Source: Haliotis cracherodii
Taxonomy: Eukaryota
Assembly (NCBI RefSeq): GCF_022045235.1
Contig: NW_027266264.1
Coordinates: 15,004,001 to 15,068,000, forward strand
Length of the DNA: 64,000 nucleotides
Reading direction: 5' to 3'
Shown here: positions 1-64,000 of the stretch, piece by piece
Layout of the letters: every line of letters begins with the position of its first letter
Numbering within the stretch: the first letter of the stretch is position 1
Notes under the pieces: generated by a model
The model's input: the letters and a program-made list of their open reading frames with translations, nothing else
Databases searched by the model: none
Told to the model about the DNA's origin: nothing
Made by a program: the position numbers and the translations under genes

Positions 1-1560
1 TCCCTAAGAGTGGTATGAAGGATTTTAGAGACCCTTTGGGATATAGAGGTATCACGGTAACATCTATTCCTTGTAAAGTATATGCTGATGTACTCAATTC
101 AAGACTAACTGTGTGGCTTGAAAAGAACAATATCCTAGCAGATGAGAAAAAATAGTTTTAGATCAAAAAGAGATCATATTGGTCATTTATATGTTTTAAC
201 CTCTTTAATTCAGTATAGAAAAGCCAAAAACAATCAACCTTTGTTACATTTGTTGATTTTTTTTAAAAAAAGCCTTCGACACCGTTAATAGAGATTGTCT
301 GTGGTTGAAGTTTAGAAATATTGGAGTTCGAGAAAGATATTGAATGCTGCCCAGTCATTGAATGTAGATGACAATTGTACTGTACGTGTAGGAAAATTTC
401 TTACATAACGTTTTACTGTTAATCATGGTGTAAAGCAAGGCTGTACATTATCCCCGGCTTTATTTTCTGTATATGTTAACGACCTGGCTGAGGCTATTAA
501 CAGTCTCAATTGTGGTGTACTTGTTGATGAGTCTAGGCTCTCCATTTTAATGTATGCCGACAATATGGCATTAATTGCCCCTGATGAATGTTAACAAACC
601 ATGCTTAATGTACTGCATGAATGGTCAACACGTTGGCAATTGTCAGTGAACATGAATAAGACAAATGTAATTCATTTTAGAAATGTATCACAGCTGAGAT
701 CATTTGGTTTTTTTTCCTCTACGCTGGGCAAACACTGGTCTATGTAGAATCATATCGTTATCTGGGATTATGGATTGACGAGCATCTACATGTAGATACG
801 AAGAAAACTGTGAAAGAGTTGTACAAATCTGCCAGCCGTGCCTTGTCTTCGTTAATATCCAAGTTTTATTCTGCTGGGGGTATGTCTTATGATGATTTTA
901 TGAAACTGTATGGAAGTCTTGTTGGGCCGGTAATGTTTTATGGCTCTAGTATATGGGGCTGAACGTTTAATGAGAAGTTAATCTAATCTAAAATAGAGCC
1001 TGTAAATTCTTTCTTGGTGTTAGTAAACGTACCTCAAATATAGCCACTAATGGAGACATGGGTCTCTACTCCCCGTTTGCTAAATTCCATGTAAATGTTT
1101 TAGACTGTACATAAAGATTAACAACAGTAATTGTAACGATTTGATTAAGAAAATGTTTTCTGTGTCTAAGTCTTATAAACGTTCATGGAGTACTAAAGTA
1201 ATAACTGTTCCAATGTCCCGACAGAAGAAAATTGACCATATAGAAAAACGTTCTCATAAAAAAAGATGAATTGAGATGGAGAACAGAGCTTTGGAACGCT
1301 AAGCATAACATTAATGGCAATATACTAAGAACTTACAGGAAATTTCATGATCGTAACGTTGTTGCTCCTTATGTTTTATGTATTAAATACAGGGACCACC
1401 GTCGCATTTTAGCTAGTTTTAGATCTGGATCTTATATCCCTTGCTATCGAAACAGGACGTTTTACAAACTTTATTTTACTCCACCAACCCTTTTAGAAAA
1501 TAGAATCTGCCCGCACTGTGTTACATGTGTTCATCAAAAGTAATTCAAAGTTTCATCAAA
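1..1560 (+). mobile_element. Degenerate non-LTR retrotransposon (L2/CR1-like LINE), RT domain and 3' part; truncated by window start
   Basis: Manual translation gives RT motifs YRGITVTSIPCKVYADVLNSRL, FVDF..KAFDTVNR, GVKQGCTLSPALFSVYVNDL and LMYADN (421-591), broken by stops and frameshifts. Confidence 0.88.
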
Positions 1561-1727
1561 GTTCATTTATATTTATAAATGTAAAGAAATTCAGCCTTTG
1601 TGAGCCAGTACACTTTTAAAGATGTTTAAACGTACGCAATCTTATTTCGCATTCGCTAGGTATTTCGCATTCAGTGTATGTAAATTTTAATTTTTATTGT
1701 CAATGTATTTTATAGTATATAATGTGT

Positions 1728-1732
<5 letters not shown>

Positions 1733-1802
<70 letters not shown>
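1733..1802. repeat. (TA)n microsatellite
   Basis: Pure TA run of ~70 bp. Confidence 0.98.
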
Positions 1803-1804
<2 letters not shown>

Positions 1805-2434
1805 TGTTAACATCATTTTATGTTTTATTGTGTCTCATAAGCCTAATGTCTGGGTGTTACTTTTTTAATATGCCAAAGAACATGTCTCTTTTATAGCACG
1901 TTAATAAAATAACTCTCTCGCATTCTTTGCTCCACTGGGCTTCAACATAGCAAGGAACAACTAAGTGGCGGTGGTCAGTGCAGTTTGGTTAGACACGAAT
2001 TCCATGAAATTTGTTAAAACAGCAACATAGAGAACAATGAAATAAATTTTGCTGTGTTCAACCATATATTTACTAAATATAATTTTAAGATCCACACGTG
2101 TCGATAGTTCTGTCCGTAATTTTACGAATCAACAGCGAAGTCACATCGAGATCATGCACGTAATTCCACATAAATCGCACGTCAAATGACGACCTGTTCG
2201 CGATGAGAAGGCGCACGTTCATGGTGGCACAGTAGGTTGTGCAGAGCTGTGTCTCAGGAGCTACCAGTTTTCGCTGGCCGTGTTTTCAAATGCTAAGTTA
2301 ACTGAAAATTACCCTTGAGTTTTAAGCACCACATACCTGTATGTGTGTTTTATTTGTTTGTTGTTTAACGCTACTTTCAGCAATAGTATAGCTATTTGAC
2401 GGCGGTATTTGAATAATATTGTTTGAAAGAAATA

Positions 2435-2957
2435 TACTTTTCAAAGCTTTGTTATAATTATCAAGGTCTGAAAGCTCCTTATGATTATTACGAAGTCGGA
2501 TGAAATAAATATGTTTACAAATATGAACATAAATAAATGAATATGAAAACATATATACAGTTCAAAATGAATGAAATAATATTATATAACGGATGTCAGA
2601 AACCGTTTAAAATAAATAACGCGTACTTTTCAAAGCTTTGTTATAATTATCAAGGTCTGAAAGCTCCTTATGATTATTACGAAGTCGGATGAAATAAATA
2701 TGTATACAAATATGAACATAAATAAATATGAAAACATATATACAGTTCAAAATGAATGAAATAATATTATTTAACGGATGTCAGAAACCGTTTAAAATAA
2801 ATAACGCGTACTTTTCAAAGCTTTGTTATAATTATCAAGGTCTGAAAGCTCCTTATGATTATCACGAAGTCGGATGAATACATACATACATATATATAAT
2901 AATCTTAAGGAGCTTTCAGACCTTGATAATTATAACAAAGCTTTGAAAAGTATGCGT
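2435..2957. repeat. ~185-189-bp tandem repeat (about 2.4 copies) followed by an inverted partial copy
   Basis: TACTTTTCAAAGCTTTGTTATAATTATCAAGGTCTGAAAGCTCC starts at 2435, 2624 and 2809; its reverse complement lies at ~2899-2957. Confidence 0.9.
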
Positions 2958-3059
2958 ATATATATATATAGGTGAGATATATATAAGTTGAAACGAATGA
3001 AATTATATTTAGCATTTAACGGATGTCAGAAACTTTTTAAAATACATAACATGGAGTTC

Positions 3060-3235
3060 GGTGCTTGTTTGTTTAATTCCATGGTCAGCAATAGTCCCGC
3101 TATATGACGGTGGTCTTTCAGTAATCGGGCCTGGGCTAGACAATCTAGCGATTGACATCATGAGTATCGCATTTGGGTTTCGATGACATGCATCAGGGAG
3201 CCTGACCGATGGGTCCATTTAGTCACCTCTTACAA
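3060..3235 (-). mobile_element. Degenerate SINE (family A, same as 24830-25075)
   Basis: Similar to the better-preserved copy at 24830 (GTTTGTTT tail, TATATGACGG, GATGACATGCATC, TTAGTC.CCTCTTAC). Confidence 0.6.
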
Positions 3236-3928
3236 GCCAGGGCTCGAGTTAAGGAATTTGATTTCACTTGGACCAGTTGCATGTTGACACGAAAAGCAAG
3301 TTGCGCCAAACAAAACCAAGTTGCACCCTGGTCCCATAAGTGTAGCAAAGTTGAACCCAGGCCAGTCTCGTGTCAGTGTCACATAAATTAATGACGTATT
3401 GCTGTAAAACGTAATCTTGAAGTACCCACATTTAGTTTTCATTGAGCATGACAAATTAACACAGGGGTCGATGGAGTTGGTCGTCGGACTGTATCATATT
3501 TCTGCTTGTGTTTGTTTGTTTGTTGTTTAAAGCAGCACTCGGCAATGTTGTACCTCTGAAGTTCCATGTTAGAATAATTTTTCAACAACCCATGCTTGCC
3601 GTAAAATGAGATAATGCTTGTAACAAAAAAACAACTGATCTAGATCTAGATCTTTCAAAATCATTTTCGATAATGCTTTTGTCGTTGTTATTTCTTCATT
3701 AATAGAAACGTTCATAGTATTGTAGTGTTTATGCTAGTTTTTTAATATTTGAAATTTTGATTTTACCACAGAATGCGATGTAGTCAGATTTTTATTTCTA
3801 CCTGCCTGTATACTTTGTTATGTGCATGTTGATTAAAGTAATTTCATGACACTGATTGGTTGATATGTAAATTTCGATGTACATACACAAATCCGTCTAT
3901 TTAGGTAATCTCCTGAGTACAATGAACA

Positions 3929-4799
3929 TTGGCTCACCTCAAACACCCATCCCGACGCACACATCCCCTTGGCTCACCACAAACACCCATCCCGACGCGC
4001 ACATCCCCTTGGCTATCCTCAAACACCCATCCCGACGCGCACATCCCCTTGGCTATCCTCAAACACCAATCCCGACGCGCACATCCCCTTTGCCCACCTC
4101 TAACACCTATCCCGACGCTCACATCCCCTTTACCCACCTCAAACACCCATCCCGACACCCACATCCCCTTTGCTCCCCTCAAACACCCATCCCGACGCGC
4201 ACATCCCCTTGGCTATCCTCAAACACCCATCCCGACGCGCACATCCCCTTTGCCCACCTCAAACACCTATCCCGACGCTCACATCCCCTTACCCACCTCA
4301 AACACCCATCCCGACGCTCACGCCCCCTTTGCTCCCCTCAAACACCCATCCCGACGCACATCCCCTTGGCTCACCTCAAACATCCATCCCGACGCTCATC
4401 CCCTTGGCTCACCTCAAACACCAATCCCGACGCACACATCCCCTCGGCTCCCCTCAAACACCCATCCCGACGCACACATCCCCTTGGCTCACCACAAACA
4501 CCCATCCCGACGCGCACATCCCCTTTGCCCACCTCAAACACCTATCCCGACGCTCACATCCCCTTACCCACCTCAAACACCCATCCCGACGCTCACGCCC
4601 CCTTTGCTCCCCTCAAACACCCATCCCGACGCACATCCCCTTGGCTCACCTCAAACATCCATCCCGACGCTCATCCCCTTGGCTCACCTCAAACACCAAT
4701 CCCGACGCACACATCCCCTCGGCTCCCCTCAAACACCCATCCCGACGCACACATCCCCTTTGCTCACCTCAAACACCCATCCCGACGCTCACATCCCCA
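3929..4799. repeat. ~40-bp C-rich minisatellite (~22 units) with a 275-bp higher-order repeat
   Basis: Unit ACATCCCCTTGGCTCACCTCAAACACCCATCCCGACGCGC. Diagnostic variants recur 275 bp apart (4319/4594, 4378/4653, 4440/4715). Confidence 0.95.
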
Positions 4800-4882
4800 T
4801 AAACGTAGCGCAAATACCTACTACATTAATCTGATCTCTACCTTCGTGACTTGTTTTTATTTCTCTTTTAACAACTTATTTT

Positions 4883-5040
4883 GTGAGTAAGTGAGTGTGG
4901 TTTTACGCCGTTGTCAACACTATTCCAGCAATAGCACGTCAGCAGAAATGGGCTTCACACAATGTACCCTTGTGAGGAATCAAAACCGGACCTTCGGTGT
5001 GACGAGAGAACGATTGAACCACCAGACTTACCCACTGTCC
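4883..5040 (-). mobile_element. tRNA-derived SINE (family B), degenerate
   Basis: Reverse complement matches the intact copy at 21507-21684 (GTGAGT tail, GGTTTTACGCCG, AATGGGCTTCACACA.TGTACCC). Confidence 0.8.
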
Positions 5041-6532
5041 TTTGTTGTCAAGGACATAATTATTCTTATGAGACCACCTCTGAGATTCCGGGGAAATAAT
5101 TACTAAAAAAGCGGGGAGATTTGTTACAACTTGTAACCTCGCTGATTGTGTGTCACTGTAATCCGACGGAGAGGATGGTTGGCGCCGTAGTTCTTCTGGT
5201 GACAGGGTAGGGCTGTGCTTTCCTAAAATATGCTATGATCCGGTGATCGTGGGTTTGAAATACAGATTTTTCACACCAGTACACTTGGGTTTCCCCAAAG
5301 TGGTAAACCTCTAGAACCTGTATTACATTGTTCCCGTCTCCAACACTAAGTCGACAGTGACGCCACACTGAGAAATAACTGAAATATTGTTCACAGTGGC
5401 GTAAATCCCAACTCCCTCATTCACTCCAGACTCAAGTATTTAAAGGCTGTAGTGATATAACTGTATAGTTGATCGCATGCATATGTATAACTCGTTCATG
5501 TGTGTCAATGCGACAGGTCCCTTACTGGGATTATGGGTCAGAATAGACCCTCAGCTCCCCATGGTAATCACAATAGTCGAAAATGAGGATCAGGTGATTA
5601 CAAAATGTTTCACCTGGCCGGTTGTGCGCCATCGTAACCCCCCGGCGTGGCTCTTGGCTCATGCTGTCAACCACTAGTTTGACTGTGACGTAAGCAACAA
5701 CACGTACAACTAAGTAAAATTCCTTTGTTGACACTAATTTGCCGAATATCAAAATAAAACTTGGCGCCCCCATTTCATTAGGGCTCGGTTTATACGACTC
5801 AAACTAGGTTAAATAACACCCTCAAATGGAAGGCTGTGTGTTGGAGTACCCGCCAGCCATGATAGATTAACGATAGTCATATGAAAACATCGGATATTCT
5901 TTAACATATTTTGAGTAGTATATATAGGCTATCATTGCTGAGTGCAGCTGAGACTCCAGAAAAATATTCAGCTGAGAAATAAGTAAAATTATACGTTATG
6001 ACATTTCACAACATTTTAATAACATGAACAAAAATACTTTCCTATTACAATAATAATGTTTCAATCAACCTAACCTGTATGTTTTAATTTTAAACACAGA
6101 TGATAAAAAACCTGTCAAAAACATAATATCTTGACACATATGCATCTGTGTTATCATAATCTCTAACTTATATGAAACACATATAAAAAGACGTTAGATA
6201 ATTTCGTTATGTCAAACAAGCGGAAACAAATTCGACGATCTTTGTATATAACATGATAGCACCTAGTTCAAATTTTTCACACACTCTGTACAGAAAGACA
6301 ATAACTTAATCAACCCCGTATATAATGGACAACATAAATCATATACTAGTATTTAATGTAACAAAAACCGTATATAATGGACAGCATATAAAATAGTAAC
6401 TATACCCGCAAATAATGGACAACATATACTTTCCATAGATTCTTCAGCATCTAAAATCATCTGTCATCAACAAGGATTTCATCAGTATCTAACTATATTC
6501 TGAAACGGGTAGTCAGCAAGGTGTGGAGTGTC

Positions 6533-9500
6533 TTATAAATACGCCACTCTTAACATCCTGTCGCCACCGTGGGTACAGGTGCTTGGCCTGCCTCCCCACG
6601 CCTTCATCACGGGTCTATTTGACCACTGTCCGTGTCCACAGCGGCTAGCAAATAGCTGTCTTTTTCTTTCCTTATGGAGGATTCGTTTCATCAGACACAG
6701 TCTCTTCATGTCATGAAAAGTGAGCTTAATAGGGGTTTGTGCCCCATTATCTTCAGGGCCGTCACAGGCGTGCTTCATCTGACAGGTCAATCCCACTTCA
6801 TCTTTTCCAGAGAAGGTGTTCACCCTCCTGCCAAACCCTCTAGGACAAGCCATTTGACGACCCAAGGATCTGCCCATGACGCGACGAATACTCTTCCTCT
6901 CATGATTTTTGCAGTTTGTGCTATTGTCTCCCATGATGAATTTGTCAGGGTTTGAAGCATAACATGATGTGACTTGATTGTTGATCGCCTCTGCCACAGG
7001 CTGGCTCATTCCAAAGTGGTTGTCACCTCGGTGACCTCCAAATCCATATATTCTTCCGCCTTTGGTTCCAGTTCCATGCAGATGAAGACGAAGACCACGG
7101 CGGCAGGTCTTCAAGACACGTCTTCTCCTGTGTCCGTGCATTCTTGGACATGGGTGTTTGTGAAATCTGTTAAGGCCTTGGAGGTATCGCAAGCGACGCA
7201 TGCGTCTTATAGTACGAGGACGATGAATTCTGAACGTTGGTCCTCTTCTGTGGCTCCTGCACATGTTGCCTCTCTGCATGACACAGCCCGCTTCATTGCA
7301 TTTTGGCATCACGTCATTCATTTGACCACGCCCCCCATACTTTCGGTTATTTCCAAGATACAAAGAAAGGGTCTTCCTGGGAAACCTGTTGAATTCAAAA
7401 TTTGAAGCTTCATCTTCCGAGGTTTCCCTGTTGGCTCTTCCCTCCATCGTCCTCCACTGGCGACGGATGCATCGTCTGATGTGAGGTTCGAATACTCTCT
7501 GCCATTTGTTTCCACGCGTTGTTTCCACTCTGACATTGCTGTTCTTATCGTGTGACTCCGAAACATCATCGCTAAACCTCACGCGACGTTTAGGACAACT
7601 CTCAAATCTATGGAGATTCTTTACGTCACTTTTGTTCAGACATCCAGGCATGTTTCCCGAGACACTCGTGCAACGAACACGACGACGCTGACAGCTGGCA
7701 AAGCTGCTATCAGCGCAGTGGCCATTGGGATAGCGTTCATCTTCAGTCTTATTATCTCGCTTGGACCATCTTCCAAAACAAGGCTCATTTCTACGACGCC
7801 ACCTTTTCCCACTGACCTCATGGTGGCCCATGGTGCGTCTCCCTGGTCCGTCTTGACCAGCTCGGTCACTACAGGATGCTTGAAATCCTCTGCAGCCAGC
7901 AAGGAAGGATTTCCTGGTCCCATGACATCCATAATCAGTACACTTGGCGTACCTTGAAGCTCGGCCTGCTTGCATTGATCTCCAATGTGGGTTGAAACAG
8001 AGATCGTCTTCTGTAGTATCACTACACTGATGCTCGAGTCCTGTCATCATCCGCCTTCTCCAAGGTCTTCCACATTTCCTGGTAGTTTCATCACGCTGGA
8101 GGTGACCATCTTTTTGTATCACCCGCCTTCTCCAACGTTGCCCACAGGAATTCAAAAGAGGCGCACCATCAATGGCATTCTCCTTCTGCAGGCAGGGACG
8201 TTCTTCTTGCATCACTCGCCTTCCCCTTCGTCCCCCACAATCGCTACCTGAAGACGTACTACCGCTTTCAGCCCCATCACGCTGACAGAGCCCGCCCAGT
8301 TCTCTCTGGCGTCGCCTCCCACAGACTCTCTTCGGGGTTACATGCTCCGTAGCTGTATCTTCATCAGCTGTAGGGTTTAACCTGTGCTGATGTCGACGAT
8401 GACGCCAGCCGGTCACAGTGCCAGATTCATCACCATTGTGCCCACAGGATGCTTGCAACTGCCATCGGCGACCATTTCTACAGATCTCTCGTCTGGATCC
8501 GCCTGCATCTGAAATATATAACATGTGACTGACTGTACACCTGAAGTCAGGAAAACAAGATGGCAGCCTACTTTAACAGGACAATTTGGAAAACATGTAT
8601 TATCCAATTTCAGACTTGTGATGTCATGTCTTTCTGCCTGGTAAGTTGACCACCGTTTTATCACCAGTAATATCAAATGCCATCGAAGATGACGTAGTTC
8701 ACCTATCATACAATTCTAATTTTGAAAATACACGTATAATATAAACTGCCACGTGACCAATATTAAGTTTGAAATCAATGAAACCGACAACAGAACACAT
8801 TTACAACTTCTTTTGTCATTTTACAATAATTGCCTATCAAACAATTCATTTTACAATAATTGCCTATCAAACAATTCATTTTACAATTATTGCCCATCAA
8901 ACATTTCATTTTACAATAATAGCCTATCTAACAATTCATTTTACAATAATTGTCTATCAAACAATTTATTTTACAATAATTGCCCATCAAACAATTCATT
9001 TTACAATAATTGCCTATCAAACAATTCATTTTACAATAATTGCCTATCAAACAATTCATTTTACAATAATTGCCTATCAAACAATCCATTTTACAATTAT
9101 TGCCTATCAAACAGTTCATTTTACAATAATTGCCTATCAAACAGTATTATTTTACAATAATTGCCTATCAAACAATTCATTTTACAATAATTGCCTATCA
9201 AACAACTCATATATATAATAATAATATACATAACTTGGGAGATGACTTACTGCTGTAGTTTCTCCTGACTTGTCCATCAACAAGGGATGTCATGGCATCG
9301 ACGTCGCCATCATCTTCCCGTCCCTGTTGTGGAATCTTCCTGGGCATTCTCATCAGACGTCTGAAGTGACGGGGTTGAACGTCCTTCGACAAAAAGAACG
9401 ACGTCTAGGATTAATTTTGAATAATAACTCTATATGACATAAAGGTTTTATTTCATATTGACATTATACGAAGTATATGTACAGAACGAAAGAGATCTTT

Positions 9501-10861
9501 AAAAGTATTTTCAGACCAGTTTATCGTTTTTTTAAGAGCATGCATCCAATGTCAAAGGGTTTACAGTTGAGCTTATTAAGCCAAGACAACATTTTTCTAA
9601 TATGGTATATAGTCATTAACTACAAACGAAATATCTGAACTTACCGTCTCCATCATTCTGTGTCCTCCAACGTCTGCTCTTTTCCCAAACACACGAGATC
9701 TGCGCCAAGTCTTAGCGTCAAGGGAGGTAACTCCTTCGGCTCTATTTGTCACGTCGTGCTCTGTTAGGCACAGAAACAAGTCTCAATACAGGGACACTAT
9801 TCAGGTCACACTGTGTACACTCTCGGTATGTGGCCCTGCGGAGACGGGCTGTTCGTTTTGCCGCTCACATAATCTATGCATTTATCTTATTCACCGTGAA
9901 GGCTCAGAGTCGAAGTCGCACACCGACATCATTTCATTGTTATTTGAAGACAAAGAGCTTTACAAAGAACCGGTTACAGTGATCGGTAAAACGAAGATTC
10001 CTTAGAAGCTATTAACTGTACACACTAGGAAATACATCATTCGATTTTGTGCTCTTTATGTCAATTGGAAATCAGCTCACCTCTGACGAAGATTTTCACA
10101 ACGGAATCATTGGCACTGCTGATGGCATCTTTGAGCTCTTCCTCTGAGGAGAAAGTGATTAAATCTCCATCTTCATCTGTTAAGGAAATACCATCATTAT
10201 GTTTATAAGCATGTACTACTGTCTCTTTAAACCATCATAAANNNNNNNNNNNNNNNNNNNNNNNNNNNNNNNNNNNNNNNNNNNNNNNNNNNNNNNNNNN
10301 NNNNNNNNNNNNNNNNNNNNNNNNNNNNNNNNNNNNNNNNNNNNNNNNNNNNNNNNNNNNNNNNNNNNNNNNNNNNNNNNNNNNNNNNNNNNNNNTGTTT
10401 TGATGTTTAAGAAAACAGTATATGCATGTTTTTATTGGCGAGGATTACAAAGCCATTCACAACGGTGTATTTAAACATTAAGTAGAAAATAATCCAATAT
10501 ATATTCATATCATTAAGTAATGACACGAAGAAGCACATCAAACCAAATGAAAAATGTTCAACAAACCATACCGGAAATATGTTAATTGGGTATATATTTT
10601 AAGAAATAATTCTCAATTTAGTCGTCAGTTTTCGAACTTAGTTCAACGACCACGTTGTATATTTATGTAATAAAGAGGAAAAAGTATACCTGTCCAGCAC
10701 AGTTTGAATGTGTCCGCATCAAGGTGTGGAAACACTTGCATCACCTTTTCGTTGATGAAGGTGTAACTAAGGGCGGCGTTATCGGGAACAGGGAAACGTC
10801 GGACCTCAGGAGTCGCGTTGCCCTGCCGCTCATAAATCATCTTTATTACCGAGGATTGCAT
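6533..10861 (-). CDS. PB1-domain (SQSTM1/p62-like N-terminus) protein with long Arg/Gly/Cys-rich tail, ~837 aa (gene A); coding exons 10861-10690, 10176-10081, 9760-9645, 9404-9251, 8508-6533
   Basis: Exon 1 encodes MQSSVIKMIY...EVRRF...FKLCWT and exon 2 encodes DEDGDLITFSSEEELKDAISSANDSVVKIFVR, a PB1 with OPCA motif (cf. p62 DEDGDLVAFSSDEEL...IFRIYIK). All introns are GT-AG with phases 1,1,0,1, joining into a 2514-nt open frame. No ZZ or UBA domain visible. Confidence 0.85.
8815..9207. repeat. 30-bp AT-rich minisatellite (~13 copies) in intron 4 of gene A
   Basis: Unit TCATTTTACAATAATTGCCTATCAAACAAT repeated head to tail. Confidence 0.95.
10242..10395. other. Assembly gap (N run) inside intron 1 of gene A
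   Basis: 154 N characters. Confidence 0.99.
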
Positions 10862-11118
10862 CTTGGGATTTCTCTGGACAGGATATGTCGTACAGCAGTG
10901 GGAGAACTGAAGGATTCTCACGTGTAGCAATCTGTATTCGCTATTTAGACCGGTCTTATTTCTTTAGCAGACGACAATTGAGTCTTTGTTCAGCAGCTGG
11001 CGTAGTAACTTCAGTATAGCTGTATAGAGCGTGCCGGCGGAGTGATTCTGTCAGTAAAACTAGGGGTTTATATACCAGGAAAATGAGTGATGTCAAGTAC
11101 TAATAATAGAATCAAACC

Positions 11119-11133
11119 GTTCTGGAACGTTCT
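11119..11133 (-). promoter_or_regulatory. Heat-shock element (three perfect inverted nGAAn units) upstream of gene A TATA
   Basis: GTTCT-GGAAC-GTTCT is the canonical HSF binding array, ~45 bp upstream of the minus-strand TATA. Confidence 0.8.
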
Positions 11134-11492
11134 CGTGACCGGTTTGGGGCCGTCCTAAACTATTTCAGACCGGTTGCGTCAGAATCACGGGACCCGGGTC
11201 GATTGATAAGGGCACGTGACGTGTAAGCTCCGTTCCGAATGGTTCTTGGGCCGGACTAGTTCACATTCCTTGGCTCTGAGCCAACACTCAACTTAAATCT
11301 ACATGCAGTTATATACACAGCTAAAGCCACATACATTTACGTTCAATAAATGCAAACGTTTGAAATAATGCTGGTGCGTCAACAGATTAATTGACACACG
11401 TTTAACTGTCCCAGATAATGTTTTAATTGCCATTTACAACAAAGCAGTTGTACATCACAACCGGTTGATTTACCTGGCACTCAGCCAATATT

Positions 11493-11502
11493 GTGACGTC
11501 AC
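11493..11502. promoter_or_regulatory. Palindromic CRE/ATF site
   Basis: GTGACGTCAC, next to a CCAAT box (~11485), within the bidirectional promoter. Confidence 0.5.
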
Positions 11503-11611
11503 TGTCGTTTTTGATGCGTAGGTGTTGCTGAAAGTCCTGTCCACGTGACCATGACTCGTCGAAGCTCGTGATCCTGATGCAACCGGTCTGAAACGTGCCA
11601 GCTCCGTTCTC

Positions 11612-11631
11612 GGAACGTTTTCGAACGTTCG
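11612..11631 (+). promoter_or_regulatory. Heat-shock element (four nGAAn units, one mismatch) upstream of gene B TATA
   Basis: GGAAC-GTTTT-CGAAC-GTTCG, ~33 bp upstream of TATAAAA at 11664. Confidence 0.75.
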
Positions 11632-11836
11632 ATTCTATTTCAAGAAATTACAACATACATCGGGTATAAAAGCCCGGGTTTGCGTTTGCTGACAGAATCA
11701 AGCGACTCTACTGCTACCTGCTGTCGTGAAAAGACAAAAAGAAGCCTATAGAAGTTCTATCGTCTGCTGCAAAGATATTTCACATTCAAACACCTGTTGA
11801 AACTTATCGTCACTGAGAATCAGCCCGAACAACACG

Positions 11837-14800
11837 ATGCAGTCTGTGGTTATCAAAGTGTTTTATGAGCGCGAGGGGAGAGGAAGACCCGTGGTCCGGC
11901 GTTTCCCTGGCCCTAAGGACGCCGCCCCTACATACACCTTCGTCCATGACAAGGTGACCCAGGTGTTCAAACACCTCGAGGCGGGGACATTCAACATGTA
12001 CTGGAAAGGTGAGTTTTTCTGTTTATTTGAATGTATTTATGTTTATGTTGTTCATAATAACAACATCTATCATTAAAGCGGACAGTATAGAGTTACTGAC
12101 CAACCCCTTGATTGATTCAGGGTAAGAATATAACCATAGGCAGCGTATGCTGGTCGTAAGAGGCAACTGAATGAATCGGGTGGTCGGGATCGATGACTTT
12201 ACTGATTGATTGTTATCATACCCCGACGGCGTAGAGCATTGCTCACAATAATGATCACTGGTTGTCTGGTCCAAACCCGGTTATGTACAGGCCGCCGCCA
12301 TAGCTGGAGTATTGCTGAGTGCGGCGTTAGATATCAAACAGTCACTGAACATGAATGTATTTATGAAGTATATCAGGGTTGGTTTCACTGTATTTCATTG
12401 AGTCTACACTGAACCATAATGCTTTGGGACGACTCATTGCGTTGGAAAACAACATTCACTCACATATTCAGTATAATGTTCAAAGCGATTGTTATTCCGG
12501 TATCCTAATGATAACTTTAAATGGTTCTTTGCGTGTCATGTACCCCTACGGAGTGGGGTGTTCATAATATCAATCACTTGTTAGTCTGATTTTTCACCGA
12601 CACCTTCATGTATCGGCAATATTGTTTCTACTGCGCCGTTAAACATTACTCACACACCCTCTGTTTCTTTCAAATAGACTTAAAGTCATGATTGATACAA
12701 AATAGTTCAAACATTCTCTCATAGTGTATATATTTTAAAAAAACATTTAATCGATATTTCATCAATAATTAGCATAACGAAAATGGGTTTGAAAATATGT
12801 GCGTAAATTATTCTGCCCAGGATTATCTCTTCAATGACGTAGATATACATGTTGGACGTATACGACAAAGCCCCGTTCATCTGCACGGTTCCATTCCTCG
12901 TGTTTTCGCCATTGTCGGATTAACAAGTCCATGAAGTTACCTTCTTTGAATATGTGTACTCATTCTAATCCCAAATCTTCCGGAATGCGTGTTTTCCAGA
13001 CTAACGGGGTTTAACTGTATAAAGCGTCAGACAATGTCTCAGTAAATATCATATCTGGGTAGTCAGTCGACCGTTTTATTTTAATTCTATTTTTAACCAT
13101 CTCACTTGTCTTTCGAGTTTGCGACAGTTGTCGCAGCATGTATGTGTAGTTTCTGTTCCTTATTCATGCTCAGAGTTCAAGTTCATTATAACAAGTAAGC
13201 TAACGTAAGCGAGCTATTGTTTCAGATGGTGAAGACGACTTTGTGACGTGCTCCACGGAACAGGAGATGGATGAGGCCCTCTGTTCCATCAAGGATTCCG
13301 TCCTCAGAATCTACATCCGAGGTACAAACGAACATTTTTCTGTTCAATATAAATATAATACACAGTCGTAATTTACTGCTGATGGCAATCGCAACCTGGG
13401 ATACATTCAACTGACCTTAATGTATTGATATTTAGGATCAACACATTTAACAGACTCGCTTGGACAAAGCGTATAAATGAATAACGTTTGTGTATGTAGA
13501 GATTGTATGGGGGCTTCAGCATCTCTTTATTCAGTACTACATGCCCCAGCTTTAACGTTGACTTTAACGGGGTTTTTTACTTTGATACTGTTGCCGAATG
13601 TGGTGATTGTGCTATTGTTGTTGTTAATGATGATAATGATCATGATGGGCATTAGTAATCCTTTGCAGAATGAGTCAGATGTATATTTTAAGATTCAAGT
13701 ACTTCCATGTCAAACTAATCTTTCGATGAATGATCTTTTTGCCAGATGTCTCTCCTGCCGTATCCGAGGAGGATGAATGGGACTTTGACCCCAGGATGCA
13801 GGGGTGGGGCCGAGGGTGGGGCAGGATGGGTGGCATGCGAAGTGCAGGCAGAATGGTGAGTTGCTATTAATCATGACTAATCCTTATTAATCATGACTAA
13901 TTATAAACATAAATCGAATGCCTCTCGAATAAACCCCTCGAAGTATCATTTTGACCGAAGACACCGCACCATCTTCTCTTGTACCTTTATTTATTCAACA
14001 TGCTCCCTTCCCACGGTATTTGATCAATTTACACACAATGTTGCAGCCAATGGAAGGAATGGCCCCTCCTCACTTTCTCCGATGGATGAAGCGCATGAAA
14101 CGCTGGAAGAAGAAGAATCAGTACCATGAGTCAAGGACTGAAGGGGAGGCCACTCCCGGTGAAGAGTCCGACAACACAGCAGATGGTGGCGCCCAAGCGG
14201 AAACTAGGAACGATGCACCTGAGGTCACAGAGGGCACATCCGATAGTAATGGTAGGTATCCTATCACACTCTCACTTACAACAACATACAATCACTAATG
14301 TCCACTTTACACAAACAAGTTGATCCATGTGTGTCTGTGGTCCGTCTCCTACAGTTGGAGGGACAAGGTAGACCGAGTGTGAAGTGATTGAGTGTGGGTT
14401 TTTTGCCACTTTGGTAAAGACAGTTATGTCACTACACCATAGCAAGAGACACCAACATGGGTGTTGTTCATTTTGCCCATTTAGTACCCAGTTCTTTGAC
14501 ACGGCGAGCAGTTGCTTTAACCAGTAGGCTATCCCACTGCCTCTTCCCTGTTTGTATATAACAGAGGTTGGCGAGATGATCGTGCACGTGTCCCCTGCAT
14601 GGGTCTTAGTACCATTGTCCGACGTCCGTTCACAGTAATGTTGACGGTCAGACAAATTAGTTCATCAGTGCTACATGGCTGTGGTCCAGTGAGCCATGTC
14701 TTCAGAATAATCGTTTCATTTAGTACTGACTTAAGGTTTTGTGTTACTCCCAATGGGTAGCGGCGGAGTAGGCTTGTGGGTTCAGGTACAGCATTCGCCC

Positions 14801-15550
14801 GTCAAACCCAAGTTCCCTGATTTCGTTCCCAACATGGGTCAAATGCCCAAAGCCCATTTCTGGTGTCACCCTCGTGATATTGCGTAAACCCATATACATG
14901 ATGGTTGTGTCTTCTACCTTGGCCTGTATTGTTTGACCGTGTTCTTGTACTTGTATTTGACAGATACAGAAATGAAGACAGATGGCCAAAGAGGAGCGAG
15001 AAAGTGTGGCAGAGGAAAGAAGGGAAGCCTAAAATGTCACAATCACGATCAACACCATGTTGAAGACCCCCAGACCAAAGAGGATGGTATCTTCGGATCC
15101 TCGGATGAGGAAATGCCTCCGCCAGTTCTCGGCTGCCCTGGTATGTTTGCAGGTGGCCCAATGCAGTTCTGGGGCATGATGGGAACGCATCCTTATGCGT
15201 GGGGTGAAGGCTGTAGGAAAAGAAGAGGATGGGGGAGGCGTGGTGGTCGTGGTGGTCGTGGAGGTTGCAAGAGGAGAGGGGAACACTTCAGTGAGATGTC
15301 ACCTTGGAACGACATGGGTTTTGCAGGATGGGAAGATGGACGAGGTGACCCTAGAGAGGGCGGCAGAGGTCGATTCGGGGGTCACCCTCGATGTGAAGGT
15401 CATGGTCAGGCACAGTGCCCTCGCAGACGTTGCCGCCGTCACAATGAGGCTGATGAGCCAATGGAAGCCTGCACAGAAGAAATGCGCAACGTCAAGGCCA
15501 CGGATGACATCATCACGCTTGATGATGAGGACGAGGCGCCCAAGATGTAG
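11837..15550 (+). CDS. PB1-domain (SQSTM1/p62-like N-terminus) protein with RGG-rich disordered region and C-terminal SIM-like motif, ~389 aa (gene B); coding exons 11837-12008, 13226-13321, 13746-13855, 14047-14251, 14964-15550
   Basis: Exon 1 MQSVVIKVFY...VVRRF...FNMYWK (172 nt) and exon 2 DGEDDFVTCSTEQEMDEALCSIKDSVLRIYIR (96 nt). Exon 1 and 2 sizes and all intron phases (1,1,0,1) equal gene A. 1170-nt open frame; AATAAA at 15948. Confidence 0.87.
12115..12340 (+). mobile_element. SINE (family A) in intron 1 of gene B
   Basis: GTCGTAAGAGGC.ACT...ATCGGGTGGTC...TGTCTGGTCCA...CCGCCATAGCTGGAGTATTGCTGAGTGCGGCGTTA, the reverse complement of the 24830 copy. Confidence 0.75.
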
Positions 15551-16019
15551 ACAGCTGATGCTTGAAAGAGACGGACATGTGCAGCATATTATTTGGTTGC
15601 AATTTGAATATCTAAGATCCTGTCATGAAGAACTACATTTATAATTCCTTGAATCAGACACGGACTACGAAAAGTCCATAGTTCAACATATTTTGTACAG
15701 GACATAGCTTATATTAAAATATTGATTCTGATGAATTTATCAGTGAGGCATAACAAAGTATTCTCATTATGTGTTGCTTGAACGTAAATGTACATATGAC
15801 CTCGATGTTGTCGCTATGGCAACAGTGCTGCAATATACTTTTTGTAAATACAATATTCATGGTTCCATTCAGTATTGTGTCATATATGTGCTTTTGCTGA
15901 TACTGTTATTTTGTTTATTATTTGAATTATTATTTTTCCAAGAGCTGAATAAAATGTGTTTATTTTAAAACATATACAATTCTTTTTACTTGTTCACCAC
16001 ACACATGGGGGGTTCATGC

Positions 16020-16180
16020 TGTGAGTGAGTTGTGTTTAACGCCGCTTTTAACAGTATTCCAGTTATATTGCGGCGTGTCAGCTTAATGTGAGAGGAAAGC
16101 CCGAAGTGATGCAGGTCTCAGACGTTTATCACTTCGGTAAAACCCACGAGCACGGGTATGGTGCTGACAAACCTAGAAAC
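16020..16180 (-). mobile_element. 5'-truncated SINE (family C)
   Basis: Near-identical to the tail half of the full copy at 22701-22981. Confidence 0.8.
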
Positions 16181-19100
16181 ATCATGTTGTAACAGTCCAC
16201 GTTAAAATGGACTGATGGTGGTGGATTGTCTGACGTCATAGAAACATATCAAACTTATGTCCTTAGTAAATGCAGAGTTACGCAACAGATCACATTCTAA
16301 TGTGCCCTAAAGCTCATACACAGGAATCACATAAAAATGAATATAAATTTTGAAAACCAGGGCATTATATCTTAAACAGGGCATATCATACATACCTCAT
16401 GGACGCACACAGTCTACATTATTGACATGACATGCAAGTCGAGCATATGAGTGGGTGAGTAAAAGCGTTTGGTTTATCAAAACTTAAACAATATCCCACA
16501 TCACAGCTGGGAACACAATAGGGCATCGATGTTATCGCGGATCCGAGCCCAGGTTCGCCTGATTATACACGATAATGTATGTATTGACAGAATGCTGTCT
16601 GTAACAGGAAGGTTATGACATAAACTGGAATAAACGTGTCTACAACTAACGCGTCATCAGTGCTGCAAGGTTTCGTATACACTGCACGGTTCCCTGTCAC
16701 CTGTGAATACAGGCTGTTGATTTGCAGGGTAGTCACTCAATTTAACCATATATCAAGCCCGGTTAAACCGAGAAGGAAAGTTAGCGAGGGAAAGATAAAC
16801 CACAATTCAGAGTTTCGAGTTAGTTATTGTCTTTCTTACCTTTAATATAATATGTTGATTTGCGGTGTAGTCATTCATTTTAAACACGTATCAGGGCACA
16901 GTCTGGTTCATGCTAGAAGGAAAGTTAGCGCCAGGAAGATGAACCACAATTCTGAGTTCTTATCTTTAATCAAATATTCTGTACACGTCTTTAGATCTCA
17001 CCTCAAACCACCCATATTTCTAGCGGCTGTGACCCAAAATGTATCTTTAATCAACAGTAAACAAGCGACCTTTTCACGACAAATCGAACTGCGTAAAATA
17101 AATCGTCAATGCCATTCAAACTTAGTATATTGTAAGATTTACACTTATTCAAAAACAACATGCAAAACGTAATAAACGTGTTGTTGCATTTAATTAATCA
17201 AATTTATCAAATTAACAATCTTGTCAGTCAACAAAGTCGAGTGCGAGAATGTCATTTGAAGTGGGTCACACGTGTTAACGTACGGCGGCTCAGTAGGTTT
17301 TCAAACATTAGCATTAACATTGCAAGACATGCACACCTTTATTGGGTGCATATATATTGATCAAGTTGCAGTTAATTATTCGGAATCAGAATCCAGAATT
17401 ATGCGACGTCTCTTCGCACGTTTAACTTTGGTTGTCAGCGGAAGTGGCGTTGTTGATGGGAATGTTGATTGTACTACCGTACACTGGACCAGCAAAACAT
17501 CGCCTGCATCAGAGTTTACATCATCAGAGTGCGAGAATGGGGATGAAGTGACAGACATGTCAGCTGACTTGAGGATTGTGTTACATGAATTTGTTTTTGA
17601 CAGTATGATCTTACAAGTCACATCAGTGCTTTACAAAATATTTCTTGCTGGAAAGTTTAAGTCCAGATAAAATTGCGCTGGCGCTACACTGACCCAGGCA
17701 ATGACTGCACAATGGGGGCTCACGACCTGTATTTACTACAGAAAAACGCTAGAACGGTTTTTTAATATTTTTTTTCTTCGCATTTTCATTACTGCTGTTG
17801 CAATGTATACGTCACGGGGATATCGTCCATTGTGACTTTAAGTGAAGGGAAACATTATTTAAGCTGTTTCTCGAAAGTGGTCGTCACATCGGTGACATGT
17901 AAACAATGACACACACCCCATTTTCAACAGTGATATGGGGGTTAATAGTTCGTGTCAGCTCACTGTTGTCACGAAATCGTACACATAATACATGGAATTA
18001 AACGACCACGTCAATGAAATACCGTTGGCATCTTTATTTTAGCAAATTTGATGACACAAATGTCGACGATTATGCCCCTTTTTCGTCCATTGTAAAATGG
18101 TGGTTTAGCGGAGTTATTGAACGCCCAGTATAGATAACTATAAAACAAACATTTTTGATCCGTAATAATGATATTTAATGATAGAGTCTGTCATTGGTTC
18201 TGATATTTGGCCTCTGGATTTTATTTACATGAAAAGCCGTGTATTTGGCATTTTTTTTGTTATTACACAATGAAATAAATCATAAATAGATCTAATAATT
18301 ATGGAAAAATAATTGATTGATTTCAATCTAGTGTTTCCTAACTATGTGTGTGCTTGTAAAAATTTCAGGACTAAATGGCATGATAATAAAGGATATGTTC
18401 CTACTTTTTAAATAATTTGGTACAGTGGCATACACATCCATGTGTATTCTATATGATGCAATATAACCACTGGGGAATCCATGTACAGAACAGGATAAAG
18501 AAGTGTGCATACCATTGTTATTGAACAATAGTTAATATGATTATAATCATCATGTTAGATGAAATATCGGTGTACGAAATAATCTACAAATAAATTTCTC
18601 AATAAAAAAATAAGTTACATTAGTGTTCAGGCTAGGGGAAAAATAACATGATCATGATGGTAATACATAAAATTAAAAGTGCACAGAAAGCGTAATATTT
18701 CTGGATGAAAGCTGGGGACACATGTGTACTTTCGACTATTTATTTGTGAACTGTTGAATTAAGGGTCATGATTACCAACGGAACGTGTCTTGATTATGCG
18801 TTCTACATATTTTGTGGCTTAAAGCCAGTATCAAAGCATATACTGAAATCATTTAGAGCATGATAATATGTAATATGATGTCATCATAATTATATTCAGC
18901 CAGTGGGTCAAATAATGCATTTCAATCTGTTTGCTTCACACTCTTATGCTTTAACAGTTCTGCTTCCAACACACAATCAGTGATTTTCCTTTGAATTCAA
19001 GAGAATTTGTACTGAACCCGTTGACCAATTTTGCTTCCTAATTAACGTACTAACAAGTTCCAAAACTGATTATAATAATTTTCGATTTTGATTTTATTCA

Positions 19101-19619
19101 GGACATCATGTTCATCAGCTTAGCATGTTTTTAGATGGTTCAGTTGGTAGTGAAAAACACAAGATGGAATTTTCTCAGATGTCTGATTGTTGAAACCCCT
19201 TTGGAGTTGAGTCAATGAGTCAATAGATACATTTTAAATTACAATTATCTTTAATTTGCTTGAAGGTTATGGTTGTTTGTTACTTGCATGTGTGGTCCAT
19301 AGAATGCGTTATTTGAATTTTGATAATAAATAATATGCATCATAATAACTCGGTGACCACAACACACACACACTTTGTTATCTCATCTGTAAGTGACACA
19401 AGGAAGGAAATAAATGAAATAGGTAGTTCCAACGAGTTACACAACTCGTCCTGACTATGGTTCCAGGTTTGTCAGCACGAGTTGGAAAACTTCTAAGACC
19501 TGCAACACTGCTTGAATGTAATGACTGTAACCAATGTTAGGACACTGTGAACTATCTTTTACGACAAACCAAGCATTTTTATACTGTGGACACGTGTGTT
19601 TTATTTACTATTTCAAGTG

Positions 19620-20500
19620 TCCATTAAATCAAGCATCAGTTGAATTTTCAGATTGTGATAGTCAAGGAAATGACTTTGTTGATAACTACAAATGTGATGC
19701 ACGTGATTATTACCTACTAAATACAGACATGGTGGATACAACTAAGGAAGAGATTACCAAAGAAATTGAATATCTAAAGAATGGGAAAGCAGGGGAAGAT
19801 GGCATCCCTGCAGAGTTCCTGAAAGTGGTCATTTCTTAATTGCTCCATATCTAAAACTTCTACAATTTAAAAGCTCCTGAGTTAGTGAGTGAGTATGGTT
19901 TTACGCCGCTTTTAGCAATATTCCAGCAATATCACGGCGGGAGACACCACAAATGGGTTTCACACTAAAAGCTCCTGAAAAGATCCTGGATCATAGAGTT
20001 TTCTCTGAAGAAAGGGGTATCGGCATGATCTTACCTTTGCATATATCAGGTAGTAAAGCTGATCCTAATGACTGCCGTCGAATATCCCTACTAACCCTTG
20101 TAAATTTGTTTTCTACTATTATTGAAAGAAGGCTGCATCAGAATCACAAGCTGGTTTCCGAGAACATAATTCTACAACAGACAACGTGTTCACTTTACAC
20201 GCATTAAGCAGTAAATGTCTGTGCAGACCAAAAGGGCGTTTCTCTTGTGCTTAAATCTATTTTTTTTAAAAGTATTTAACCTTGTTCGAAGAAAAAGACT
20301 TTTATATTCATTGTTACGGAAAGGATTCTAAAGTAACACATTATGTTCGAAAACATGCACGGCGCCGTTAAATATTGTTTGAAAATTAATAGTCAGAAAG
20401 CCCTATCGCTTGGGGCTGGAGTTCGTCAAGGATGCATCTTCAGTCTGCAACTATTTATTGTTATAAATGCATTGGTAACAGAAATGTATACATGTTGCAG
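19620..20500 (+). mobile_element. Degenerate L2/CR1-like LINE RT fragment, interrupted by a truncated family-B SINE (19881-19965, TSD TAAAAGCTCCTGA)
   Basis: EITKEIEYLKNGKAGEDGIPAEFLK, LPLHISGSKADPNDCRRISLL and GVRQGCIFS motifs with stops and frameshifts. Confidence 0.8.
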
Positions 20501-21506
20501 TCATGTCATATAATAACCTTTTTATCATATATCATAAAATGTATCCGTTTATAAAACATCAATAAATTCAGTGTTTATCCGTGCAACAGTTCCGAGTATC
20601 ACAAGTCGCCGACCGATACCAAAAGCTTCATCTTGCCGTCCGTTTTCGTGACGTGTTCTTGTTTTCATTTTGTACACAAAACCTTCCGTGTCCGTTTCGC
20701 CTTTACACCTGTCCCCAGTTTTGTCCAAGATAACATCTAGCTCTATAATTCAAATTGCATAATGCATTTTTACCTTGTTTGGAAAAAATTGTCAAGGGAA
20801 AGCTTGCTAGCAGACGAGCAGATGACGTACTAAGGGACGTAACTCCAATTTCTTACCATCCGGACTGATATCAATCGCCCATTCAAAATGCATCGACAAA
20901 CCATATCAGCCGTCAGGGGGTGTAACATGGGTCTGGTTCTTACACCACCTGTAATATAACTGTCTCTATGTCGGCTCTATTGCACATGCAAAATGGCTAA
21001 TATCATTGTTAGGTATTTGATTAAATACACTAAATGAACAAAATGATCGTCTGTATTTTCATCATATTGGGGGATTAAGGTCATTTGATGATGCCTATTG
21101 CTCGTGAGATGTCCTGTAAAATTTTGAGCAGCCACTTCACCGCTATTTCCCTCAAAGCTCCCAGTCTGAAAACATTACTCCGGTGAACAACTGACTTGCC
21201 TTGGCATGTGTTTGTGACTTGTTCCACTGGTGGGGCGGGACACTCTCACCTTTTCGCGAACACCTGGTATCATCAGTATTTGATTGTGATTCATAAACAC
21301 ATGGAATAGTCGAATCGTACAATCGACTCTGCTTTCAGCACAGATGTATTATGAATATGGTTTTGTCGCTTTTATTTCCATACCTTGACCTTAATCAAGA
21401 CAACTTCCCATTCAACAAACATTCAAGTTTCAGCATTGTACAAGCAAAAAGTGCAACAGGTGTAGCTGACAATGAATGATGCAAGCAGGTTTCACAATAA
21501 CGTCAA

Positions 21507-21684
21507 GGGGCGGTCGGGTAGCCTAGTGGTTAAAGCGTTAGCTCGTCACGCCGAAGACTCGCGTTCGATTCCCGATTGGGTACAATGTGTGAAGCCCATT
21601 TCTGGTGTCCCCCGCCGTGATATTGCTGGAATATTGATAAAAGCGGCGTAAAACCTAACTCACTCACTCACTCACTCACTCACT
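21507..21684 (+). mobile_element. Full-length tRNA-derived SINE (family B) with target-site duplication
   Basis: A box TAGCCTAGTGG, B box GTTCGATTCC, (ACTC)n tail, flanked by CACAATAACGTCAA. The paralogous site at ~41483 is empty. Confidence 0.92.
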
Positions 21685-22700
21685 CACAATAACGTCAAAG
21701 TAGTATTTGTTTAGAAAAATGTAAATATATAGTTACATGCTTGTAGAAAAATTCATGCATATGGAGCAATGACAAAACCAACGATTTCAAAAACCTGAAA
21801 GATGACATTGATTTTTCACTAATCTTATGCCAAACCTTTTTAAACAAGGGTCCCGCCCTAGAGAAAGTATATACGAAGTTCCATGGCATACATACATGTA
21901 ACATTATACAGGTATGACATCCATGAATAAAAATCATCATTGCACCACATCATTTCAGGTATTGGGATCTCGAAATATGTGTTGTATTCTAATTGAAGCC
22001 GTCAATAGAGAGTCGGTGTTTGCTTCGGGCCAAATCGTAGATTAAACAACTGCCGTCAGTAATATATATATATTAGAATGCACTCTGCACTTGAACACAG
22101 GAGATGAAATTCAAAATTAACGGATCGTTTTCAGTCTCAACAAAATCAGTAACTGTGATATCGTGTCACTGGAGTTTCTTTTCCATCATTTGATTGTCTG
22201 GTTGTTGTCACCAGGTCGTAAAACTACTCTTGTCACATGTCTAGTGACCGCTTCGCTCCCCCGGTTTAATACCGTCATCGTTCGGCAAAGTCTGGCTGTC
22301 ATTGTTGTGCAGTGTCATCTCATTCCTTAGAGAATGTGACCCGAGTATTTCATTCTCTTGTGATTCAATGGCACACTTTTAACATGTATTGACTTGAACG
22401 TCATCTCATTTATGTTTGCGGTATACAAATGCGAAACTGTTGAACAACGTCGTGATAAGGTAAAAAAGAAGAAGACATACGATGTTATGTAAACGGTCCT
22501 TAAATGTTATCGACTGTCACATTAAGCAAATGAATTGACAGTAAACATACGAAATAACCAGTGAAATGAACGCATGTAAATTTCCAGTGAGGGTACTTTA
22601 CAATTATACTTAACTGTCGCGTTGTTATTGTTCCGTTCAATTAATAGATCAATTGGGGGCTGGCAACCGAGAAACGTGAGAGTTCAATAATATGTATTTG

Positions 22701-22981
22701 AGTGAGTGAGTGAGTTGGGTTTAACACCGCTTTTAACATAATTCCAGTTATATCACGGCGTGTCAGCTTAATGTGGGAGGAAAGCCCGAAGTGATGCAGG
22801 TCTCAGACGTTTACCACTTCGGTGATACCCACGAGCACGGGTATGGTGCTGACAAACCTAGAAACATAATCGGGGCGAACCGGGATTCGAACCCACAATC
22901 ATAGGTTTCTGGCGTGCCCAAGGGACGCAACTCTGCACATCGAATCGCGGCGCCTTAGACGACTGGGCCACCTGTGCCCCC
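22701..22981 (-). mobile_element. Full-length tRNA-derived SINE (family C) with 12-bp TSD
   Basis: Minus-strand head GGGGCACAGGTGGCCCAGTCGTCTAAGGCG...GGTTCGAATCCCGG, (ACTC)n tail, flanked by AATATGTATTTG (22689-22700 and 22982-22993). Confidence 0.9.
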
Positions 22982-24829
22982 AATATGTATTTGGGAGGAA
23001 CGGTAATTTGATTACCGATTAGTTGAAACAGAAAACATGGGAAGTTAATGTAATAATTTAACGTATACCTAAGCTTACAAATTGGAGTAGATTTTGCAAT
23101 CGTAATTAGAGAACAATTTAAGTCCTCCCGGTAGGTTCAGTATCTCTGTATTTCTGTAACTATTCTCAGTGCCGTAGTAGGCCGGGGACAGGGGGGCAGT
23201 TCTCCCCTGTAAAAAAACCGTTAACTACGGCCTTGATTGTACCTTAAGTCCCCACCCTCATATACCTCGTATAATATATGTGTAGCCCACGTATGCCGTG
23301 GCTCAACTATATGAGTGTTAATAAAGTTCTGCCTTGTTCTGTTATGTTCCGTTCTGAGAATAGCAGAACCAGTAAACAAAAACCGTGGGTGCAAGATGCC
23401 AGGGTGCGAGACTGAGATTCTTTGATTTGTAAGGACAGCACCCGTGCTCGTGGCTTTCACTTGTATCACTTCGGACTTTTCTCAAGTATCAAACTGTCTC
23501 GTCGTAATATAGACTGTTCAAAGCGGTGCGCGAATCCACAGACATTGGCTTTAATGCCGACGTCATTTGTATGTTTTGATTTATTAAGAAACATACATGT
23601 AAACAACAATATGTCAAAAATAGACACATAGAGGAAGATGACACGAAAACACATCAAAAGAAACCCGTTCGTTGCGACCAATCTCGACGAAGACGAGTTT
23701 ATGACATGCACCCATGATGGATTGGTGACTAAATAATGCCCGAGGCTGCGGCTAGGCTACAACACCCTTACCTGTTCGGGAACTGCTTGTGGCAAAATAA
23801 TTAATGCGTATTATGAACTACTTTCAGTACAGAGTGCCAATGATCTCGCTCGGAAACATATTGTTGAATTGTATATAAATATCCTCGGCGACTAAAACAG
23901 GAAAGATATATGAGCCGTCTGATGTTATTTTCTAATGTCCACAGGAAATATACAACGTCTCTATCATTGTATTGCAAACATTAAACCGATTGTACATTTT
24001 CAGTGTGAGACATTCTTTTGTATGTTTTTAATTCGTTAAAGTGTTTTACAAGGTGATCGACTACTTGACCCCGAAGACATGACGTACACTGATAGGAGCG
24101 CTGAAAGATGAAAAGGCATCTTTTTATTTAATCATTTTATTTATGTCAACTGTCTTCATCGACCGATCTGAGTACGAGTTCACAGCAAAAACAGATTAAC
24201 GTCACACTGCTTGCATGCTTCTACATATGTATCGAAATATTTTCACAAAATGGTTCAATAACTCAAATGGCTAAGGTTCCATTTTCGTATGTATATTGTT
24301 CAAGCAAATTGTGTATGTTTTGTAAACACAATGTTATGGTAAATTTTATTCTAATTTGACATCCAGTATCTAGATAAAGCAAATGTAAGTCATCGGAGAT
24401 CAAAACTGATAGTATATGTACTTGAATGAACAATTTTGACAATGAAGAGTGTGGTCCAATCGAAATTGATGTCAAATTTCGAAAATAACTCGCAAGATAC
24501 TTTTCTGATTAGCAAGATACTTTAAACCTCAAAGGATGCATCCAGGCCTCATAAGATACGTTAAAGACCTGTACGTTTAAGCTTCATGAGATACGTCCAA
24601 TCTCTGAAACTCTAGGTACAATATGTTCAAGCTGTATAAGATACCACTAAGCTTTATAGAATGCACTCGAACTTCATGCAATTCGTTCAAGCTTCACAAA
24701 ATACGCACAAGCGTCATGAGATATGTCTAAATTTCATAATATGCATCCAAGCTGCACGCAGATACATTCAAGCTTCACTAGAAGCAAGGTACATATATAA
24801 ATGCGCAATATATGCAGCTTTGCATTTTT

Positions 24830-25075
24830 TTGTTTGTTGTTTAACGCCGCACTCAGCAATATTCCAGCTATATGACGGCGGTCTGTAAATAATCGAGTCT
24901 GGACCAGATCATTCAGTGATTGACATCATGATCATCGAATAACGTAATTGATACCGATGACATGCATCAACCAAGTCAGCGAGTCTGACCACCCGATCCC
25001 GTTAGTCGCCTATAACGACAAGCATAGTCGCCTTTTACGACAAGCATGGGTTGCTGAAGCCCTATTCTTCCCCTA
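24830..25075 (-). mobile_element. SINE (family A; abundant abalone-type repeat)
   Basis: GTTTGTTGTTTAACGCCGCACTCAGCAATATTCCAGCTATATGACGGCGGTCTGTAAATAATCGAGTCTGGACCAGA..., with at least 6 related copies in the window. Confidence 0.82.
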
Positions 25076-26986
25076 TTCCCTCGAGGAGTATCGGATACTC
25101 TAAGTTGCACATCCAGGTACTTCATGCATGATCCACGCACCAAATAATAACAGGACTGTAGCCCAATTCAGTTTGACAGTTTCTCTTAGCTTTTTCACAG
25201 TCTTCACAATATTCTCGGCCAAATAATGAATGAGTCATACATTAGGATATTTTCAGTTCCTTAATGGCATGCCTCGAAAAATAAGTCACGGGATCACGTC
25301 AATTATGGAAGAAGCTTTAAAAACTTAATGGGTGTGTGCATAATCTTTCATGGGTCCGTTATTTTTGACACAATGACTTTGTGTGTTAAACTTTAACATG
25401 AAGTTACCTGCATAAGAACAATGTAAAATATAATATAAATCTAAATTGGGAGAATGATGCTTTAAAACGCTATGCTTTACGATCTATATAAATACAATAC
25501 ATGCCATCTGCTTTCTCTAAGTATATTTTTTTTAAATATTTAAAAAACAGCAATTCATAATTGTTGTCACTTCATCGCGTCCATTCATTAAAAATGAATC
25601 GATCACGTCCGTTAAAAACATCAGCAGTTAAGTTGTGTGATTCATGAAGATTAGTGACTGTTTAAAGTCGAAACTTATCTTAGTGATGTTCATTGAGGCC
25701 AGCGACAACCCCGGCTACGAGAAGTCATCGCAGGATAGTCATAAGACCCCATAGAGCCATTTTCGTGAGTATTTGGAATCTATTACACTGGACTTGAAGA
25801 CATGTGGACCGTTACTTACTTGTGCATGCCAAACTGATTGTTGTATATGGCATTTACAAGCCTAAACGTATATTTACACATATCTATGTAGATATACATT
25901 ATATATAATTTTGTCAAAATTAACAACCTTGTAAATTTCAAAGGTAATACTAGGATATCTAGATAATTGTCTGACGATAAAAGAAAAGTGAGTTATACAC
26001 ATGCTGCTGCATAGCATCATTATATTTTCACGTGACTGTTTTTAATATAAAATATTTTGAATATGCTATGTCTGATATCGTGACATTATGACAATATGCA
26101 CAGTTTTAAATGTACACAGTACAATGCATGGCTTATTGTACCATTTTGACAACACTGGTAGTATTTGATGATAAAACATATTGTTATCAGACGGATGATT
26201 ATGCTTAACAATATTCTTGAAATTTAGAGTGTACAATAAGGAGTTACAGTGTTACAATAATGTTACGGTGTTGTAATTGTCGTGGATGGGAGCCCTCCAA
26301 ATCCGATGCGAAAATGAACACTTTCAGAGGGAAGTGAAGGTGAACTGCCTCACAAACACAATCGGCATCCTATTTGCCCACATCAGTACAGGAAACTGAA
26401 CTCAGAAGGTTGTGATAATCATTGGGAGGTTCTGGTTGATTTAATAGAATAGTTTCCAAAATAAAGATGGATTATAATCAGTTATGCTTCTGTAAATATA
26501 AGCGACAAACCTCATTCCATCATCATAGGAAATCTCTAGAGTCCATTCTACGACTATACATGTATAAATCAGCATGTTTATCAACCACTGCCTAACAGTG
26601 ATGATACCAGGTGTTCGCGAAAAGGGCAGCCTATCTTGGTGGTACATTTGCTGGACCACGCAATATACCTCTCATTATACCCCCTCTTGAAAAGAATCCA
26701 TAAATCCCTGATAATTGAACATATGTTTTCTTATCTTGGAAGTTCTAATAATCCAAAAAGAAATTACAATGTATAAAGTGCTTGGTGAAATAGCCTATTA
26801 CCTTTCTATAGGGATGTCCAAGCAAGAGTAGCATTCTAGTTATCACAACAAGTGTCTGGATAAGTGGGGTTCGACTGTACATACTAAAAGTAGTTTTGCT
26901 CTGATCGACACAAACCATTAGTCTATACATTTTCACATTACTTACGGCAGCAAAACATTCCTTGTTTGTAATTTCAGACTGTGAAA

Positions 26987-28264
26987 ATGGGATTGATGGG
27001 TTTTCGGTTACTGTTGGCAATGCTAACAACAGCTGCAGTTGCTGACGCATATCAACCAAAAGGGAAGGGTTATAGCATTCCACGGGTTCACCCAAAGGGA
27101 TCACATCCAGTTCACCCGAAAGGAAATATCGTCGCACCCGATACTCCTGACTTGAAAGAGCCTTTACTTCCTCAACTTCCACTGTATTTAAACCCAAAGG
27201 GTTCATTTCTCCATGACCGCAGACGTTTAACACCTGTGAACCCGAAAGGAGCTATATTACCTTCAAGACCCTACTTTCCACGTAACGATCTGCGAGGGTC
27301 CTACTTTCCTGCGGCCCCTAAAGGTCAGCTAGAACCACACACTTCATTAGGATTACATCAACCCTTAAATCCTAAAGGTTCACTAGCTCAGCCGACACAA
27401 CCCTTAAATCCTAAAGGTTCACTAGCTCAGCCGACACAACCCTTAAATCCTAAAGGTTCACTAGCTCAGCCGACACAACCCTTGCATCCAAAAGGTACCC
27501 TAGACATGCCGAAATGGAAACAAACTTCATCGACACAGATGAAAAAGTCCTACTCTGCAGAATACAAAAAAGAAACTTGGAACAAAAAGAAAGAAACAAA
27601 TACTGTTTACCCCAATTATCCCTCTGACCCATCGGCCAACAAGCCAACCGTTTCTCCTTGGGACAAGAAGAAGGAAACACACCCTTCCAACCAACACAAT
27701 TCATGGGTCAATAGCAAAACTAACCCCACCAAATCCAATCAACAAACAAATGAACCTTCTGGACAAGTGAAGGATCTTAATAGCCAAGATCAACGTCAAA
27801 ACCCATCTGTAGAACGTGTTAACCCGACTAACCATGGTCAACAAGGAAACAGTATTGATACAATTGGACAAAACACAAACAACCAAGACCAAGGTCTGCC
27901 GCCAAGTCAACCTGGAAGTTGGCAACAGACAAACCCATCCACCAATAACCAGTTCCCTCGTGACACGTGGCAAGTGGTAGACCCATCAACTCAAGGCCAA
28001 AATCCATCTGACCCTTGGCAGACACAAGGTCAGCCTCAAAATCCATCTGACCCTTGGCAGACACAAAACCAACCTGACACGTGGCAAGTGGTAGACCCAA
28101 CAACCCATGGCCAAAATCCATCTGACCCTTGGCAGACACAAGGGCAACCTGACCCATGGCAAGGGGTAGACCCATCAACCCAAGGTCGGCCTCAAAATCC
28201 ATCTGACCCTTGGTCACCAAGTGGTTACCAACAGACCAAATCACCCAATGCAATAGCTGGTTAA
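26987..28264 (+). CDS. Secreted Cys-free Pro/Gln-rich repetitive protein X1 (PKG repeats, C-terminal NPSDPW repeats), 425 aa, single coding exon
   Basis: Splice acceptor TTTCAG at 26977, then ATG at 26987. Signal peptide MGLMGFRLLLAMLTTAAVADA, ten PKG motifs, 39-bp tandem unit QPLNPKGSLAQPT, five DPW motifs. 3'-UTR intron 28297-28488, AATAAA at 28692, conserved paralogue at 46266. Confidence 0.88.
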   Translation: MGLMGFRLLLAMLTTAAVADAYQPKGKGYSIPRVHPKGSHPVHPKGNIVAPDTPDLKEPLLPQLPLYLNPKGSFLHDRRRLTPVNPKGAILPSRPYFPRNDLRGSYFPAAPKGQLEPHTSLGLHQPLNPKGSLAQPTQPLNPKGSLAQPTQPLNPKGSLAQPTQPLHPKGTLDMPKWKQTSSTQMKKSYSAEYKKETWNKKKETNTVYPNYPSDPSANKPTVSPWDKKKETHPSNQHNSWVNSKTNPTKSNQQTNEPSGQVKDLNSQDQRQNPSVERVNPTNHGQQGNSIDTIGQNTNNQDQGLPPSQPGSWQQTNPSTNNQFPRDTWQVVDPSTQGQNPSDPWQTQGQPQNPSDPWQTQNQPDTWQVVDPTTHGQNPSDPWQTQGQPDPWQGVDPSTQGRPQNPSDPWSPSGYQQTKSPNAIAG

Positions 28265-28889
28265 CAAACGTCATGACGGTGCCTCCAATGAAATAAGTAA
28301 GTATATAAGTGAATCTGCAAAAACAGTAAAAGATTCAAATGGCGTAGACGTTTGTTCATGTGTGTATATGGTAATGCCTGAAATATGATGTTTCGCATTT
28401 ACGTTTATTATCGGAACTGTCTTTGTACCAATTAACATTTATATGATTAAGAGTTTATGTATTAACCCATTCTACCATGTTATGACAGGTACAAAGATCC
28501 TCCTTTCCCGTGCTTTTGGTCACAAACTCAGAACAATCGCAGGAACGTACAACAAGAAACTGGTCGATTCAAAGTCTATTCACTTGTGAGATTTCCGCTA
28601 ACAATACACAACATAAGCCGCCCCATTCAACTATATCACTATCTCATCTATGTGTTTCTACAATGAATATAGTTCCGCCGAGATCGAGATGAATAAATGA
28701 AAGAAGTTGTCGTCATTGTTTATGTTTTTGTATGCTTCGGATGTTCCCTTTCGTGACCCTTACAATTCCAGTGCCAAAGTGATATACGCTTTCATTTTCG
28801 TCATGTATTATAACGAATATATGTTAACACCGCTGACAACTGATTTATAGTATTTTAGTGATATCACGGGAGACAGATTGACGAATGAG

Positions 28890-28929
28890 GAAAGCCCGAA
28901 GTCTTAGACGTTTAGGGGTTTAACGTCGC

Positions 28930-28968
<39 letters not shown>

Positions 28969-29230
28969 TGTGTGTGTGCTTGACTGATGCCGAGTTATAG
29001 TGCTAGCCCACTGAGATACCATGACGCAGTTTAACATGATTACCCCACTCAGACACAGTATACTAGCTCCGGACCAAACATTCCTTGTTTTATCGCCTTA
29101 ATGCCGAGTGCAAGACAGGGTAACAACAAATACCATCTTTTAACGTCTTTTGGTATGACACGGCCGGGGATCAAACCCCGGACCTTCCGCTCTCCGGGCG
29201 GACGCTCTACCACAAGATCACAAGACACGG
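28890..29230 (-). mobile_element. Meta-domain-like tRNA SINE (family D) with (GCGT)n tract; partly duplicated inside a family-C SINE at 29500-29925
   Basis: Reverse complement matches 48594-48918; 28890-29130 is repeated almost exactly at 29576-29825. Confidence 0.8.
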
Positions 29231-29613
29231 ATATGGGACTGAGAAACCTAGAAACACAATCAGGGCAAACCAAGATTCCAACCAGCGACCATAGATTGTA
29301 GGGAAAGGGACGCAACATTGTACAGTGAAGTGCGGTACCTTTGACGACTGGACAACCTGTGCCCCCTTGAAACAATAAATCCAGAACTCACAGGTAGACA
29401 GTGACGTAACTCAACTTGTTTTGATATAAAAAATAATAGACACCATTGTGTTTGAAGGCTCATACAAGCTTCATATTCTTACGGAATGTTTCTGTTTGTG
29501 TGAGTGAGTTGGGTTTAACACCGCTTTTAACATTATTCCAGTTATATCACGGCGTGTCAGCTTAATGTAGGAGGGAAGCCCGAAGTCTTAGACGTTTAGG
29601 GGTTTAACGTCGC

Positions 29614-29656
<43 letters not shown>

Positions 29657-30374
29657 TGTGTGCTTGTACTAGTCCGGACTGATGCCGAGTTATAGTGCTA
29701 GCCCACTGAGATACCATGACGCAGTTTAACATGATTACCCCACTCAGACACAATATACTAGCTCCGGACCAAACATTCCTTGTTTTATCGCCTTAATGCC
29801 GAGTGCAAGACAGGGTAACAACAAATGCAGGTCTCAGACGTTTACCACTTCGGTGAAACCTACGAGTACGCGTATGGTGCTGACATACCTAGAAACATAA
29901 ACGACTGAGCCACCCGTGCCCCCATGTCTGGTTGACGTTGACGTTGAATGTTAAGGCCATTACTCATCACACACAGACAGACGTTTTATTCAGTAGTGAA
30001 AACCCACAGTACATTTGAAGTGACAGAATAATGTGTCACATAAAAATAGTTGCAACAAACATACAACTATGTTTTGTATAAAAGTAACACATGTTTTAGA
30101 AACAAAGCTAAAGAGTGGATATGGTTAACATGTTTCGAATTTAGTATATTGATAATTGTCTATTGATATTTGCACATTTTGAAAAGACATTGATTGGTGT
30201 CAGCTTTAAATATAAATATTTTTATCGCTTTGCGCAAATATACATAGAAACAGCATCTCGTCACCAACATTTTATTCAAGACGTACACGAACAAGGAGCA
30301 AATTGTCTCTATGTCTCACATCACTTATAATTAATAATAGAATTACAAACATTCTCGCATTCAGCAGACATGTA

Positions 30375-30605
30375 TAAACGGTTCAACCCCGTCTTTAGAA
30401 ATCCATGCTTGTCGTAAGAGGCGACTAACAGGATCGGATGGTAAGGCTCGCTGACTTGGTTGATGCATGTCCTCGTATCCCGATTGCGTAGATGGATGCT
30501 CATGATGTCAATCCCTGGAATGTCTGGTTCAGGATAATGTTTACAGATCGCCTTCATATAGATGGAATATTGCCGAGTGCGGCGTTAAACGACAAACAAA
30601 CAATT
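30375..30605 (+). mobile_element. SINE (family A)
   Basis: CCATGCTTGTCGTAAGAGGCGACTAAC...GGAATATTGCCGAGTGCGGCGTTAAACGACAAACAAAC. Confidence 0.8.
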
Positions 30606-31322
30606 AATCAAAGCGGCAGAAACGTCAGCACGCTCCTCTATTACTATCATGGCGATATTTTATGCCACAGTATCTAGGTGTCCGGGGTTAGGTAACGTCC
30701 GCTGTAAATATTAAGCTCTCTCCGTATTATTTTTTTGTCTCGATATATAGGAATGCATGGTTATTGCTGAGGACGATATTTACGAGCAGACGAGCATTAC
30801 ACCAAAATACTGATTATATTTATGTAAAGACAGCTCGTCATTGTGACGCGAAGGCCTCGAGTGGTGCTTCACACTCCATATCCTGTGCACTGTACCTTAA
30901 TCACTGTGAAGGCCTTTTTGTGTGACATCTACACCAATTAGTTTGGATTTTTCAATAAAGATTTCCCTTGCTCTGTTATATGATAAAGGTTTAGTACCTT
31001 TGAGTACATTTGTTTGCAACGATTGACTGAAGGAACGTTGTTTCACGATGTTTCAGCAACATTATACTCATGAAGTCATCCTAGAATTTAATATCTGATA
31101 GTCTGATATTCACCACTTCAGAAAATCTGAAAAACAAAAACAAAAGATAAGTGACATTTTTAAAACGTTAAATCTAGTAGAGAGGGAGTAGCAAAGACCT
31201 GTCATACTAAGAGATTACAGCTGGGGTCTCAGACTTGAGAACTAAATCAGGCATATGTCCTGCTCAATCAATAAGGACTTTAAGAACTAAATTGTTCTTC
31301 AGCTTCCAGATGTAGAACACGT

Positions 31323-31915
31323 CAATCTCATTAAAATCAGATCTTAGTTCTCACTATCGCGAAACAAAGATCTGAGGACATCCCATTACGGGTCACGTCA
31401 AAACGACGTTTCATTCGACCATTCAAAGCGTCGCTTACCAGATCATGAAAGTGACAGTCGGAATGTGTTTCTGATCATGCAACCTCGAAAATGTCAACAC
31501 AGGGTATTCCGAACGACAGCAACGGCCCGTACGACTGATTCCGTCAAAATGATCGTCTATCTCTTGCTTCCGTGGGATTTGAACGGAGGAGGCGTTGCAG
31601 AGTACGTGGGAAGCACTGCCATAACAACAATCTCAACAATATATTAGTCATTCCGGAATGTTCGTTTGTTCGGTTTTCAAAATTATAATCGAGAACTGTG
31701 TCAACATATTTTTCAAGCGTAGTCTTAAATGGAAGTTAATTGAAACGAGTGCCGTAAAGCTCGAGAAAGCTGCTTTCTATTTGGCTGATGTCGACTTCCT
31801 ATCAGTCATTTCAGTGGTCTGTCAAAGTTCGCGAAAGGTCGTTCTGACGTGACCCGTATTTGGATGTCCTCAGATCTTTGTTTAGCGGCAGAGAGAACTG
31901 ATTTTAATGAGATTG
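31323..31915. mobile_element. Non-autonomous DNA element (MITE) with ~85-bp terminal inverted repeats and ~10-bp TSD
   Basis: CAATCTCATTAAAATCAG...AAACAAAGATCTGAGGACATCC..TACGGGTCACGTCA is inverted at 31830-31915; flanks are TAGAACACGT and TAGAACATGT. Confidence 0.8.
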
Positions 31916-32068
31916 TAGAACATGTCTGACAGACACCAAATATCATTGATCCCACGGGGTAATCCTAACTGCTAATGCATAACTATCAAATTTGTCAAAC
32001 ACGGATTTCTTGCAACCACCTGCAAATGCAATACTTTCATTTAATTACAAACTATCAGCAACATAATA

Positions 32069-33490
32069 TACTGAACCGCAAAAGAAACGTCACCCCAAGT
32101 AACATTGCATGAAAAGTTGTCATTTAAATATCTGGGTAATTTTTGTCAAAGTTTCTAAAATTTATTATTACCTTGTCCAGAAAAATGAAATTTTATGAAA
32201 AAACCCCAAAGTAGATGACAAAAAAACGATCGCCCAAACGCATTACGGCAACGGCCATGGTAACCCGTGCAAATTGAAATGCACATCCGTTCCCCCATTT
32301 CTTGCCCTATAAAATCCACCCAGATCGGATAACATTCATTCGTTATGGAATTGCTACCACATGCCAAGATTGACAAGAAATCAGCGACACCAAGCCCTTG
32401 GACGATTGCAAGCTGGACAAACCACCCGGCAAGTAGCCAATGCATTTCAAGTCCACGTAAGGACCATATACAGGCTCCAGCAACGGTACCAGACCACCAA
32501 CACTACAGATGACCGAACACGTAGTAGAAGACCCAGGGTCACCACCCGACGTCAGGATCGTAAGATTGTGCGACAGCATCTTCAAGATCGCTTTGTTACT
32601 GCTGTGGAAACTGCTCGACAGACCATTGGGACCCACCAGCGACACATTAGTGCGGACACTGTGCGTCGACGATTGACGAGCAGACACCTCCACCTCTCAC
32701 ACCACGTCATCGCCGGGACCGTATTCAGTGGGCAACACAACACCAGCAATGCATATGGCGCCACCAGCAGTGGAGAAGAAGAGTCTCAACAGTAGATGGC
32801 AGAGAGAGAGTCTGGAGACGCCGTGGAGAAACACTATTCGCATGCTTGTGTAGTTGAGAGAGACTCGTGGGGTGGTCCGAGCATCATGGTGTGGGGTGGA
32901 ATTGGTCTTGCACAGAGGGTCGGCCCTGTGGTCTTCCAGAACATTAGTCCAGGGGGAGGTAATGGTGTCACAGTAGCTCAGTACATTGATCAAGTCTTGA
33001 GACCAAACGCCATACCTCATTTGGCACGTCGCAACCACGAGTTTCAGCATGATAACGCCCATGCCCACACTGCGAGAGCCACAAGAGACTTCCTCCAGCG
33101 GAATGGCATCAGAACCATGCAGTGGCCTGCCCTCAGTCCCGATTTAAATCCCACTGAGCACCTGTGGGACGAGATTCAAAGACGGCTGAATGACGTCCGA
33201 CCAAAGCCAACACCTACAGCTGAACTGCGTCAGGCGTTCCTCAGAGTGTGGGCTCAAGTGCCTATGGCCATCATCAACCGCCTCATCCATTCAATGTATT
33301 GACGTTGCACTGCAGTCATCAATGCACATGGCGGACACACGAGATACTGGCTTGTGATGCCATTTTCTCAGGGACTAATGTTTTGTTTCACTTTAAGAAC
33401 ATATGACACTTTAATTTCAACCTTGATAATCAGTTTCATCGTTTTACTTTGTCTCAAAGTATGTTTACAGTGTTTGGACAAATAAGGTTT

Positions 33491-33561
<71 letters not shown>

Positions 33562-33592
33562 TGCATGGTGACGTTCCTTTTGCGGTTCAGTA
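32069..33592 (+). mobile_element. Tc1/mariner (DD34E) transposon, defective transposase (32361-~33350)
   Basis: 26-bp TIRs TACTGAACCGCAAAAG(A/G)AACGTCACC with TA flanks. HTH MPRLTRNQRHQALGRLQAG, then SIMVWGGI, FQHDNA and WPALSPDLNPTEHLW. First catalytic region deleted; (TA)n at 33494-33558. Confidence 0.93.
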
Positions 33593-34119
33593 TATTTGAA
33601 CCTTTCAGCATCAAGAGAGAAATCCAGAACAAAGCTTATTGCCACCTAGGCACTACTAAAGTAATACTAGCCTTTGTCGTCACCAAATACATATAGGGGA
33701 CAACCCAGTTGTCATGCCATGACGGTGTTAGAACATCTGCTTATTCTGTGCCAGGGCACCAAGATCTGGAATTGAATCTGCCCAGCTTAGCATTAGGCTA
33801 GCATATCTATCAACAGTGTGTGGATCTCACTTCTGATTTAACAACTTGAAGACAACATCAGTAACAATCCATTCATCAGAATCTCCAAATTTACTTAACG
33901 CATCTGCTCTGAACGTGGAATCCAGTTAAACTTTATCCTTATGTCAGACACCCTAGCCATCCTGGACATTGGCATAGCAAGATACTGTAAAGATAAATTG
34001 AAACTACTAAAAGGAGCGATTTGACAGCAAGCCTTGCTCTGATCTGAGAACCACTTTACAGTGTGAATATACAAAACCTCTCTGTAAACGATACAGTTGT
34101 GTCGCATGAGACACTGGAT

Positions 34120-35515
34120 AGAACTGATGATGAGCCTAACCAGCCTGACTCTGCTAGGATCCCCCAAACCCTCTTTGATGCATTTCTTATCTTAATTTGT
34201 CGATAATAACAATAATAATAATCTTTCTGATCCCTTGTATATTTTGTTTATGCCATCAAATCTGCGATTTACCGATTGAGAAAAAGGTCAATAAAACAAA
34301 TTAACCAATCATTTCCACAGAATCAACTTAATAAATGAAACGACATTATTTCTGTTACTCTCAATGCGGACTGTTCTTTGCATGACATTACCTGTTGCGT
34401 GTATGCTGCTGCTCGAACACTGGAGGAACTCCATACAGTTTCCAAAGAAAATGAACCACAAAAAGGTAATAAACAAAAACATTAAACGAAAAACCGGTTT
34501 CAAATTAAACTGAATGAAACGAGGAAAGATGTTTCCTGGATAGAACGCTTAAAACTGCGTTCTTCAGGACAATCTATGTCAAAACGCCAGTGATCAATTT
34601 TGGGGGAAAATAAAAACAAAACACAAGACAACAAAGGAGAAAATTCTCAATCAAATTTCATAAAACAAAATAAATTGTTCAAATCAAATGAAAAAACAAT
34701 TTTACAGGTAATTACATGCAACCAATGAAAGAGATGAGAAAAGACCCACCGTGGATTCCTGTGAAAGGTTTTTGAAACAGTTGTGGTCTATACTCGGCAA
34801 CTGTAACCTCGAGGAACCATGGGTAGGGGATTACAATAAAGTTTACACGACAAAATAAGGTCAACATTGGTGTATTACACCTGACTGTCTGAAAAATGTA
34901 CTTAAAAAGTCCAAATCTAATACGGCGCCAGGGCCTGACGGTATTCGAAACCGGTATTGGAAACTGTTCCAATGTGTCCCTACGCCATTACTTATTACAT
35001 TATTTTAATTATCTTGTGGATACAGGGGGTGTTCCGCCTTGGTTGTGCAAAGGGCGAACAATACTTCTACCACAAAAGGGTATCTGACTGACACTGCAAA
35101 CGTCCTCCGCCGAATTACTCGTTTGAACATACAGTACAAAATATTTAAAGGGTGTCTTACAGATCTCGTGTCATCGTACTGCGCTTCCAATGACATTATC
35201 TACATGGAACATCCCAAGTACCGTGTAGAGGGGGCAAGGGCCCCGAGCTGATGATGCTAACAAGCATGTCTGTGCCAGGATCACCAAACCCTCTTTGCTG
35301 CATTTTGTATTTTTATCTGTTCTTAATGATAATAACACTGCAAATATGCAGACCTCGCTTATGAAATGTTACGCTTGTATCCCAAGTACCGTGTAGATGG
35401 GGGAAGGATCCTGAGCCGATGATGAGCCTAACTAGCCTGCCTGTTCTTGGATCACCCAAACCCTCTTTGCTGCAGTTTTTATTTTAATCTGTACTTCATA
35501 ATTATAACAACAGTT
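34120..35515 (+). mobile_element. Fragments of an R4/Dong-like (RLE-type) non-LTR retrotransposon: RT remnants and three copies of its 3' end
   Basis: PPWLCKGRTILLPQKG and RRITRLNIQYKIFKGCL remnants. A 3' module GATGATG..CTAAC.AGC.TG...CAAACCCTCTTTG.TGCA.TTT followed by TAA-rich sequence occurs at ~34127, 35250 and 35418, and ends the minus copy at ~58650-58750. Confidence 0.7.
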
Positions 35516-36871
35516 GTGAGTGAGTTTCAGTTATGATCAAGTCTGCAGTCCTTGGAGTTATCTGCTTTTAACCTAGAGGCTCTTCAGAAGAAATGTTGAG
35601 TAAGCCAATATCAAAATTGGTTAATATATGCAGCCCTTGGAGTCAACATGTATTAATAACGGATATTGTAGCAGCCCTTGCAATAATCCACTATTAACCA
35701 AGAGATACGTTAGCAATCCTTAAAGTTAATCGCTATTAACCAAGAGGTAATTTAGCAGTACTAAAATGGGACTCTTTAGCAGCCATGAGAGAATGCCATT
35801 ATTAGTTAAAGGATCCATCAGCAGTACTTGAAATAAAACAAACTCTGCTAAAAGCACAACGATTGTACGATTCCGACTATATCATAGGCATGTGTTCACA
35901 AATCACCGGCGAAACGGTGAGCGTATCTTGTCCCATCGGTGGCACCAGTCACAAACACATGCAAATGCAAGTCAATACTCACCTGTAAAAACACAGGAAA
36001 ATTTAGTACAAGTCAGAATAGGGATTTGCATCGGATATCATTTTAGTCGAATTAGGAAATGTCCCCCATATGTCAACCTCACAACTTTTTAAAAGCCTTA
36101 CGGAGACCTTGAATGACGTCAACAAATTTGAGCAAGCGTCGTACGAAGCTCCTTGTACTCTTCGTAGAAAGAGCATGGACGATTGTACAACACAAATTGT
36201 GAATTGTAACCACCAAAGGCTGGTGCTGCTGGAATATTGCACGATATAAAGGGAAAGTTGACTATTAGAAAGTTTAAGTCATCCCTCTTGTCATACAGTC
36301 TTGTGGAGAGTATTTTGTCACTCTGAATCTTTATGCATATACCTAAATATTAAACAGATGCGGCGGTTTTACTGGTAAAATTATTTCAGTGCAGCTGGGT
36401 TCAGTGGAAGGGAATTCAGTTTCATCCAAGGAGTAGTTCAACAGTCCTTGATGATGGAATCCTCGACATAAATTGTTCACTGAATTACTGAAGTACAGAA
36501 CAGAGAACCCGAAACTTGCAGAACAGTGCAACAACTTTGGATGGCATATTTTACTAAATAAATTGTTCGCTTATTTCTTTCTTAATTTGGTTCTAGTTTT
36601 CGAAAGAATGGAGCGCCTATACTAGCAAATACAACTGAAACATTTTGATACAGATTGCTTCGGGCGGTTATGGCAAGGTAACTGCCATTGGCTAAAGAAC
36701 AGCAAACTTCAGTTGGCTTTTTCGATTGAATAACATATAATGTAAGAAATCCTTATCCACCCAATAGGATTTTGGAAATAGACTCAAAGCAGTGTTGACA
36801 CTACTCACTACAGTCTCACGGGATTGTAAAACAAAAGAATCAATAAGTACTGATTACAAAACCCACCGCCA

Positions 36872-37068
36872 TATAAATAGCCAAAACCGACACTTCGTGG
36901 AGTATGGTTGTGGAAATTACTACACCTCATCTATCAAGATATGTCAGGTGTCGACCATGTATGACATATGTTTTCCGTGTCCAGATTAACTTTGACAAGC
37001 CAACGTCCAACTATCATTACATTCTTCATGTGGATATCAGTCGGATCACCAGATGTACAAAGGTAAGT
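36872..37068 (+). promoter_or_regulatory. Putative TATA promoter and non-coding first exon (copy 1)
   Basis: TATAAA at 36872 and a perfect AAG|GTAAGT donor at 37063, both retained in the paralogous block at 49645-49832. Confidence 0.45.
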
Positions 37069-39479
37069 AATTACTGAAACTAACTTGAAATAATGCTGAA
37101 CAACATGTCTACATGACTGATTTCCGTTGACATTAACAGAGATAACGTCAGTTAATTACCTGTGGAAAGTGGAGAAAAGGGTTAAAAGGTCTTTTATCAG
37201 GTAATATTTCCTTTCATTGGTTATTTGATAGGGTGCATATATGAACGTAGGAGCTGTAAATGATGTCTAAAAAAATGGACTGAAGCAGGTCAACAGCTTG
37301 TTCTTGAAAGCTGATTGACATGTGAATATGTGTTTCACATTTCAAAATGTTAAAAGCTTGCTAAATAAGATTCATACAATGAATAAAATGACCATTAAGT
37401 CTGAACATTTTAAAATTCACAATCTTCTGAAAATCATAATAAACAGATCGTCAATATCCATATAAGTTAAGAAGTTGAAGATACCGCCTGATGGATAAAG
37501 GGTAGGGGAATACAGGTTTGTAAATAATGCATTTGCATCATGACATGAGGGGTGACACTAAAGTACAATGTAGGATTGAAAACGCAATATATACTTGATG
37601 TAATCACATTGGTATTATATTATGTCTAATTTATATTTAGATATATCTTTCTGCACTTAGGTCTAGCTTCGTGACAGTTTAGTATCAATGCCAGTATGTC
37701 TAATGATTGGTTAACTGCTGGAATAAAATCATTTTTCTTCAAGTTTTACAAAAATACAAATGTCGTTCACTGCATATGGATGATGCTCTTACAGTTAGTA
37801 TGTTGTGGGAACAGTCATCGTTGATTGAAAAAAATATCTCAAACAAACATCCCACTAACTGTCAATGCTTAATTATTTCCATCTTTTAAAGTCTCTCTCG
37901 ATAGAAACCTCACAACACCGATAAAATAACACTTTTACTATCAAGCACTGGGCTCATGTCCAGATAAACGAGGAGGGAGAGAGGAGGCATGTAAAAATGT
38001 TACATGTATTTCTTTTAACTGAGGTTAGAGGGTGTCAGCGAAATATGATACAGTTCAAAGGTCAATCCCACCGGCCCTTCCACCTCTATAATAAATTACC
38101 AGTCCATTTCAAATCGCGATTCGCAAATTGCTTCCCGTAGTCGCGACAGGATCCGCTGATCGGGGATTCTACTCGCAGATTTGTACAATGTTGATCCTTT
38201 GTTTGGCAGCACAAAACTCGAAGCTGGCTCACACGCCGTGATGTAAGACTTGGTATCTGCATGTGTATCGGCTTAAACTATAACCCCAAGGAACCTTGCT
38301 TGCAGGGATCGATATAGCCTTATGAAACATTAAAAAGGGCAATCTAATATTTATGTCTACATGCACCAAGTACATGTAAAAAAATGGATTTGTGTCTGAC
38401 TATCCCTTTAGGTTCCAAACAAAATTGACCTTTGAACACACTCAATACCTCTAAAGTTTATTTATCATTTATAAATAATCCATGTGTTAATTTGTTATGC
38501 TTCATGTGGGTACTTCAAGATAATGTTCACATGTTCCAATCACGTTTTACAAAATTGCGTCATTAATTTATGTGACACTGGCAGCAGACCAGCCAATGTT
38601 CAACTTTGCTAAATTTATGGGACCAAGGTGCAACCTGGTTGTTTTTTGGGGGCGTATCCTGCTTATCAGATCAACATGCAACTAGTGTTTTAACTAGGGT
38701 GTGTGCAAGTCGCTCTCTGGATCATCGACGTCTCAAACAAATGGGAACAAGTGTGGTTGACGGTAAGAGGCTGTAGAGGAAATATCGATATCACTTTTCT
38801 GCAGTGCGATCTACAAACTTCGCCCCTTTCCTTAGGGGCCGGTCATGTTCATTGTGGTCTTCATTGGTTCATGCTTTGTATTTATTTACCAAAATCGCAA
38901 GATCATTATTTTAACACGGATGACAAGGAAGAATCTATCTAGTCCATGAATTAGTTTTCCATAATTTAACTTGACATCTTGGCCACGCAAGACAACCGTC
39001 AACTTTCCTCGGGGTCCTTTCATTTCAACATTTACACATACCATTTCACAGATAGACATGTGATCAAAGCACCTTTCCTGAAAGGCTAAAGATTATTTTG
39101 AAGTTAATTTGCGACTTAACTTTGTTATATCACCTGTAAGTGGCAACAGGAAGGTAATCGAAAATGTATATGGTTGCAATTGTGAGTTGCACAACTCGTC
39201 CTGACTAAGGTTCCAGGTTTGTCAGTACCAGTGGGTTTCACAAAAGTGGAATACTTCTTAGACCTGCATCACCTCGGGCTTTCACTCCAAATCAAGCATA
39301 CACGCCGTGATAACCAGTATAAATAAAATACTGTTCAAATCAGATATTGCCAAACTCAAGCATAGGTTGAGTATGATGACTGTACCAAATGTTCAGAAAC
39401 TGTGAAATATTTACATTCCATCTTACCAAGCATTGTTCTGATGTTTATCCGTGTTTGTTTTATAACTTTTTCAAGACTC

Positions 39480-40200
39480 TATTAAGTCAAGAATCTACAG
39501 TTGAATTATTAGATTTTGATCGTCAAGGGAATGACTTTGTTAATTACCACAATTGTGATGCAGGTGATTATTACCTGCTAAATATGGTGTTATCGGAGAT
39601 AACTGATGCAGAGATTACCAAACTGAAGATATGAAGAATGGGAAAGCACCGGGGGCAGATGGCATTCCTGCAGAATTCCTGGAGGTGATTCCTAGAATTC
39701 GACATTTCTTTATTGCTCTATATCTAAAACTCCTATTTAAAAAACATTCTGGGTCATGGAGTTTTTCCCGCAGCAAGGGATATTTGTATGATGTTACCTT
39801 TGTTTAAATTAGGTAGTAAAGCTGATCCTAATATTTACCGTGGAAAATCCCTATTAATCCCTGGAAAATTGTTCACTGCTATTACTGAAAGGAGACTAAG
39901 AACATGGATTGAATCAAATGACCTATTATCAGAGTCACAAGCTGGTTTCCGAGCACAGTATTCCACAACAGACAACGTATTCACTTTACACGCATTATGC
40001 AGTAAATATCTGTGCTGACAAATAGAACGTTTCATTTGTGCTTTTATAGATTTTTAAAAAGTATTTGACCTTGTATCAAGAAAAAGTTTTTTATACTTAT
40101 TGTTACAGAAAGGATTTCATGGAGGGTTTCACAGTATTCTTAAAAACATGTACGGCCACGTTAAATATTGTTTGAAAATTGATATTGAGATAACCCCATA
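39480..40200 (+). mobile_element. Degenerate L2/CR1-like LINE RT fragment (paralogue of 19620-20500)
   Basis: KAPGADGIPAEFL, LPLFKLGSKADPNIYRGKSLL and LSESQAGFRAQYSTTDNVFTL. Confidence 0.82.
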
Positions 40201-43200
40201 ACTTAAATGCATACATTTATATTTCACAAAGTATTGAAGATTTGGTGCTCCTTTTGTTACTGACGATGTTGTGATATTTTCATATATTGGCATTCGCCTA
40301 CAGAGACAACTTGATAGGACAGTGATACGTGTTGATCCAGCTCCTGGGTTCCAGTCTTTGGTCAATGATGCACTTTTGGCTAAATATAACATTGCTTTGG
40401 AATAAGGAAGAAGTAAAAAATGTTAATAAAAATCATGTAGCGGAAAAGGTTATTCAAGAACTTGAGGTTGAAATACGTCATCATGATCCGTCAGGTTGTG
40501 TAGTGTCTCGACAGGGGCTTCAGGAAGTATAGTCCACCTCAGAACAGGGACCATCTGTCTATTTACCACCACAGTCATGGTGTTCATCTGAACAGTCGAC
40601 ACACCCTAGAGGGGCACCTGCTCACTCTGCCAGCTCTTTGACACGCCGCTCAACTCACCAGCGAAACACTCCAAGCGTGTCCATTTCGCTCCCTTAGTTT
40701 TGTCAAAGATAGCATTCTAATTCAATTTGCAAGTGAAAGCAATATATTTTTACCTTTGGAAGAAATTGTCATGGGAAAGCTAGCCCAGCACAGAAGATGG
40801 CGCACTAAGGGACGTAACTCCAATTTCTCACCATCCCGACTGATATCCATAACCATTCAAACTGCATTAACAGACCGTATCAGCCTTGCAGGGGGGTGTA
40901 ATACGGGTCTGGGTATTACACTGCGCTATAACCGTCTCCATGTCGACTCTATCGCACATACAAAATGCCTCATCTCATAGATAGGTACATGAATAAAAAA
41001 CACCATATGAACAAAATGATCGTCTGCTTTTTTTATATTGGAGGTGTAAGTCATTTGATGCTTATTGCTCGTGAGATGTCTTGAGACAGAAGGGGATGTG
41101 TAGTAACTAGAGAGATGTTTGCAATTATAAATTAAATTTGGAGCCGCAACTTTACCGCCATTTCATCAAAATTGAAATTTCAGATTACTCAGGTGAACAA
41201 TTGGCTTGCCTTTGCATGTGTTTGTGGTGGGTGCCACCGTTGAGGCAGTATACTCTCGCCACTATCGTCACTATTTGATAGTGATTCATAAACACATGCT
41301 CATGACATATTGGAATCGTAAATCAACTCTGCTCTCAGCAGAGATTTATTATGAATGTGGAAAGGGTTTTGTTTCCGAATTAATCAAGACAACTTTCCAT
41401 TCAACAACCATTCAAGTTTCATCATTGTACAAGCCATATGTGCACCAGGTGTAGCTGACAATGAATGATGCAAGCAGATTCGCAATAACGTCAAAGTAGC
41501 ATATGTTTTGAAAAATTTAAACATAAAGTTTGATCCCTGTAGAAGTAAGCATGCACTGGCAACAATGATGAGAACCATCGTTTCCAAAAACCTGAAAGAT
41601 GACATTGATCTTTCGATAATCTTATTCCAAACCTTTTTAAACAAGGATCGCGCCCTAGAGAAAGTATATACGAAGTTTCATGGCATACATACATGTAAGA
41701 TTATACAGGTATGACATCCATAAATAATAATCATCATTTGCACTCCATCATTGCAGGAATTGGGATCTCGAAATATGTGTTGTATACTAATTACTGAAGT
41801 CGTCAATAGAGAGTCTGTGCTTGTTTCTTGCCCAACCGTAGATTAAATGCTTCCGTTAGTAATAGGTATTATTACTCACTCAGTCTGTGATAATGGTGAC
41901 AACAAATGCTACTTTAGTTCAGTGTGTGCAACACTAAATATATAAAATCATATATAATTAGTACATAACTGTTATAAATTGTTATCATAATATTTTTATT
42001 GCTTGGCCTTCAAATTGTTTATCATATTCAAAATAGACTTACGTATTCTAAAGGTTGATCTCAAGCACCAGGTGCTTCTGGTCTGCTGCATTAGGTTTAT
42101 GCTGCGGCTTTGATATGTATATATCTTATTGAAATAAAACAAAATAAATATCAAAGAGACCATTGCTAGAACATCATTTGTAAGTTGAAATTAGGGACAT
42201 ATGGATGTAGATTCCAATAACATTTTATGCTGAATACATTAAACTCATTATAGAGAAATGCAAAACTTATGGATATGTGTCAGATCGTCTCTTGTACTCA
42301 AAACACTTGTGTCACAATCAGATCTAGAATCACCGGTTGTGTTTGTTTGTGTATTGTTTACACTGCATTCGGCAATGTTCCAACTTTAAGACAGCGACCT
42401 CTAAAAAAATCTAATCTAGACCTGAAAATTAAGTGTTTATATACGTTTATTATTACGCCAGAGAATAACCTCTCTTGATAGTTTGCCAAAACAGGTTCCA
42501 TTGAGCGGAAATTATATGAATGGAGCACTGAAAGTCGTTAATACCACCAGGTATTCGAGAAAAGGTTAAACGTGTCCTGTCCTCCTAATGTTTTTATATA
42601 CAAAACACTTCTTATAAAATAGAGATTTGACCCGGCATGTACAGAAGTGTTATAACAGTGTGGTTGATTACGTGTCGGACCCGTGCCGGAACATTATGTT
42701 AACCCACAAACCTGTACTTAAAATAACTTAGTGCGACACCAACAAATGGCATACAAACAACAAATGTATTACAAAGTTCACAACGTTTACAAATCAATAC
42801 AAATTACTGCACAGCAATTACAATGGTGGTACAATATTCAGTGGCAATATTTAATATGATGGCAGTGGTCAGTATCAAATACCAAAAGTCAGTGATAATA
42901 GCATATTCATCCAGCAACGACAGTGGCAACGCTTCCGAGAACGGCCTAGGCAGGGAATCCGGGATGATGAGTGATCTTCACAAGAAAGCTGGTCTTGATG
43001 TAATGACATGTGTGAGAGATACGAGAGTCACGTTTTTGTCCTCACAAAATAGAATATTCCAAATGTTTCAATGATACACTATCACAGTTCACGGTATTCT
43101 AAATATAGTAACTTCCCCAAAACTGCTTACTTTAAAAAAGTACTACATGAATCACTGTCCACATACATGTGTACAATGGAATGAGCTTCTACCGAATCTC

Positions 43201-46200
43201 ACCATAAACAATGTCATGCAATAAAATGTTGAGCCATTGTTTAACAATCAAATACAATGACATATTACAAGGTAGACTTGGTTTCGTGTGGTTAAATCAG
43301 GCAGGCTGGCAATTGTATTTTAAACACATTAAGTCCTCCCGATAAGTTCAATTTCTCTGTATTTTTGTGACTATTCTACCCAACGTCTCCACCGTCCGCA
43401 ATATCGTATACTTTGTATTATATATGTGTAACTCTCGTATGCTGTGGATCACTGCCAGAGTGTAAATAAAGTTCTGCCTTGTTCTATTCTGTTCTGAGAA
43501 TAGCAGAACCAGCAAACAAAAACTATAAGGGTCAGATCCCAGCGCGCCCGTTTACGTTTCTTTGTTTTGTCGGGACCGCACTGTGCTCGTGGCTTTCACC
43601 TGCATCACTTCGGGCTTTCCTCCCATATCAAACTGTCTTGCCGTGATATAACTGAATGTAGACTTACAAAGCGGCGCTAAACCAAACTCACTCACTCACT
43701 CATGACTAAGGCTGCGGCTAAGATACAACACCCATACACGTTCGGGAAACGCTCGTGACAAAATAATTATGCGTAGAATGGACCACTTTCAGTGCAGAGC
43801 GCCAACAGATCTTGCTCGGAAAAATATTGTGGAATTGTATACATATATGCTCGGCGTCTAAAACAGGAAAGATTTATGGACCGTCACATGCTATTTTCTA
43901 ATTTCCACAGGAAATATACGACGACTTTATCATTGTATTGCAAACATTAAACCGATAGCACATTTTCAGTATGAGACACACCTATGTATGTGTTTAAATT
44001 CGTATAAGTGCATTTCAAGGTGATCGACTACTTGACCCCAAAGACATGACGAGGACAGATAGGAGCGCTGAAAGATAAAAGGAAATTATTATAATTAATC
44101 GTTTCAGTTATGTCAAATGTCTTGATCGACCGATCTGAGTAAGTGTCCACGTCAATACCAGACTAGCATCACAATGCTTGCATGCTTCTACACATGTGTC
44201 GTAATTATTTTTATAACACGGTTCTATAACCCAAATGGCTAAGGTTCCACTTTCAATTGCATTGCTCAAGCAAATTGTGTATGTTTTGTAAATTCCAGGC
44301 ACACACCACATGTCAATACAATATTATGGTACAAATTGATACTAATTTGACATCCAGTATAACGCTAAAGTAAATGTACTCGTATATATGTATATGCATC
44401 GTCGGAGATCTGATCTGATAGTATATGTACTTGAATGAACATTTTGACAATGAAGAATGTGGTCCAATCGAAATTCATGTCAAATTTCGAAGATAACTTT
44501 CAAACTTGTCATTTGTACGACATTCCATGGGTGTGTGCATATTCTTTCATGGGTCCGTTATTCTTGATAGAGTGACTTCGTGTGTTAAACTGTAACATTA
44601 AATTACCTGCATAAAAAAACAATGTATAATATAATAAAAATCTCAATTGGGAGAATGCTTCTTTTAAAATGCTATGCTTTACGATATATTTGAAATGAAA
44701 TGAAAATTCCATACATTACATCTGCGTTCTCTAACTATATTTCAAATATATTGAAATCCCAGGAATTCATAATTGTTGTCACTTCATCGATCGGCATGTG
44801 TTTATAAATCACTCTCAAACAGTGATGATACCAGGTGCTGGCGAAAAGGGCAGCTTTTCCAGTCCCAAAGGCATATGCAAGTTCATTTCAACGAACGCGG
44901 GGAACGCAAATCAAATAAAGCGACAAAACCCTTTCCATATCCAACATGAATCTCTACAAGAGCAGAGTCGATTGTACGATTCCGACTATATCATGAGCAT
45001 GTGTTTATGAATCACTATCAAATAGTAATGATACCAGGTGTTCGCGAAAAGGTGAGCGTATCCTGTCCCACCGGTGGCAACCGTCACAAACACATGCACA
45101 GGCAAGTCAATTCTTCACCTGAAAAATAACACGGGAACATATGGTCCAAGTCAAAATACAGAATTGCATCGGACATCAATTTTGTCACAAATGCGTTTTG
45201 TCCACTTGTGCATGATCATAAGAAATGTCTGCTAAAAGAGGAACCAAACACTATCATAAGCATGTTTTCATGAATCGCTATCAAATAGCTATACCAGAAA
45301 AAGGTGATGCAAATGTCTAATTTTTGAAATATTGAATGTTGTAAGCCTGATCAAACTACATTGTGAAATGTAGACACCAAAGGTTGGAGCTGCTAGAATA
45401 TTGCTCGACATAAAGTCATCCCTCTTGTCTTGCCATGTGGGGAGATTTTAGTTTGTAGCCACTCTGAGTCTCATCGATCTAAATATGAAATAGATGAGAC
45501 GTTTTACTGGCCTCATCTATCTCTAGTCCAGCTGGGTAAATCAGAGGAAGAGAATTGACAATATGACCAATATGGAACAATTTCCAGTTCATTGATATAC
45601 CTAAAGCTTATAATGATAGTTAAACGTCTTGGCGAAATTCCCTTGTTTTCATTTTGCCTTTACAGAAATGTTTATGCATAAGAAAAGGTCCTGAACCGTT
45701 GAAGATAGAGATGTTTTTCGTGTAGCATAGTGACGTTCAAAGTTCAAAAATTAAATGTTTTGACATAATTGAAAATGGTTCTTTTCTGTGATTGCAGATT
45801 CAAGCAGATCCTTGATGTTTTGAGAATCCACATGGTATTGCTTACACTTGTCTCAAACATTTTTTCTGAATATATAAAAAAAACTTCCTTTTTGTATTCG
45901 GCACTTACTGGTTACTCCTTGAGACAGGGTTTCGGTGGTACATTTAACTTTGCTGGACCAAACAATATCCTTCTCATTATACCTTGAAAATAATCCATAA
46001 ATCCATGATAATTTAACATATTTTGGATTTTGACATAATCCAAAAAAGAAATTTCAATTTATTAACTGCTTGGTTAAAGAGACTATTACTTCTGTCCTAG
46101 CAAGTGTAGTATTATAGTTAGCATAGCAAGTGTCTGGATAAGCGAGGTTCGACTATACATACTAAAAGAAGCTTTGCTCTGATCAACCACATACCATTAG

Positions 46201-46265
46201 TCTATAAATTTTAACATTATGTACGACAACAAACCATTCCTTGTTTGTAATTTCAGTTCGTGAAA

Positions 46266-47117
46266 ATGGGAGTGATGGGTTATCGGTTATTGTTGGCAAT
46301 GCTTACAACAGCTGCAGTTGCTGACGCATATCAACCAAAAGGAAAGGGTTATAGCATTCCACGGGTTCACCCAAAGGGATCACTTCCAGTTCACCCAAAG
46401 GGAGATATCGTCGCAATAAACAATACTCGTCACTTGGAGAAGCCCTTACTTCCTCAGCTTCCACTGCATTTAAACTCAAAGGGTTCATTTCTTCATGGTC
46501 ACAGACGTTTAACACCTGTGAACCCAACAGGAGCTATATTACCTCCAAGACCCTACTCACCACGTTACAATCTGCGAGGGTCCTACCTTGCTGTGCGTCC
46601 TAAAGGTCAGCTAGAACCAAGCACCCCACTAGGATTACATCAACCTCAAACAAATATTGTTTACCCCAATTATCCTTCTGACCCATCGGCAAACAAACCA
46701 ACCGTTTCTCCCTGGGACAAGAAGAAGCAAACGCACCCGTCCAACCAACACAATCCATGGGTCAAAAGCCAAAATACCCCCACAGCGCCCAATCAACAAA
46801 CAAATCCGTCTGAACCTGCTGGACAAGTGAAGGATCTTAATAGCCAAGATCAACGTCAAAGCCGTTATGTGCAACGTGTTAATCTGAATAACCATGGTCA
46901 ACAAGGAAACCGTATTGATCCCCGGCTTGCTGTTGGACAAAACCCAAACTATCAAGACCAAGGTGTGCCTCCAAGTCAACCTGGAGGTTGGCAATTGACA
47001 AACCCTTCCACCAATGACCAGTTCCCTCCTGACACGTGGCAAGTGGTAGACCCATCACCTCAAGGCCAAAATCCATCTGACCCATGGTTATCAAGCCCAA
47101 AACACGCAATGCAATAG
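46266..47117 (+). CDS. Secreted Cys-free Pro/Gln-rich protein X2, shorter paralogue of X1, 283 aa, single coding exon
   Basis: Acceptor TTTCAG at 46256, ATG at 46266, signal peptide MGVMGYRLLLAMLTTAAVADA; colinear with X1 apart from two missing blocks. 3'-UTR intron 47158-47352, AATAAA at 47533. Confidence 0.85.
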   Translation: MGVMGYRLLLAMLTTAAVADAYQPKGKGYSIPRVHPKGSLPVHPKGDIVAINNTRHLEKPLLPQLPLHLNSKGSFLHGHRRLTPVNPTGAILPPRPYSPRYNLRGSYLAVRPKGQLEPSTPLGLHQPQTNIVYPNYPSDPSANKPTVSPWDKKKQTHPSNQHNPWVKSQNTPTAPNQQTNPSEPAGQVKDLNSQDQRQSRYVQRVNLNNHGQQGNRIDPRLAVGQNPNYQDQGVPPSQPGGWQLTNPSTNDQFPPDTWQVVDPSPQGQNPSDPWLSSPKHAMQ

Positions 47118-47759
47118 CTGGTTAACAAACACCATGACAGTGCATCCAATGATATAAGTAAGTATGTGAGTAAATCTACACAAATAGTAAAAGTCTCAAA
47201 TGGTGAAGACGGCTTTTTTCACATATATATAATAATGTCTGAAATATGATGCTTTATCTTTACCTTTCTTATCGAAATTGTCTTTGCAAAATATAATATT
47301 TTAATGATTAAGATTTATTATATGGTCCGATTCTCTCATTTTATGACTCCAGATACTTGATTCCTCAACAAGTACAAAGATCCTCCTTTCCGTGCTACTG
47401 GTAAAAAATTCAGAACAATCGCAGGGACGTACAACACGAAACTGGTCGAATCAATACACAACATGAGCCCAGTTCAACTATATTACTATCTTATATTTGT
47501 GTTTCTACAATGAATATAGTTCCGCCAAGATAAATAAATGAAAGAAATTGTCATCATTGTGTATGTTTTTGTACGTTTTGGATTAAACCTTTAGTGACCC
47601 TTACACTACCAGTGCCACAGTTGTATAAACTTTAATTTTCGTCACATATTATACCGCTGTAAATAATACCCTCTGCGTATGGTTTTGTCTCGATACATAG
47701 GAATGCAGGGGCATATCGGATGGTTATTGCTGAAGTCGATCATGTGTAACCTTAGTTGA

Positions 47760-48490
47760 CAGATTGCACAATGATTGACTCAGGTTTTCACGAGAGGCTA
47801 TCTGAACGACCACTGCATCGAGTCTATGTGCAGCGTGATGAGAATATCAGCAACCTTGTGGAGTCCTTCGCCTGGATGAAGTCGGCTGGCCTGAACAGTG
47901 AAATAGAAGGCTTTCTGTTTGCTGCTCAGGACCAGTCACTTCCCACTCGAAACTGTCAATGTGTGGTTTTGCATCAAAATGTAAAAGATGTAGATTATGC
48001 AATGAGTGCAATGACACTGTCCAACACATTGTCAGTGGGTGCCCGACTTTGGAACAAACACAATATCTTAAGCGACATGATGGAGTGATTCGATCCTTTT
48101 ATTACCGTCTCCGCCATGCTTGTGGTTTTGACTCAGAGGCCCATCCATGGTACGACCCACAATATGTAGAGGGCGTCATGGAAAATGATAAATACAAAAT
48201 TCTTTGGAATAGGCCCGTATGCAGTCTCAGACCTATCCAGGCCAACAAACCTGATCATGTCCTTTTTGATCAATCCAATGAAATCATATATATATTATTG
48301 GATTTTCTGTCCCTTTTGACACACATGTGATTGACAAGATTCAGGGAAAACATGTCAAATATGCGGACCGCACTTTCGAAATGTCACGCTTGCTTCCCAG
48401 GTACCAAGTTGTCCGACTCCCCACTGTTCTAGGTGCCTTAGGTTCGGTACCTCCCAATCCCATTGTAGGCCTAGCCAGCCTGACTGTCTT
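47760..48490 (+). mobile_element. R4/Dong-like non-LTR retrotransposon C-terminal fragment (CCHC zinc knuckle and restriction-like endonuclease), frameshifted
   Basis: EGFLFAAQDQSLPTRN, CRLC...DTVQHIVSGC...YLKRHDGV, KILWN...ANKPD, KYAD and PTVLGALGSVP across three frames. Confidence 0.85.
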
Positions 48491-48593
48491 ATACGTTATT
48501 GTGAGTGAGTTTCAGTTACGATCATATCTGCAGTTCAGTTATCTCCCATTAACCAAGAGGTTATTCAACAGCAGGAGTACGCCATTATCAAGA

Positions 48594-48918
48594 GACCGCC
48601 TCCGTGGTCTTGTGGTAGAGCATCCGCCCGGAGTGCGGAAGGTCCGGGGTTCATACCAAAAGTCGTTTAAAGATGGTACTTGTTGTTACCCTGTCTGGCG
48701 CTCGGCATTATGGTCTAAAACAAGGACTGGTCGGCTCGGAGTCAGTATACTGTGTCTGAGTGGGGTAATCATGTTAAACTGCGGCATGGTATCTCATTGA
48801 GCTAGCACTATAAATCGGCATGTGTCCGGACTAGTACAAGCAGCCACACACACGTACATACACGTCGCTGTATAAGTGCAATAATCTTGGACGCGACGTT
48901 AAAGCCCATTTCATCTCA
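48594..48918 (+). mobile_element. Meta-domain-like tRNA SINE (family D), full length with TSD
   Basis: tRNA-like head GACCGCCTCCGTGGTCTTGTGGTAGAGC, body GATGGTACTTGTTG...ACTGGTCGGCTCGGAGTCAG...GAGCTAGCACTATAAA, flanked by CCATTATCAA. Confidence 0.82.
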
Positions 48919-49644
48919 CCATTATCAAAAAGGGATACCTTTGCAACCCTTGGAATCAACCTGTATTAAAAGGGATAATGTGGCAGCCCTTGAAGTAATC
49001 CACTATTAAAATTGGAGCTGCTGTATTATTGCTCGACAAAAGGGAAAGTATTTTGTCACTCTGAATCTTTATAATCATATCTAAATATGAAACATATGAG
49101 GTAACTGGTAACTTGTATTTCAAGTTCAGATGGATTCAATGGAATGGAATTGGCTATCTGAAAATTGAACGATATCGTAATTCAGTTTTAACCAAGGAGT
49201 TGTTCAACAGTCCTTGAAGATGGAATCCTCGACATAAATTGTTCACTGAATTACTGAAGTACAGAACAGAGAACCCTAAACAGTCAATACACTTTTATGG
49301 ATGACCACTTTTCTTAAACAAATGGTTCGCTCATTTCTTTCTTAACTTGGTTCTAGCTTTGTTGAAAGAATGAAGCGCATATACCAGCAAATACAGCTGA
49401 ATGTGAAACAATTTGTTAGAAATGCCTTCGCATGGTTATGGCAAGGTAACTGTCATGGGCTACATAATAGCAAACTTCAGCTGTCTTTTTCGATTAAATC
49501 ACATACAATGTAAGAATACGAATCAAATCAATAGGGTTTTGGAAATAGAAGCAAAGGAATTTAGATACTACTCACCACACAGTATTGTAAGACAAAGGGA
49601 CCAATAACTATACCAAACCAAGTATATGCATGTTCTCCCCGCCA

Positions 49645-49832
49645 TATAAATCACCACTTCGTGGAGGACGGTTGTGGAACTCACTACATCTCATCTATCA
49701 AGATATGTCAGGTGTCGACCATGTGTGACATATGTTTTACGTGTCCAGATTGACTTGGACAAATCAACGTCCAAATGCCATTACCTTCTTCAGGAGGATA
49801 TCATTTGGATCACCAAGTATACAAAGGTAAGT
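49645..49832 (+). promoter_or_regulatory. Putative TATA promoter and non-coding first exon (copy 2), probably of the 840-aa gene
   Basis: TATAAA at 49645, AAG|GTAAGT donor at 49827; the next coding-exon acceptor downstream is at 52534. Confidence 0.45.
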
Positions 49833-50342
49833 AATTAGTTAAGCTAACTTGAAATAATGCCGAACAACATGTCTACTTAACTATTTTCCTTTGACATCGA
49901 CAGAGACATCAATGAATTACCTGTAGAAAGTGGGGAAATTTGTCAAAAGGGTTTATTAACTAATATTTCCCTTCAATTGATGGCTGATTGACATGTGTAT
50001 TTCACATTCCAAAGTTTTAAAGACTTGCCTCAATAGAATCATACGATGAATAAAGTGACCATGCATTACTAAACATTTTCAAGTTTACAATTTTCTGAAA
50101 AACATAACAGTTAGACAATTTTCATTTTAAGAGTTGAAGACAACGCCTGATTGATATAGGGTAGGGGAATACAGGTTTGTAAGGAAATATTTACATCATG
50201 ACATTGAAGTACAATGTAGCTATAGGTTTGAAAACAAGAAATATACTTGATGTAATCGTATTATTTGTGTAAAAACTATGTGATTATTTATATTCAACAT
50301 ATATCTAACTGCACTTAGGTCTCGTTTCGTGACAGTATTGTA

Positions 50343-51873
50343 AACTGACGTCCAAAAGAAACTTTACCAACTGAAAATATTAATTTCAGACAAAGTATAA
50401 TTTTTTTTTCGATGAAGTCTATCTAAAACACATAACCTAAATACAACAATAGTGTATGCAGAAATGTTAATCTTAATGTTAATCTTCTGTTACATGTTTG
50501 CGAGATAACACGCGAAAAAGTGAAAAAAACACGTGCACCACGGACAACTGCAAATGTAGGTGCGGGTAAGGGTATAAAACGATTGCAACGGCAAGTCAGA
50601 CATCCACAGTGATAAAAAAACACAAAAGAAATGCCACGAGTAACAGTCGAACAACGTGAACGAGCCTTGGGTATGGTACAGATGGGAGCCACCCATGCCC
50701 ATATTGCACGAACCTTCGGTTGCTCCCGTGTTGCCGTTACCAACTTGATGCAACGTTGCAGACAGACGGGCGGACCACTGACAGGCCAAGAACAGGCAGA
50801 CCCAGGGCGACCACGCCCCATGATGACCGGTACTTGCGTACCTTGCACCTCCGAAATCGCTTCCTGACAGTGACGTCATCGGCGACAAATGACTTAGGTC
50901 ACAGGGTTAGTCGACACAGTGGCCAGGAGACTCAGGGCTCATGGAATCAGGGATTTTAGACCATACAGAGGACAGCTATTGACAGCGCAACATTGTCGTC
51001 TGCGATGGAGATGGGCCCGGACTGTACGACGTTGGCAACGACGTGACTGGCAGATGATTGTCTTCACTGACGAAAGTCGATTCTGTATGTTTAGAGCTGA
51101 TGGAAGACAACGTGTTTACCGCCGAACGGGTGAACGAACGGCGGCATGTTGCGTGCAAGAGGTCGTACTATATGGTGGAGGGAGTGTCATGGTGTGAGGA
51201 GGGATCTGTGGGCAGGAGAGGACACCGCTGGTCATCGTTGACGGAAACTTGACAGCTCAGCGGTACATGGATAACATTCTTCGTCCAGTTGTCCTACCAT
51301 TTCTCCAACAGCAGCCACGTGGTGTCATTTATCAGCATGACAACGCTAGAGCCCATACAGCCAGAATTGTCACTAACTTCCTCGCAGCCAACAACGTCAA
51401 CGTCCTGCCGTGGCCTGCACGCTCACCCGACATGTCCCCAATAGAATACCTCTGGGATTTGATGGATTGTCGTATTCGACAACGACCACACTCTCCAGCC
51501 AACCGACAATAACAGATCTTGTCCCTCCAAGACAAATGGCGTCAAATCCCACGTGACCTCATCAGATGTCTGACTTTTTCTGTGCGTCGAAGAGTTTTGC
51601 GTGTATTGAGGCATTTGGTGGTGACACACGCTACTAATGACTTGTTATTGAACGTGAGCGATTGTTTATGTACTCTGCCTATTGTCCATGATTCTGAAAG
51701 CTCGAGTTTTGTACTACACCCAACTTTGGAGGGGCTTTGACGTTATTTTCAGTGTTGATTATGTAGATATATTGATCTTCTCAATACACTTTACTTCATG
51801 CATGTATGGGTTTTTTTTGTTTTTGAGCAAGAGTGATTTCAAACTCTGGTAAAGTTTCTTATGGACGTCATTT
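50343..51873 (+). mobile_element. Tc1/mariner (DD34E) transposon, frameshifted transposase (50631-~51635)
   Basis: TIRs AACTGACGTCCAAAAGAAACTTTACCA and inverse at 51847-51873 with TA TSD. Motifs MPRVTVEQRERALGM, IVFTDESRF, YQHDNARAH and WPARSPDMSPIEYLW. Absent from duplication copy 1. Confidence 0.93.
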
Positions 51874-52539
51874 TATATTAAATGATTGGTTAAATATGCT
51901 TCAGAACTATTTGAAAAGTATGGATGAAATTACATATTATAGTCCTCTCCATTTTACATAGAACACGAAATAACGCGATTATTGAACAAGTCATTCCGGC
52001 TCTAAGGAAGACTTACTTACAGTAATGACAAATCTTGCACAGTGCGTGTTCAAGTAATATCCATTTTGCTGGTAATAAACATCATCATACAATTTGGATC
52101 TCGTGGGTACAATCCGAGTACGGTCAAAAGCGCTTTTAATACTATATGTGCATGTTTTTCCTATAATTCGTGCTAGTACGTACAACGCGTATGTGTGTGT
52201 GTGCGTGCGTATTTTTGCCTTTTCTTAGGTTGTATTTGCGTAAGATGTAAATTATGTAGTAAACGTGTTTTCACATTTCAGAAATGCTAATGCACCTTCT
52301 CAATATTTTAAACTACCTAATTTATAGCCCACGAAGTACAGAGTCCATCCCAGTTTAGAGGATGTTGGGGTGACTGGATAGGGATGTTTCAGAAGACTGT
52401 GTTGCATTATCTTTCTTCGTTTTTAAATTAATTGTTCACACCATTCCAAAACAATCGATATTGGTACCAAATTCAGGTGTATTTAAAATAGCTTTCCCAA
52501 TTAATATGGTATTTGTACATTTCTTTAATTTCAGCCGAG

Positions 52540-55062
52540 ATGAGCAGAACGGTAAACCGTTTCCTCTTCCTTGCAGTACTGGTTTCGAGTGCCTGTGCAA
52601 CACGAATCGTTACTCTGCCTAAAGGAGTATTATTTCGGACTGGGACAACTGGAAATGGTAAAATGATGGCATTACCCACCGTAGGACCAATACATCAAGA
52701 CCACCTAGCTCCAATTCAAAGAGCTGGAGACGCTGTTCCTTTTACTCCGACTGGATCAATGATGGTATCACCAAGCAGAGAATCACATGTGGTAAGGACA
52801 GGAGGTACAGGGGCAGTTTCTTCTATCCCCTCCCAGTCTCCTTTACCAACATATTCTACTGGCGCCATTCAACCAATGACTGCAGTACCTACCACAATGA
52901 GTTTCTCTCAGTTATTTGCCTCTCAACATACTGCCACCATACCGTCTTTCTTTCATCCAGCTGCAAGTGGTTCATTTCAACCAAGACTATTTCAGCCTCC
53001 TGTAACAGGTCCGTATAAACCACCTGTCTTCCCACCACCTGTAACCGTTTCGTTTCATCCAACATTCTTTCAACCATCAGTACCTGGTTCGATTCAACCA
53101 GCGGCCTTCAAACAACCTGCGTCCGGTTCTTTTCAACCAGATTTTTTTCCATCTGTATTTGGTTCCTTTCACCCAACCATCTACCAACCAGCAGTACCTG
53201 GCGCATTGCAACTAGCTACTCAACCAACCGGGACTGGCTTGTTTCAACCATTTACTGAACCAAATACAACCCCAAACATGTTCCAGCCTGTGGCTCCGGC
53301 ACTAACCTTCAGTGGATCGTTACCTCAAACCAGTATGTGGCCCTGGAATCCTGCAACAAATCTACCTCTATCAACTGTCACTGGAATCGAGTTTCCGAAA
53401 CAAACGCTTCTGACGAGCCTTAATCCACGCACTGGACGACTAGATATGACCCAACAACTCAGCCTATTCCCCCAACCGATCAAGATGGATCAGTTTCAAC
53501 TGCAACATCCATATGTCCTGCTGCAACCAATGAACTCAGTACAAAATATTCAGACCAAGCTAACAAATCCTACCAAACAGCTAATCCCACCTGAACCTAG
53601 TTTTCCCCTAACCACAGCTGATCCATTTAAACCGAAAATCCCATCTGATCCAACATTGACAGTAGTCAATGCAACAGCAATTACCCCTTCTAACCCTGTA
53701 CATACTTCTTTAACTAACCCATTTCAACCTGACACTGTATTAATCAATTCGTTGCAAACACAGACCCAACTTGGTCAAGTGCAACCAATTAACCCAAACG
53801 ACAAAGGTCATACAAGACTAACATCTGACCCCAGGCCGACAATGAACACACCAAATCCTAGTAAACCGCAGGCCCCACTTGACCGTGTAATGCCCTCCCC
53901 CACAGAAAGTCAGTTTCAGCCAGCAAACCCGCCTTACCAAGGCTTGACGACGGTCAAAGAAGGCCAATTGCAATCCCAAACTACAAATGGCCAAACAGGA
54001 ACTGTTCAACCAAAAACTACACTTGACGGTAATGTGCAAATGACACCATTCGACCCAGTGTACGCACAAACCAAATCAGATTCTGTGCCACCAATAAGTC
54101 AGGATCATATCTCATCTGATCCATTATTGTCACACAACGCTATAGACCTTAGTCATCCGCCAAGCCCATCTCTCAAGGGGAAACCTATAATGCAAGAAAA
54201 CAAAATTCCGTTGCCAGGTTTATCTGACTATAAGCAAAGTATGACTACCGTGGACAGTTTGATACATCAGACCACGTTAAATCAAATTGAGCCGTTACAA
54301 CCTCAATTCCATTCTGACCCATTATTACATCTAACTAAGGCATCCCCAAGTCAACTACAAGAGGCATCAGGGCGTCTGCAGCCTAGTTCTTCAAAAGAAG
54401 GTCAGTCGCAAATCATTTCTGATTCCAGACAGATGTTGACTACAAATCAGCTTCAACCACAAAACCCTTTTGATAGTTTGTCTGGCATGTCCATAGCGGA
54501 CCCAAGTCTACCCCAAAGTCCATCTGATTCAATCATGTCCATACCCCCATTAAATCAACTTCAACGGCTAGACCCATCTGACCCCTGGTTGACTATCACA
54601 TATGAAGCACAAAATCCAGCAAAACGCAAGCAACAGCTCAATTATTTGTACCCTACGCTCCCTGTGACCAATTTAGAACCACTAAAACCTATTAACACAT
54701 CTGACCCTGGGCCACTAGCAACCCTGGCAGGACCACACCAGCCATCAAACATGTCTGACACGTCTTCATCTATGAACTCAATCAACCAAGCTCTTGCGCA
54801 AAACGCATCTGAACCTGGATCAAATATGACTACATTTAACACACAAGATCGCCTTTCACCTGTGCCAGACTTGACTATAACATATCCGAGCCAAGTACAA
54901 AACCCGTCAGCACCTACGAACTCGAACAATCCACAAATCCCCGGTGACTGGTTAACTGCACTTAATAGACATACACATAACCAAACACCACAATCTTGGA
55001 CCAATCAAATACCAACTACACACTCTAACGCTCCACAAGGAATCCAGAGCGGCCCTGTATAG
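52540..55062 (+). CDS. Secreted Pro/Thr/Ser/Gln-rich (mucin-like/RLCD) protein Y, 840 aa, single coding exon
   Basis: Acceptor TTTCAG at 52534, ATG at 52540, signal peptide MSRTVNRFLFLAVLVSSACA. 2.5-kb stop-free frame with ~13-aa FQP/GSFQP repeats and many SDP motifs. 3'-UTR intron 55072-55380, AATAAA at 55478 and 55491. Confidence 0.9.
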   Translation: MSRTVNRFLFLAVLVSSACATRIVTLPKGVLFRTGTTGNGKMMALPTVGPIHQDHLAPIQRAGDAVPFTPTGSMMVSPSRESHVVRTGGTGAVSSIPSQSPLPTYSTGAIQPMTAVPTTMSFSQLFASQHTATIPSFFHPAASGSFQPRLFQPPVTGPYKPPVFPPPVTVSFHPTFFQPSVPGSIQPAAFKQPASGSFQPDFFPSVFGSFHPTIYQPAVPGALQLATQPTGTGLFQPFTEPNTTPNMFQPVAPALTFSGSLPQTSMWPWNPATNLPLSTVTGIEFPKQTLLTSLNPRTGRLDMTQQLSLFPQPIKMDQFQLQHPYVLLQPMNSVQNIQTKLTNPTKQLIPPEPSFPLTTADPFKPKIPSDPTLTVVNATAITPSNPVHTSLTNPFQPDTVLINSLQTQTQLGQVQPINPNDKGHTRLTSDPRPTMNTPNPSKPQAPLDRVMPSPTESQFQPANPPYQGLTTVKEGQLQSQTTNGQTGTVQPKTTLDGNVQMTPFDPVYAQTKSDSVPPISQDHISSDPLLSHNAIDLSHPPSPSLKGKPIMQENKIPLPGLSDYKQSMTTVDSLIHQTTLNQIEPLQPQFHSDPLLHLTKASPSQLQEASGRLQPSSSKEGQSQIISDSRQMLTTNQLQPQNPFDSLSGMSIADPSLPQSPSDSIMSIPPLNQLQRLDPSDPWLTITYEAQNPAKRKQQLNYLYPTLPVTNLEPLKPINTSDPGPLATLAGPHQPSNMSDTSSSMNSINQALAQNASEPGSNMTTFNTQDRLSPVPDLTITYPSQVQNPSAPTNSNNPQIPGDWLTALNRHTHNQTPQSWTNQIPTTHSNAPQGIQSGPV

Positions 55063-57099
55063 TCAAACACTGTAAGTTTCAGTTGTCTCACCATCTTAAA
55101 AATATATCAGATCAAAACTTGAAAACAAGAATAATTCGACCCATAAAAGGGTATCTTTACATAACCAATCCCAGGAACTGGACGTACTGGATGTTTAAAA
55201 AATAATGTGTTTTGGGTCAGAAAGAAATTGTTTGACCCTTGGTATGCCTCGGTGCGCTGACTAAACAAATATACTGTCTCAAACAAAGAAACAAACAAAC
55301 AAACAAACAAAATCCAAGCCAGAATATGAAATGTCTTGTTCCTTATTCACTGTTCTTAAATTTTATTTCTTTCTCTGCAGATTACATTGATGTGAAACAA
55401 GCGGAAGAACCTTTGCATAATCCCACCACCGTTCATTGTTCAATAGTGTATTGTGTATTATCGTCAATCTGGGCAGTAATAAATACGTGTAATAAATGTG
55501 TAGTGTATTGGCATATCCCTATTTGTAACACAAATCTAATTTTCACTGAAATAAAAATTGTTTTTCTTAATACATTATATTTGTATTATTTGTTTATTTT
55601 TTCTACAAACACTATCTTTGAGTGGCATTGAGAAGCTACACTGGTATCAAATTGAATGATGAAAGGGTCGATTTTAGATGTCCATTGTTTTCTTCTCGGG
55701 TCTGTAGGCTTCTGCTGTCTGTGTCAGGTCATACATTTCATAAGATAAACAAGACTCAAAATCTGTCATATCATACCACATAGAGCAACAGCAATGTTAC
55801 AAGTTCCAGTGGACCAGTCCCACCATCTTCATCTTAAACCTCACACTGCAAGTAGACTAACACAACCTGTTCACATCAAATGAGCAATGACATCCATCAA
55901 CGAGACCAGGTACTTCACCCACCGGCTTACGATCAGTGGAGACAATAGTTCAACGCATCGGTGACATAAATTATGGCTTACACAATTTCTTATTTTGGCT
56001 TGTACCATATGTTCCCGTTTCTTGTTTTTCAGACGAACAATTGACTTGCCTTTGCGTGTGTTTGGACGGGTGCCACTGGTAGGGCAGATAAGCTTACTGG
56101 TATCAGCACGTTTCGATAGTGATTCATGAACAAATTTGTATGATACAGACGGAATCCTACAATGGACTTTGTTTAATCTTTTGATCGTAGAAGGTCTTCT
56201 GTCGCTTTTATTTAAAGCCTATTTCCGGGTCCTAACAATGTCCACGCGGGCCCCGTCCATTCGGTTGATTGAGCAGACTGATTGCCCTGATTTTCAGAAT
56301 AATCTTTGATTCTCTGTCAAACTTCGTTGTCGATCATCAGCTTGCGGCGTCTCGCTTGGGATCGTTTTACTTTTATTTATGATGATTATCCGAATGCCGT
56401 TGGCCACACCACTGACTGATTCTATACCAACGGTTGATGTATTATGGCTCGTTATCAAGGGTTCAATCACATCGTGATAGTGAATGGTTATTTACAGAAA
56501 TCACGAATGTAGTACTTGTTTGGTTTGTTGAAATTAATCGTTTGGTTGTTGAGTATAAATTGAAAGTATTAATTGCCCTGACGGACATGACACTTAACAG
56601 TTCGGTATTGTAGCAGATAACAGAGCAAAATACAATTGATATCTATATCTTATTTTTATATATCAAATATGAAGGGGATAGGAATAATTATGCAGTTAAT
56701 TTGAATCTGTTCGGGTTCTAAGTTCTGTTCATTTAGAACGCAGTAACAGAGTACTGATACATGGAACATGCACCTTTCATTTATATTATCAACTTAAAAT
56801 ATATAAACAATTGAAAAGGGATTTTATATGATAGAATCTTTTCCATTTTCAACAAGGAAGCCGTGACGAGTTACTCTTGTCAGAGGGGTACACAAAGTAC
56901 CTGACTCTAGACTACAAGTCGGACTTTTTGTTGATCGATGCTCATGATGTCAATCACTGGATTATCTGGTTCATACTCGATTATTTACAGACTGCCGTCA
57001 TATAGCTGGAATATTGCTGAGTGATGCGTTAAACAACAAACAAACAATCAGAATTCATTGAACGATTCCGATTATTTCCCCGTTGTTTATGATCATGAA

Positions 57100-57560
57100 T
57101 CAATATCAAAAAGTTATTAAACCATGTGTTTACGAAAAGGTGAGCTGCCCTAACAGTAGCACTCGTCACACACACACTAAAAGATAGGTCAATTGTACAT
57201 CTGAATAAAACACGGGGACATAGCGTCGTATTCATCGGACATCATTTTAGTCACTGATGCATCAAATTGAAAACGTCCTCCACGTGTCTACCATAACACT
57301 TGTTAATAGCTTTTTTATTATATTACTGAGACTTTGAAACCCTAATCAAACATCTTTTGAGCAAGAGTGGTACCACCCTCTTGAAATTCTAGTAAAAAGA
57401 ACATGCTCGAGTTTACCTTAAAAAGTTGTGAAATGCAGATACCAAAGGCTGTAGCTGCTGGTATATTACAGCAAGGGAAAGTTGACTCTTGGGAAGCCAG
57501 GGTCATCCCTCTTGTCACACAAACATGTAGATAGTTTGTTGTCACTCTATGCACAGATCT
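57100..57560 (-). mobile_element. Penelope-like retroelement relic (related fragments near 35880-36300 and 44980-45450)
   Basis: Minus-strand STFPCCNIPAATAFGICISQL resembles the FP..SNIP..PAYG.YISQL motif at the end of Penelope-like RTs; highly decayed. Confidence 0.5.
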
Positions 57561-58639
57561 TCATAAGAAATAGAGGGGGCGGTCTCATTTTTCTCTTGTA
57601 CTTCTAGTTCACGTTGGTAAATCAGTGCATGGGAATGAGCTATATGACCATTGACGACACCAATATATCCTTATTCTTATCTGAAAGGTCCTATCCCCAA
57701 ATTTAACTTAGATGTTATCTATGATTTGGTTGGTTGGTTTGTTGTTTTACGCCGCACTCAGCAATTTTCCAGCTATATGACGGCGGTCGCCTTTTAAAGC
57801 AAGCATGGTTTGCTGAAGACCTATTCTTCCCCGGATCTTTACGGCGAATTCAAGTTTGAAAAAACTGTTTTAGTGTGAAAAAACTATTTTAGGGTCTCAA
57901 TGAAATGGTTTGTATATAACTGAACAGGTTTAGTGTTTATTTCTGTTTTCTCATTGTGAGGTAAGGCGTGAATGCATCTCATAATACAACGCATCAGTAT
58001 CAAAGTACAAGCAAATTAGGAAAGAAGCAGGATACATTTGGCCAAAAGCAAAAAATAATTCCCCTACTTTTGATGTAGTATCATGCCTTGAGGGTCAAAT
58101 ACCAGGACCCTATTTACTGTATGTATCTATTGTAATGTAGAAATGACAGATATATTGAACACTTTGTCTTAAAGTAGGCAATCGTTTATTGCCATATAGT
58201 GAAAAGTTTTTGCTTACTATGTCGTTTCCTGATGTGACATTACCTTTTCAATCATGCCTTGGGCTACAAAGTGCTCACACAATAACGCAAGTTTATGATA
58301 AATTCAACGTATTTAATCATCATGAATCATGTTAGCACATAACAACTGTCACACACACACATTTTTCCAAAGGGAAGACTGACGTAAGGTAAGGTTTACT
58401 GCTGAGTGTACTTTATTAAGTATTCTTTACGTTGTTATTTAGAACAGTACTGGAGAAACCTTTCTCAGGTGATTCTCCTACTCTTTTGAACTCACTAGCT
58501 CTCTTCATCATATCTTCAAATAGCTCTGACACCTTCCGTTCTTCTTTAGAGATTAACCTCTTCGGAGAAGCATATTTGCAATAGACTCCTCACAGCGCCG
58601 CTGTGCAGCTTTTTAAGGTGAAAGTCAAGCGCTAGATAA

Positions 58640-59505
58640 ATTATGTATTTATATACTGTATACAGATTAAAATATCAAATGCAGCAACGAGGGTTTGGGT
58701 GATCCTGGCACAGTCAGGCTGGTTAGGCTCATCATCAGCTCAGGGCCCTTGTCCCCTCTACTCGCAGCCCAGACAGCGAATTGAACTTCTCACAGGAAGT
58801 GCTGCCTTGTCGAACCCACTCATAACTTTCCGGAGAATGTGTGAAGACACACAAACATTACCCAGGTTGTCAGAAGGGCTGAATTCCTGGAACTAAAATC
58901 GGGTATCCTCCCAATGTCAGTCATCAGCTCGTACCAAACCTAAGGAACCGAGAACAATGGGGAGTCGGACAACTTGGTACTTGGGATCAAGCGTGACATT
59001 TCGAAAGTGAGGTCCGCATATTTGCCATGTTTATCCTGAATCTTGTCAATAACAATCAATGTCAAAAGGACAGACAATTCAATGATATAAATGATTTCAT
59101 TGGATTGATAAAAAAGGACAAGATCAGGTTTGTTGGCCTGTATGATCTGAGGCTGCATACGGCCTATTCCAAAGAAAGTTATATTTTTCATTTTCCATGA
59201 CGCCCTCCACATATTCTTGGTCGTACCATGGATGGACCTCTGTGTCAAAACCACAAGCATAGCGAAGACGGTAAGAAAAGGATCGAGCCACTCCACGCTT
59301 AAGATAATGTGTTTGTGCCAAAGCTGGGCATCCACTGACAATGTGTTAGGCAGTCTCATTCAATTCATTGCTTAATCTACATTTCATATTTACATTCTGA
59401 TGTAAAATCACACACTGACAGTTTCGAGCGGGAAGTGACCGGTCCTGAGCAGCAAACAGAAAGCCTTCTGTTTCACTTTTCAGCCCAGCCGAATTCATCC
59501 ATTTT
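58640..59505 (-). mobile_element. R4/Dong-like non-LTR retrotransposon 3' fragment (second copy, inverted relative to 47760)
   Basis: AQTHYLKRGVARSFSYRLR and QANKPDLVLF...KYADLTFEMSRL; reverse-complement match to 47870-48460 plus the 3' module. Confidence 0.85.
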
Positions 59506-60299
59506 CATCTATATTTCAACATAATCCCCTCCGAGATCAACACGCTTTTGCCAACGATGTCAAAGTGGATCCCATTGGTGTAAAAAGAAGGCTTCCAGCC
59601 CAGCCTCCGAAACTCCTGACTATTCACTTCACTATGTATTCTGGGTAAAGTTTTGAAACGTACCGCATTCACATGACATCGCAGGCAGACTTGGTTGAAA
59701 TCGAGTAGCAAATGAAAAGCAATCCCTACGCATAGATACGTAAAAGTGGGCAATAACATTTGGGCACTGGACCTTCTGTTATGTAAGTAAATGATAAGTA
59801 GAATCAGGAAATCTGCATATGTGGACAGGAACATTCATAGCTGTCGTTTGATCAGAAATTATTCATATGTATTTTTGTAAAGTAATACTAAAACTAACAA
59901 CGATATTATACCATTAAAATTATTGGATTATTTTTTTAATCAACTTCAATTTTAGATATCTCCAAGATGAAAACTTGTCAAATTTCGCTTTGTCACAATC
60001 CCTATGTTTGGATTCAAGGACTTTTTTCTCTTGTTATAAAGCGCAAAAAATAAGTAGTATATAATTAAAACAAGGGCACTTACAGTCCGTTTGGCTCAAA
60101 ATGAGAACGATGAATTTCAAACTAATTAAAAATCGGGAATAGTCTATTAAATGTCTACGTACATGGCAATGAATACCCTGTACCCAACAATATCTGCTTC
60201 TTGTTATTCTTATTGTTTCAGAAACTATCATGTTGTTATGTGTACAAGTTGAACGGAGGGGGACACATTAGTGGGAGGAACAGCACAAACACACACGTG

Positions 60300-62090
60300 C
60301 TAAACAACGGTACAGGGAGTGACAGCATTAAAGGGATCGGTTCTTGATAATTTTCATCGCGATCTGACTCGCTCATGTCACGGTCCTTGTCGGAATTGCT
60401 TGTGTCACTGCTAATTGTCACAACTATAGGTGGGACTGTTGCTTGCTGAAGTCCATCACGTGACCAGTATATTGACCACGACTTTGGTAAAACAACGGGT
60501 TATAGAGAAAACGTCCGCTGGTCAATTTGAGAGAACGACCGCCGCGTTAGAGAAAACTTCAGGCTTCAATTAAATTGCCTTGATCTTTATTTAGAAATAT
60601 TTTAATCCTTCATTAATTGAGATCTCATCTTGATCATCTCCTTTCATAAAACAACAAGTATTTATACATTGATTGGAAACCTTTTTGTAGTGAGTCTTGT
60701 CTATAATGATCCTGTTTTATTTAGTCTCTCAAAACAACATTGAAACAACATTAAAACAACATTAAAACAACATTAAAACAACATCAAAGCCCAGTGGACA
60801 AATCATTAAGTGTCATATCAATCACTTAATGTTACTTCATCATATTCCAGCAAAAATATACAAGAAATAAAGTTAGCGGGACAAGAGAATGTTTTCTCTA
60901 AATATATCGGACGTTTTCTCAAAGTACAAAGGACGTTTTCTCTTACGCGGCGGCCGTTCTCTCTAATTGACCAGCGGCCGTTTTCGCGGGAGGACGTTTT
61001 CTACAGTTCCCAACGCAACGTTGCCATGTCTGCCATGTTACCCGGCCAAAGGATTCATTTATTAGCTTTTCAACACCCCGCAATTTAAACGTTGTGTTCA
61101 ATCGTCCAACGTCACCTTTAGCAATACCCACAACTTTATTGGGTTCAGATCGCAGTGGAAATGGGGAAGTCGTAAGACGGCGTGACCTTGACCTTTGATG
61201 TGATTGTCAACCATATATACGGGCTCAGATTTGATGAATTCATAGAGTTGTTGTTTTGTAGCCTTGGAAGGAAAGGTCATATTAATCCGTTGCAGCCACG
61301 TCACCAAATCTCCTTTAAGGCTATTAGACATTGGGGCATTGCTGTCTGGATCCTGCATACTGTGATACGGTTCATTGTCCATGATACAAAGGGACTTGGC
61401 AGGAAAATCAGGAACCAATTTATTTTTCACCCACTCCAGAAACACCTTGCCGTTCATTTCTGTGTGGTAGTCCCTGTTGTCCTTGGCCTTGTCTCGAAAG
61501 ACGAGGTCACAACCTGGGAGAAAAGCCTGACTAGCACAGCCAGCATGGAGAACGATAAGTTTTTTACCTTTTGCCATTGGTAACTCTCCCCCAGACTAAT
61601 TACAGTCCTCACTGGGTACCAACCGACTGCTGGCTGTGTGAGAGGCACTGACCTACGTCTCATCTAGGAAAACGGGCTCATGTCATTCTTGACGTTTCTG
61701 CTTGATGGTTCGAAGATAGTGATTTCGGAGACGAAGGATGTCAGATCGTTCACATAACACAGCCCTATGTAAACATTTTATCTTTTGGTATCTACATCCA
61801 AATGTATGCAAAAGTCGCCATAGCTTGTATTTTGTAACAATTAAATCATGTTCAATTTCAAGGTATTTCTTGAAATCATACAGTCGACTCTGCTGTTATC
61901 ACCCCTACATTGTTTTGATATGTCCCCCACGTGCGTCGCCTGGTCCTGCCGTTTGTACATTGAAACAAACCACCTTAAAAATGGCATCTTGTCAGTCAAC
62001 AACAACGTAAAGTTAACAACAACGGACTGTACTTTGGGTATCGATATTATTGTATCATCGAATTTCATTCTTGAAAAGTGTGTCATAAAT
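60300..62090 (-). mobile_element. Decayed IS630-Tc1-mariner transposase with long D-to-E spacer (Sailor/DD82E-like), interrupted by a MITE
   Basis: KGKKLIVLHAG...DYHTEMN...IMDNEPYHS...VLRLPHFHCDLNPIKLW. 80 residues lie between the second D and the mutated E position; the acidic C-terminus resumes below 60480. Confidence 0.75.
60498..61008. mobile_element. Inverted-repeat element (MITE) inserted in the Sailor-like transposase
   Basis: CCGCTGGTCAATTTGAGAGAACGACCGCCGCGT.AGAGAAAAC (~60514-60557) is inverted at ~60934-60980. Confidence 0.65.
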
Positions 62091-62348
62091 GAATTGAATA
62101 CATTGAAATTTATAATACCACATTATCAGAGGATTTAGACACGATGAACAAAAGCTGATAACAGAAGATTATTGTCAGATCATGTTTCTGCCACGTTGTA
62201 ACTTAATTGTTCAGTGAGTTGAGAGTTTAAAGTCGCTTTCGTAAATAACCTATCACTGAAATCAATTTATCGATTTCAGAACTTTTATCAAGCTGAACCA
62301 GTCCTTTACCAAAAGCCTTTTTTTCCGTTTTAGGACAAACATTTCACA

Positions 62349-63629
62349 ATGGGTCCTCTCCTCTTTATGTGGCTCTTTCTGATGACGTTGTTGCCATGCC
62401 CCATGACCATGTTTCATGCAACTGATCAACAAATAAACTGCACATTTTGCGCTCCCCTTCCACCTCAGGAATGGTTAAGCATTGAGGACAACAGGGGACT
62501 GATGAGAAGCAACACCTTACAAAGACAAACTCAATGGGTTCAATATGTAAACAGAGCCAACCAGAAACCCCGAAATGTGCACCGTCAAACTGGATTTATA
62601 AGAGGAACAGAAATACCGAGAGTCCAGAAGAGACCCTTTGTTACCAATGGGAAATTTGTTTCCAGATTGGTCAACCCATCGCGTCCTGTGTCCAATGGCA
62701 TCGTAAATAGTATCACAAATCCAGGGAATCGTTTTAGTTTTAGAAACCAAGCCCGATCTAGAGCTCAAAAGAAGGCAGTGCCAAAAAATATTCTAAACCG
62801 AATTTCAGATCTTATCAATCCCCGCAGAAGACAGTCAATACATTCTCAGCCACCAAACCTTCGAGGTATTCAACGCAAGACCAAATCCCAAAACATCCGA
62901 AACTCAATTTCAGATCTTATCAATCCCCGCAGAAGACAGTCAAGACCTTCTCAGCCACCATACCTTCGAGGTATTCAACGCAAGACCAAATCCCAAAACA
63001 TCCGAAACTCAATTTCAGATCTTATCAATCCCCGCAGAAGACAGTCAAGACCTTCTCAGCCACCATACCTTCGAGGTATTCAACGCAAGACCAAATCCCA
63101 AAACATCCGAAACTCAATTTCAGATCTTATCAATCCCCGAAGAAGACAGTCAAGACCTTCTCAGCCACCAAACCTTCGTGGTATTCAACACAAGACCGAA
63201 TCTAAACACAATCGAAATTCAATTTCAAATCGTGCTAATCAACACAGAGGGCAGTCGATGCCTTCTCTGCCAGGATACGTTCGTGGTATTCAACGCAAAA
63301 CCGAGTCCAATAACATCCGACAACCAATTCCAAATCGTGCTAATCCACGCAGAAGACAGTCAAGACCTTCTCAACCAGCATACCTCCGTAGTATTCAACG
63401 CAAGACTAAGTCCAAAAACACCCTAAAGCCAATATCAGATCGTGCTTATCCACACAGAGAAGAGTCGATGCCTCCTCTGCCAGGATACGTTCGTGATATA
63501 CAAAGTATGTCCGTATCCCCAAACAACCGAAACTCAATTTCAGACCTGTACAATCCACGACTGGGACATATAAGACCCCAAACAGGGCATCCTCATACAA
63601 GTCAGCCCACAGCAGCTTTACCTTGGTGA
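62349..63629 (+). CDS. Secreted Arg-rich protein Z with ~7.4 tandem 35-aa repeats, 426 aa
   Basis: Polypyrimidine acceptor TTTTAG at 62333, ATG in ACAATGG context, hydrophobic N-terminus MGPLLFMWLFLMTLLP, CTFC motif, 105-bp repeat NIRNSISDLINPRRRQSRPSQPPYLRGIQRKTKSQ. Candidate donors at 63626 or 63691. Confidence 0.85.
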   Translation: MGPLLFMWLFLMTLLPCPMTMFHATDQQINCTFCAPLPPQEWLSIEDNRGLMRSNTLQRQTQWVQYVNRANQKPRNVHRQTGFIRGTEIPRVQKRPFVTNGKFVSRLVNPSRPVSNGIVNSITNPGNRFSFRNQARSRAQKKAVPKNILNRISDLINPRRRQSIHSQPPNLRGIQRKTKSQNIRNSISDLINPRRRQSRPSQPPYLRGIQRKTKSQNIRNSISDLINPRRRQSRPSQPPYLRGIQRKTKSQNIRNSISDLINPRRRQSRPSQPPNLRGIQHKTESKHNRNSISNRANQHRGQSMPSLPGYVRGIQRKTESNNIRQPIPNRANPRRRQSRPSQPAYLRSIQRKTKSKNTLKPISDRAYPHREESMPPLPGYVRDIQSMSVSPNNRNSISDLYNPRLGHIRPQTGHPHTSQPTAALPW

Positions 63630-63706
63630 GCATGTTAAATATTACATCTTATGTTGACATTAGATATAGCTATCACAACATGTTGTTGGTGTAAGTATTT
63701 ACAGAA

Positions 63707-63801
63707 TAGCCGTTCCACAAAGCGATTGTAGCGCTAGGATGATCCTAACTCCCAATTTTTACGATAGACGTGGCGTCACGATCGCTTTGCGGAACTAGGC
63801 C
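63707..63801. mobile_element. Short hairpin MITE
   Basis: GCCGTTCCACAAAGCGAT ... ATCGCTTTGCGGAACTAGGC inverted ends. Confidence 0.55.
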
Positions 63802-64000
63802 CAGGAGTAACTTCCGAGTCCCAAGACATCTTCCAAGTCAATCTATCGTTAAGGCGACATCACATAAAATGGTATGTGCCGTCATGTACAATGGATGACG
63901 TCAACGTCAACTATTTGCAAAAATGATTTCATATGACATCACGTTTGGGCTCCTTCGCAAACAATGAAAACAATATAACAATTTAAACGAAGTAGGCAAA

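What the first reader, a model, noticed from the sequence alone, without database searches (positions are those of the whole stretch)
6533..15550. Head-to-head pair of stress-promoter-driven, p62-derived PB1 genes that swapped ZZ/UBA for cationic disordered tails
Seen: two intact 5-exon genes invisible to the ORF track, with identical exon-1 (172 nt) and exon-2 (96 nt) sizes and phases 1,1,0,1, divergently transcribed from one 975-bp region. Known: the PB1 matches SQSTM1/p62 (K7, RRF, DxDGD..FSSDEEL, RIYI), and as I recall human SQSTM1 splits PB1 at the same phase-1 position with a 96-nt second exon. PB1 drives p62 filament and condensate formation. Neither gene has the ZZ finger, a canonical LIR or the UBA. 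Inference: an inverted duplication of a truncated p62 produced a heat-inducible two-component scaffold that could co-polymerise (with each other and with real p62) and display new RNA-, SUMO- or PP1-binding tails. This would be a candidate lineage-specific proteotoxic-stress system.
Basis: partly seen in the sequence, partly recalled or inferred. Interest (0 to 1): 0.88.

Follow-up and report, generated by a model that had tools for sequence, protein, structure and literature searches.

The report
Abalone p62-derived PB1 gene pair
Two real, spliced, back-to-back abalone genes are stripped-down copies of the autophagy receptor p62: they keep its self-assembling PB1 domain but have lost its zinc finger, LC3 motif and ubiquitin-binding domain, and whether heat switches them on is still untested.

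Summary
The window (Haliotis cracherodii, C1:15.004-15.068 Mb) carries two divergent 5-exon genes. Gene A is on the minus strand (830-837 aa). Gene B is on the plus strand (389 aa). Their first exons are 172 and 96 nt and the intron phases are 1,1,0,1. Both match RefSeq 'uncharacterized protein' models, and spliced RNA-type contigs show all four gene-B junctions.

They derive from SQSTM1/p62:
- The best solved-structure and database relatives are all sequestosome-1.
- Gene B aligns collinearly with abalone SQSTM1 across a gap that is exactly the ZZ finger.
- The canonical SQSTM1 genes of this genome share the intron positions and phases.

ZZ, UBA and a canonical LIR are absent. The assembly gap lies in intron 1 of gene A and hides no exon.

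- B's Arg/Gly/Cys block is inherited from molluscan p62, and B's tail is not net cationic. Only A's 738-aa tail (+82) is new.
- The pair is itself duplicated as an inverted ~12-kb segment. That gives four genes plus one fragment.
- The family was found only in Haliotis.

A conserved HSE, E-box and ATF-like promoter supports stress control. Induction and co-polymerisation with p62 remain untested. This is a new variant of a known family, of moderate interest.

The parts
10690..10861 (-). Gene A exon 1 (172 nt, ATG at 10861; first part of the PB1 domain with K7 and R21-R22)
   Evidence: An RNA-type contig ends exactly at 10690 and runs on elsewhere.
10081..10176 (-). Gene A exon 2 (96 nt, phase 1 to 1; acidic OPCA part of PB1, DEDGD..SSEEEL)
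   Evidence: (PF00564 26.6 bits on this exon alone).
9645..9760 (-). Gene A exon 3 (116 nt; the counterpart of the canonical ZZ exon, but without a ZZ)
9251..9383 (-). Gene A exon 4 with the RefSeq acceptor. An alternative acceptor at 9404 adds 7 aa. The exon holds the degenerate post-ZZ motif PRHFRRLMR.
6533..8508 (-). Gene A exon 5 (1976 nt; about 657-aa Arg/Gly/Cys-rich polycationic tail with 3-5 C..(R/P)WRRR repeats; stop at 6533-6535)
10242..10395 (.). Assembly gap inside intron 1 of gene A (not filled)
10862..11836 (.). Shared 975-nt divergent promoter made of two homologous mirror-image halves
11120..11132 (.). A-side heat-shock element (three perfect alternating nGAAn units), about 45 nt upstream of the A-side TATA (11068-11075, minus strand)
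11613..11630 (.). B-side heat-shock element (four alternating units, one TTT for TTC), about 35 nt upstream of the B-side TATA (11665-11671)
11163..11189 (.). A-side arm of a 27-nt inverted repeat (93% complementary). It contains an ATF/C-EBP-like TGACGCAAC.
   Evidence: I1; one search shows it nearly invariant in all four promoters.
11567..11593 (.). B-side arm of the same 27-nt block (TGATGCAAC)
11542..11549 (.). B-side E-box CACGTGAC. The A-side counterpart is at 11213-11219.
11837..12008 (+). Gene B exon 1 (172 nt; PB1 first part; 59% identical to A exon 1)
13226..13321 (+). Gene B exon 2 (96 nt; PB1 second part)
13746..13855 (+). Gene B exon 3 (110 nt). It is the ZZ exon with the ZZ deleted, and it ends with the same 9 nt as canonical exon 3.
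14047..14251 (+). Gene B exon 4 (205 nt; conserved post-ZZ motif PPHFLRWMKRMKRW followed by an acidic linker)
14964..15550 (+). Gene B exon 5 (587 nt; Arg/Gly/Cys block and an acidic C-terminus ..DDIITLDDEDE..; stop at 15548-15550)
3653..16026 (.). Window arm of an inverted segmental duplication. Its partner is C1:14979629-14990893, which holds the second pair B'/A'.

Best explanation
Identity. These are two expressed paralogues of SQSTM1/p62, found so far only in the genus Haliotis.

Proposed history:
1. A DNA-level duplicate of a molluscan SQSTM1 gene kept exons 1-5 with their intron positions.
2. It lost the ZZ finger by an internal deletion in exon 3, and it lost the UBA exon and the LIR.
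3. It was then duplicated head-to-head together with its promoter, giving A and B.
4. A's last exon grew into a roughly 660-aa polycationic Arg/Cys/Gly-rich tail. B kept the ancestral p62 linker: the PPHF.RWMKR motif, an acidic stretch and an Arg/Gly/Cys block.
5. Later the whole 12-kb unit was duplicated again in inverted orientation.

Proposed mechanism (inferred). Both proteins keep a two-faced (type AB) PB1 domain, so they can self-assemble and join p62-type PB1 polymers. They cannot bind ubiquitin through a UBA or LC3 through a canonical LIR. They would therefore act as modifiers or alternative scaffolds of p62-like assemblies, not as autophagy receptors. A would add polyanion or RNA binding. 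Each promoter has an HSE next to its TATA box, plus an E-box and an ATF/C-EBP-like site. That points to induction by proteotoxic or integrated stress.

My confidence by step: identity and origin about 0.95; PB1-driven assembly about 0.6; stress induction about 0.55.
For: Gene models and expression:
- Models verified exon by exon and identical to RefSeq proteins.
- Spliced contigs cover all four B introns and the A exon-1 donor.

p62 origin:
- PB1 is above the Pfam cut-off and is the only domain found.
- The nine best PDB matches are sequestosome-1 (E 7e-7). NBR1 and MAP2K5 come next at E 0.17-0.2.
- In the representative search, only the A and B clusters lack ZZ and UBA among the top hits. The next eight hits carry PB1+ZZ+UBA_5, apart from two unnamed transcript-derived proteins.
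- B against H. asinina SQSTM1 gives one alignment, 3-177 against 2-213, E 8e-28, with a 41-aa gap at the ZZ. hhalign gives probability 99.9 over columns 3-212.
- Canonical SQSTM1 genes of this genome have a 96-nt exon 2, phases 1,1,0,1 and exon 3 ending GGCAGAATG|gt, as in B. Their UBA sits on a sixth exon.
- A and B form one clade (SH-aLRT 99) and are homologous through residue 141.

Constraint:
- K7, R21, R22 and the acidic D58/D60(E60)/D62 are invariant in five A-type and five B-type proteins.
- Orthologues exist in H. rufescens, H. rubra and H. asinina.
- Between the two pairs, dN/dS is 0.2-0.3 in the PB1 exons and 0.48-0.58 in the long tail exons.

Promoter:
- The promoters of A, B, A' and B' align. 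Islands of identity fall at the E-box, the 27-nt block, the HSE, the TATA box and the start region.
- Sequestosome-1 is reported as induced together with HSPs in stressed snails and mussels (PMC4599737).
Against: - No expression data under heat or any other stress could be examined. One perfect HSE in 64 kb is not significant by count (2 found, 0.87 expected).
- Short islands of promoter identity could partly reflect gene conversion between nearby inverted copies.
- The PB1-only tree does not resolve which SQSTM1 lineage is the sister group (support 76 or lower).
- The PB1-PB1 complex prediction gave no verdict.
- Tail dN/dS of 0.5-0.95 shows weak constraint. AF2 gives pLDDT under 50 for both tails, from only five sequences.
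- The laid spliced contigs are 95-98% identical to the window, so some may come from the paralogue B' or from a sister species.
Confidence: 0.6

Rival explanations
1. Decaying duplicates. A and B are transcribed but functionless remnants of SQSTM1 copies that are on the way to becoming pseudogenes.
For: - Three defining p62 modules have been lost.
- The tails evolve fast: 56-58% identity for A and 69% for B against H. asinina.
- dN/dS is 0.95 in B exon 4.
- A truncated, frameshifted A-tail fragment lies at C1:15.854 Mb. A' carries an earlier stop.
Against: - Open frames of 389 and about 830 codons are kept in four species, including the distant H. asinina.
- PB1 dN/dS is 0.2-0.3 and the interface residues are invariant.
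- The tails hold many invariant motifs.
- Promoter elements and splice sites are conserved, and spliced transcripts exist.
Confidence: 0.07
2. Same genes, different job. The PB1 domain serves only as an oligomerisation handle for a nucleic-acid-binding or protamine-like Arg/Cys-rich protein (A) and an RGG protein (B). They would work in RNA granules, chromatin or reproduction, independently of p62 and autophagy.
For: - A's tail has pI 10.9, net charge +82, 16% Arg and 5% Cys, and carries repeated C..(R/P)WRRR units whose number varies between species.
- It evolves rapidly, as many abalone reproductive proteins do (my own knowledge, not tested).
- Nothing beyond PB1 matches SQSTM1 in A.
- No relatives were found for the tail.
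Against: - The PB1 keeps both p62-type faces.
- B keeps about 210 collinear p62 residues.
- The promoter layout (E-box, HSE, TATA) resembles that of canonical SQSTM1 copy 3.
- No tissue data were available to show germline expression.
Confidence: 0.2
3. The PB1 domains come from another PB1 family (NBR1, TFG, MAP2K5, aPKC or Par6) and only resemble p62 by convergence.
For: The PB1-only tree leaves the sister group unresolved, and the A/B stem branch is long at 0.48.
Against: - All top hits are sequestosome-1, while NBR1 and MAP2K5 reach only E 0.17-0.2.
- Four intron positions and phases, a collinear post-ZZ motif and the exon-3 end are shared with canonical SQSTM1.
Confidence: 0.02

Closest known systems
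SQSTM1/p62 (sequestosome-1), in particular the three canonical H. cracherodii genes on C78 (53.615, 53.628 and 13.609 Mb) and the H. asinina and H. rubra 'sequestosome-1-like' proteins
   Same: - Type AB PB1 domain with K7/R21/R22 and an acidic OPCA motif.
- Identical positions and phases of introns 1-4.
- The post-ZZ PPHF.RWMKR motif (clear in B, degenerate in A).
- An acidic linker and an Arg/Gly/Cys-rich block (in B).
- A promoter with an E-box and an HSE-like element upstream of the TATA box (copy 3).
   Different: - No ZZ finger: an internal deletion in exon 3.
- No LIR of the EWTLL type.
- No UBA exon.
- A has a roughly 660-aa polycationic last exon with no relatives.
- Faster evolution: PB1 is 78-82% identical between H. 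cracherodii and H. asinina, against 85-91% for the two PB1 exons of the canonical copy 3.
- By definition these cannot be ubiquitin-LC3 receptors.
NBR1
   Same: A PB1-containing partner of p62. It shows that PB1 proteins can join or cap p62 polymers.
   Different: NBR1's PB1 lacks one of the two faces (my own knowledge). Sequence similarity here is marginal (E 0.17). NBR1 has ZZ, FW and UBA domains, and A and B have none of them.
Other p62 architecture variants seen here (P0011: PB1 without ZZ but with a weak UBA; P0014/P0159: PB1+ZZ without UBA, ending ..KIILDDNK)
   Same: They show that loss of single p62 modules recurs in invertebrate transcriptomes. The C-terminus of P0014 resembles B's ..DDIITLDDEDE.. 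ending.
   Different: Their organisms are unknown (assembled transcripts only). Neither lacks both ZZ and UBA, and neither clusters with A or B beyond the PB1 domain.

Membership tests
PB1 domain (Pfam PF00564) | Profile score above the curated cut-off (23.6 bits) | tested here: met
   A-type proteins score 40.6-45.9 bits. The B-type protein P0006 scores 27.0 bits. Gene A exon 2 alone scores 26.6-30.8 bits. Gene B's exons scanned singly give no hit, so B's membership rests on P0006, the paralogue B' (92% identical), and on its homology to A.
PB1 domain (Pfam PF00564) | Beta-grasp order of secondary structure (beta-beta-alpha-beta-beta-alpha-beta) | tested here: met
   AF2 models of A and B give E-E-H-E-E-H-E over residues 4-90 with pLDDT about 55-73. 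Confidence is moderate and no fold search was run.
Type AB (two-faced) PB1, as in p62 | A basic face (K7, R21, R22) and an acidic OPCA motif (D-x-D-G-D ... E-E) in the same domain | tested here: met
   These residues are invariant in five A-type and five B-type proteins. The roles of the residues come from established p62 PB1 structural work (my own knowledge).
Type AB (two-faced) PB1, as in p62 | Actual homo- or hetero-oligomerisation | tested here: inconclusive
   Complex prediction for A-PB1 with B-PB1 gave no verdict. Biochemistry is needed.
SQSTM1/p62 gene family (descent) | Closest relatives by sequence are SQSTM1 proteins | tested here: met
SQSTM1/p62 gene family (descent) | Shared intron positions and phases with canonical SQSTM1 of the same genome | tested here: met
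   Exon 1 ends at the same codon position in phase 1. Exon 2 is 96 nt. Exon 3 ends ..GRM in phase 0 and exon 4 ends in phase 1.
SQSTM1/p62 as a selective autophagy receptor (function) | ZZ zinc finger (PF00569) | tested here: not met
   No ZZ in the A-type proteins P0001-5 or the B-type protein P0006. No ZZ hit within C1:14.97-15.07 Mb in the whole-genome six-frame search. The alignment gap falls exactly at the ZZ.
SQSTM1/p62 as a selective autophagy receptor (function) | C-terminal UBA (PF16577) | tested here: not met
   The genome has only three UBA_5 hits and all are at the canonical C78 loci. None is in the A or B proteins. A possible degenerate remnant (..MGF.GW..) appears in one MAFFT alignment but is not supported by hhalign.
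SQSTM1/p62 as a selective autophagy receptor (function) | LIR core [W/F/Y]xx[L/I/V] preceded by acidic residues | tested here: not met
   A pattern scan finds none in B's tail and none with an acidic lead-in in A. Canonical abalone p62 has CEGEWTLLS. Non-canonical LIRs cannot be excluded.
HSF-regulated (heat-shock) genes | At least three contiguous alternating nGAAn units close to the core promoter | tested here: met
   A has a perfect trimer at 11120-11132. B has four units with one mismatch at 11613-11630. Both lie 35-45 nt upstream of the TATA box and both are kept in A' and B' with one change.
HSF-regulated (heat-shock) genes | Transcript induction on heat shock, and HSF binding | not testable with these tools
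   The available runs are coded contigs without conditions. No paper names these loci.

The most novel reading that the evidence does not exclude
Abalones have evolved a stress-induced set of 'receptor-dead' p62 paralogues that co-polymerise with canonical p62 through their two-faced PB1 domains. A's +82 polycationic tail would link the polymer to RNA or other polyanions. B's block-charged RGG tail with its acidic, SIM-like C-terminus would tune valency. Together they would rewire p62 condensates during heat or proteotoxic stress. That would be a natural experiment in tuning p62 filament composition that no model organism offers.
Probability: 0.2. Interest if true: 0.7.

Novelty: new variant of a known kind. 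Interest (0 to 1): 0.45.

Why it matters
Polymerisation of p62 through its PB1 domain underlies filament and condensate formation in selective autophagy. How cells tune polymer composition is an open question, studied mostly with engineered truncations. Here nature has made and kept, across a whole genus, PB1-only derivatives of p62 with new tails, under promoters that look stress-responsive.

If they do join p62 polymers, they offer natural dominant modifiers for testing how valency for ubiquitin, LC3 and RNA shapes p62 bodies. They are also candidate thermal-stress markers for abalones, which are of conservation and aquaculture concern.

If they do not, they remain a clean, well-dated example of domain loss and tail gain after gene duplication. 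They also give a functional label to genes that four RefSeq annotations call 'uncharacterized'.

Tried and rejected
- Single-exon Pfam scans of gene B's PB1 exons gave nothing. Its PB1 reaches the cut-off only on the full-length B-type protein (P0006).
Joined sequences came only from database proteins returned by the tools (P0001, P0156 and others).
Orthologue DNA, synteny in other species and cross-species dN/dS could not be obtained. Paralogue pairs within this genome were used instead. The exon A4 figure there is an alignment artefact and is discarded.
- Complex prediction for A-PB1 with B-PB1 gave no verdict (score 0.09). It counts neither for nor against binding.
- The PB1-only tree of 161 proteins left the sister group of A+B unresolved.
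- hhalign of A-type against SQSTM1 found nothing beyond the PB1 domain. A suggested UBA remnant in B, seen in MAFFT, was not confirmed.
- The protein atlas gave no usable hits for either tail.
- Paper searches for the LOC identifiers found nothing. Searches for abalone plus sequestosome plus heat found nothing specific.
- A words search of earlier findings found nothing.
- HSE counts in the window are not above chance. The case rests on position and conservation.
- The gap was not filled and no letters were taken from other copies. Only the collinearity of its flanks was checked.

Full report
**What is there.** The window is C1:15004001-15068000 of a 1.18-Gb genome in 80 contigs. The proteins it encodes are filed under Haliotis cracherodii, the black abalone.

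I rebuilt both gene models exon by exon.
- Gene B (plus strand): 11837-12008, 13226-13321, 13746-13855, 14047-14251 and 14964-15550, giving 389 codons plus a stop.
- Gene A (minus strand): 10861-10690, 10176-10081, 9760-9645, 9404-9251 and 8508-6533.

Every junction is GT/AG. Exons 1 and 2 are 172 and 96 nt in both genes, and the phases are 1,1,0,1. The two ATGs are 975 nt apart.

The database tools returned the joined products themselves.
- P0156 (XP_071098125.1, 389 aa) is identical to my gene B model.
- P0001 (830 aa) is gene A with an exon-4 acceptor 21 nt further in, at 9383. The orthologues favour that acceptor.
- Both are named 'uncharacterized protein'.

**The gap.** N 10242-10395 lies wholly within intron 1 of gene A (10177-10689), so no reading frame crosses it. 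The flanks on both sides align collinearly and in the same orientation with the paralogous copy of this segment. None of the five A-type proteins has extra residues between exons 1 and 2. I neither filled the gap nor read letters for it.

**Transcription.** No run is on record as RNA for this stretch. Seventeen small runs guessed to be RNA hold 7-17% of its words, which is close to the exon share.

Laying four runs gave the following.
- Two runs (X18, X20) behave as genomic DNA of a relative.
- Two runs (X1, X3; different organism codes and studies) carry contigs with GT..AG joints at 12008|13226, 13321|13746, 13855|14047 and 14251|14964. These are all four gene-B introns exactly as modelled.
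- An X1 contig covers 11004-10690 on the minus strand, stops at the exon-1 donor of gene A and continues for 477 nt that lie outside the laid stretch.

The contigs are 95-98% identical to the window. Some may therefore come from the paralogue or a sister species. They establish splicing of this gene type, not its expression level or its inducibility.

**What the proteins are.** Pfam finds only PB1. A-type proteins score 40.6-45.9 bits and the B-type protein P0006 scores 27.0 bits, against a cut-off of 23.6.

Against all solved structures, the nine best matches are sequestosome-1 PB1 domains (E 7e-7 to 2e-4). NBR1 and MAP2K5 follow at E 0.17-0.2.

An exhaustive HMMER search of 1.84 billion representatives gave the following.
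- One A-type cluster and one B-type cluster.
- After them, of the eight next-best hits scanned, six carry PB1+ZZ+UBA_5 (those looked up are named sequestosome-1-like: Haliotis, Gigantopelta, Pecten); the other two are the variant transcripts P0011 and P0014 listed under 'Noticed in passing'.

Gene B aligns with H. asinina SQSTM1 in a single collinear BLASTP alignment: 3-177 against 2-213, E 8e-28. Its 41-residue gap is the ZZ finger. Profile-profile comparison of the B family with eleven molluscan SQSTM1 proteins gives probability 99.9 (E 8e-32) over B columns 3-212.

The motif after the ZZ, GRM-P..PPHF.RWMKR.M.RW, is shared by molluscan SQSTM1 proteins and B, and by A in degenerate form. A matches SQSTM1 only in the PB1 domain, but it matches B through residue 141.

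**Gene structure as a test of descent.** The genome has three canonical SQSTM1 genes, each with PB1, ZZ and UBA_5 hits in order: C78:53.615-53.620 Mb, C78:53.628-53.633 Mb and C78:13.603-13.610 Mb.

In the two that I dissected:
- exon 1 ends at ..YWK/FWK plus one base (phase 1);
- exon 2 is 96 nt (phase 1);
- exon 3, the ZZ exon, ends ..GRM with the same nine bases as gene B exon 3 (phase 0);
- exon 4 ends in phase 1;
- the UBA sits on a sixth exon.

So A and B are DNA-level duplicates of an SQSTM1 gene. They lost the ZZ by deletion inside exon 3, and they lost the UBA exon. No ZZ or UBA_5 match lies anywhere near the window in the whole-genome six-frame searches. A pattern scan finds no LIR core in B's tail and none with an acidic lead-in in A, whereas canonical abalone p62 has CEGEWTLLS.

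**Order of events.** In a PB1 tree of 161 proteins, the five A-type and five B-type proteins form one clade (SH-aLRT 99). It is nested among ZZ+UBA proteins on a long stem, and its sister group is unresolved. Both types lack ZZ and UBA and share exons 3 and 4. The simplest reading is truncation first, then a head-to-head duplication that included the promoter.

The pair exists in H. rufescens, H. rubra and H. asinina. In H. rubra the two genes have consecutive LOC numbers on one contig. Nothing like the tails was found outside Haliotis.

The pair is itself duplicated.
- B' (minus strand, C1:14980052-14983763) and A' (plus strand, C1:14984738-14989043) form a second head-to-head pair.
- Window 3653-16026 is one arm of an inverted segmental duplication, 82-90% identical to its partner, with a spacer of about 16.8 kb.
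- The A-type tree puts the H. rufescens protein with A' (100/99). This duplication therefore seems to predate the split of those species. The B-type tree disagrees weakly (84/87), which may reflect unsampled copies or gene conversion.
- A frameshifted fragment holding only the A tail lies at C1:15854067-15856089.

**Constraint.** Between the two pairs dS is about 0.06-0.14. dN/dS is as follows.

| Region | dN/dS |
|---|---|
| PB1 exons | 0.20-0.30 |
| A last exon | 0.58 |
| B last exon | 0.48 |
| B exon 4 | 0.95 |

Counts are small for the short exons.

Identity between H. cracherodii and H. asinina is as follows.

| Protein | PB1 | Last-exon tail |
|---|---|---|
| A | 78% | 56% |
| B | 82% | 69% |

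Open frames of about 830 and 389 codons are kept in all four species. A's tail has many invariant islands, and 3-5 C..(R/P)WRRR repeats whose number varies between species.

**The tails.** A's 738-residue tail has pI 10.9, net charge +82, 16% Arg, 11% Gly and 5% Cys.

B's tail is net -4 and is built of blocks: basic 93-150, acidic 150-250, Arg/Gly/Cys-rich 250-355 (R 18%, G 27%, C 6%) and an acidic C-terminus. The make-up of the third block is the same as residues 237-300 of canonical abalone SQSTM1 (R 17%, G 27%, C 6%).

B therefore did not swap in a cationic tail. It kept the ancestral linker. Only A's tail is new.

AF2, with five sequences each, gives a PB1-like fold at pLDDT 55-73. pLDDT is below 50 for both tails, with a few basic helices. 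This is compatible with disorder but is weak evidence.

**The promoter.** The intergenic region is made of two mirror-image halves (inverted repeats I1 and I3-I6). When the four promoters (A, B, A', B') are aligned in the direction of transcription, identity concentrates in the following blocks.
- A CCAAT-like palindrome.
- An E-box, CACGTGAC or CACGTCAC.
- A 27-nt block containing TGATGCAAC or TGACGCAAC.
- A heat-shock element. A's is a perfect trimer at 11120-11132. B's has four units with one mismatch at 11613-11630.
- The TATA box, 35-45 nt downstream of the HSE.
- The start-site motif CTGACAGAATCA.

The 27-nt block resembles C/EBP-ATF composite sites. That resemblance is recalled from memory and was not tested. 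Contig ends place the 5' UTRs at 11004 or beyond for A and at 11695 or before for B.

Canonical SQSTM1 copy 3 has a similar order of E-box, HSE-like element, CCAAT and TATA. The stress-type promoter may therefore be inherited too.

By count alone the HSE is not significant (2 found, 0.87 expected). The argument rests on position and conservation, and gene conversion is an alternative for part of it. Sequestosome-1 is reported as up-regulated together with HSPs in stressed Biomphalaria and Mytilus (PMC4599737). Canonical mollusc SQSTM1 has PB1, ZZ and UBA (PMC7595595). No paper names these abalone loci.

**Mechanism.**

Shown:
- p62-derived, spliced, conserved genes;
- the PB1 domain retained, with K7, R21, R22 and the acidic motif invariant;
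- no ZZ, no UBA and no canonical LIR.

Inferred:
- The proteins oligomerise through PB1 and can enter p62-type polymers.
- They cannot act as ubiquitin-LC3 receptors. They would therefore modify or re-purpose such assemblies.
- A would add polyanion or RNA binding. B would add an RGG block and an acidic, SIM-like end.
- Expression rises under proteotoxic stress.

The complex prediction gave no verdict.

**Verdict.** The evolutionary interpretation is largely supported, with the corrections above. The functional interpretation remains a reasonable but untested hypothesis. This is a new architectural variant of a known family. It is already present as unnamed gene models in four RefSeq annotations, and it is of moderate interest.

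**Earlier notes.** Notes s1-826270 (mirror-symmetric promoter) and s1-826462 (B's RGG and SIM-like end) were made on this same window. Both agree with what I found. The second needs the correction that the RGG block is ancestral.

Noticed in passing
G000 C1:14979629-14990893 (outside the window; loci L041 and L046): A second head-to-head pair (B' on the minus strand, A' on the plus strand). It forms the other arm of an inverted segmental duplication of about 12 kb, 82-90% identical, with a spacer of about 16.8 kb. A' has an earlier stop than A.
   Followed up: yes
G000 C1:15854067-15856089 (locus L045): A third copy, truncated to the last exon of the A type plus part of the intron-4 minisatellite. 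It has a frameshift and a TGA, no PB1 exons lie nearby, and it is closer to A' (91%) than to A (87.5%). It is probably a pseudogene fragment.
   Followed up: partly
window 8816-9222: A 30-nt minisatellite (13.5 copies, 92% matches) in intron 4 of gene A. It produces spurious ORFs of 135-149 aa and is also present in both paralogous copies.
   Followed up: partly
window 3929-4798: A 40-nt minisatellite (22 copies; higher-order period 275) with a strong GC skew. It produces spurious overlapping ORFs of 210-337 aa and lies inside the duplicated arm.
   Followed up: no
window 12140-12590 and 14750-14923: Stretches in gene B introns 1 and 4 with contig depths of 10^4 to 10^5 and many rearranged joints in all four runs. 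These are high-copy interspersed repeats.
   Followed up: no
window 26981-28264 (+) and 46260-47117 (+): Two paralogous ORFs (427 and 285 aa) with near-identical signal-peptide-like starts and Pro/Gln/Asn-rich repeats (..NPKGS.., ..NPSDPWQTQ..). They may be secreted low-complexity proteins.
   Followed up: no
window 52513-55062 (+) and 62349-63629 (+): A long open frame of 849 aa (Pro/Ser/Thr/Gln-rich, with a signal-like start) and a 426-aa ORF made of units of about 37 aa (..NIRNSISDLINPRRRQSRPSQPP..). Both sit in regions of strong negative GC skew.
   Followed up: no
window 32361-33302 (+); also 31651-31663: Two adjacent ORFs (144 and 168 aa) that look like a split Tc1/mariner-type transposase. 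The only other perfect HSE trimer of the window lies about 700 nt upstream of them.
   Followed up: no
G000 C78:53615434-53620264, C78:53628190-53633141 and C78:13603264-13609788: Three canonical SQSTM1 genes (PB1+ZZ+UBA_5), two of them in tandem. The second tandem copy is much diverged (exon 1 is 35% identical to A's).
   Followed up: partly
proteins P0011, P0014 and P0159 (assembled transcripts, organisms unknown): Other p62 architecture variants. One has PB1 without ZZ but with a weak UBA. Another has PB1+ZZ without UBA and ends ..EEIRQATEKIILDDNK, which resembles gene B's C-terminus.
   Followed up: partly

Follow-up and report, generated by a model that had tools for sequence, protein, structure and literature searches.

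Head-to-head genes whose starts lie less than 1 kb apart are regarded as having a bidirectional promoter, and such promoters are typically TATA-less and GC-rich. Head-to-head inverted stress genes include the Drosophila 87A hsp70 pair and the C. elegans hsp-16 pairs, and the class I sHSP genes of rice reportedly provide a further example. In Drosophila wound enhancers, Grainyhead-type sites have CREB and AP-1 partner sites. SQSTM1/p62 is controlled by TFEB, the CLEAR consensus is GTCACGTGAC, and one study, going by its title, is said to describe HSF1-dependent p62 expression. Intron 1 of human p62 lies at c.205.

According to PMC9582228, p62 itself arose via duplication and domain loss. A heat-shock element (HSE) is described as needing at least three nGAAn units (PMC9065632). 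The consensus for the AARE is given as TGATGMMAH, and mouse p62 is reported to have a functional AARE (PMC3763548). In Drosophila, epidermal genes induced by wounding are reported to require Grainy head (PMC3634835). The Grainyhead/GRHL consensus is given as AACCGGTT (PMC5829564), with C3 and G6 described as critical for GRHL binding and the edge bases as tolerant (PMC5829564, PMC13105062).

Here we analyse a window of 64,000 nucleotides from the abalone Haliotis cracherodii (contig NW_027266264.1, positions 15,004,001 to 15,068,000), in which two genes, L and R, lie head to head. The intergenic region comprises the 975 bases between the start codons at 10861 (−) and 11837 (+), which are 976 bases apart. 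The pair thus has the orientation and the sub-kilobase spacing of a bidirectional promoter, but there is a TATA box on either side and the GC content is 44%, unlike the TATA-less, GC-rich type. A first-pass annotation of this DNA had read the region as one mirror-symmetric bidirectional promoter that co-induces both genes under stress.

The gene pair

The gene models are as follows, in window coordinates.
6533..10861, − strand: left gene L, 830 aa, PB1 and Arg-rich tail; translates exactly to P0007, XP_071098114.1
10861-10690, 10176-10081, 9760-9645, 9383-9251, 8508-6533, − strand: coding exons of L, five-exon model
11837..15550, + strand: right gene R, 389 aa, PB1 and Gly/Arg/acidic tail; translates exactly to P0005, XP_071098125.1
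11837-12008, 13226-13321, 13746-13855, 14047-14251, 14964-15550, + strand: coding exons of R, five-exon model

The two genes have equal exon 1 and exon 2 lengths (172 and 96) and the same four intron phases (1, 1, 0, 1). An in-frame alternative acceptor for exon 4 of L is also present at 9404, and R has an AATAAA at 15948. In both RNA-like runs (2/2, two organisms from two studies), contigs depart from the genomic sequence at donors 10690 and 12008 to continue in exon-2 letters; both L and R are therefore spliced.

PB1 is the sole Pfam domain of each protein (E 5.6e-12 for L), and all nine solved-structure matches to it are p62. The L and R domains are identical at 46 of 89 residues. K7, R21-R22 and an acidic W-x-D-x-[ED]-[GD]-D patch are present in 10/10 L/R proteins, which accordingly carry an N-terminal p62-type PB1 with basic and acidic surfaces; these residues are described as those used in p62 oligomerisation (PMC9014876). 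In both genes, intron 2 is a phase-1 intron within codon 90. Residue 90 corresponds in the alignment to residue 101 of human p62, whose intron 2 is reported to follow c.301 (PMC9361805).

The tails differ from p62. Neither ZZ nor UBA was found by Pfam in L/R, a custom ZZ profile stayed at shuffle level in 7/7 tails, and the custom LIR profile and the UBA profile gave shuffle-level scores or no match in the same 7/7. A pattern scan of the tails for the LIR core found none in P0005 or P0007 and one unconserved match in P0002. A DMGF word in 4/4 R proteins does match the UBA profile, yet its score is reached by 7-22 of 100 shuffles. R keeps the post-ZZ segment of p62 (20-29 bits, 0/100 shuffles each, 4/4 R proteins). 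The L tail has 741 residues and a net charge of +80, and a protein atlas search with it gave no usable match. Residues 375-385 of R (15508-15540, +), DDIITLDDEDE, occur in P0005 and P0002 and not in H. asinina P0003; this C-terminal stretch resembles a SUMO-interacting motif.

A search of 1.8 billion representatives gave 191 matches, 150 of them listed; among the best 30, which were scanned for domains, 23 have PB1, ZZ and UBA, and 28 have ZZ. In a tree of 35 N-terminal PB1 regions, rooted at the drawing midpoint, L and R form a sister pair (99/98) on a long branch (0.62) and group with Haliotis p62 (97/91 and 96/93). Relatives of L and R were found in H. cracherodii, H. rufescens, H. rubra and H. 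asinina only. As far as sequence can tell, L and R are Haliotis-restricted offshoots of p62/SQSTM1 that descend from p62 yet fail the ZZ, LIR and UBA tests. The common intron phases and the sister position of L and R among Haliotis p62 support the earlier proposal that an SQSTM1-related gene underwent inverted duplication. The analogy drawn with vertebrate SQSTM1 regulation holds by descent only, because the L/R proteins are without the ZZ, LIR and UBA of p62.

In H. rubra, L and R (LOC124291392/LOC124291393) are numbered consecutively, as genes and as proteins. A further L and a further R exist in H. cracherodii on a contig of equal length, and H. rufescens has two L-type genes (P0001, P0008, P0009, P0176); among these proteins, P0001 and P0008 seem nearer to H. 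rufescens than to the copies in the window. The L/R pair may be duplicated, or the assembly may contain both haplotypes. The abalone pair is annotated merely as uncharacterized. Literature searches found no paper on five L/R gene ids and nothing on the pair under abalone sequestosome and heat stress; a search for SQSTM1 promoter literature likewise found no paper. Abalone stress RNA-seq tables may contain entries for the two genes.

Two mirrored promoter halves

The intergenic region contains the following elements.
10948-10955, no strand: Grainyhead-like GACCGGTC in the left 5' UTR, consensus match
11043-11054, − strand: left start-site block CTGACAGAATCA, exact mirror of 11689-11700, putative start
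11067-11074, − strand: left TATA box TATATAAA (TATAAA at 11067-11072), from sequence and mirrored position
11105-11113, − strand: left GATTCTATT block, 9/9 identity to 11631-11639
11119-11133, no strand: left HSE, pentamers AGAAC GTTCC AGAAC, three units in this assembly
11137-11144, no strand: Grainyhead-like GACCGGTT, left half only, consensus match
11163-11189, − strand: left composite block, C/EBP-ATF-like TGACGCAAC overlapping Grainyhead-like AACCGGTC, 25/27 identity to 11567-11593
11163-11181 (−) and 11575-11593 (+): TGA(C/T)GCAACCGGTCTGAAA, part of the composite block
11213-11218, no strand: left E-box CACGTG, palindrome
11270-11275, − strand: AGCCAA, mirrored remnant of the right CCAAT box
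11276-11482, no strand: AT-rich central spacer with inversion axis near 11376-11379, from GC and fold-back score
11459-11466, no strand: perfect Grainyhead consensus AACCGGTT, confined to the right half, whose start block is 230 bases away
11485-11489, + strand: CCAAT box, distal element of the right half (11483-11501)
11494-11501, + strand: CRE TGACGTCA, distal element of the right half
11542-11547, no strand: right E-box CACGTG, palindrome
11567-11593, + strand: right composite block, AARE-type TGATGCAAC overlapping Grainyhead-like AACCGGTC, from mirror and consensus
11612-11631, + strand: right HSE, GGAAC GTTTT CGAAC GTTCG, four units, second imperfect (GAA, TTT, GAA, TTC)
11631-11639, + strand: right GATTCTATT block, directly after the right HSE
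from 11665, + strand: right TATA box TATAAAAG (TATAAA at 11665-11670), from sequence
11689-11700, + strand: right start-site block CTGACAGAATCA, sequence mirror

Alignment of the sequence upstream of the CTGACAGAATCA blocks to its own reverse complement gives a score of 44, compared with a mean of 17.5 and a maximum of 30 for dinucleotide shuffles, none of which (0/300) is as good. Collinear exact matches of at least 8 bases chain to 62 bases (mean 15.3, maximum 37 over 500 shuffles). Measured from the start block on the left and right, respectively, TATA lies at 18 and 24 bases, GATTCTATT at 59 and 58, the HSE at 78 and 76, the composite block at 127 and 114, the E-box at 164 and 147, and AGCCAA at 221 and 206. 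Six ordered blocks recur at near-equal offsets, at ~220 bases or less from each start block. The alignment, a check proposed by the first-pass annotation, places the symmetry far above chance and bears out its ordered motif modules, inverted between the two promoter halves; every motif it named is present where it was placed.

Under the same scoring, intron pairs 1-4 were matched or beaten by 88/100, 130/300, 53/300 and 9/100 shuffles; left intron 1 is in part an assembly gap of N. For exon pairs 3-5, 203/300, 92/300 and 70/100 shuffles were as good, and the 3' flanks of L and R are likewise at shuffle level. The description of introns and tails as diverged beyond recognition is mostly accurate, but ~20 bases at the start of intron 1 are still alignable, one 36-column patch in intron 4 beat 100/100 shuffles under lenient scoring, and the phases are the same. 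The 5' UTR halves are aligned as well by 20/300 shuffles; they contain two more collinear exact blocks, TCGTCTGCT and TGAGAATC, at 10966-10974/11760-11768 and 10913-10920/11814-11821.

The central spacer is weakly self-inverted about 11376-11379 (10/1000 shuffles and 43/2522 other window centres score as high). The GC content falls to 35% in the centre (11281-11450), and CpG observed/expected is 1.18 in the region and 0.79 in the window. AGAATC occurs in 7 copies in the intergenic region. The strand folds with z = -5.9 (20 shuffles), but this follows from the inversion and was not counted as evidence for a cruciform or hairpin. An Rfam scan of window positions 5000-20000 gave 0 matches.

The CTGACAGAATCA blocks, the only two copies within the window, are just 635 bases apart, between two spliced genes. 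This proximity speaks for a single shared bidirectional promoter that would co-induce both genes mainly via HSF1, ATF4/CEBP and TFEB like the hsp70 and hsp16 pairs. Against such sharing, each gene has its own full set of sites within ~220 bases, and an AT-rich, variable spacer separates the two sets (at least 9 differences in other samples at 11389-11437). The perfect CRE and CCAAT had been placed between the halves; both in fact belong to the right half, 195-206 bases from the right start block and ~430-440 from the left. A CRE was looked for in the left half and is absent, and the AGCCAA of the CCAAT box has a mirrored left copy. As for TFEB, CACGTG is indeed present at 11213 and 11542, but only the 6-base palindrome is common to both halves. 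The E-boxes fit CLEAR GTCACGTGAC at 9/10 (left) and 8/10 (right) with the matching flanks on non-mirrored sides, and are at most candidate CLEAR sites. The sequence argues for parallel site sets over shared elements serving both directions. We consider a shared promoter unlikely; the best reading is that one inverted duplication left two TATA promoters placed back to back.

One RNA contig (contig 18, run X14) begins at 11695, which is 30 bases past the initial T of the right TATA box, and a second right contig begins at 11767; the left contigs reach just 11004 and 10976. These RNA-like data are assembled contigs with conditions not on record, which cannot show start, strand or level. Of the proposed start-site blocks, the right one probably does contain its start, the contig at 11695 being a weak hint; the left one is a candidate start site that no left contig reaches. 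Run X14 also has depth-2.6 contigs over the promoter centre (11213-11599), maybe from DNA carry-over or upstream transcription, and these were set aside.

Composite block and heat-shock elements

The composite block is the best conserved in the region (25/27) and fuses a Grainyhead-like site to TGA(C/T)GCAAC; no 27-base window of the constrained PB1 exons exceeds 22 identities. Its bZIP-type part fits the AARE consensus of PMC3763548 at 9/9 positions on the right (TGATGCAAC) and 8/9 on the left, and by this fit is an AARE-type site. The AARE-type word alone is not enriched (45/1000 shuffles reach 2). The C/EBP-ATF/AARE-like site of the first-pass annotation thus stands by consensus, but its reading missed the Grainyhead half of the block. 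Contigs carry A11167>G, which alters the left block in its tail and spares both cores, and the right block has no difference among the 40 listed of 122. A metagenome scan with the composite block returned one locus (62% GC) that is alike over the 24-base motif only, and was rejected as a chance match.

Both HSEs lie where they had been reported, but the right one is imperfect and the left one is perfect in this assembly only. G11125>A is present in contigs of 2/2 DNA runs, at 9.47/9.47 depth in X1 and 21.7/21.7 in X7. It breaks the middle unit of the left HSE, giving TTT as in the second unit of the right HSE. Since both DNA runs carry it, the perfect form on the left is likely derived or specific to one copy, and as evidence the "perfect" left HSE is weak. 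The right HSE together with GATTCTATT (11612-11639) has no difference among the 40 listed of 122.

These results bear on whether the region is a shared promoter centred on heat. Units of the GAAnnTTC type are enriched (4 in the region, a count matched by 5/1000 shuffles), the four-unit right HSE is without listed differences, and the AARE fit recalls the functional AARE reported for mouse p62 (PMC3763548). On the other side, the middle unit of the left HSE is broken in 2/2 DNA runs, and the strongest motif is Grainyhead-like rather than a proteostasis element. In the part of the review that concerns them, HSF1 and p62 are tied by p62 phosphorylation, not by a promoter HSE (PMC9304931).

Grainyhead-like sites

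The strongest signal of the region is absent from the first-pass annotation: Grainyhead-like sites. RACCGGTY has 5 occurrences in the 975-base region against 3 in the remaining 63 kb, the latter including a perfect AACCGGTT at 9968-9975 (no strand) in intron 2 of L; 0/1000 local shuffles reach 5. CCGGTC and ACCGGT are the top enriched 6-mers. One of the five sites is perfect, three have one edge mismatch and one has two, and all keep CCGG. With C3 and G6 of AACCGGTT invariant, they are putative Grainyhead/GRHL sites, named, like the other factors here, from vertebrate and fly consensus sequences. The perfect site at 11459-11466 is ~405 or more bases from the left start block (405-440 for CRE, CCAAT and this site). 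Three of the five RACCGGTY sites have no mirror partner and are therefore not leftovers of the duplication.

With RACCGGTY as the top enriched word, spliced contigs of both genes in both RNA-like runs and a left HSE that is not fixed, the region could instead serve a tissue or differentiation programme, driven by Grainyhead in epithelium (mantle, gill, epipodium), with stress-like words minor or incidental. Two features make this very unlikely in our view: a bZIP-type word is part of the best-conserved block, and both halves carry mirrored HSE-like units.

Selection or residual similarity

The PB1 codons of L and R have a dN of 0.30-0.32 and a dS of 0.85-1.67, with 13/23 fourfold sites identical; the estimate comes from 88-89 codons, and the bootstrap 95% range of dS is 0.55-1.54. 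In simulations in which one half decayed neutrally, at d = 0.85, the observed 45-base chain (11043-11700) was reached in 1, 0, 23 and 6 of 300 runs, and at d = 1.2 or 1.7 in at most 2/300. At d = 0.6 it was reached in 19, 5, 136 and 75 of 300. Because neutral decay can reach the chain at d = 0.6, inside the dS range, the paralog footprint is suggestive, not decisive.

The mirrored blocks might accordingly be leftover similarity from a fold-back duplication, with a centre that decayed more slowly by chance or through arm-to-arm conversion near the axis, under no special selection. The lower bound of dS (0.55) allows this, as do simulations with rate variation at d = 0.6-0.85, where the chain is reached in 6-136/300. 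Besides the weak self-inversion of the centre, dS rises from 0.77 in exon 1 to 1.29 in exon 2, a gradient that conversion between the arms could produce too. Several pieces of evidence oppose it: (i) The positions of the blocks are those of TATA, start, bZIP and HSE-like words. (ii) Spacers between the blocks are at or near shuffle level (33-433/500). (iii) Differences avoid motifs. The contigs differ from the window at 122 places, 40 of them listed, and among those listed 24 substitutions or indels fall in 11043-11700; motif bases (195/658) hold 2 of the 24 (P = 0.012), with motif bounds chosen by the analyst and contigs that may stem from another copy of the gene. The break in the left HSE is one of these two. 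(iv) The three unmirrored RACCGGTY sites need another cause. (v) The best 27-base window of the PB1 exons falls short of the promoter block. Leftover similarity as the whole explanation therefore seems to us distinctly improbable. Selective retention of the modules, as first proposed, is likely in that the blocks outdo the introns, but unproven in that the lower bound of dS allows neutral decay; selection on the shared motifs is likely, not proven.

Surroundings of the locus

Elsewhere in the window, 19372-28815 and 39119-47656 form a ~19-20 kb tandem segmental duplication at 72-86% identity. Each copy has a long Pro/Gln-rich ORF with a hydrophobic, signal-like start and no Pfam family (26972-28264 and 46251-47117, +), which by composition may be shell-matrix-like. 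Two further long, low-complexity ORFs with signal-like starts and no Pfam family lie at 52492-55062 (+; 856 aa, Pro/Thr/Gln/Ser-rich) and 62334-63629 (+; with 35-residue basic repeats of 105-base period). Broken Tc1/mariner-type transposase remnants (HTH, DDE_3) occur at 32313-33302 (+), 50660-51512 (+) and 61098-61595 (−). A dispersed, high-copy repeat of 65-70 bases is found at 12282-12346, 4872-4941, 16006-16075 and 19870-19939, among others, with one copy in intron 1 of R. Tandem arrays lie at 3877-4841 (40-base period) and 8756-9212 (30-base period, in intron 4 of L).

Proposed mechanism

We propose, with a probability of roughly 55%, that the region consists of mirror TATA promoters from one inverted duplication, with sites kept by selection, in which Grainyhead would prime each gene in epithelium and bZIP and HSF factors would induce it. 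An inverted duplication of an abalone p62 offshoot would have copied a unidirectional TATA promoter about an axis near 11378, and purifying selection, rather than mere youth, would account for the blocks. By their consensus, the candidate binding factors are Grainyhead, ATF4/CEBP-type bZIP and HSF. The Grainyhead sites may give epithelial competence or a wound response, the bZIP site may serve the integrated stress response, and the HSE is predicted to be stronger on the right. Co-regulation would act mainly through parallel copies of the same sites. The right half, which is richer (CRE, CCAAT, perfect Grainyhead site, four-unit HSE), could lend activity to the left. L and R would be switched on in epithelium by stress or wounding, and their products may polymerise with each other or with canonical p62 and would do so without binding ubiquitin or Atg8.

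A bolder extension, which we put forward as speculation and hold to be rather improbable, is that L and R are inducible p62 decoys under a mirrored Grainyhead-bZIP-HSF code, turning degradative p62 bodies into storage or RNA-binding condensates. If so, PB1 proteins would join p62 filaments, with Gly/Arg-rich and basic tails replacing the ubiquitin- and Atg8-binding arms. If the two proteins do act on p62 filaments, they would modulate selective autophagy from within the cell's own gene set, in a genus for which tolerance of heat and disease is important to conservation and aquaculture.

Comparison with known systems

Mirrored inverted promoters of stress genes are already known; the abalone pair and a Grainyhead-bZIP-HSE code were not found in print. 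Like the inverted stress-gene pairs, L and R are divergent paralogs separated by less than 1 kb, and both have a TATA box and HSE-like units. Unlike them, the abalone genes are intron-rich, far diverged p62 offshoots, not chaperones, and their HSEs are short and imperfect, with a dominant motif that is Grainyhead-like. The pair is a compact natural test of promoter-site survival after duplication.

With SQSTM1/p62, L and R share PB1, K7, R21, the acidic patch and an intron 2 whose codon and phase are as in human c.301; they differ in having no detected ZZ, LIR or UBA and, in L, a 741-residue tail of charge +80. Compared with the mammalian p62 promoter AARE (ATF4/CHOP; PMC3763548), abalone TGATGCAAC likewise fits TGATGMMAH. 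The abalone AARE-type site is proximal (~-115 to -130), with a Grainyhead-like site fused to it, whereas the mouse AARE is reported at ~-1350 (PMC3763548); the two are compared by consensus fit, not as homologues.

As described for Drosophila wound-response genes (PMC3634835), predicted Grainyhead-type sites in abalone are clustered beside bZIP-type sites. The fly targets of Grainy head described there are cuticle-repair genes (PMC3634835), whereas abalone L and R are p62 offshoots known from sequence; they raise the possibility that Grainyhead regulates p62-family genes in a mollusc. Set against these systems, the promoter architecture by itself is of a known kind, and the genus-restricted, PB1-only offshoots of p62 are the more interesting side of the locus.

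Follow-up and report, generated by a model that had tools for sequence, protein, structure and literature searches.

This locus of the abalone Haliotis cracherodii raises the questions (i) whether four neighbouring genes encode proteins of one extracellular material, (ii) how these genes arose, and (iii) whether they share regulation. The window analysed was a stretch of 64,000 nucleotides, in which positions 26987-63629 run from the ATG of gene X1 to the stop codon of gene Z. The four co-oriented open reading frames described earlier are real, all on the + strand, with the following ends:

26987..28264, + strand: coding exon of gene X1 (425 aa)
46266..47117, + strand: coding exon of gene X2 (283 aa)
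52540..55062, + strand: coding exon of gene Y (840 aa)
62349..63629, + strand: coding exon of gene Z (426 aa)

Chance reading frames are shorter, the longest Met-initiated frame in 30 shuffles of the window having 169 aa. An AG splice acceptor lies 5-15 nt upstream of the ATG in X1, X2, Y, and Z, and because it directly precedes each ATG, each gene is read as a single coding exon. The flanking sites were assigned as follows:

ends 26977, + strand: AG acceptor of X1
28297..28488, + strand: 3' UTR intron of X1 (GT..AG), the equivalent X2 junction being spliced in three probable RNA runs
28692, + strand: polyA signal of X1
46257, + strand: exon start of X2
47158, + strand: 3' UTR donor of X2
47533, + strand: polyA signal of X2
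55072-55380, + strand: predicted 3' UTR intron of Y
55478-55550, + strand: polyA signals of Y

Transcription was assessed in four of the 18 listed sequencing runs over the stretch 44101-64000, with X1 and the leader at 37 kb lying outside it. Runs X1, X4, and X6 were taken as RNA by guess and not on record, and were picked for holding Y; run X12 is DNA. Transcription was supported for X and Y: the X2 3' UTR junction (47160>47390) was spliced in runs X1, X4, and X6 and unlisted in DNA run X12, and Y was covered in all three probable RNA runs. Depth in a unique intron bin was 0, 0, and 0.96 in the probable RNA runs vs 8.8 in the DNA run, contig depth in these runs being unable to rank genes. Depths of 0.74, 0, and 3.5 in the Y leader bin and of 0, 0, and 1.3 in the 5' bin of Z were recorded in the same three runs, low cover not being counted as evidence. 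Z was represented by a 315-nt contig covering 63119-63439 in run X6 (one of the three) and was also covered in the DNA run of another organism.

The predicted proteins are composed as follows:

X1, + strand: signal peptide with a predicted cut after A21, a basic half of PKG repeats, a half rich in Gln/Asn/Asp/Trp (PSDPW)
Y, + strand: signal peptide, F[QH]P repeats rich in Phe (residues 111-270), long Pro/Thr/Ser/Gln chain
Z, + strand: weaker signal peptide, CxxC, a non-repeated Arg-rich part, cationic repeats of 35 aa (7 to 8)
62801-63556, + strand: DNA repeat array of Z (105 nt x 7.2)

The preliminary description had given all four proteins signal-peptide-like N-termini, almost no Cys, and no recognisable globular domain. 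Using a hydropathy and (-3,-1) heuristic and not SignalP, a clear n/h/c pattern was found in X1, X2, and Y, whereas the Z signal was weaker (basic n-region absent; heuristic cleavage site only at residue 31). A stricter hydropathy cut-off of 2.3 was passed by nine of the window's 97 Met-initiated frames, a total that counts the four genes, and X1 and X2 (2.14) themselves fall below it. The scarcity of Cys was confirmed (X1 and X2, 0; Y, 1, in the signal, leaving mature Y with none; Z, 3, of which one in the signal and two in the CxxC at residues 31-34). No Pfam family reached its curated cut-off in any of the four, PDB searches using Z and the X alignment as queries gave no significant match, and AlphaFold, from a shallow or no alignment, gave X1 a mean pLDDT of 37 and Z one of 48, both of which are predicted to be disordered. 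The repetitive, compositionally biased character of the chains is thus borne out by composition, repeats, the Pfam result, and (for X1 and Z) AlphaFold.

Two halves of X are evident as proposed (10 PKG motifs and, in the C-terminal half, nine Trp in X1), while the acidity of the Gln/Asp/Trp half is weak in X1 (-8 over 195 aa) and gives way to neutrality in X2 (+1). Y is indeed a Pro/Thr/Ser/Gln chain (Pro 14.5%; Ser+Thr 21.6%, 181 residues) with Phe-rich repeats, 20 of its 35 Phe falling in residues 111-270. Z is, as described, a strongly cationic repeat protein (60 Arg, net charge +63, pI 12). Homology among X, Y, and Z was not apparent: the best BLASTP E-value was only 0.005 (X1-Y), the X and Y coding exons gave no alignment at the DNA level, and among the UTRs and intron ends compared only those of X1 and X2 aligned. 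Kinship of X2 and Y through the shared word PSDPWL (p 0.035-0.04; one of five pairs tested) was rejected as not significant after correction.

X1 and X2 are paralogues with 78% protein identity and a dN/dS of 0.52 (95% CI 0.35-0.82), which falls to 0.10 in residues 22-46. X2 is identical to residues 38-320 of the H. cracherodii RefSeq model XP_071098157. Orthologues in H. rufescens are XP_046378408 (X1; 91% over aligned columns), XP_046378422 (X2), and XP_046378434 (Y; 93%), all at 91-93% identity; as neutral drift at 3.6% DNA divergence would give about 92%, most residues are weakly constrained. Residues 247-840 of Y are identical to the H. cracherodii NCBI model, and the RefSeq Y models of both species begin at Met247, so that the first 246 residues with the signal peptide are missing from them. 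A full-length 840-aa Y orthologue (P0006; 92% identity) has all 840 codons open, and in a neutral simulation (400 runs) the Y frame stayed intact in 1-5% at a DNA divergence of 3.6-5.4%, borrowed from other records. For this endangered abalone, the corrected models comprise full-length Y with its signal peptide, plus X1 and Z.

The existing RefSeq models of X2 and of H. rufescens X1, X2, and Y (XP_071098157, XP_046378408, XP_046378422, and XP_046378434) are named 'sporozoite surface protein 2-like'. Plasmodium sporozoite surface protein 2 has vWA and thrombospondin domains; X1, X2, Y, and Z carry no Pfam domain at all, and the name is an automatic label. The literature search returned no paper naming any of these four accessions and none on 'sporozoite surface protein 2-like' with Haliotis; a paper matching 'sporozoite surface protein' and abalone was discarded because it concerns a barnacle. 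The lineage-specific nature of the set was upheld in length-limited searches, in which all named matches came from Haliotis, for X1 (3 among 2703 candidates) as for Y (2 among 8000 scored), and Z (552 candidates) had no protein relative or NCBI model. The sole match to Z among 1.84 billion representatives, an ant repeat protein, is acidic with 21% identity and was judged spurious. The exact X1 and Z sequences are absent from the protein collection searched.

Z could in principle be non-functional, its frame kept open by the 105-nt tandem repeat, which would leave a cluster of X1, X2, and Y only. Its isolation in the databases fits this, as do the two other + frames, which are open for 147 and 209 codons, and the dN/dS among the Z repeats (0.8; other frames, 0.86 and 1.03). 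Yet some 140 codons outside the repeats, hydrophobic at the N-terminus, lead in frame into the array. The ATG has a polypyrimidine-AG acceptor 15 nt upstream and the stop a donor 62 nt downstream, an arrangement shared with X and Y; the seven repeat units hold no stop in the Z frame vs 1 and 7 in the others, and the run X6 contig covers part of the gene. We regard a non-functional Z as highly improbable.

The origin of X1 and X2 was examined through the non-coding sequence, in which the following features were recognised:

19372..37715, + strand: duplication unit A (a portion of X intron 1, the exons of X1, a spacer, the copied Y promoter with first exon, the beginning of the following intron)
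39119..51895, + strand: duplication unit B (a portion of X intron 1, the exons of X2, a spacer, the Y promoter with first exon, a portion of Y intron 1)
36305..37684, + strand: X2 promoter and first exon (TATA 36872, exon to 37062, donor 37063)
49043..50342, + strand: inferred Y promoter and first exon (TATA 49645, exon to 49826, donor 49827)
50344..51872, + strand: decayed DNA transposon of Tc1/mariner type, bounded by terminal inverted repeats and lying in Y intron 1
16342..16454, + strand: candidate first exon of X1 (TATA box 16342, donor 16455)
58310..58388, + strand: candidate first exon of Z (TATA-like site 58310, donor 58389)

Units A and B align in 18 colinear blocks totalling 7014 nt at 71-85% identity, a short match running on to about 37715. 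The transposon, whose transposase-like fragments were recognised by eye, is missing from unit A and its flanks rejoin unit A sequence, from which it appears to be a later insertion into unit B. Since divergence is similar for X1/X2 (dS 0.19), the introns (0.15-0.22), and the two leaders (0.14-0.23), a single event is indicated. By this sequence comparison X1 and X2 arose from one tandem duplication, which ends on one side in the 5' intron of X and on the other in that of Y.

The X2 leader unit is 76% identical to 49043-50342 (exon, 87%) with an alignment score of 850, compared with at most 55 in shuffled controls of other regions. Splicing of this leader is predicted in the RefSeq models XP_071098157 and XP_046378422, from two species, which join 36961-37062 to 46257. 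The donor of the Y leader is the only AAG|GTAAGT with a TATA box among 10 GT[AG]AG sites between X2 and Y. The leader had a depth of 8.0 in the DNA run, which corresponds to a single copy and rules out a young high-copy repeat. What is found, homologous first exons inside a colinear duplication with intronic ends, is the pattern of a captured promoter, and since the X2 first exon copies the TATA-exon-donor unit in front of Y, X2 likely uses the duplicated copy of the Y promoter. The alignment of an X2-type contig stops at the acceptor, a further 200 letters on the contig's 5' side being unaligned; the overlap ends at 46256 while the window leader (ending AAG) predicts 46255, and the one-base mismatch suggests a substitution or another first exon in that species. 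One run X6 contig is unspliced from 45365 into X2 and represents either pre-mRNA or a nearer start. The leaders hold seven (X2) and four (Y) upstream ATGs, which is odd for abundant secreted proteins.

Outside this pair no homologue of the leader was found before X1 or Z by blastn, nhmmer, or local alignment, and neither candidate first exon showed homology to the X2/Y leader. The X1 candidate exon's donor is the only one with an upstream TATA box in 15950-19372. A repeat upstream of both the X2 leader and the Z candidate exon was rejected as a shared promoter, as it sits in high-depth bins. The proposed co-regulation is accordingly retained for X2 and Y, which have a homologous promoter and first exon, and dropped for X1 and Z.

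A putative course of events starts from the ancestral order X, Y, Z. A tandem duplication ending in the X 5' intron and the Y 5' intron would have copied the X coding exon together with the promoter and non-coding first exon of Y; the first promoter copy would now splice to the second X exon, giving X2, whose expression would thereby be tied to that of Y. The duplication would be older than the split of H. cracherodii and H. rufescens, gene order in other species having been judged from protein models alone. Where the first exon is non-coding and one exon holds the whole frame, such a duplication with intronic ends swaps promoters and leaves the protein unharmed, and the locus lends itself to testing how secreted genes specific to a lineage can come under common regulation.

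The functional role of the proteins is suggested by their composition. A signal peptide would send each chain into the secretory pathway, where Y would likely be O-glycosylated on its Ser/Thr residues and become mucin-like. The basic regions of X, and those of Z in particular, would take polyanions (for example sulfated glycans) as partners and not each other. We consider it somewhat better than an even chance that these are four structural proteins, predicted to be disordered and secreted, of mucus or an unmineralised organic layer, with X2 on a copied Y promoter.

It had been proposed that all four genes are co-regulated and that their products co-assemble by cation-pi interactions or complex coacervation into one material. 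Co-orientation, the common gene layout, the leader common to X2 and Y, and the cover of X and Y in the same three runs (picked for holding Y) agree with this, as do the 60 Arg of Z, 12 Trp of X1, and 35 Phe of Y. The polyanionic partner is missing: net charges of the mature chains are +11 (X1), +13 (X2), -1 (Y), and +63 (Z), the most acidic segment among them reaches -0.04 per residue, and mutual complex coacervation is unlikely without modification because there is no polyanion among the four. Ser-x-Glu is a kinase motif, and with 0-2 such motifs per chain phosphorylation is unlikely to supply the negative charge. Cross-linking would lack both Cys and Tyr richness (Tyr 1.3-3.5% across chains), and X1 and Z lack the common leader. 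Four-gene assembly is thus quite unlikely in our view. As a speculation with little probability behind it, the locus might be an operon-like biomaterial unit in which the Arg repeats of Z, the Trp motifs of X, and a Phe-rich glycosylated Y, with X2 wired into the secretory cells of Y, form a salt-tolerant coacervate coating or glue free of DOPA and Cys. If the proteins do form a material together, wet coatings would gain a new chemistry.

Z, and perhaps X, might instead be a precursor that cleavage at basic sites turns into defence peptides of a cationic, Pro/Arg-rich type or into signalling peptides, a reading we hold to be very unlikely. The Z repeats are Arg/Pro-rich with RRR and RK sites, but diverged repeats lose these (RRR to HRG/HRE, RK to HK/SM), a Gly-Lys-Arg amidation signal is absent before the basic sites, and X1 has no RxxR site. 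The nearest Atlas neighbours, apidaecin-like and semenogelin clusters, were rejected because their scores (0.76-0.81) are also reached by shuffled proteins.

A place among shell matrix proteins occluded in the nacre or prismatic layer is unlikely. In the parts of the sources available, repeats occur in about 30% of shell matrix proteins (PMC4897951), and Has-vm2 of H. asinina is a Pro-rich secreted repeat protein expressed at the mantle edge (PMC2034539). The composition of the four is neither Asp-rich nor Gly/Ala-rich, and although each should yield 10-20 tryptic peptides of 7-35 aa, exact short motifs found no matching peptide among the matches listed for the shell proteome supplements of another species, H. 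laevigata (27 files), which cover nacre and prism. The supplements of PMC12070547 gave no match. Proteomics under-detects repetitive low-complexity shell proteins according to the available part of a review. The shell-matrix role suggested earlier found no support in these supplements.

A secreted structural role in mucus or an unmineralised layer was compared with known systems. Proteins that carry repetitive low-complexity domains (RLCDs) occur commonly in lineage-restricted mollusc secretomes (PMC4897951, PMC5400390), and as far as the available parts of these papers go the abalone proteins resemble them in having a predicted signal peptide, a biased, repetitive, disordered chain, a lineage-restricted range, and a repeat number that varies between species; typical RLCD proteins are Gly/Ala-rich or acidic and come from mantle or shell, whereas the abalone four are Pro/Gln/Ser/Thr- or Arg-rich. 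Has-vm2 (319 aa, signal peptide, 20 Pro-rich motifs; PMC2034539, available in part), compared by description, is likewise abalone-specific and secreted, with Pro-rich repeats and basic residues; it was absent among the matches of X1 and Z. Limpet pedal mucus contains one protein with Arg-rich repeats and another with Ser-Pro-Thr-Thr repeats (PMC7333891). Y shares the long Pro/Thr/Ser chain with such proteins and with gel-forming mucins, but these carry Cys-rich vWD, C8, EGF, or protease domains and Y does not; in particular the Cys-rich polymerisation domains (vWD/C8/cystine-knot) of gel-forming mucins are absent from Y.

Sandcastle worm glue is a complex-coacervate adhesive of polycation and polyanion, in contrast to the abalone set with no oppositely charged partner within it. 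For the regulatory side, human GTF2IP1 and GTF2IP4 use both promoter and first exon of their neighbour GATSL2 (PMC6169893); the likeness lies in a 5'-truncated duplicate transcribed from its neighbour's duplicated first exon, and the difference in the X2 frame being all in one exon, by which the protein stays intact and only regulation would change. Our verdict is that the four genes add further members to the repetitive low-complexity secretome already known from molluscs, and that the promoter capture is of a known kind.

The open reading frames of the four putative biomaterial genes, obtained by six-frame translation, are as follows:

26987-28264, + strand, X1, 425 aa
46266-47117, + strand, X2 (paralogue of X1), 283 aa
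52540-55062, + strand, Y, 840 aa
62349-63629, + strand, Z, 426 aa

Shuffling the window 30 times gave no Met-initiated frame longer than 169 aa. In all four genes an AG acceptor precedes the ATG by 5-15 nt and a GTAAGT donor follows within 10-62 nt of the stop codon, and each gene therefore has one coding exon flanked by non-coding exons. This confirmed the presence of four genes as reported in the preliminary description, whose wider interpretation, a co-regulated cluster for proteins that co-assemble into an extracellular material, was borne out in part. X1, X2, and Y are very probably real secreted-protein genes, and Z is one with slightly lower probability.

The RefSeq models of X2 in both Haliotis species start with a first exon at 36961-37062, which is spliced across 9.2 kb to position 46257. 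The 1.4 kb around this exon share 76% identity with 49043-50342 before Y, including the TATA box and the donor. These two leaders (promoter plus non-coding first exon) belong to a larger duplication of 18 colinear blocks (7014 nt) pairing 19372-37684 with 39119-50342, and a short match between the units resumes beyond a transposon that entered the second copy later. Divergence (0.14-0.23) is alike for the X coding sequence, the X introns and the two leaders. The coding exons of X and Y do not align as DNA and barely align as proteins. In a single-unit ancestor the leader would have sat between X and Y and hence, most simply, have belonged to Y; after duplication its first copy would splice onto the second X exon, so that X2 is likely a chimera of a Y promoter and an X reading frame. 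Several observations count against such a capture: splicing of the leader to Y was not seen, one contig runs unspliced into X2, both leaders carry multiple upstream ATGs, and no leader homolog was found before X1 or Z. In addition, the 200 nt of leader in the X2 contig were not displayed as letters, and the junction overlap is 1 base shorter than predicted from the window leader. On balance, X2 probably uses the promoter of Y. Promoter capture by partial duplication is already known, e.g., for GTF2IP1 and GTF2IP4 (PMC6169893).

The upstream ATGs of the common first exon lie at 36904-37053 and 49705-49775, and upstream frames of 7 and 10 codons are preserved in both copies. An in-frame upstream ATG would put 37 more residues ahead of the X2 signal peptide.

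Further repeats and mobile elements of the window are:

2435-2878, tandem array, 185 nt x 2.4
3929-4798, tandem array, 40 nt x 22, long open frame, no obvious gene features
8816-9222, tandem array, 30 nt x 13.5, long open frame, no obvious gene features
32313-33302, decayed Tc1/mariner-type transposon, HTH and DDE_3 Pfam matches
50344-51872, decayed Tc1/mariner-type transposon
61098-61595, decayed Tc1/mariner-type transposon, weak DDE_3 match
47873-48450 and 58931-59501, non-LTR retroelement fragment in two inverted copies, 87% identical, weak zf-RVT match

A head-to-head pair of paralogous genes occupies 6533-10963 (- strand) and 11801-15550 (+ strand). Their N-terminal PB1 exons are 40-53% identical (PF00564, E-value 5.8e-08 for 10067-10198), and are followed by Arg/Gly/Cys-rich low-complexity exons, one of them a 679-codon frame (6533-8572). 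A gap of 154 N is located at 10242-10395. The pair resembles sequestosome-1-like adaptors.

X2 is identical to residues 38-320 of XP_071098157 from H. cracherodii, and residues 247-840 of Y are identical to an NCBI model. The orthologs in H. rufescens (X1 91%, X2 93%, Y 93%) were all automatically named ‘sporozoite surface protein 2-like’. Codons 1-246 of Y (52540-53277), encoding the signal peptide and Phe-rich repeats, are missing from the RefSeq models of both species; they are intact in P0006, a full-length ortholog from another assembly (840 aa including the signal peptide, 92%), and one of the probable RNA runs covers part of them. Judged from these sequences, the full length of P0006 makes it likely that the RefSeq Y models are truncated. 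About 58 codons absent from X2 at 46646-46648 are present in the H. rufescens ortholog and in a contig of sequencing run X1, and their absence is an in-frame deletion of this lineage or allele. For Z, none of 552 candidates matched, and one match among 1.84 billion representatives was judged spurious. Atlas neighbors were discounted, their scores (0.75-0.81) being within reach of shuffled proteins. Searches of openly readable literature by accession or RefSeq label returned no paper on these genes.

For X1 versus X2, dN was 0.10 and dS 0.19 (ratio 0.52, bootstrap CI 0.35-0.82, 268 codons), with the lowest dN/dS (0.10) right behind the signal peptide. Protein identity between species is close to the neutral expectation. 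The Y frame nevertheless stays open, whereas neutral simulations that used divergence values borrowed from sequencing-run records retained it in 1-5% of runs. The dN/dS of the Z repeats is 0.8, and their other two frames contain 1 and 7 stops where the Z frame contains none. By these sequence comparisons, frame and composition are conserved while residues and repeat numbers drift, as in low-complexity proteins.

Transcription was assessed using four of 18 sequencing runs (labels unrelated to the gene names) aligned to 44101-64000; runs X1, X4, and X6 were guessed to be RNA and run X12 is DNA-like. Unique intron bin depth was 0, 0, and 0.96 in the former versus 8.8 in run X12. The spliced X 3′ UTR junction occurred in all three probable RNA runs and was not listed for run X12, part of whose joints were uncounted. 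Two variants of this junction together with an X1-type repeat joint in run X4 suggest that both X paralogs are transcribed. All three probable RNA runs cover Y, and run X1 also reaches the end that encodes the signal peptide. For Z, one contig of 315 nt is listed in run X6, and the depth in run X12 is that of a single copy. Contig depth does not rank the genes.

Computed compositions agree with those first described. The reported lack of a recognizable globular domain holds, with no Pfam family above cut-off in any of the four proteins and no PDB match for Z or the X alignment. Mean AlphaFold pLDDT was 37 for X1 and 48 for Z, weak evidence of disorder given the shallow alignments; both models have a helix across the N-terminal hydrophobic stretch, and the Z repeats also contain short helices. 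By a hydropathy and cleavage-site heuristic, the signal-peptide-like N-termini claimed for all four are a good fit in X1, X2, and Y and a poorer one in Z. Cys is nearly absent as stated: the mature chains contain none apart from a CxxC in Z. This motif (62439-62450) directly follows the predicted signal peptide and could bind metal or link Z chains.

The predicted signal peptides, together with disorder and repeats, suggest that the proteins are structural components of a secretion (compare PMC4897951 and PMC5400390). A role in calcified shell was not supported, as motif searches of the H. laevigata shell proteome supplements (PMC6003135) yielded no corresponding entry among the passages returned; in the part of the H. 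asinina shell protein table consulted (PMC2989941), none was listed by a sequence open to comparison. The proposed complex coacervation among the four proteins lacks a polyanion (net charges: X1 +11, X2 +13, Y -1, Z +63), and a single coacervate material formed by all four is very improbable. Cation-pi contacts of Z Arg with X Trp or Y Phe are possible. The cationic chains would more likely bind the acidic glycans of a mucus or organic coat; glands of the limpet foot stain for carboxylate and sulfate groups, and one protein of limpet mucus contains Arg-rich repeats (PMC7333891). Unlike gel-forming mucins, the four proteins are without Cys-rich domains, and they do not constitute a self-contained polycation-polyanion glue. 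In the properties open to testing they are like the repetitive low-complexity proteins of molluscan secretomes.
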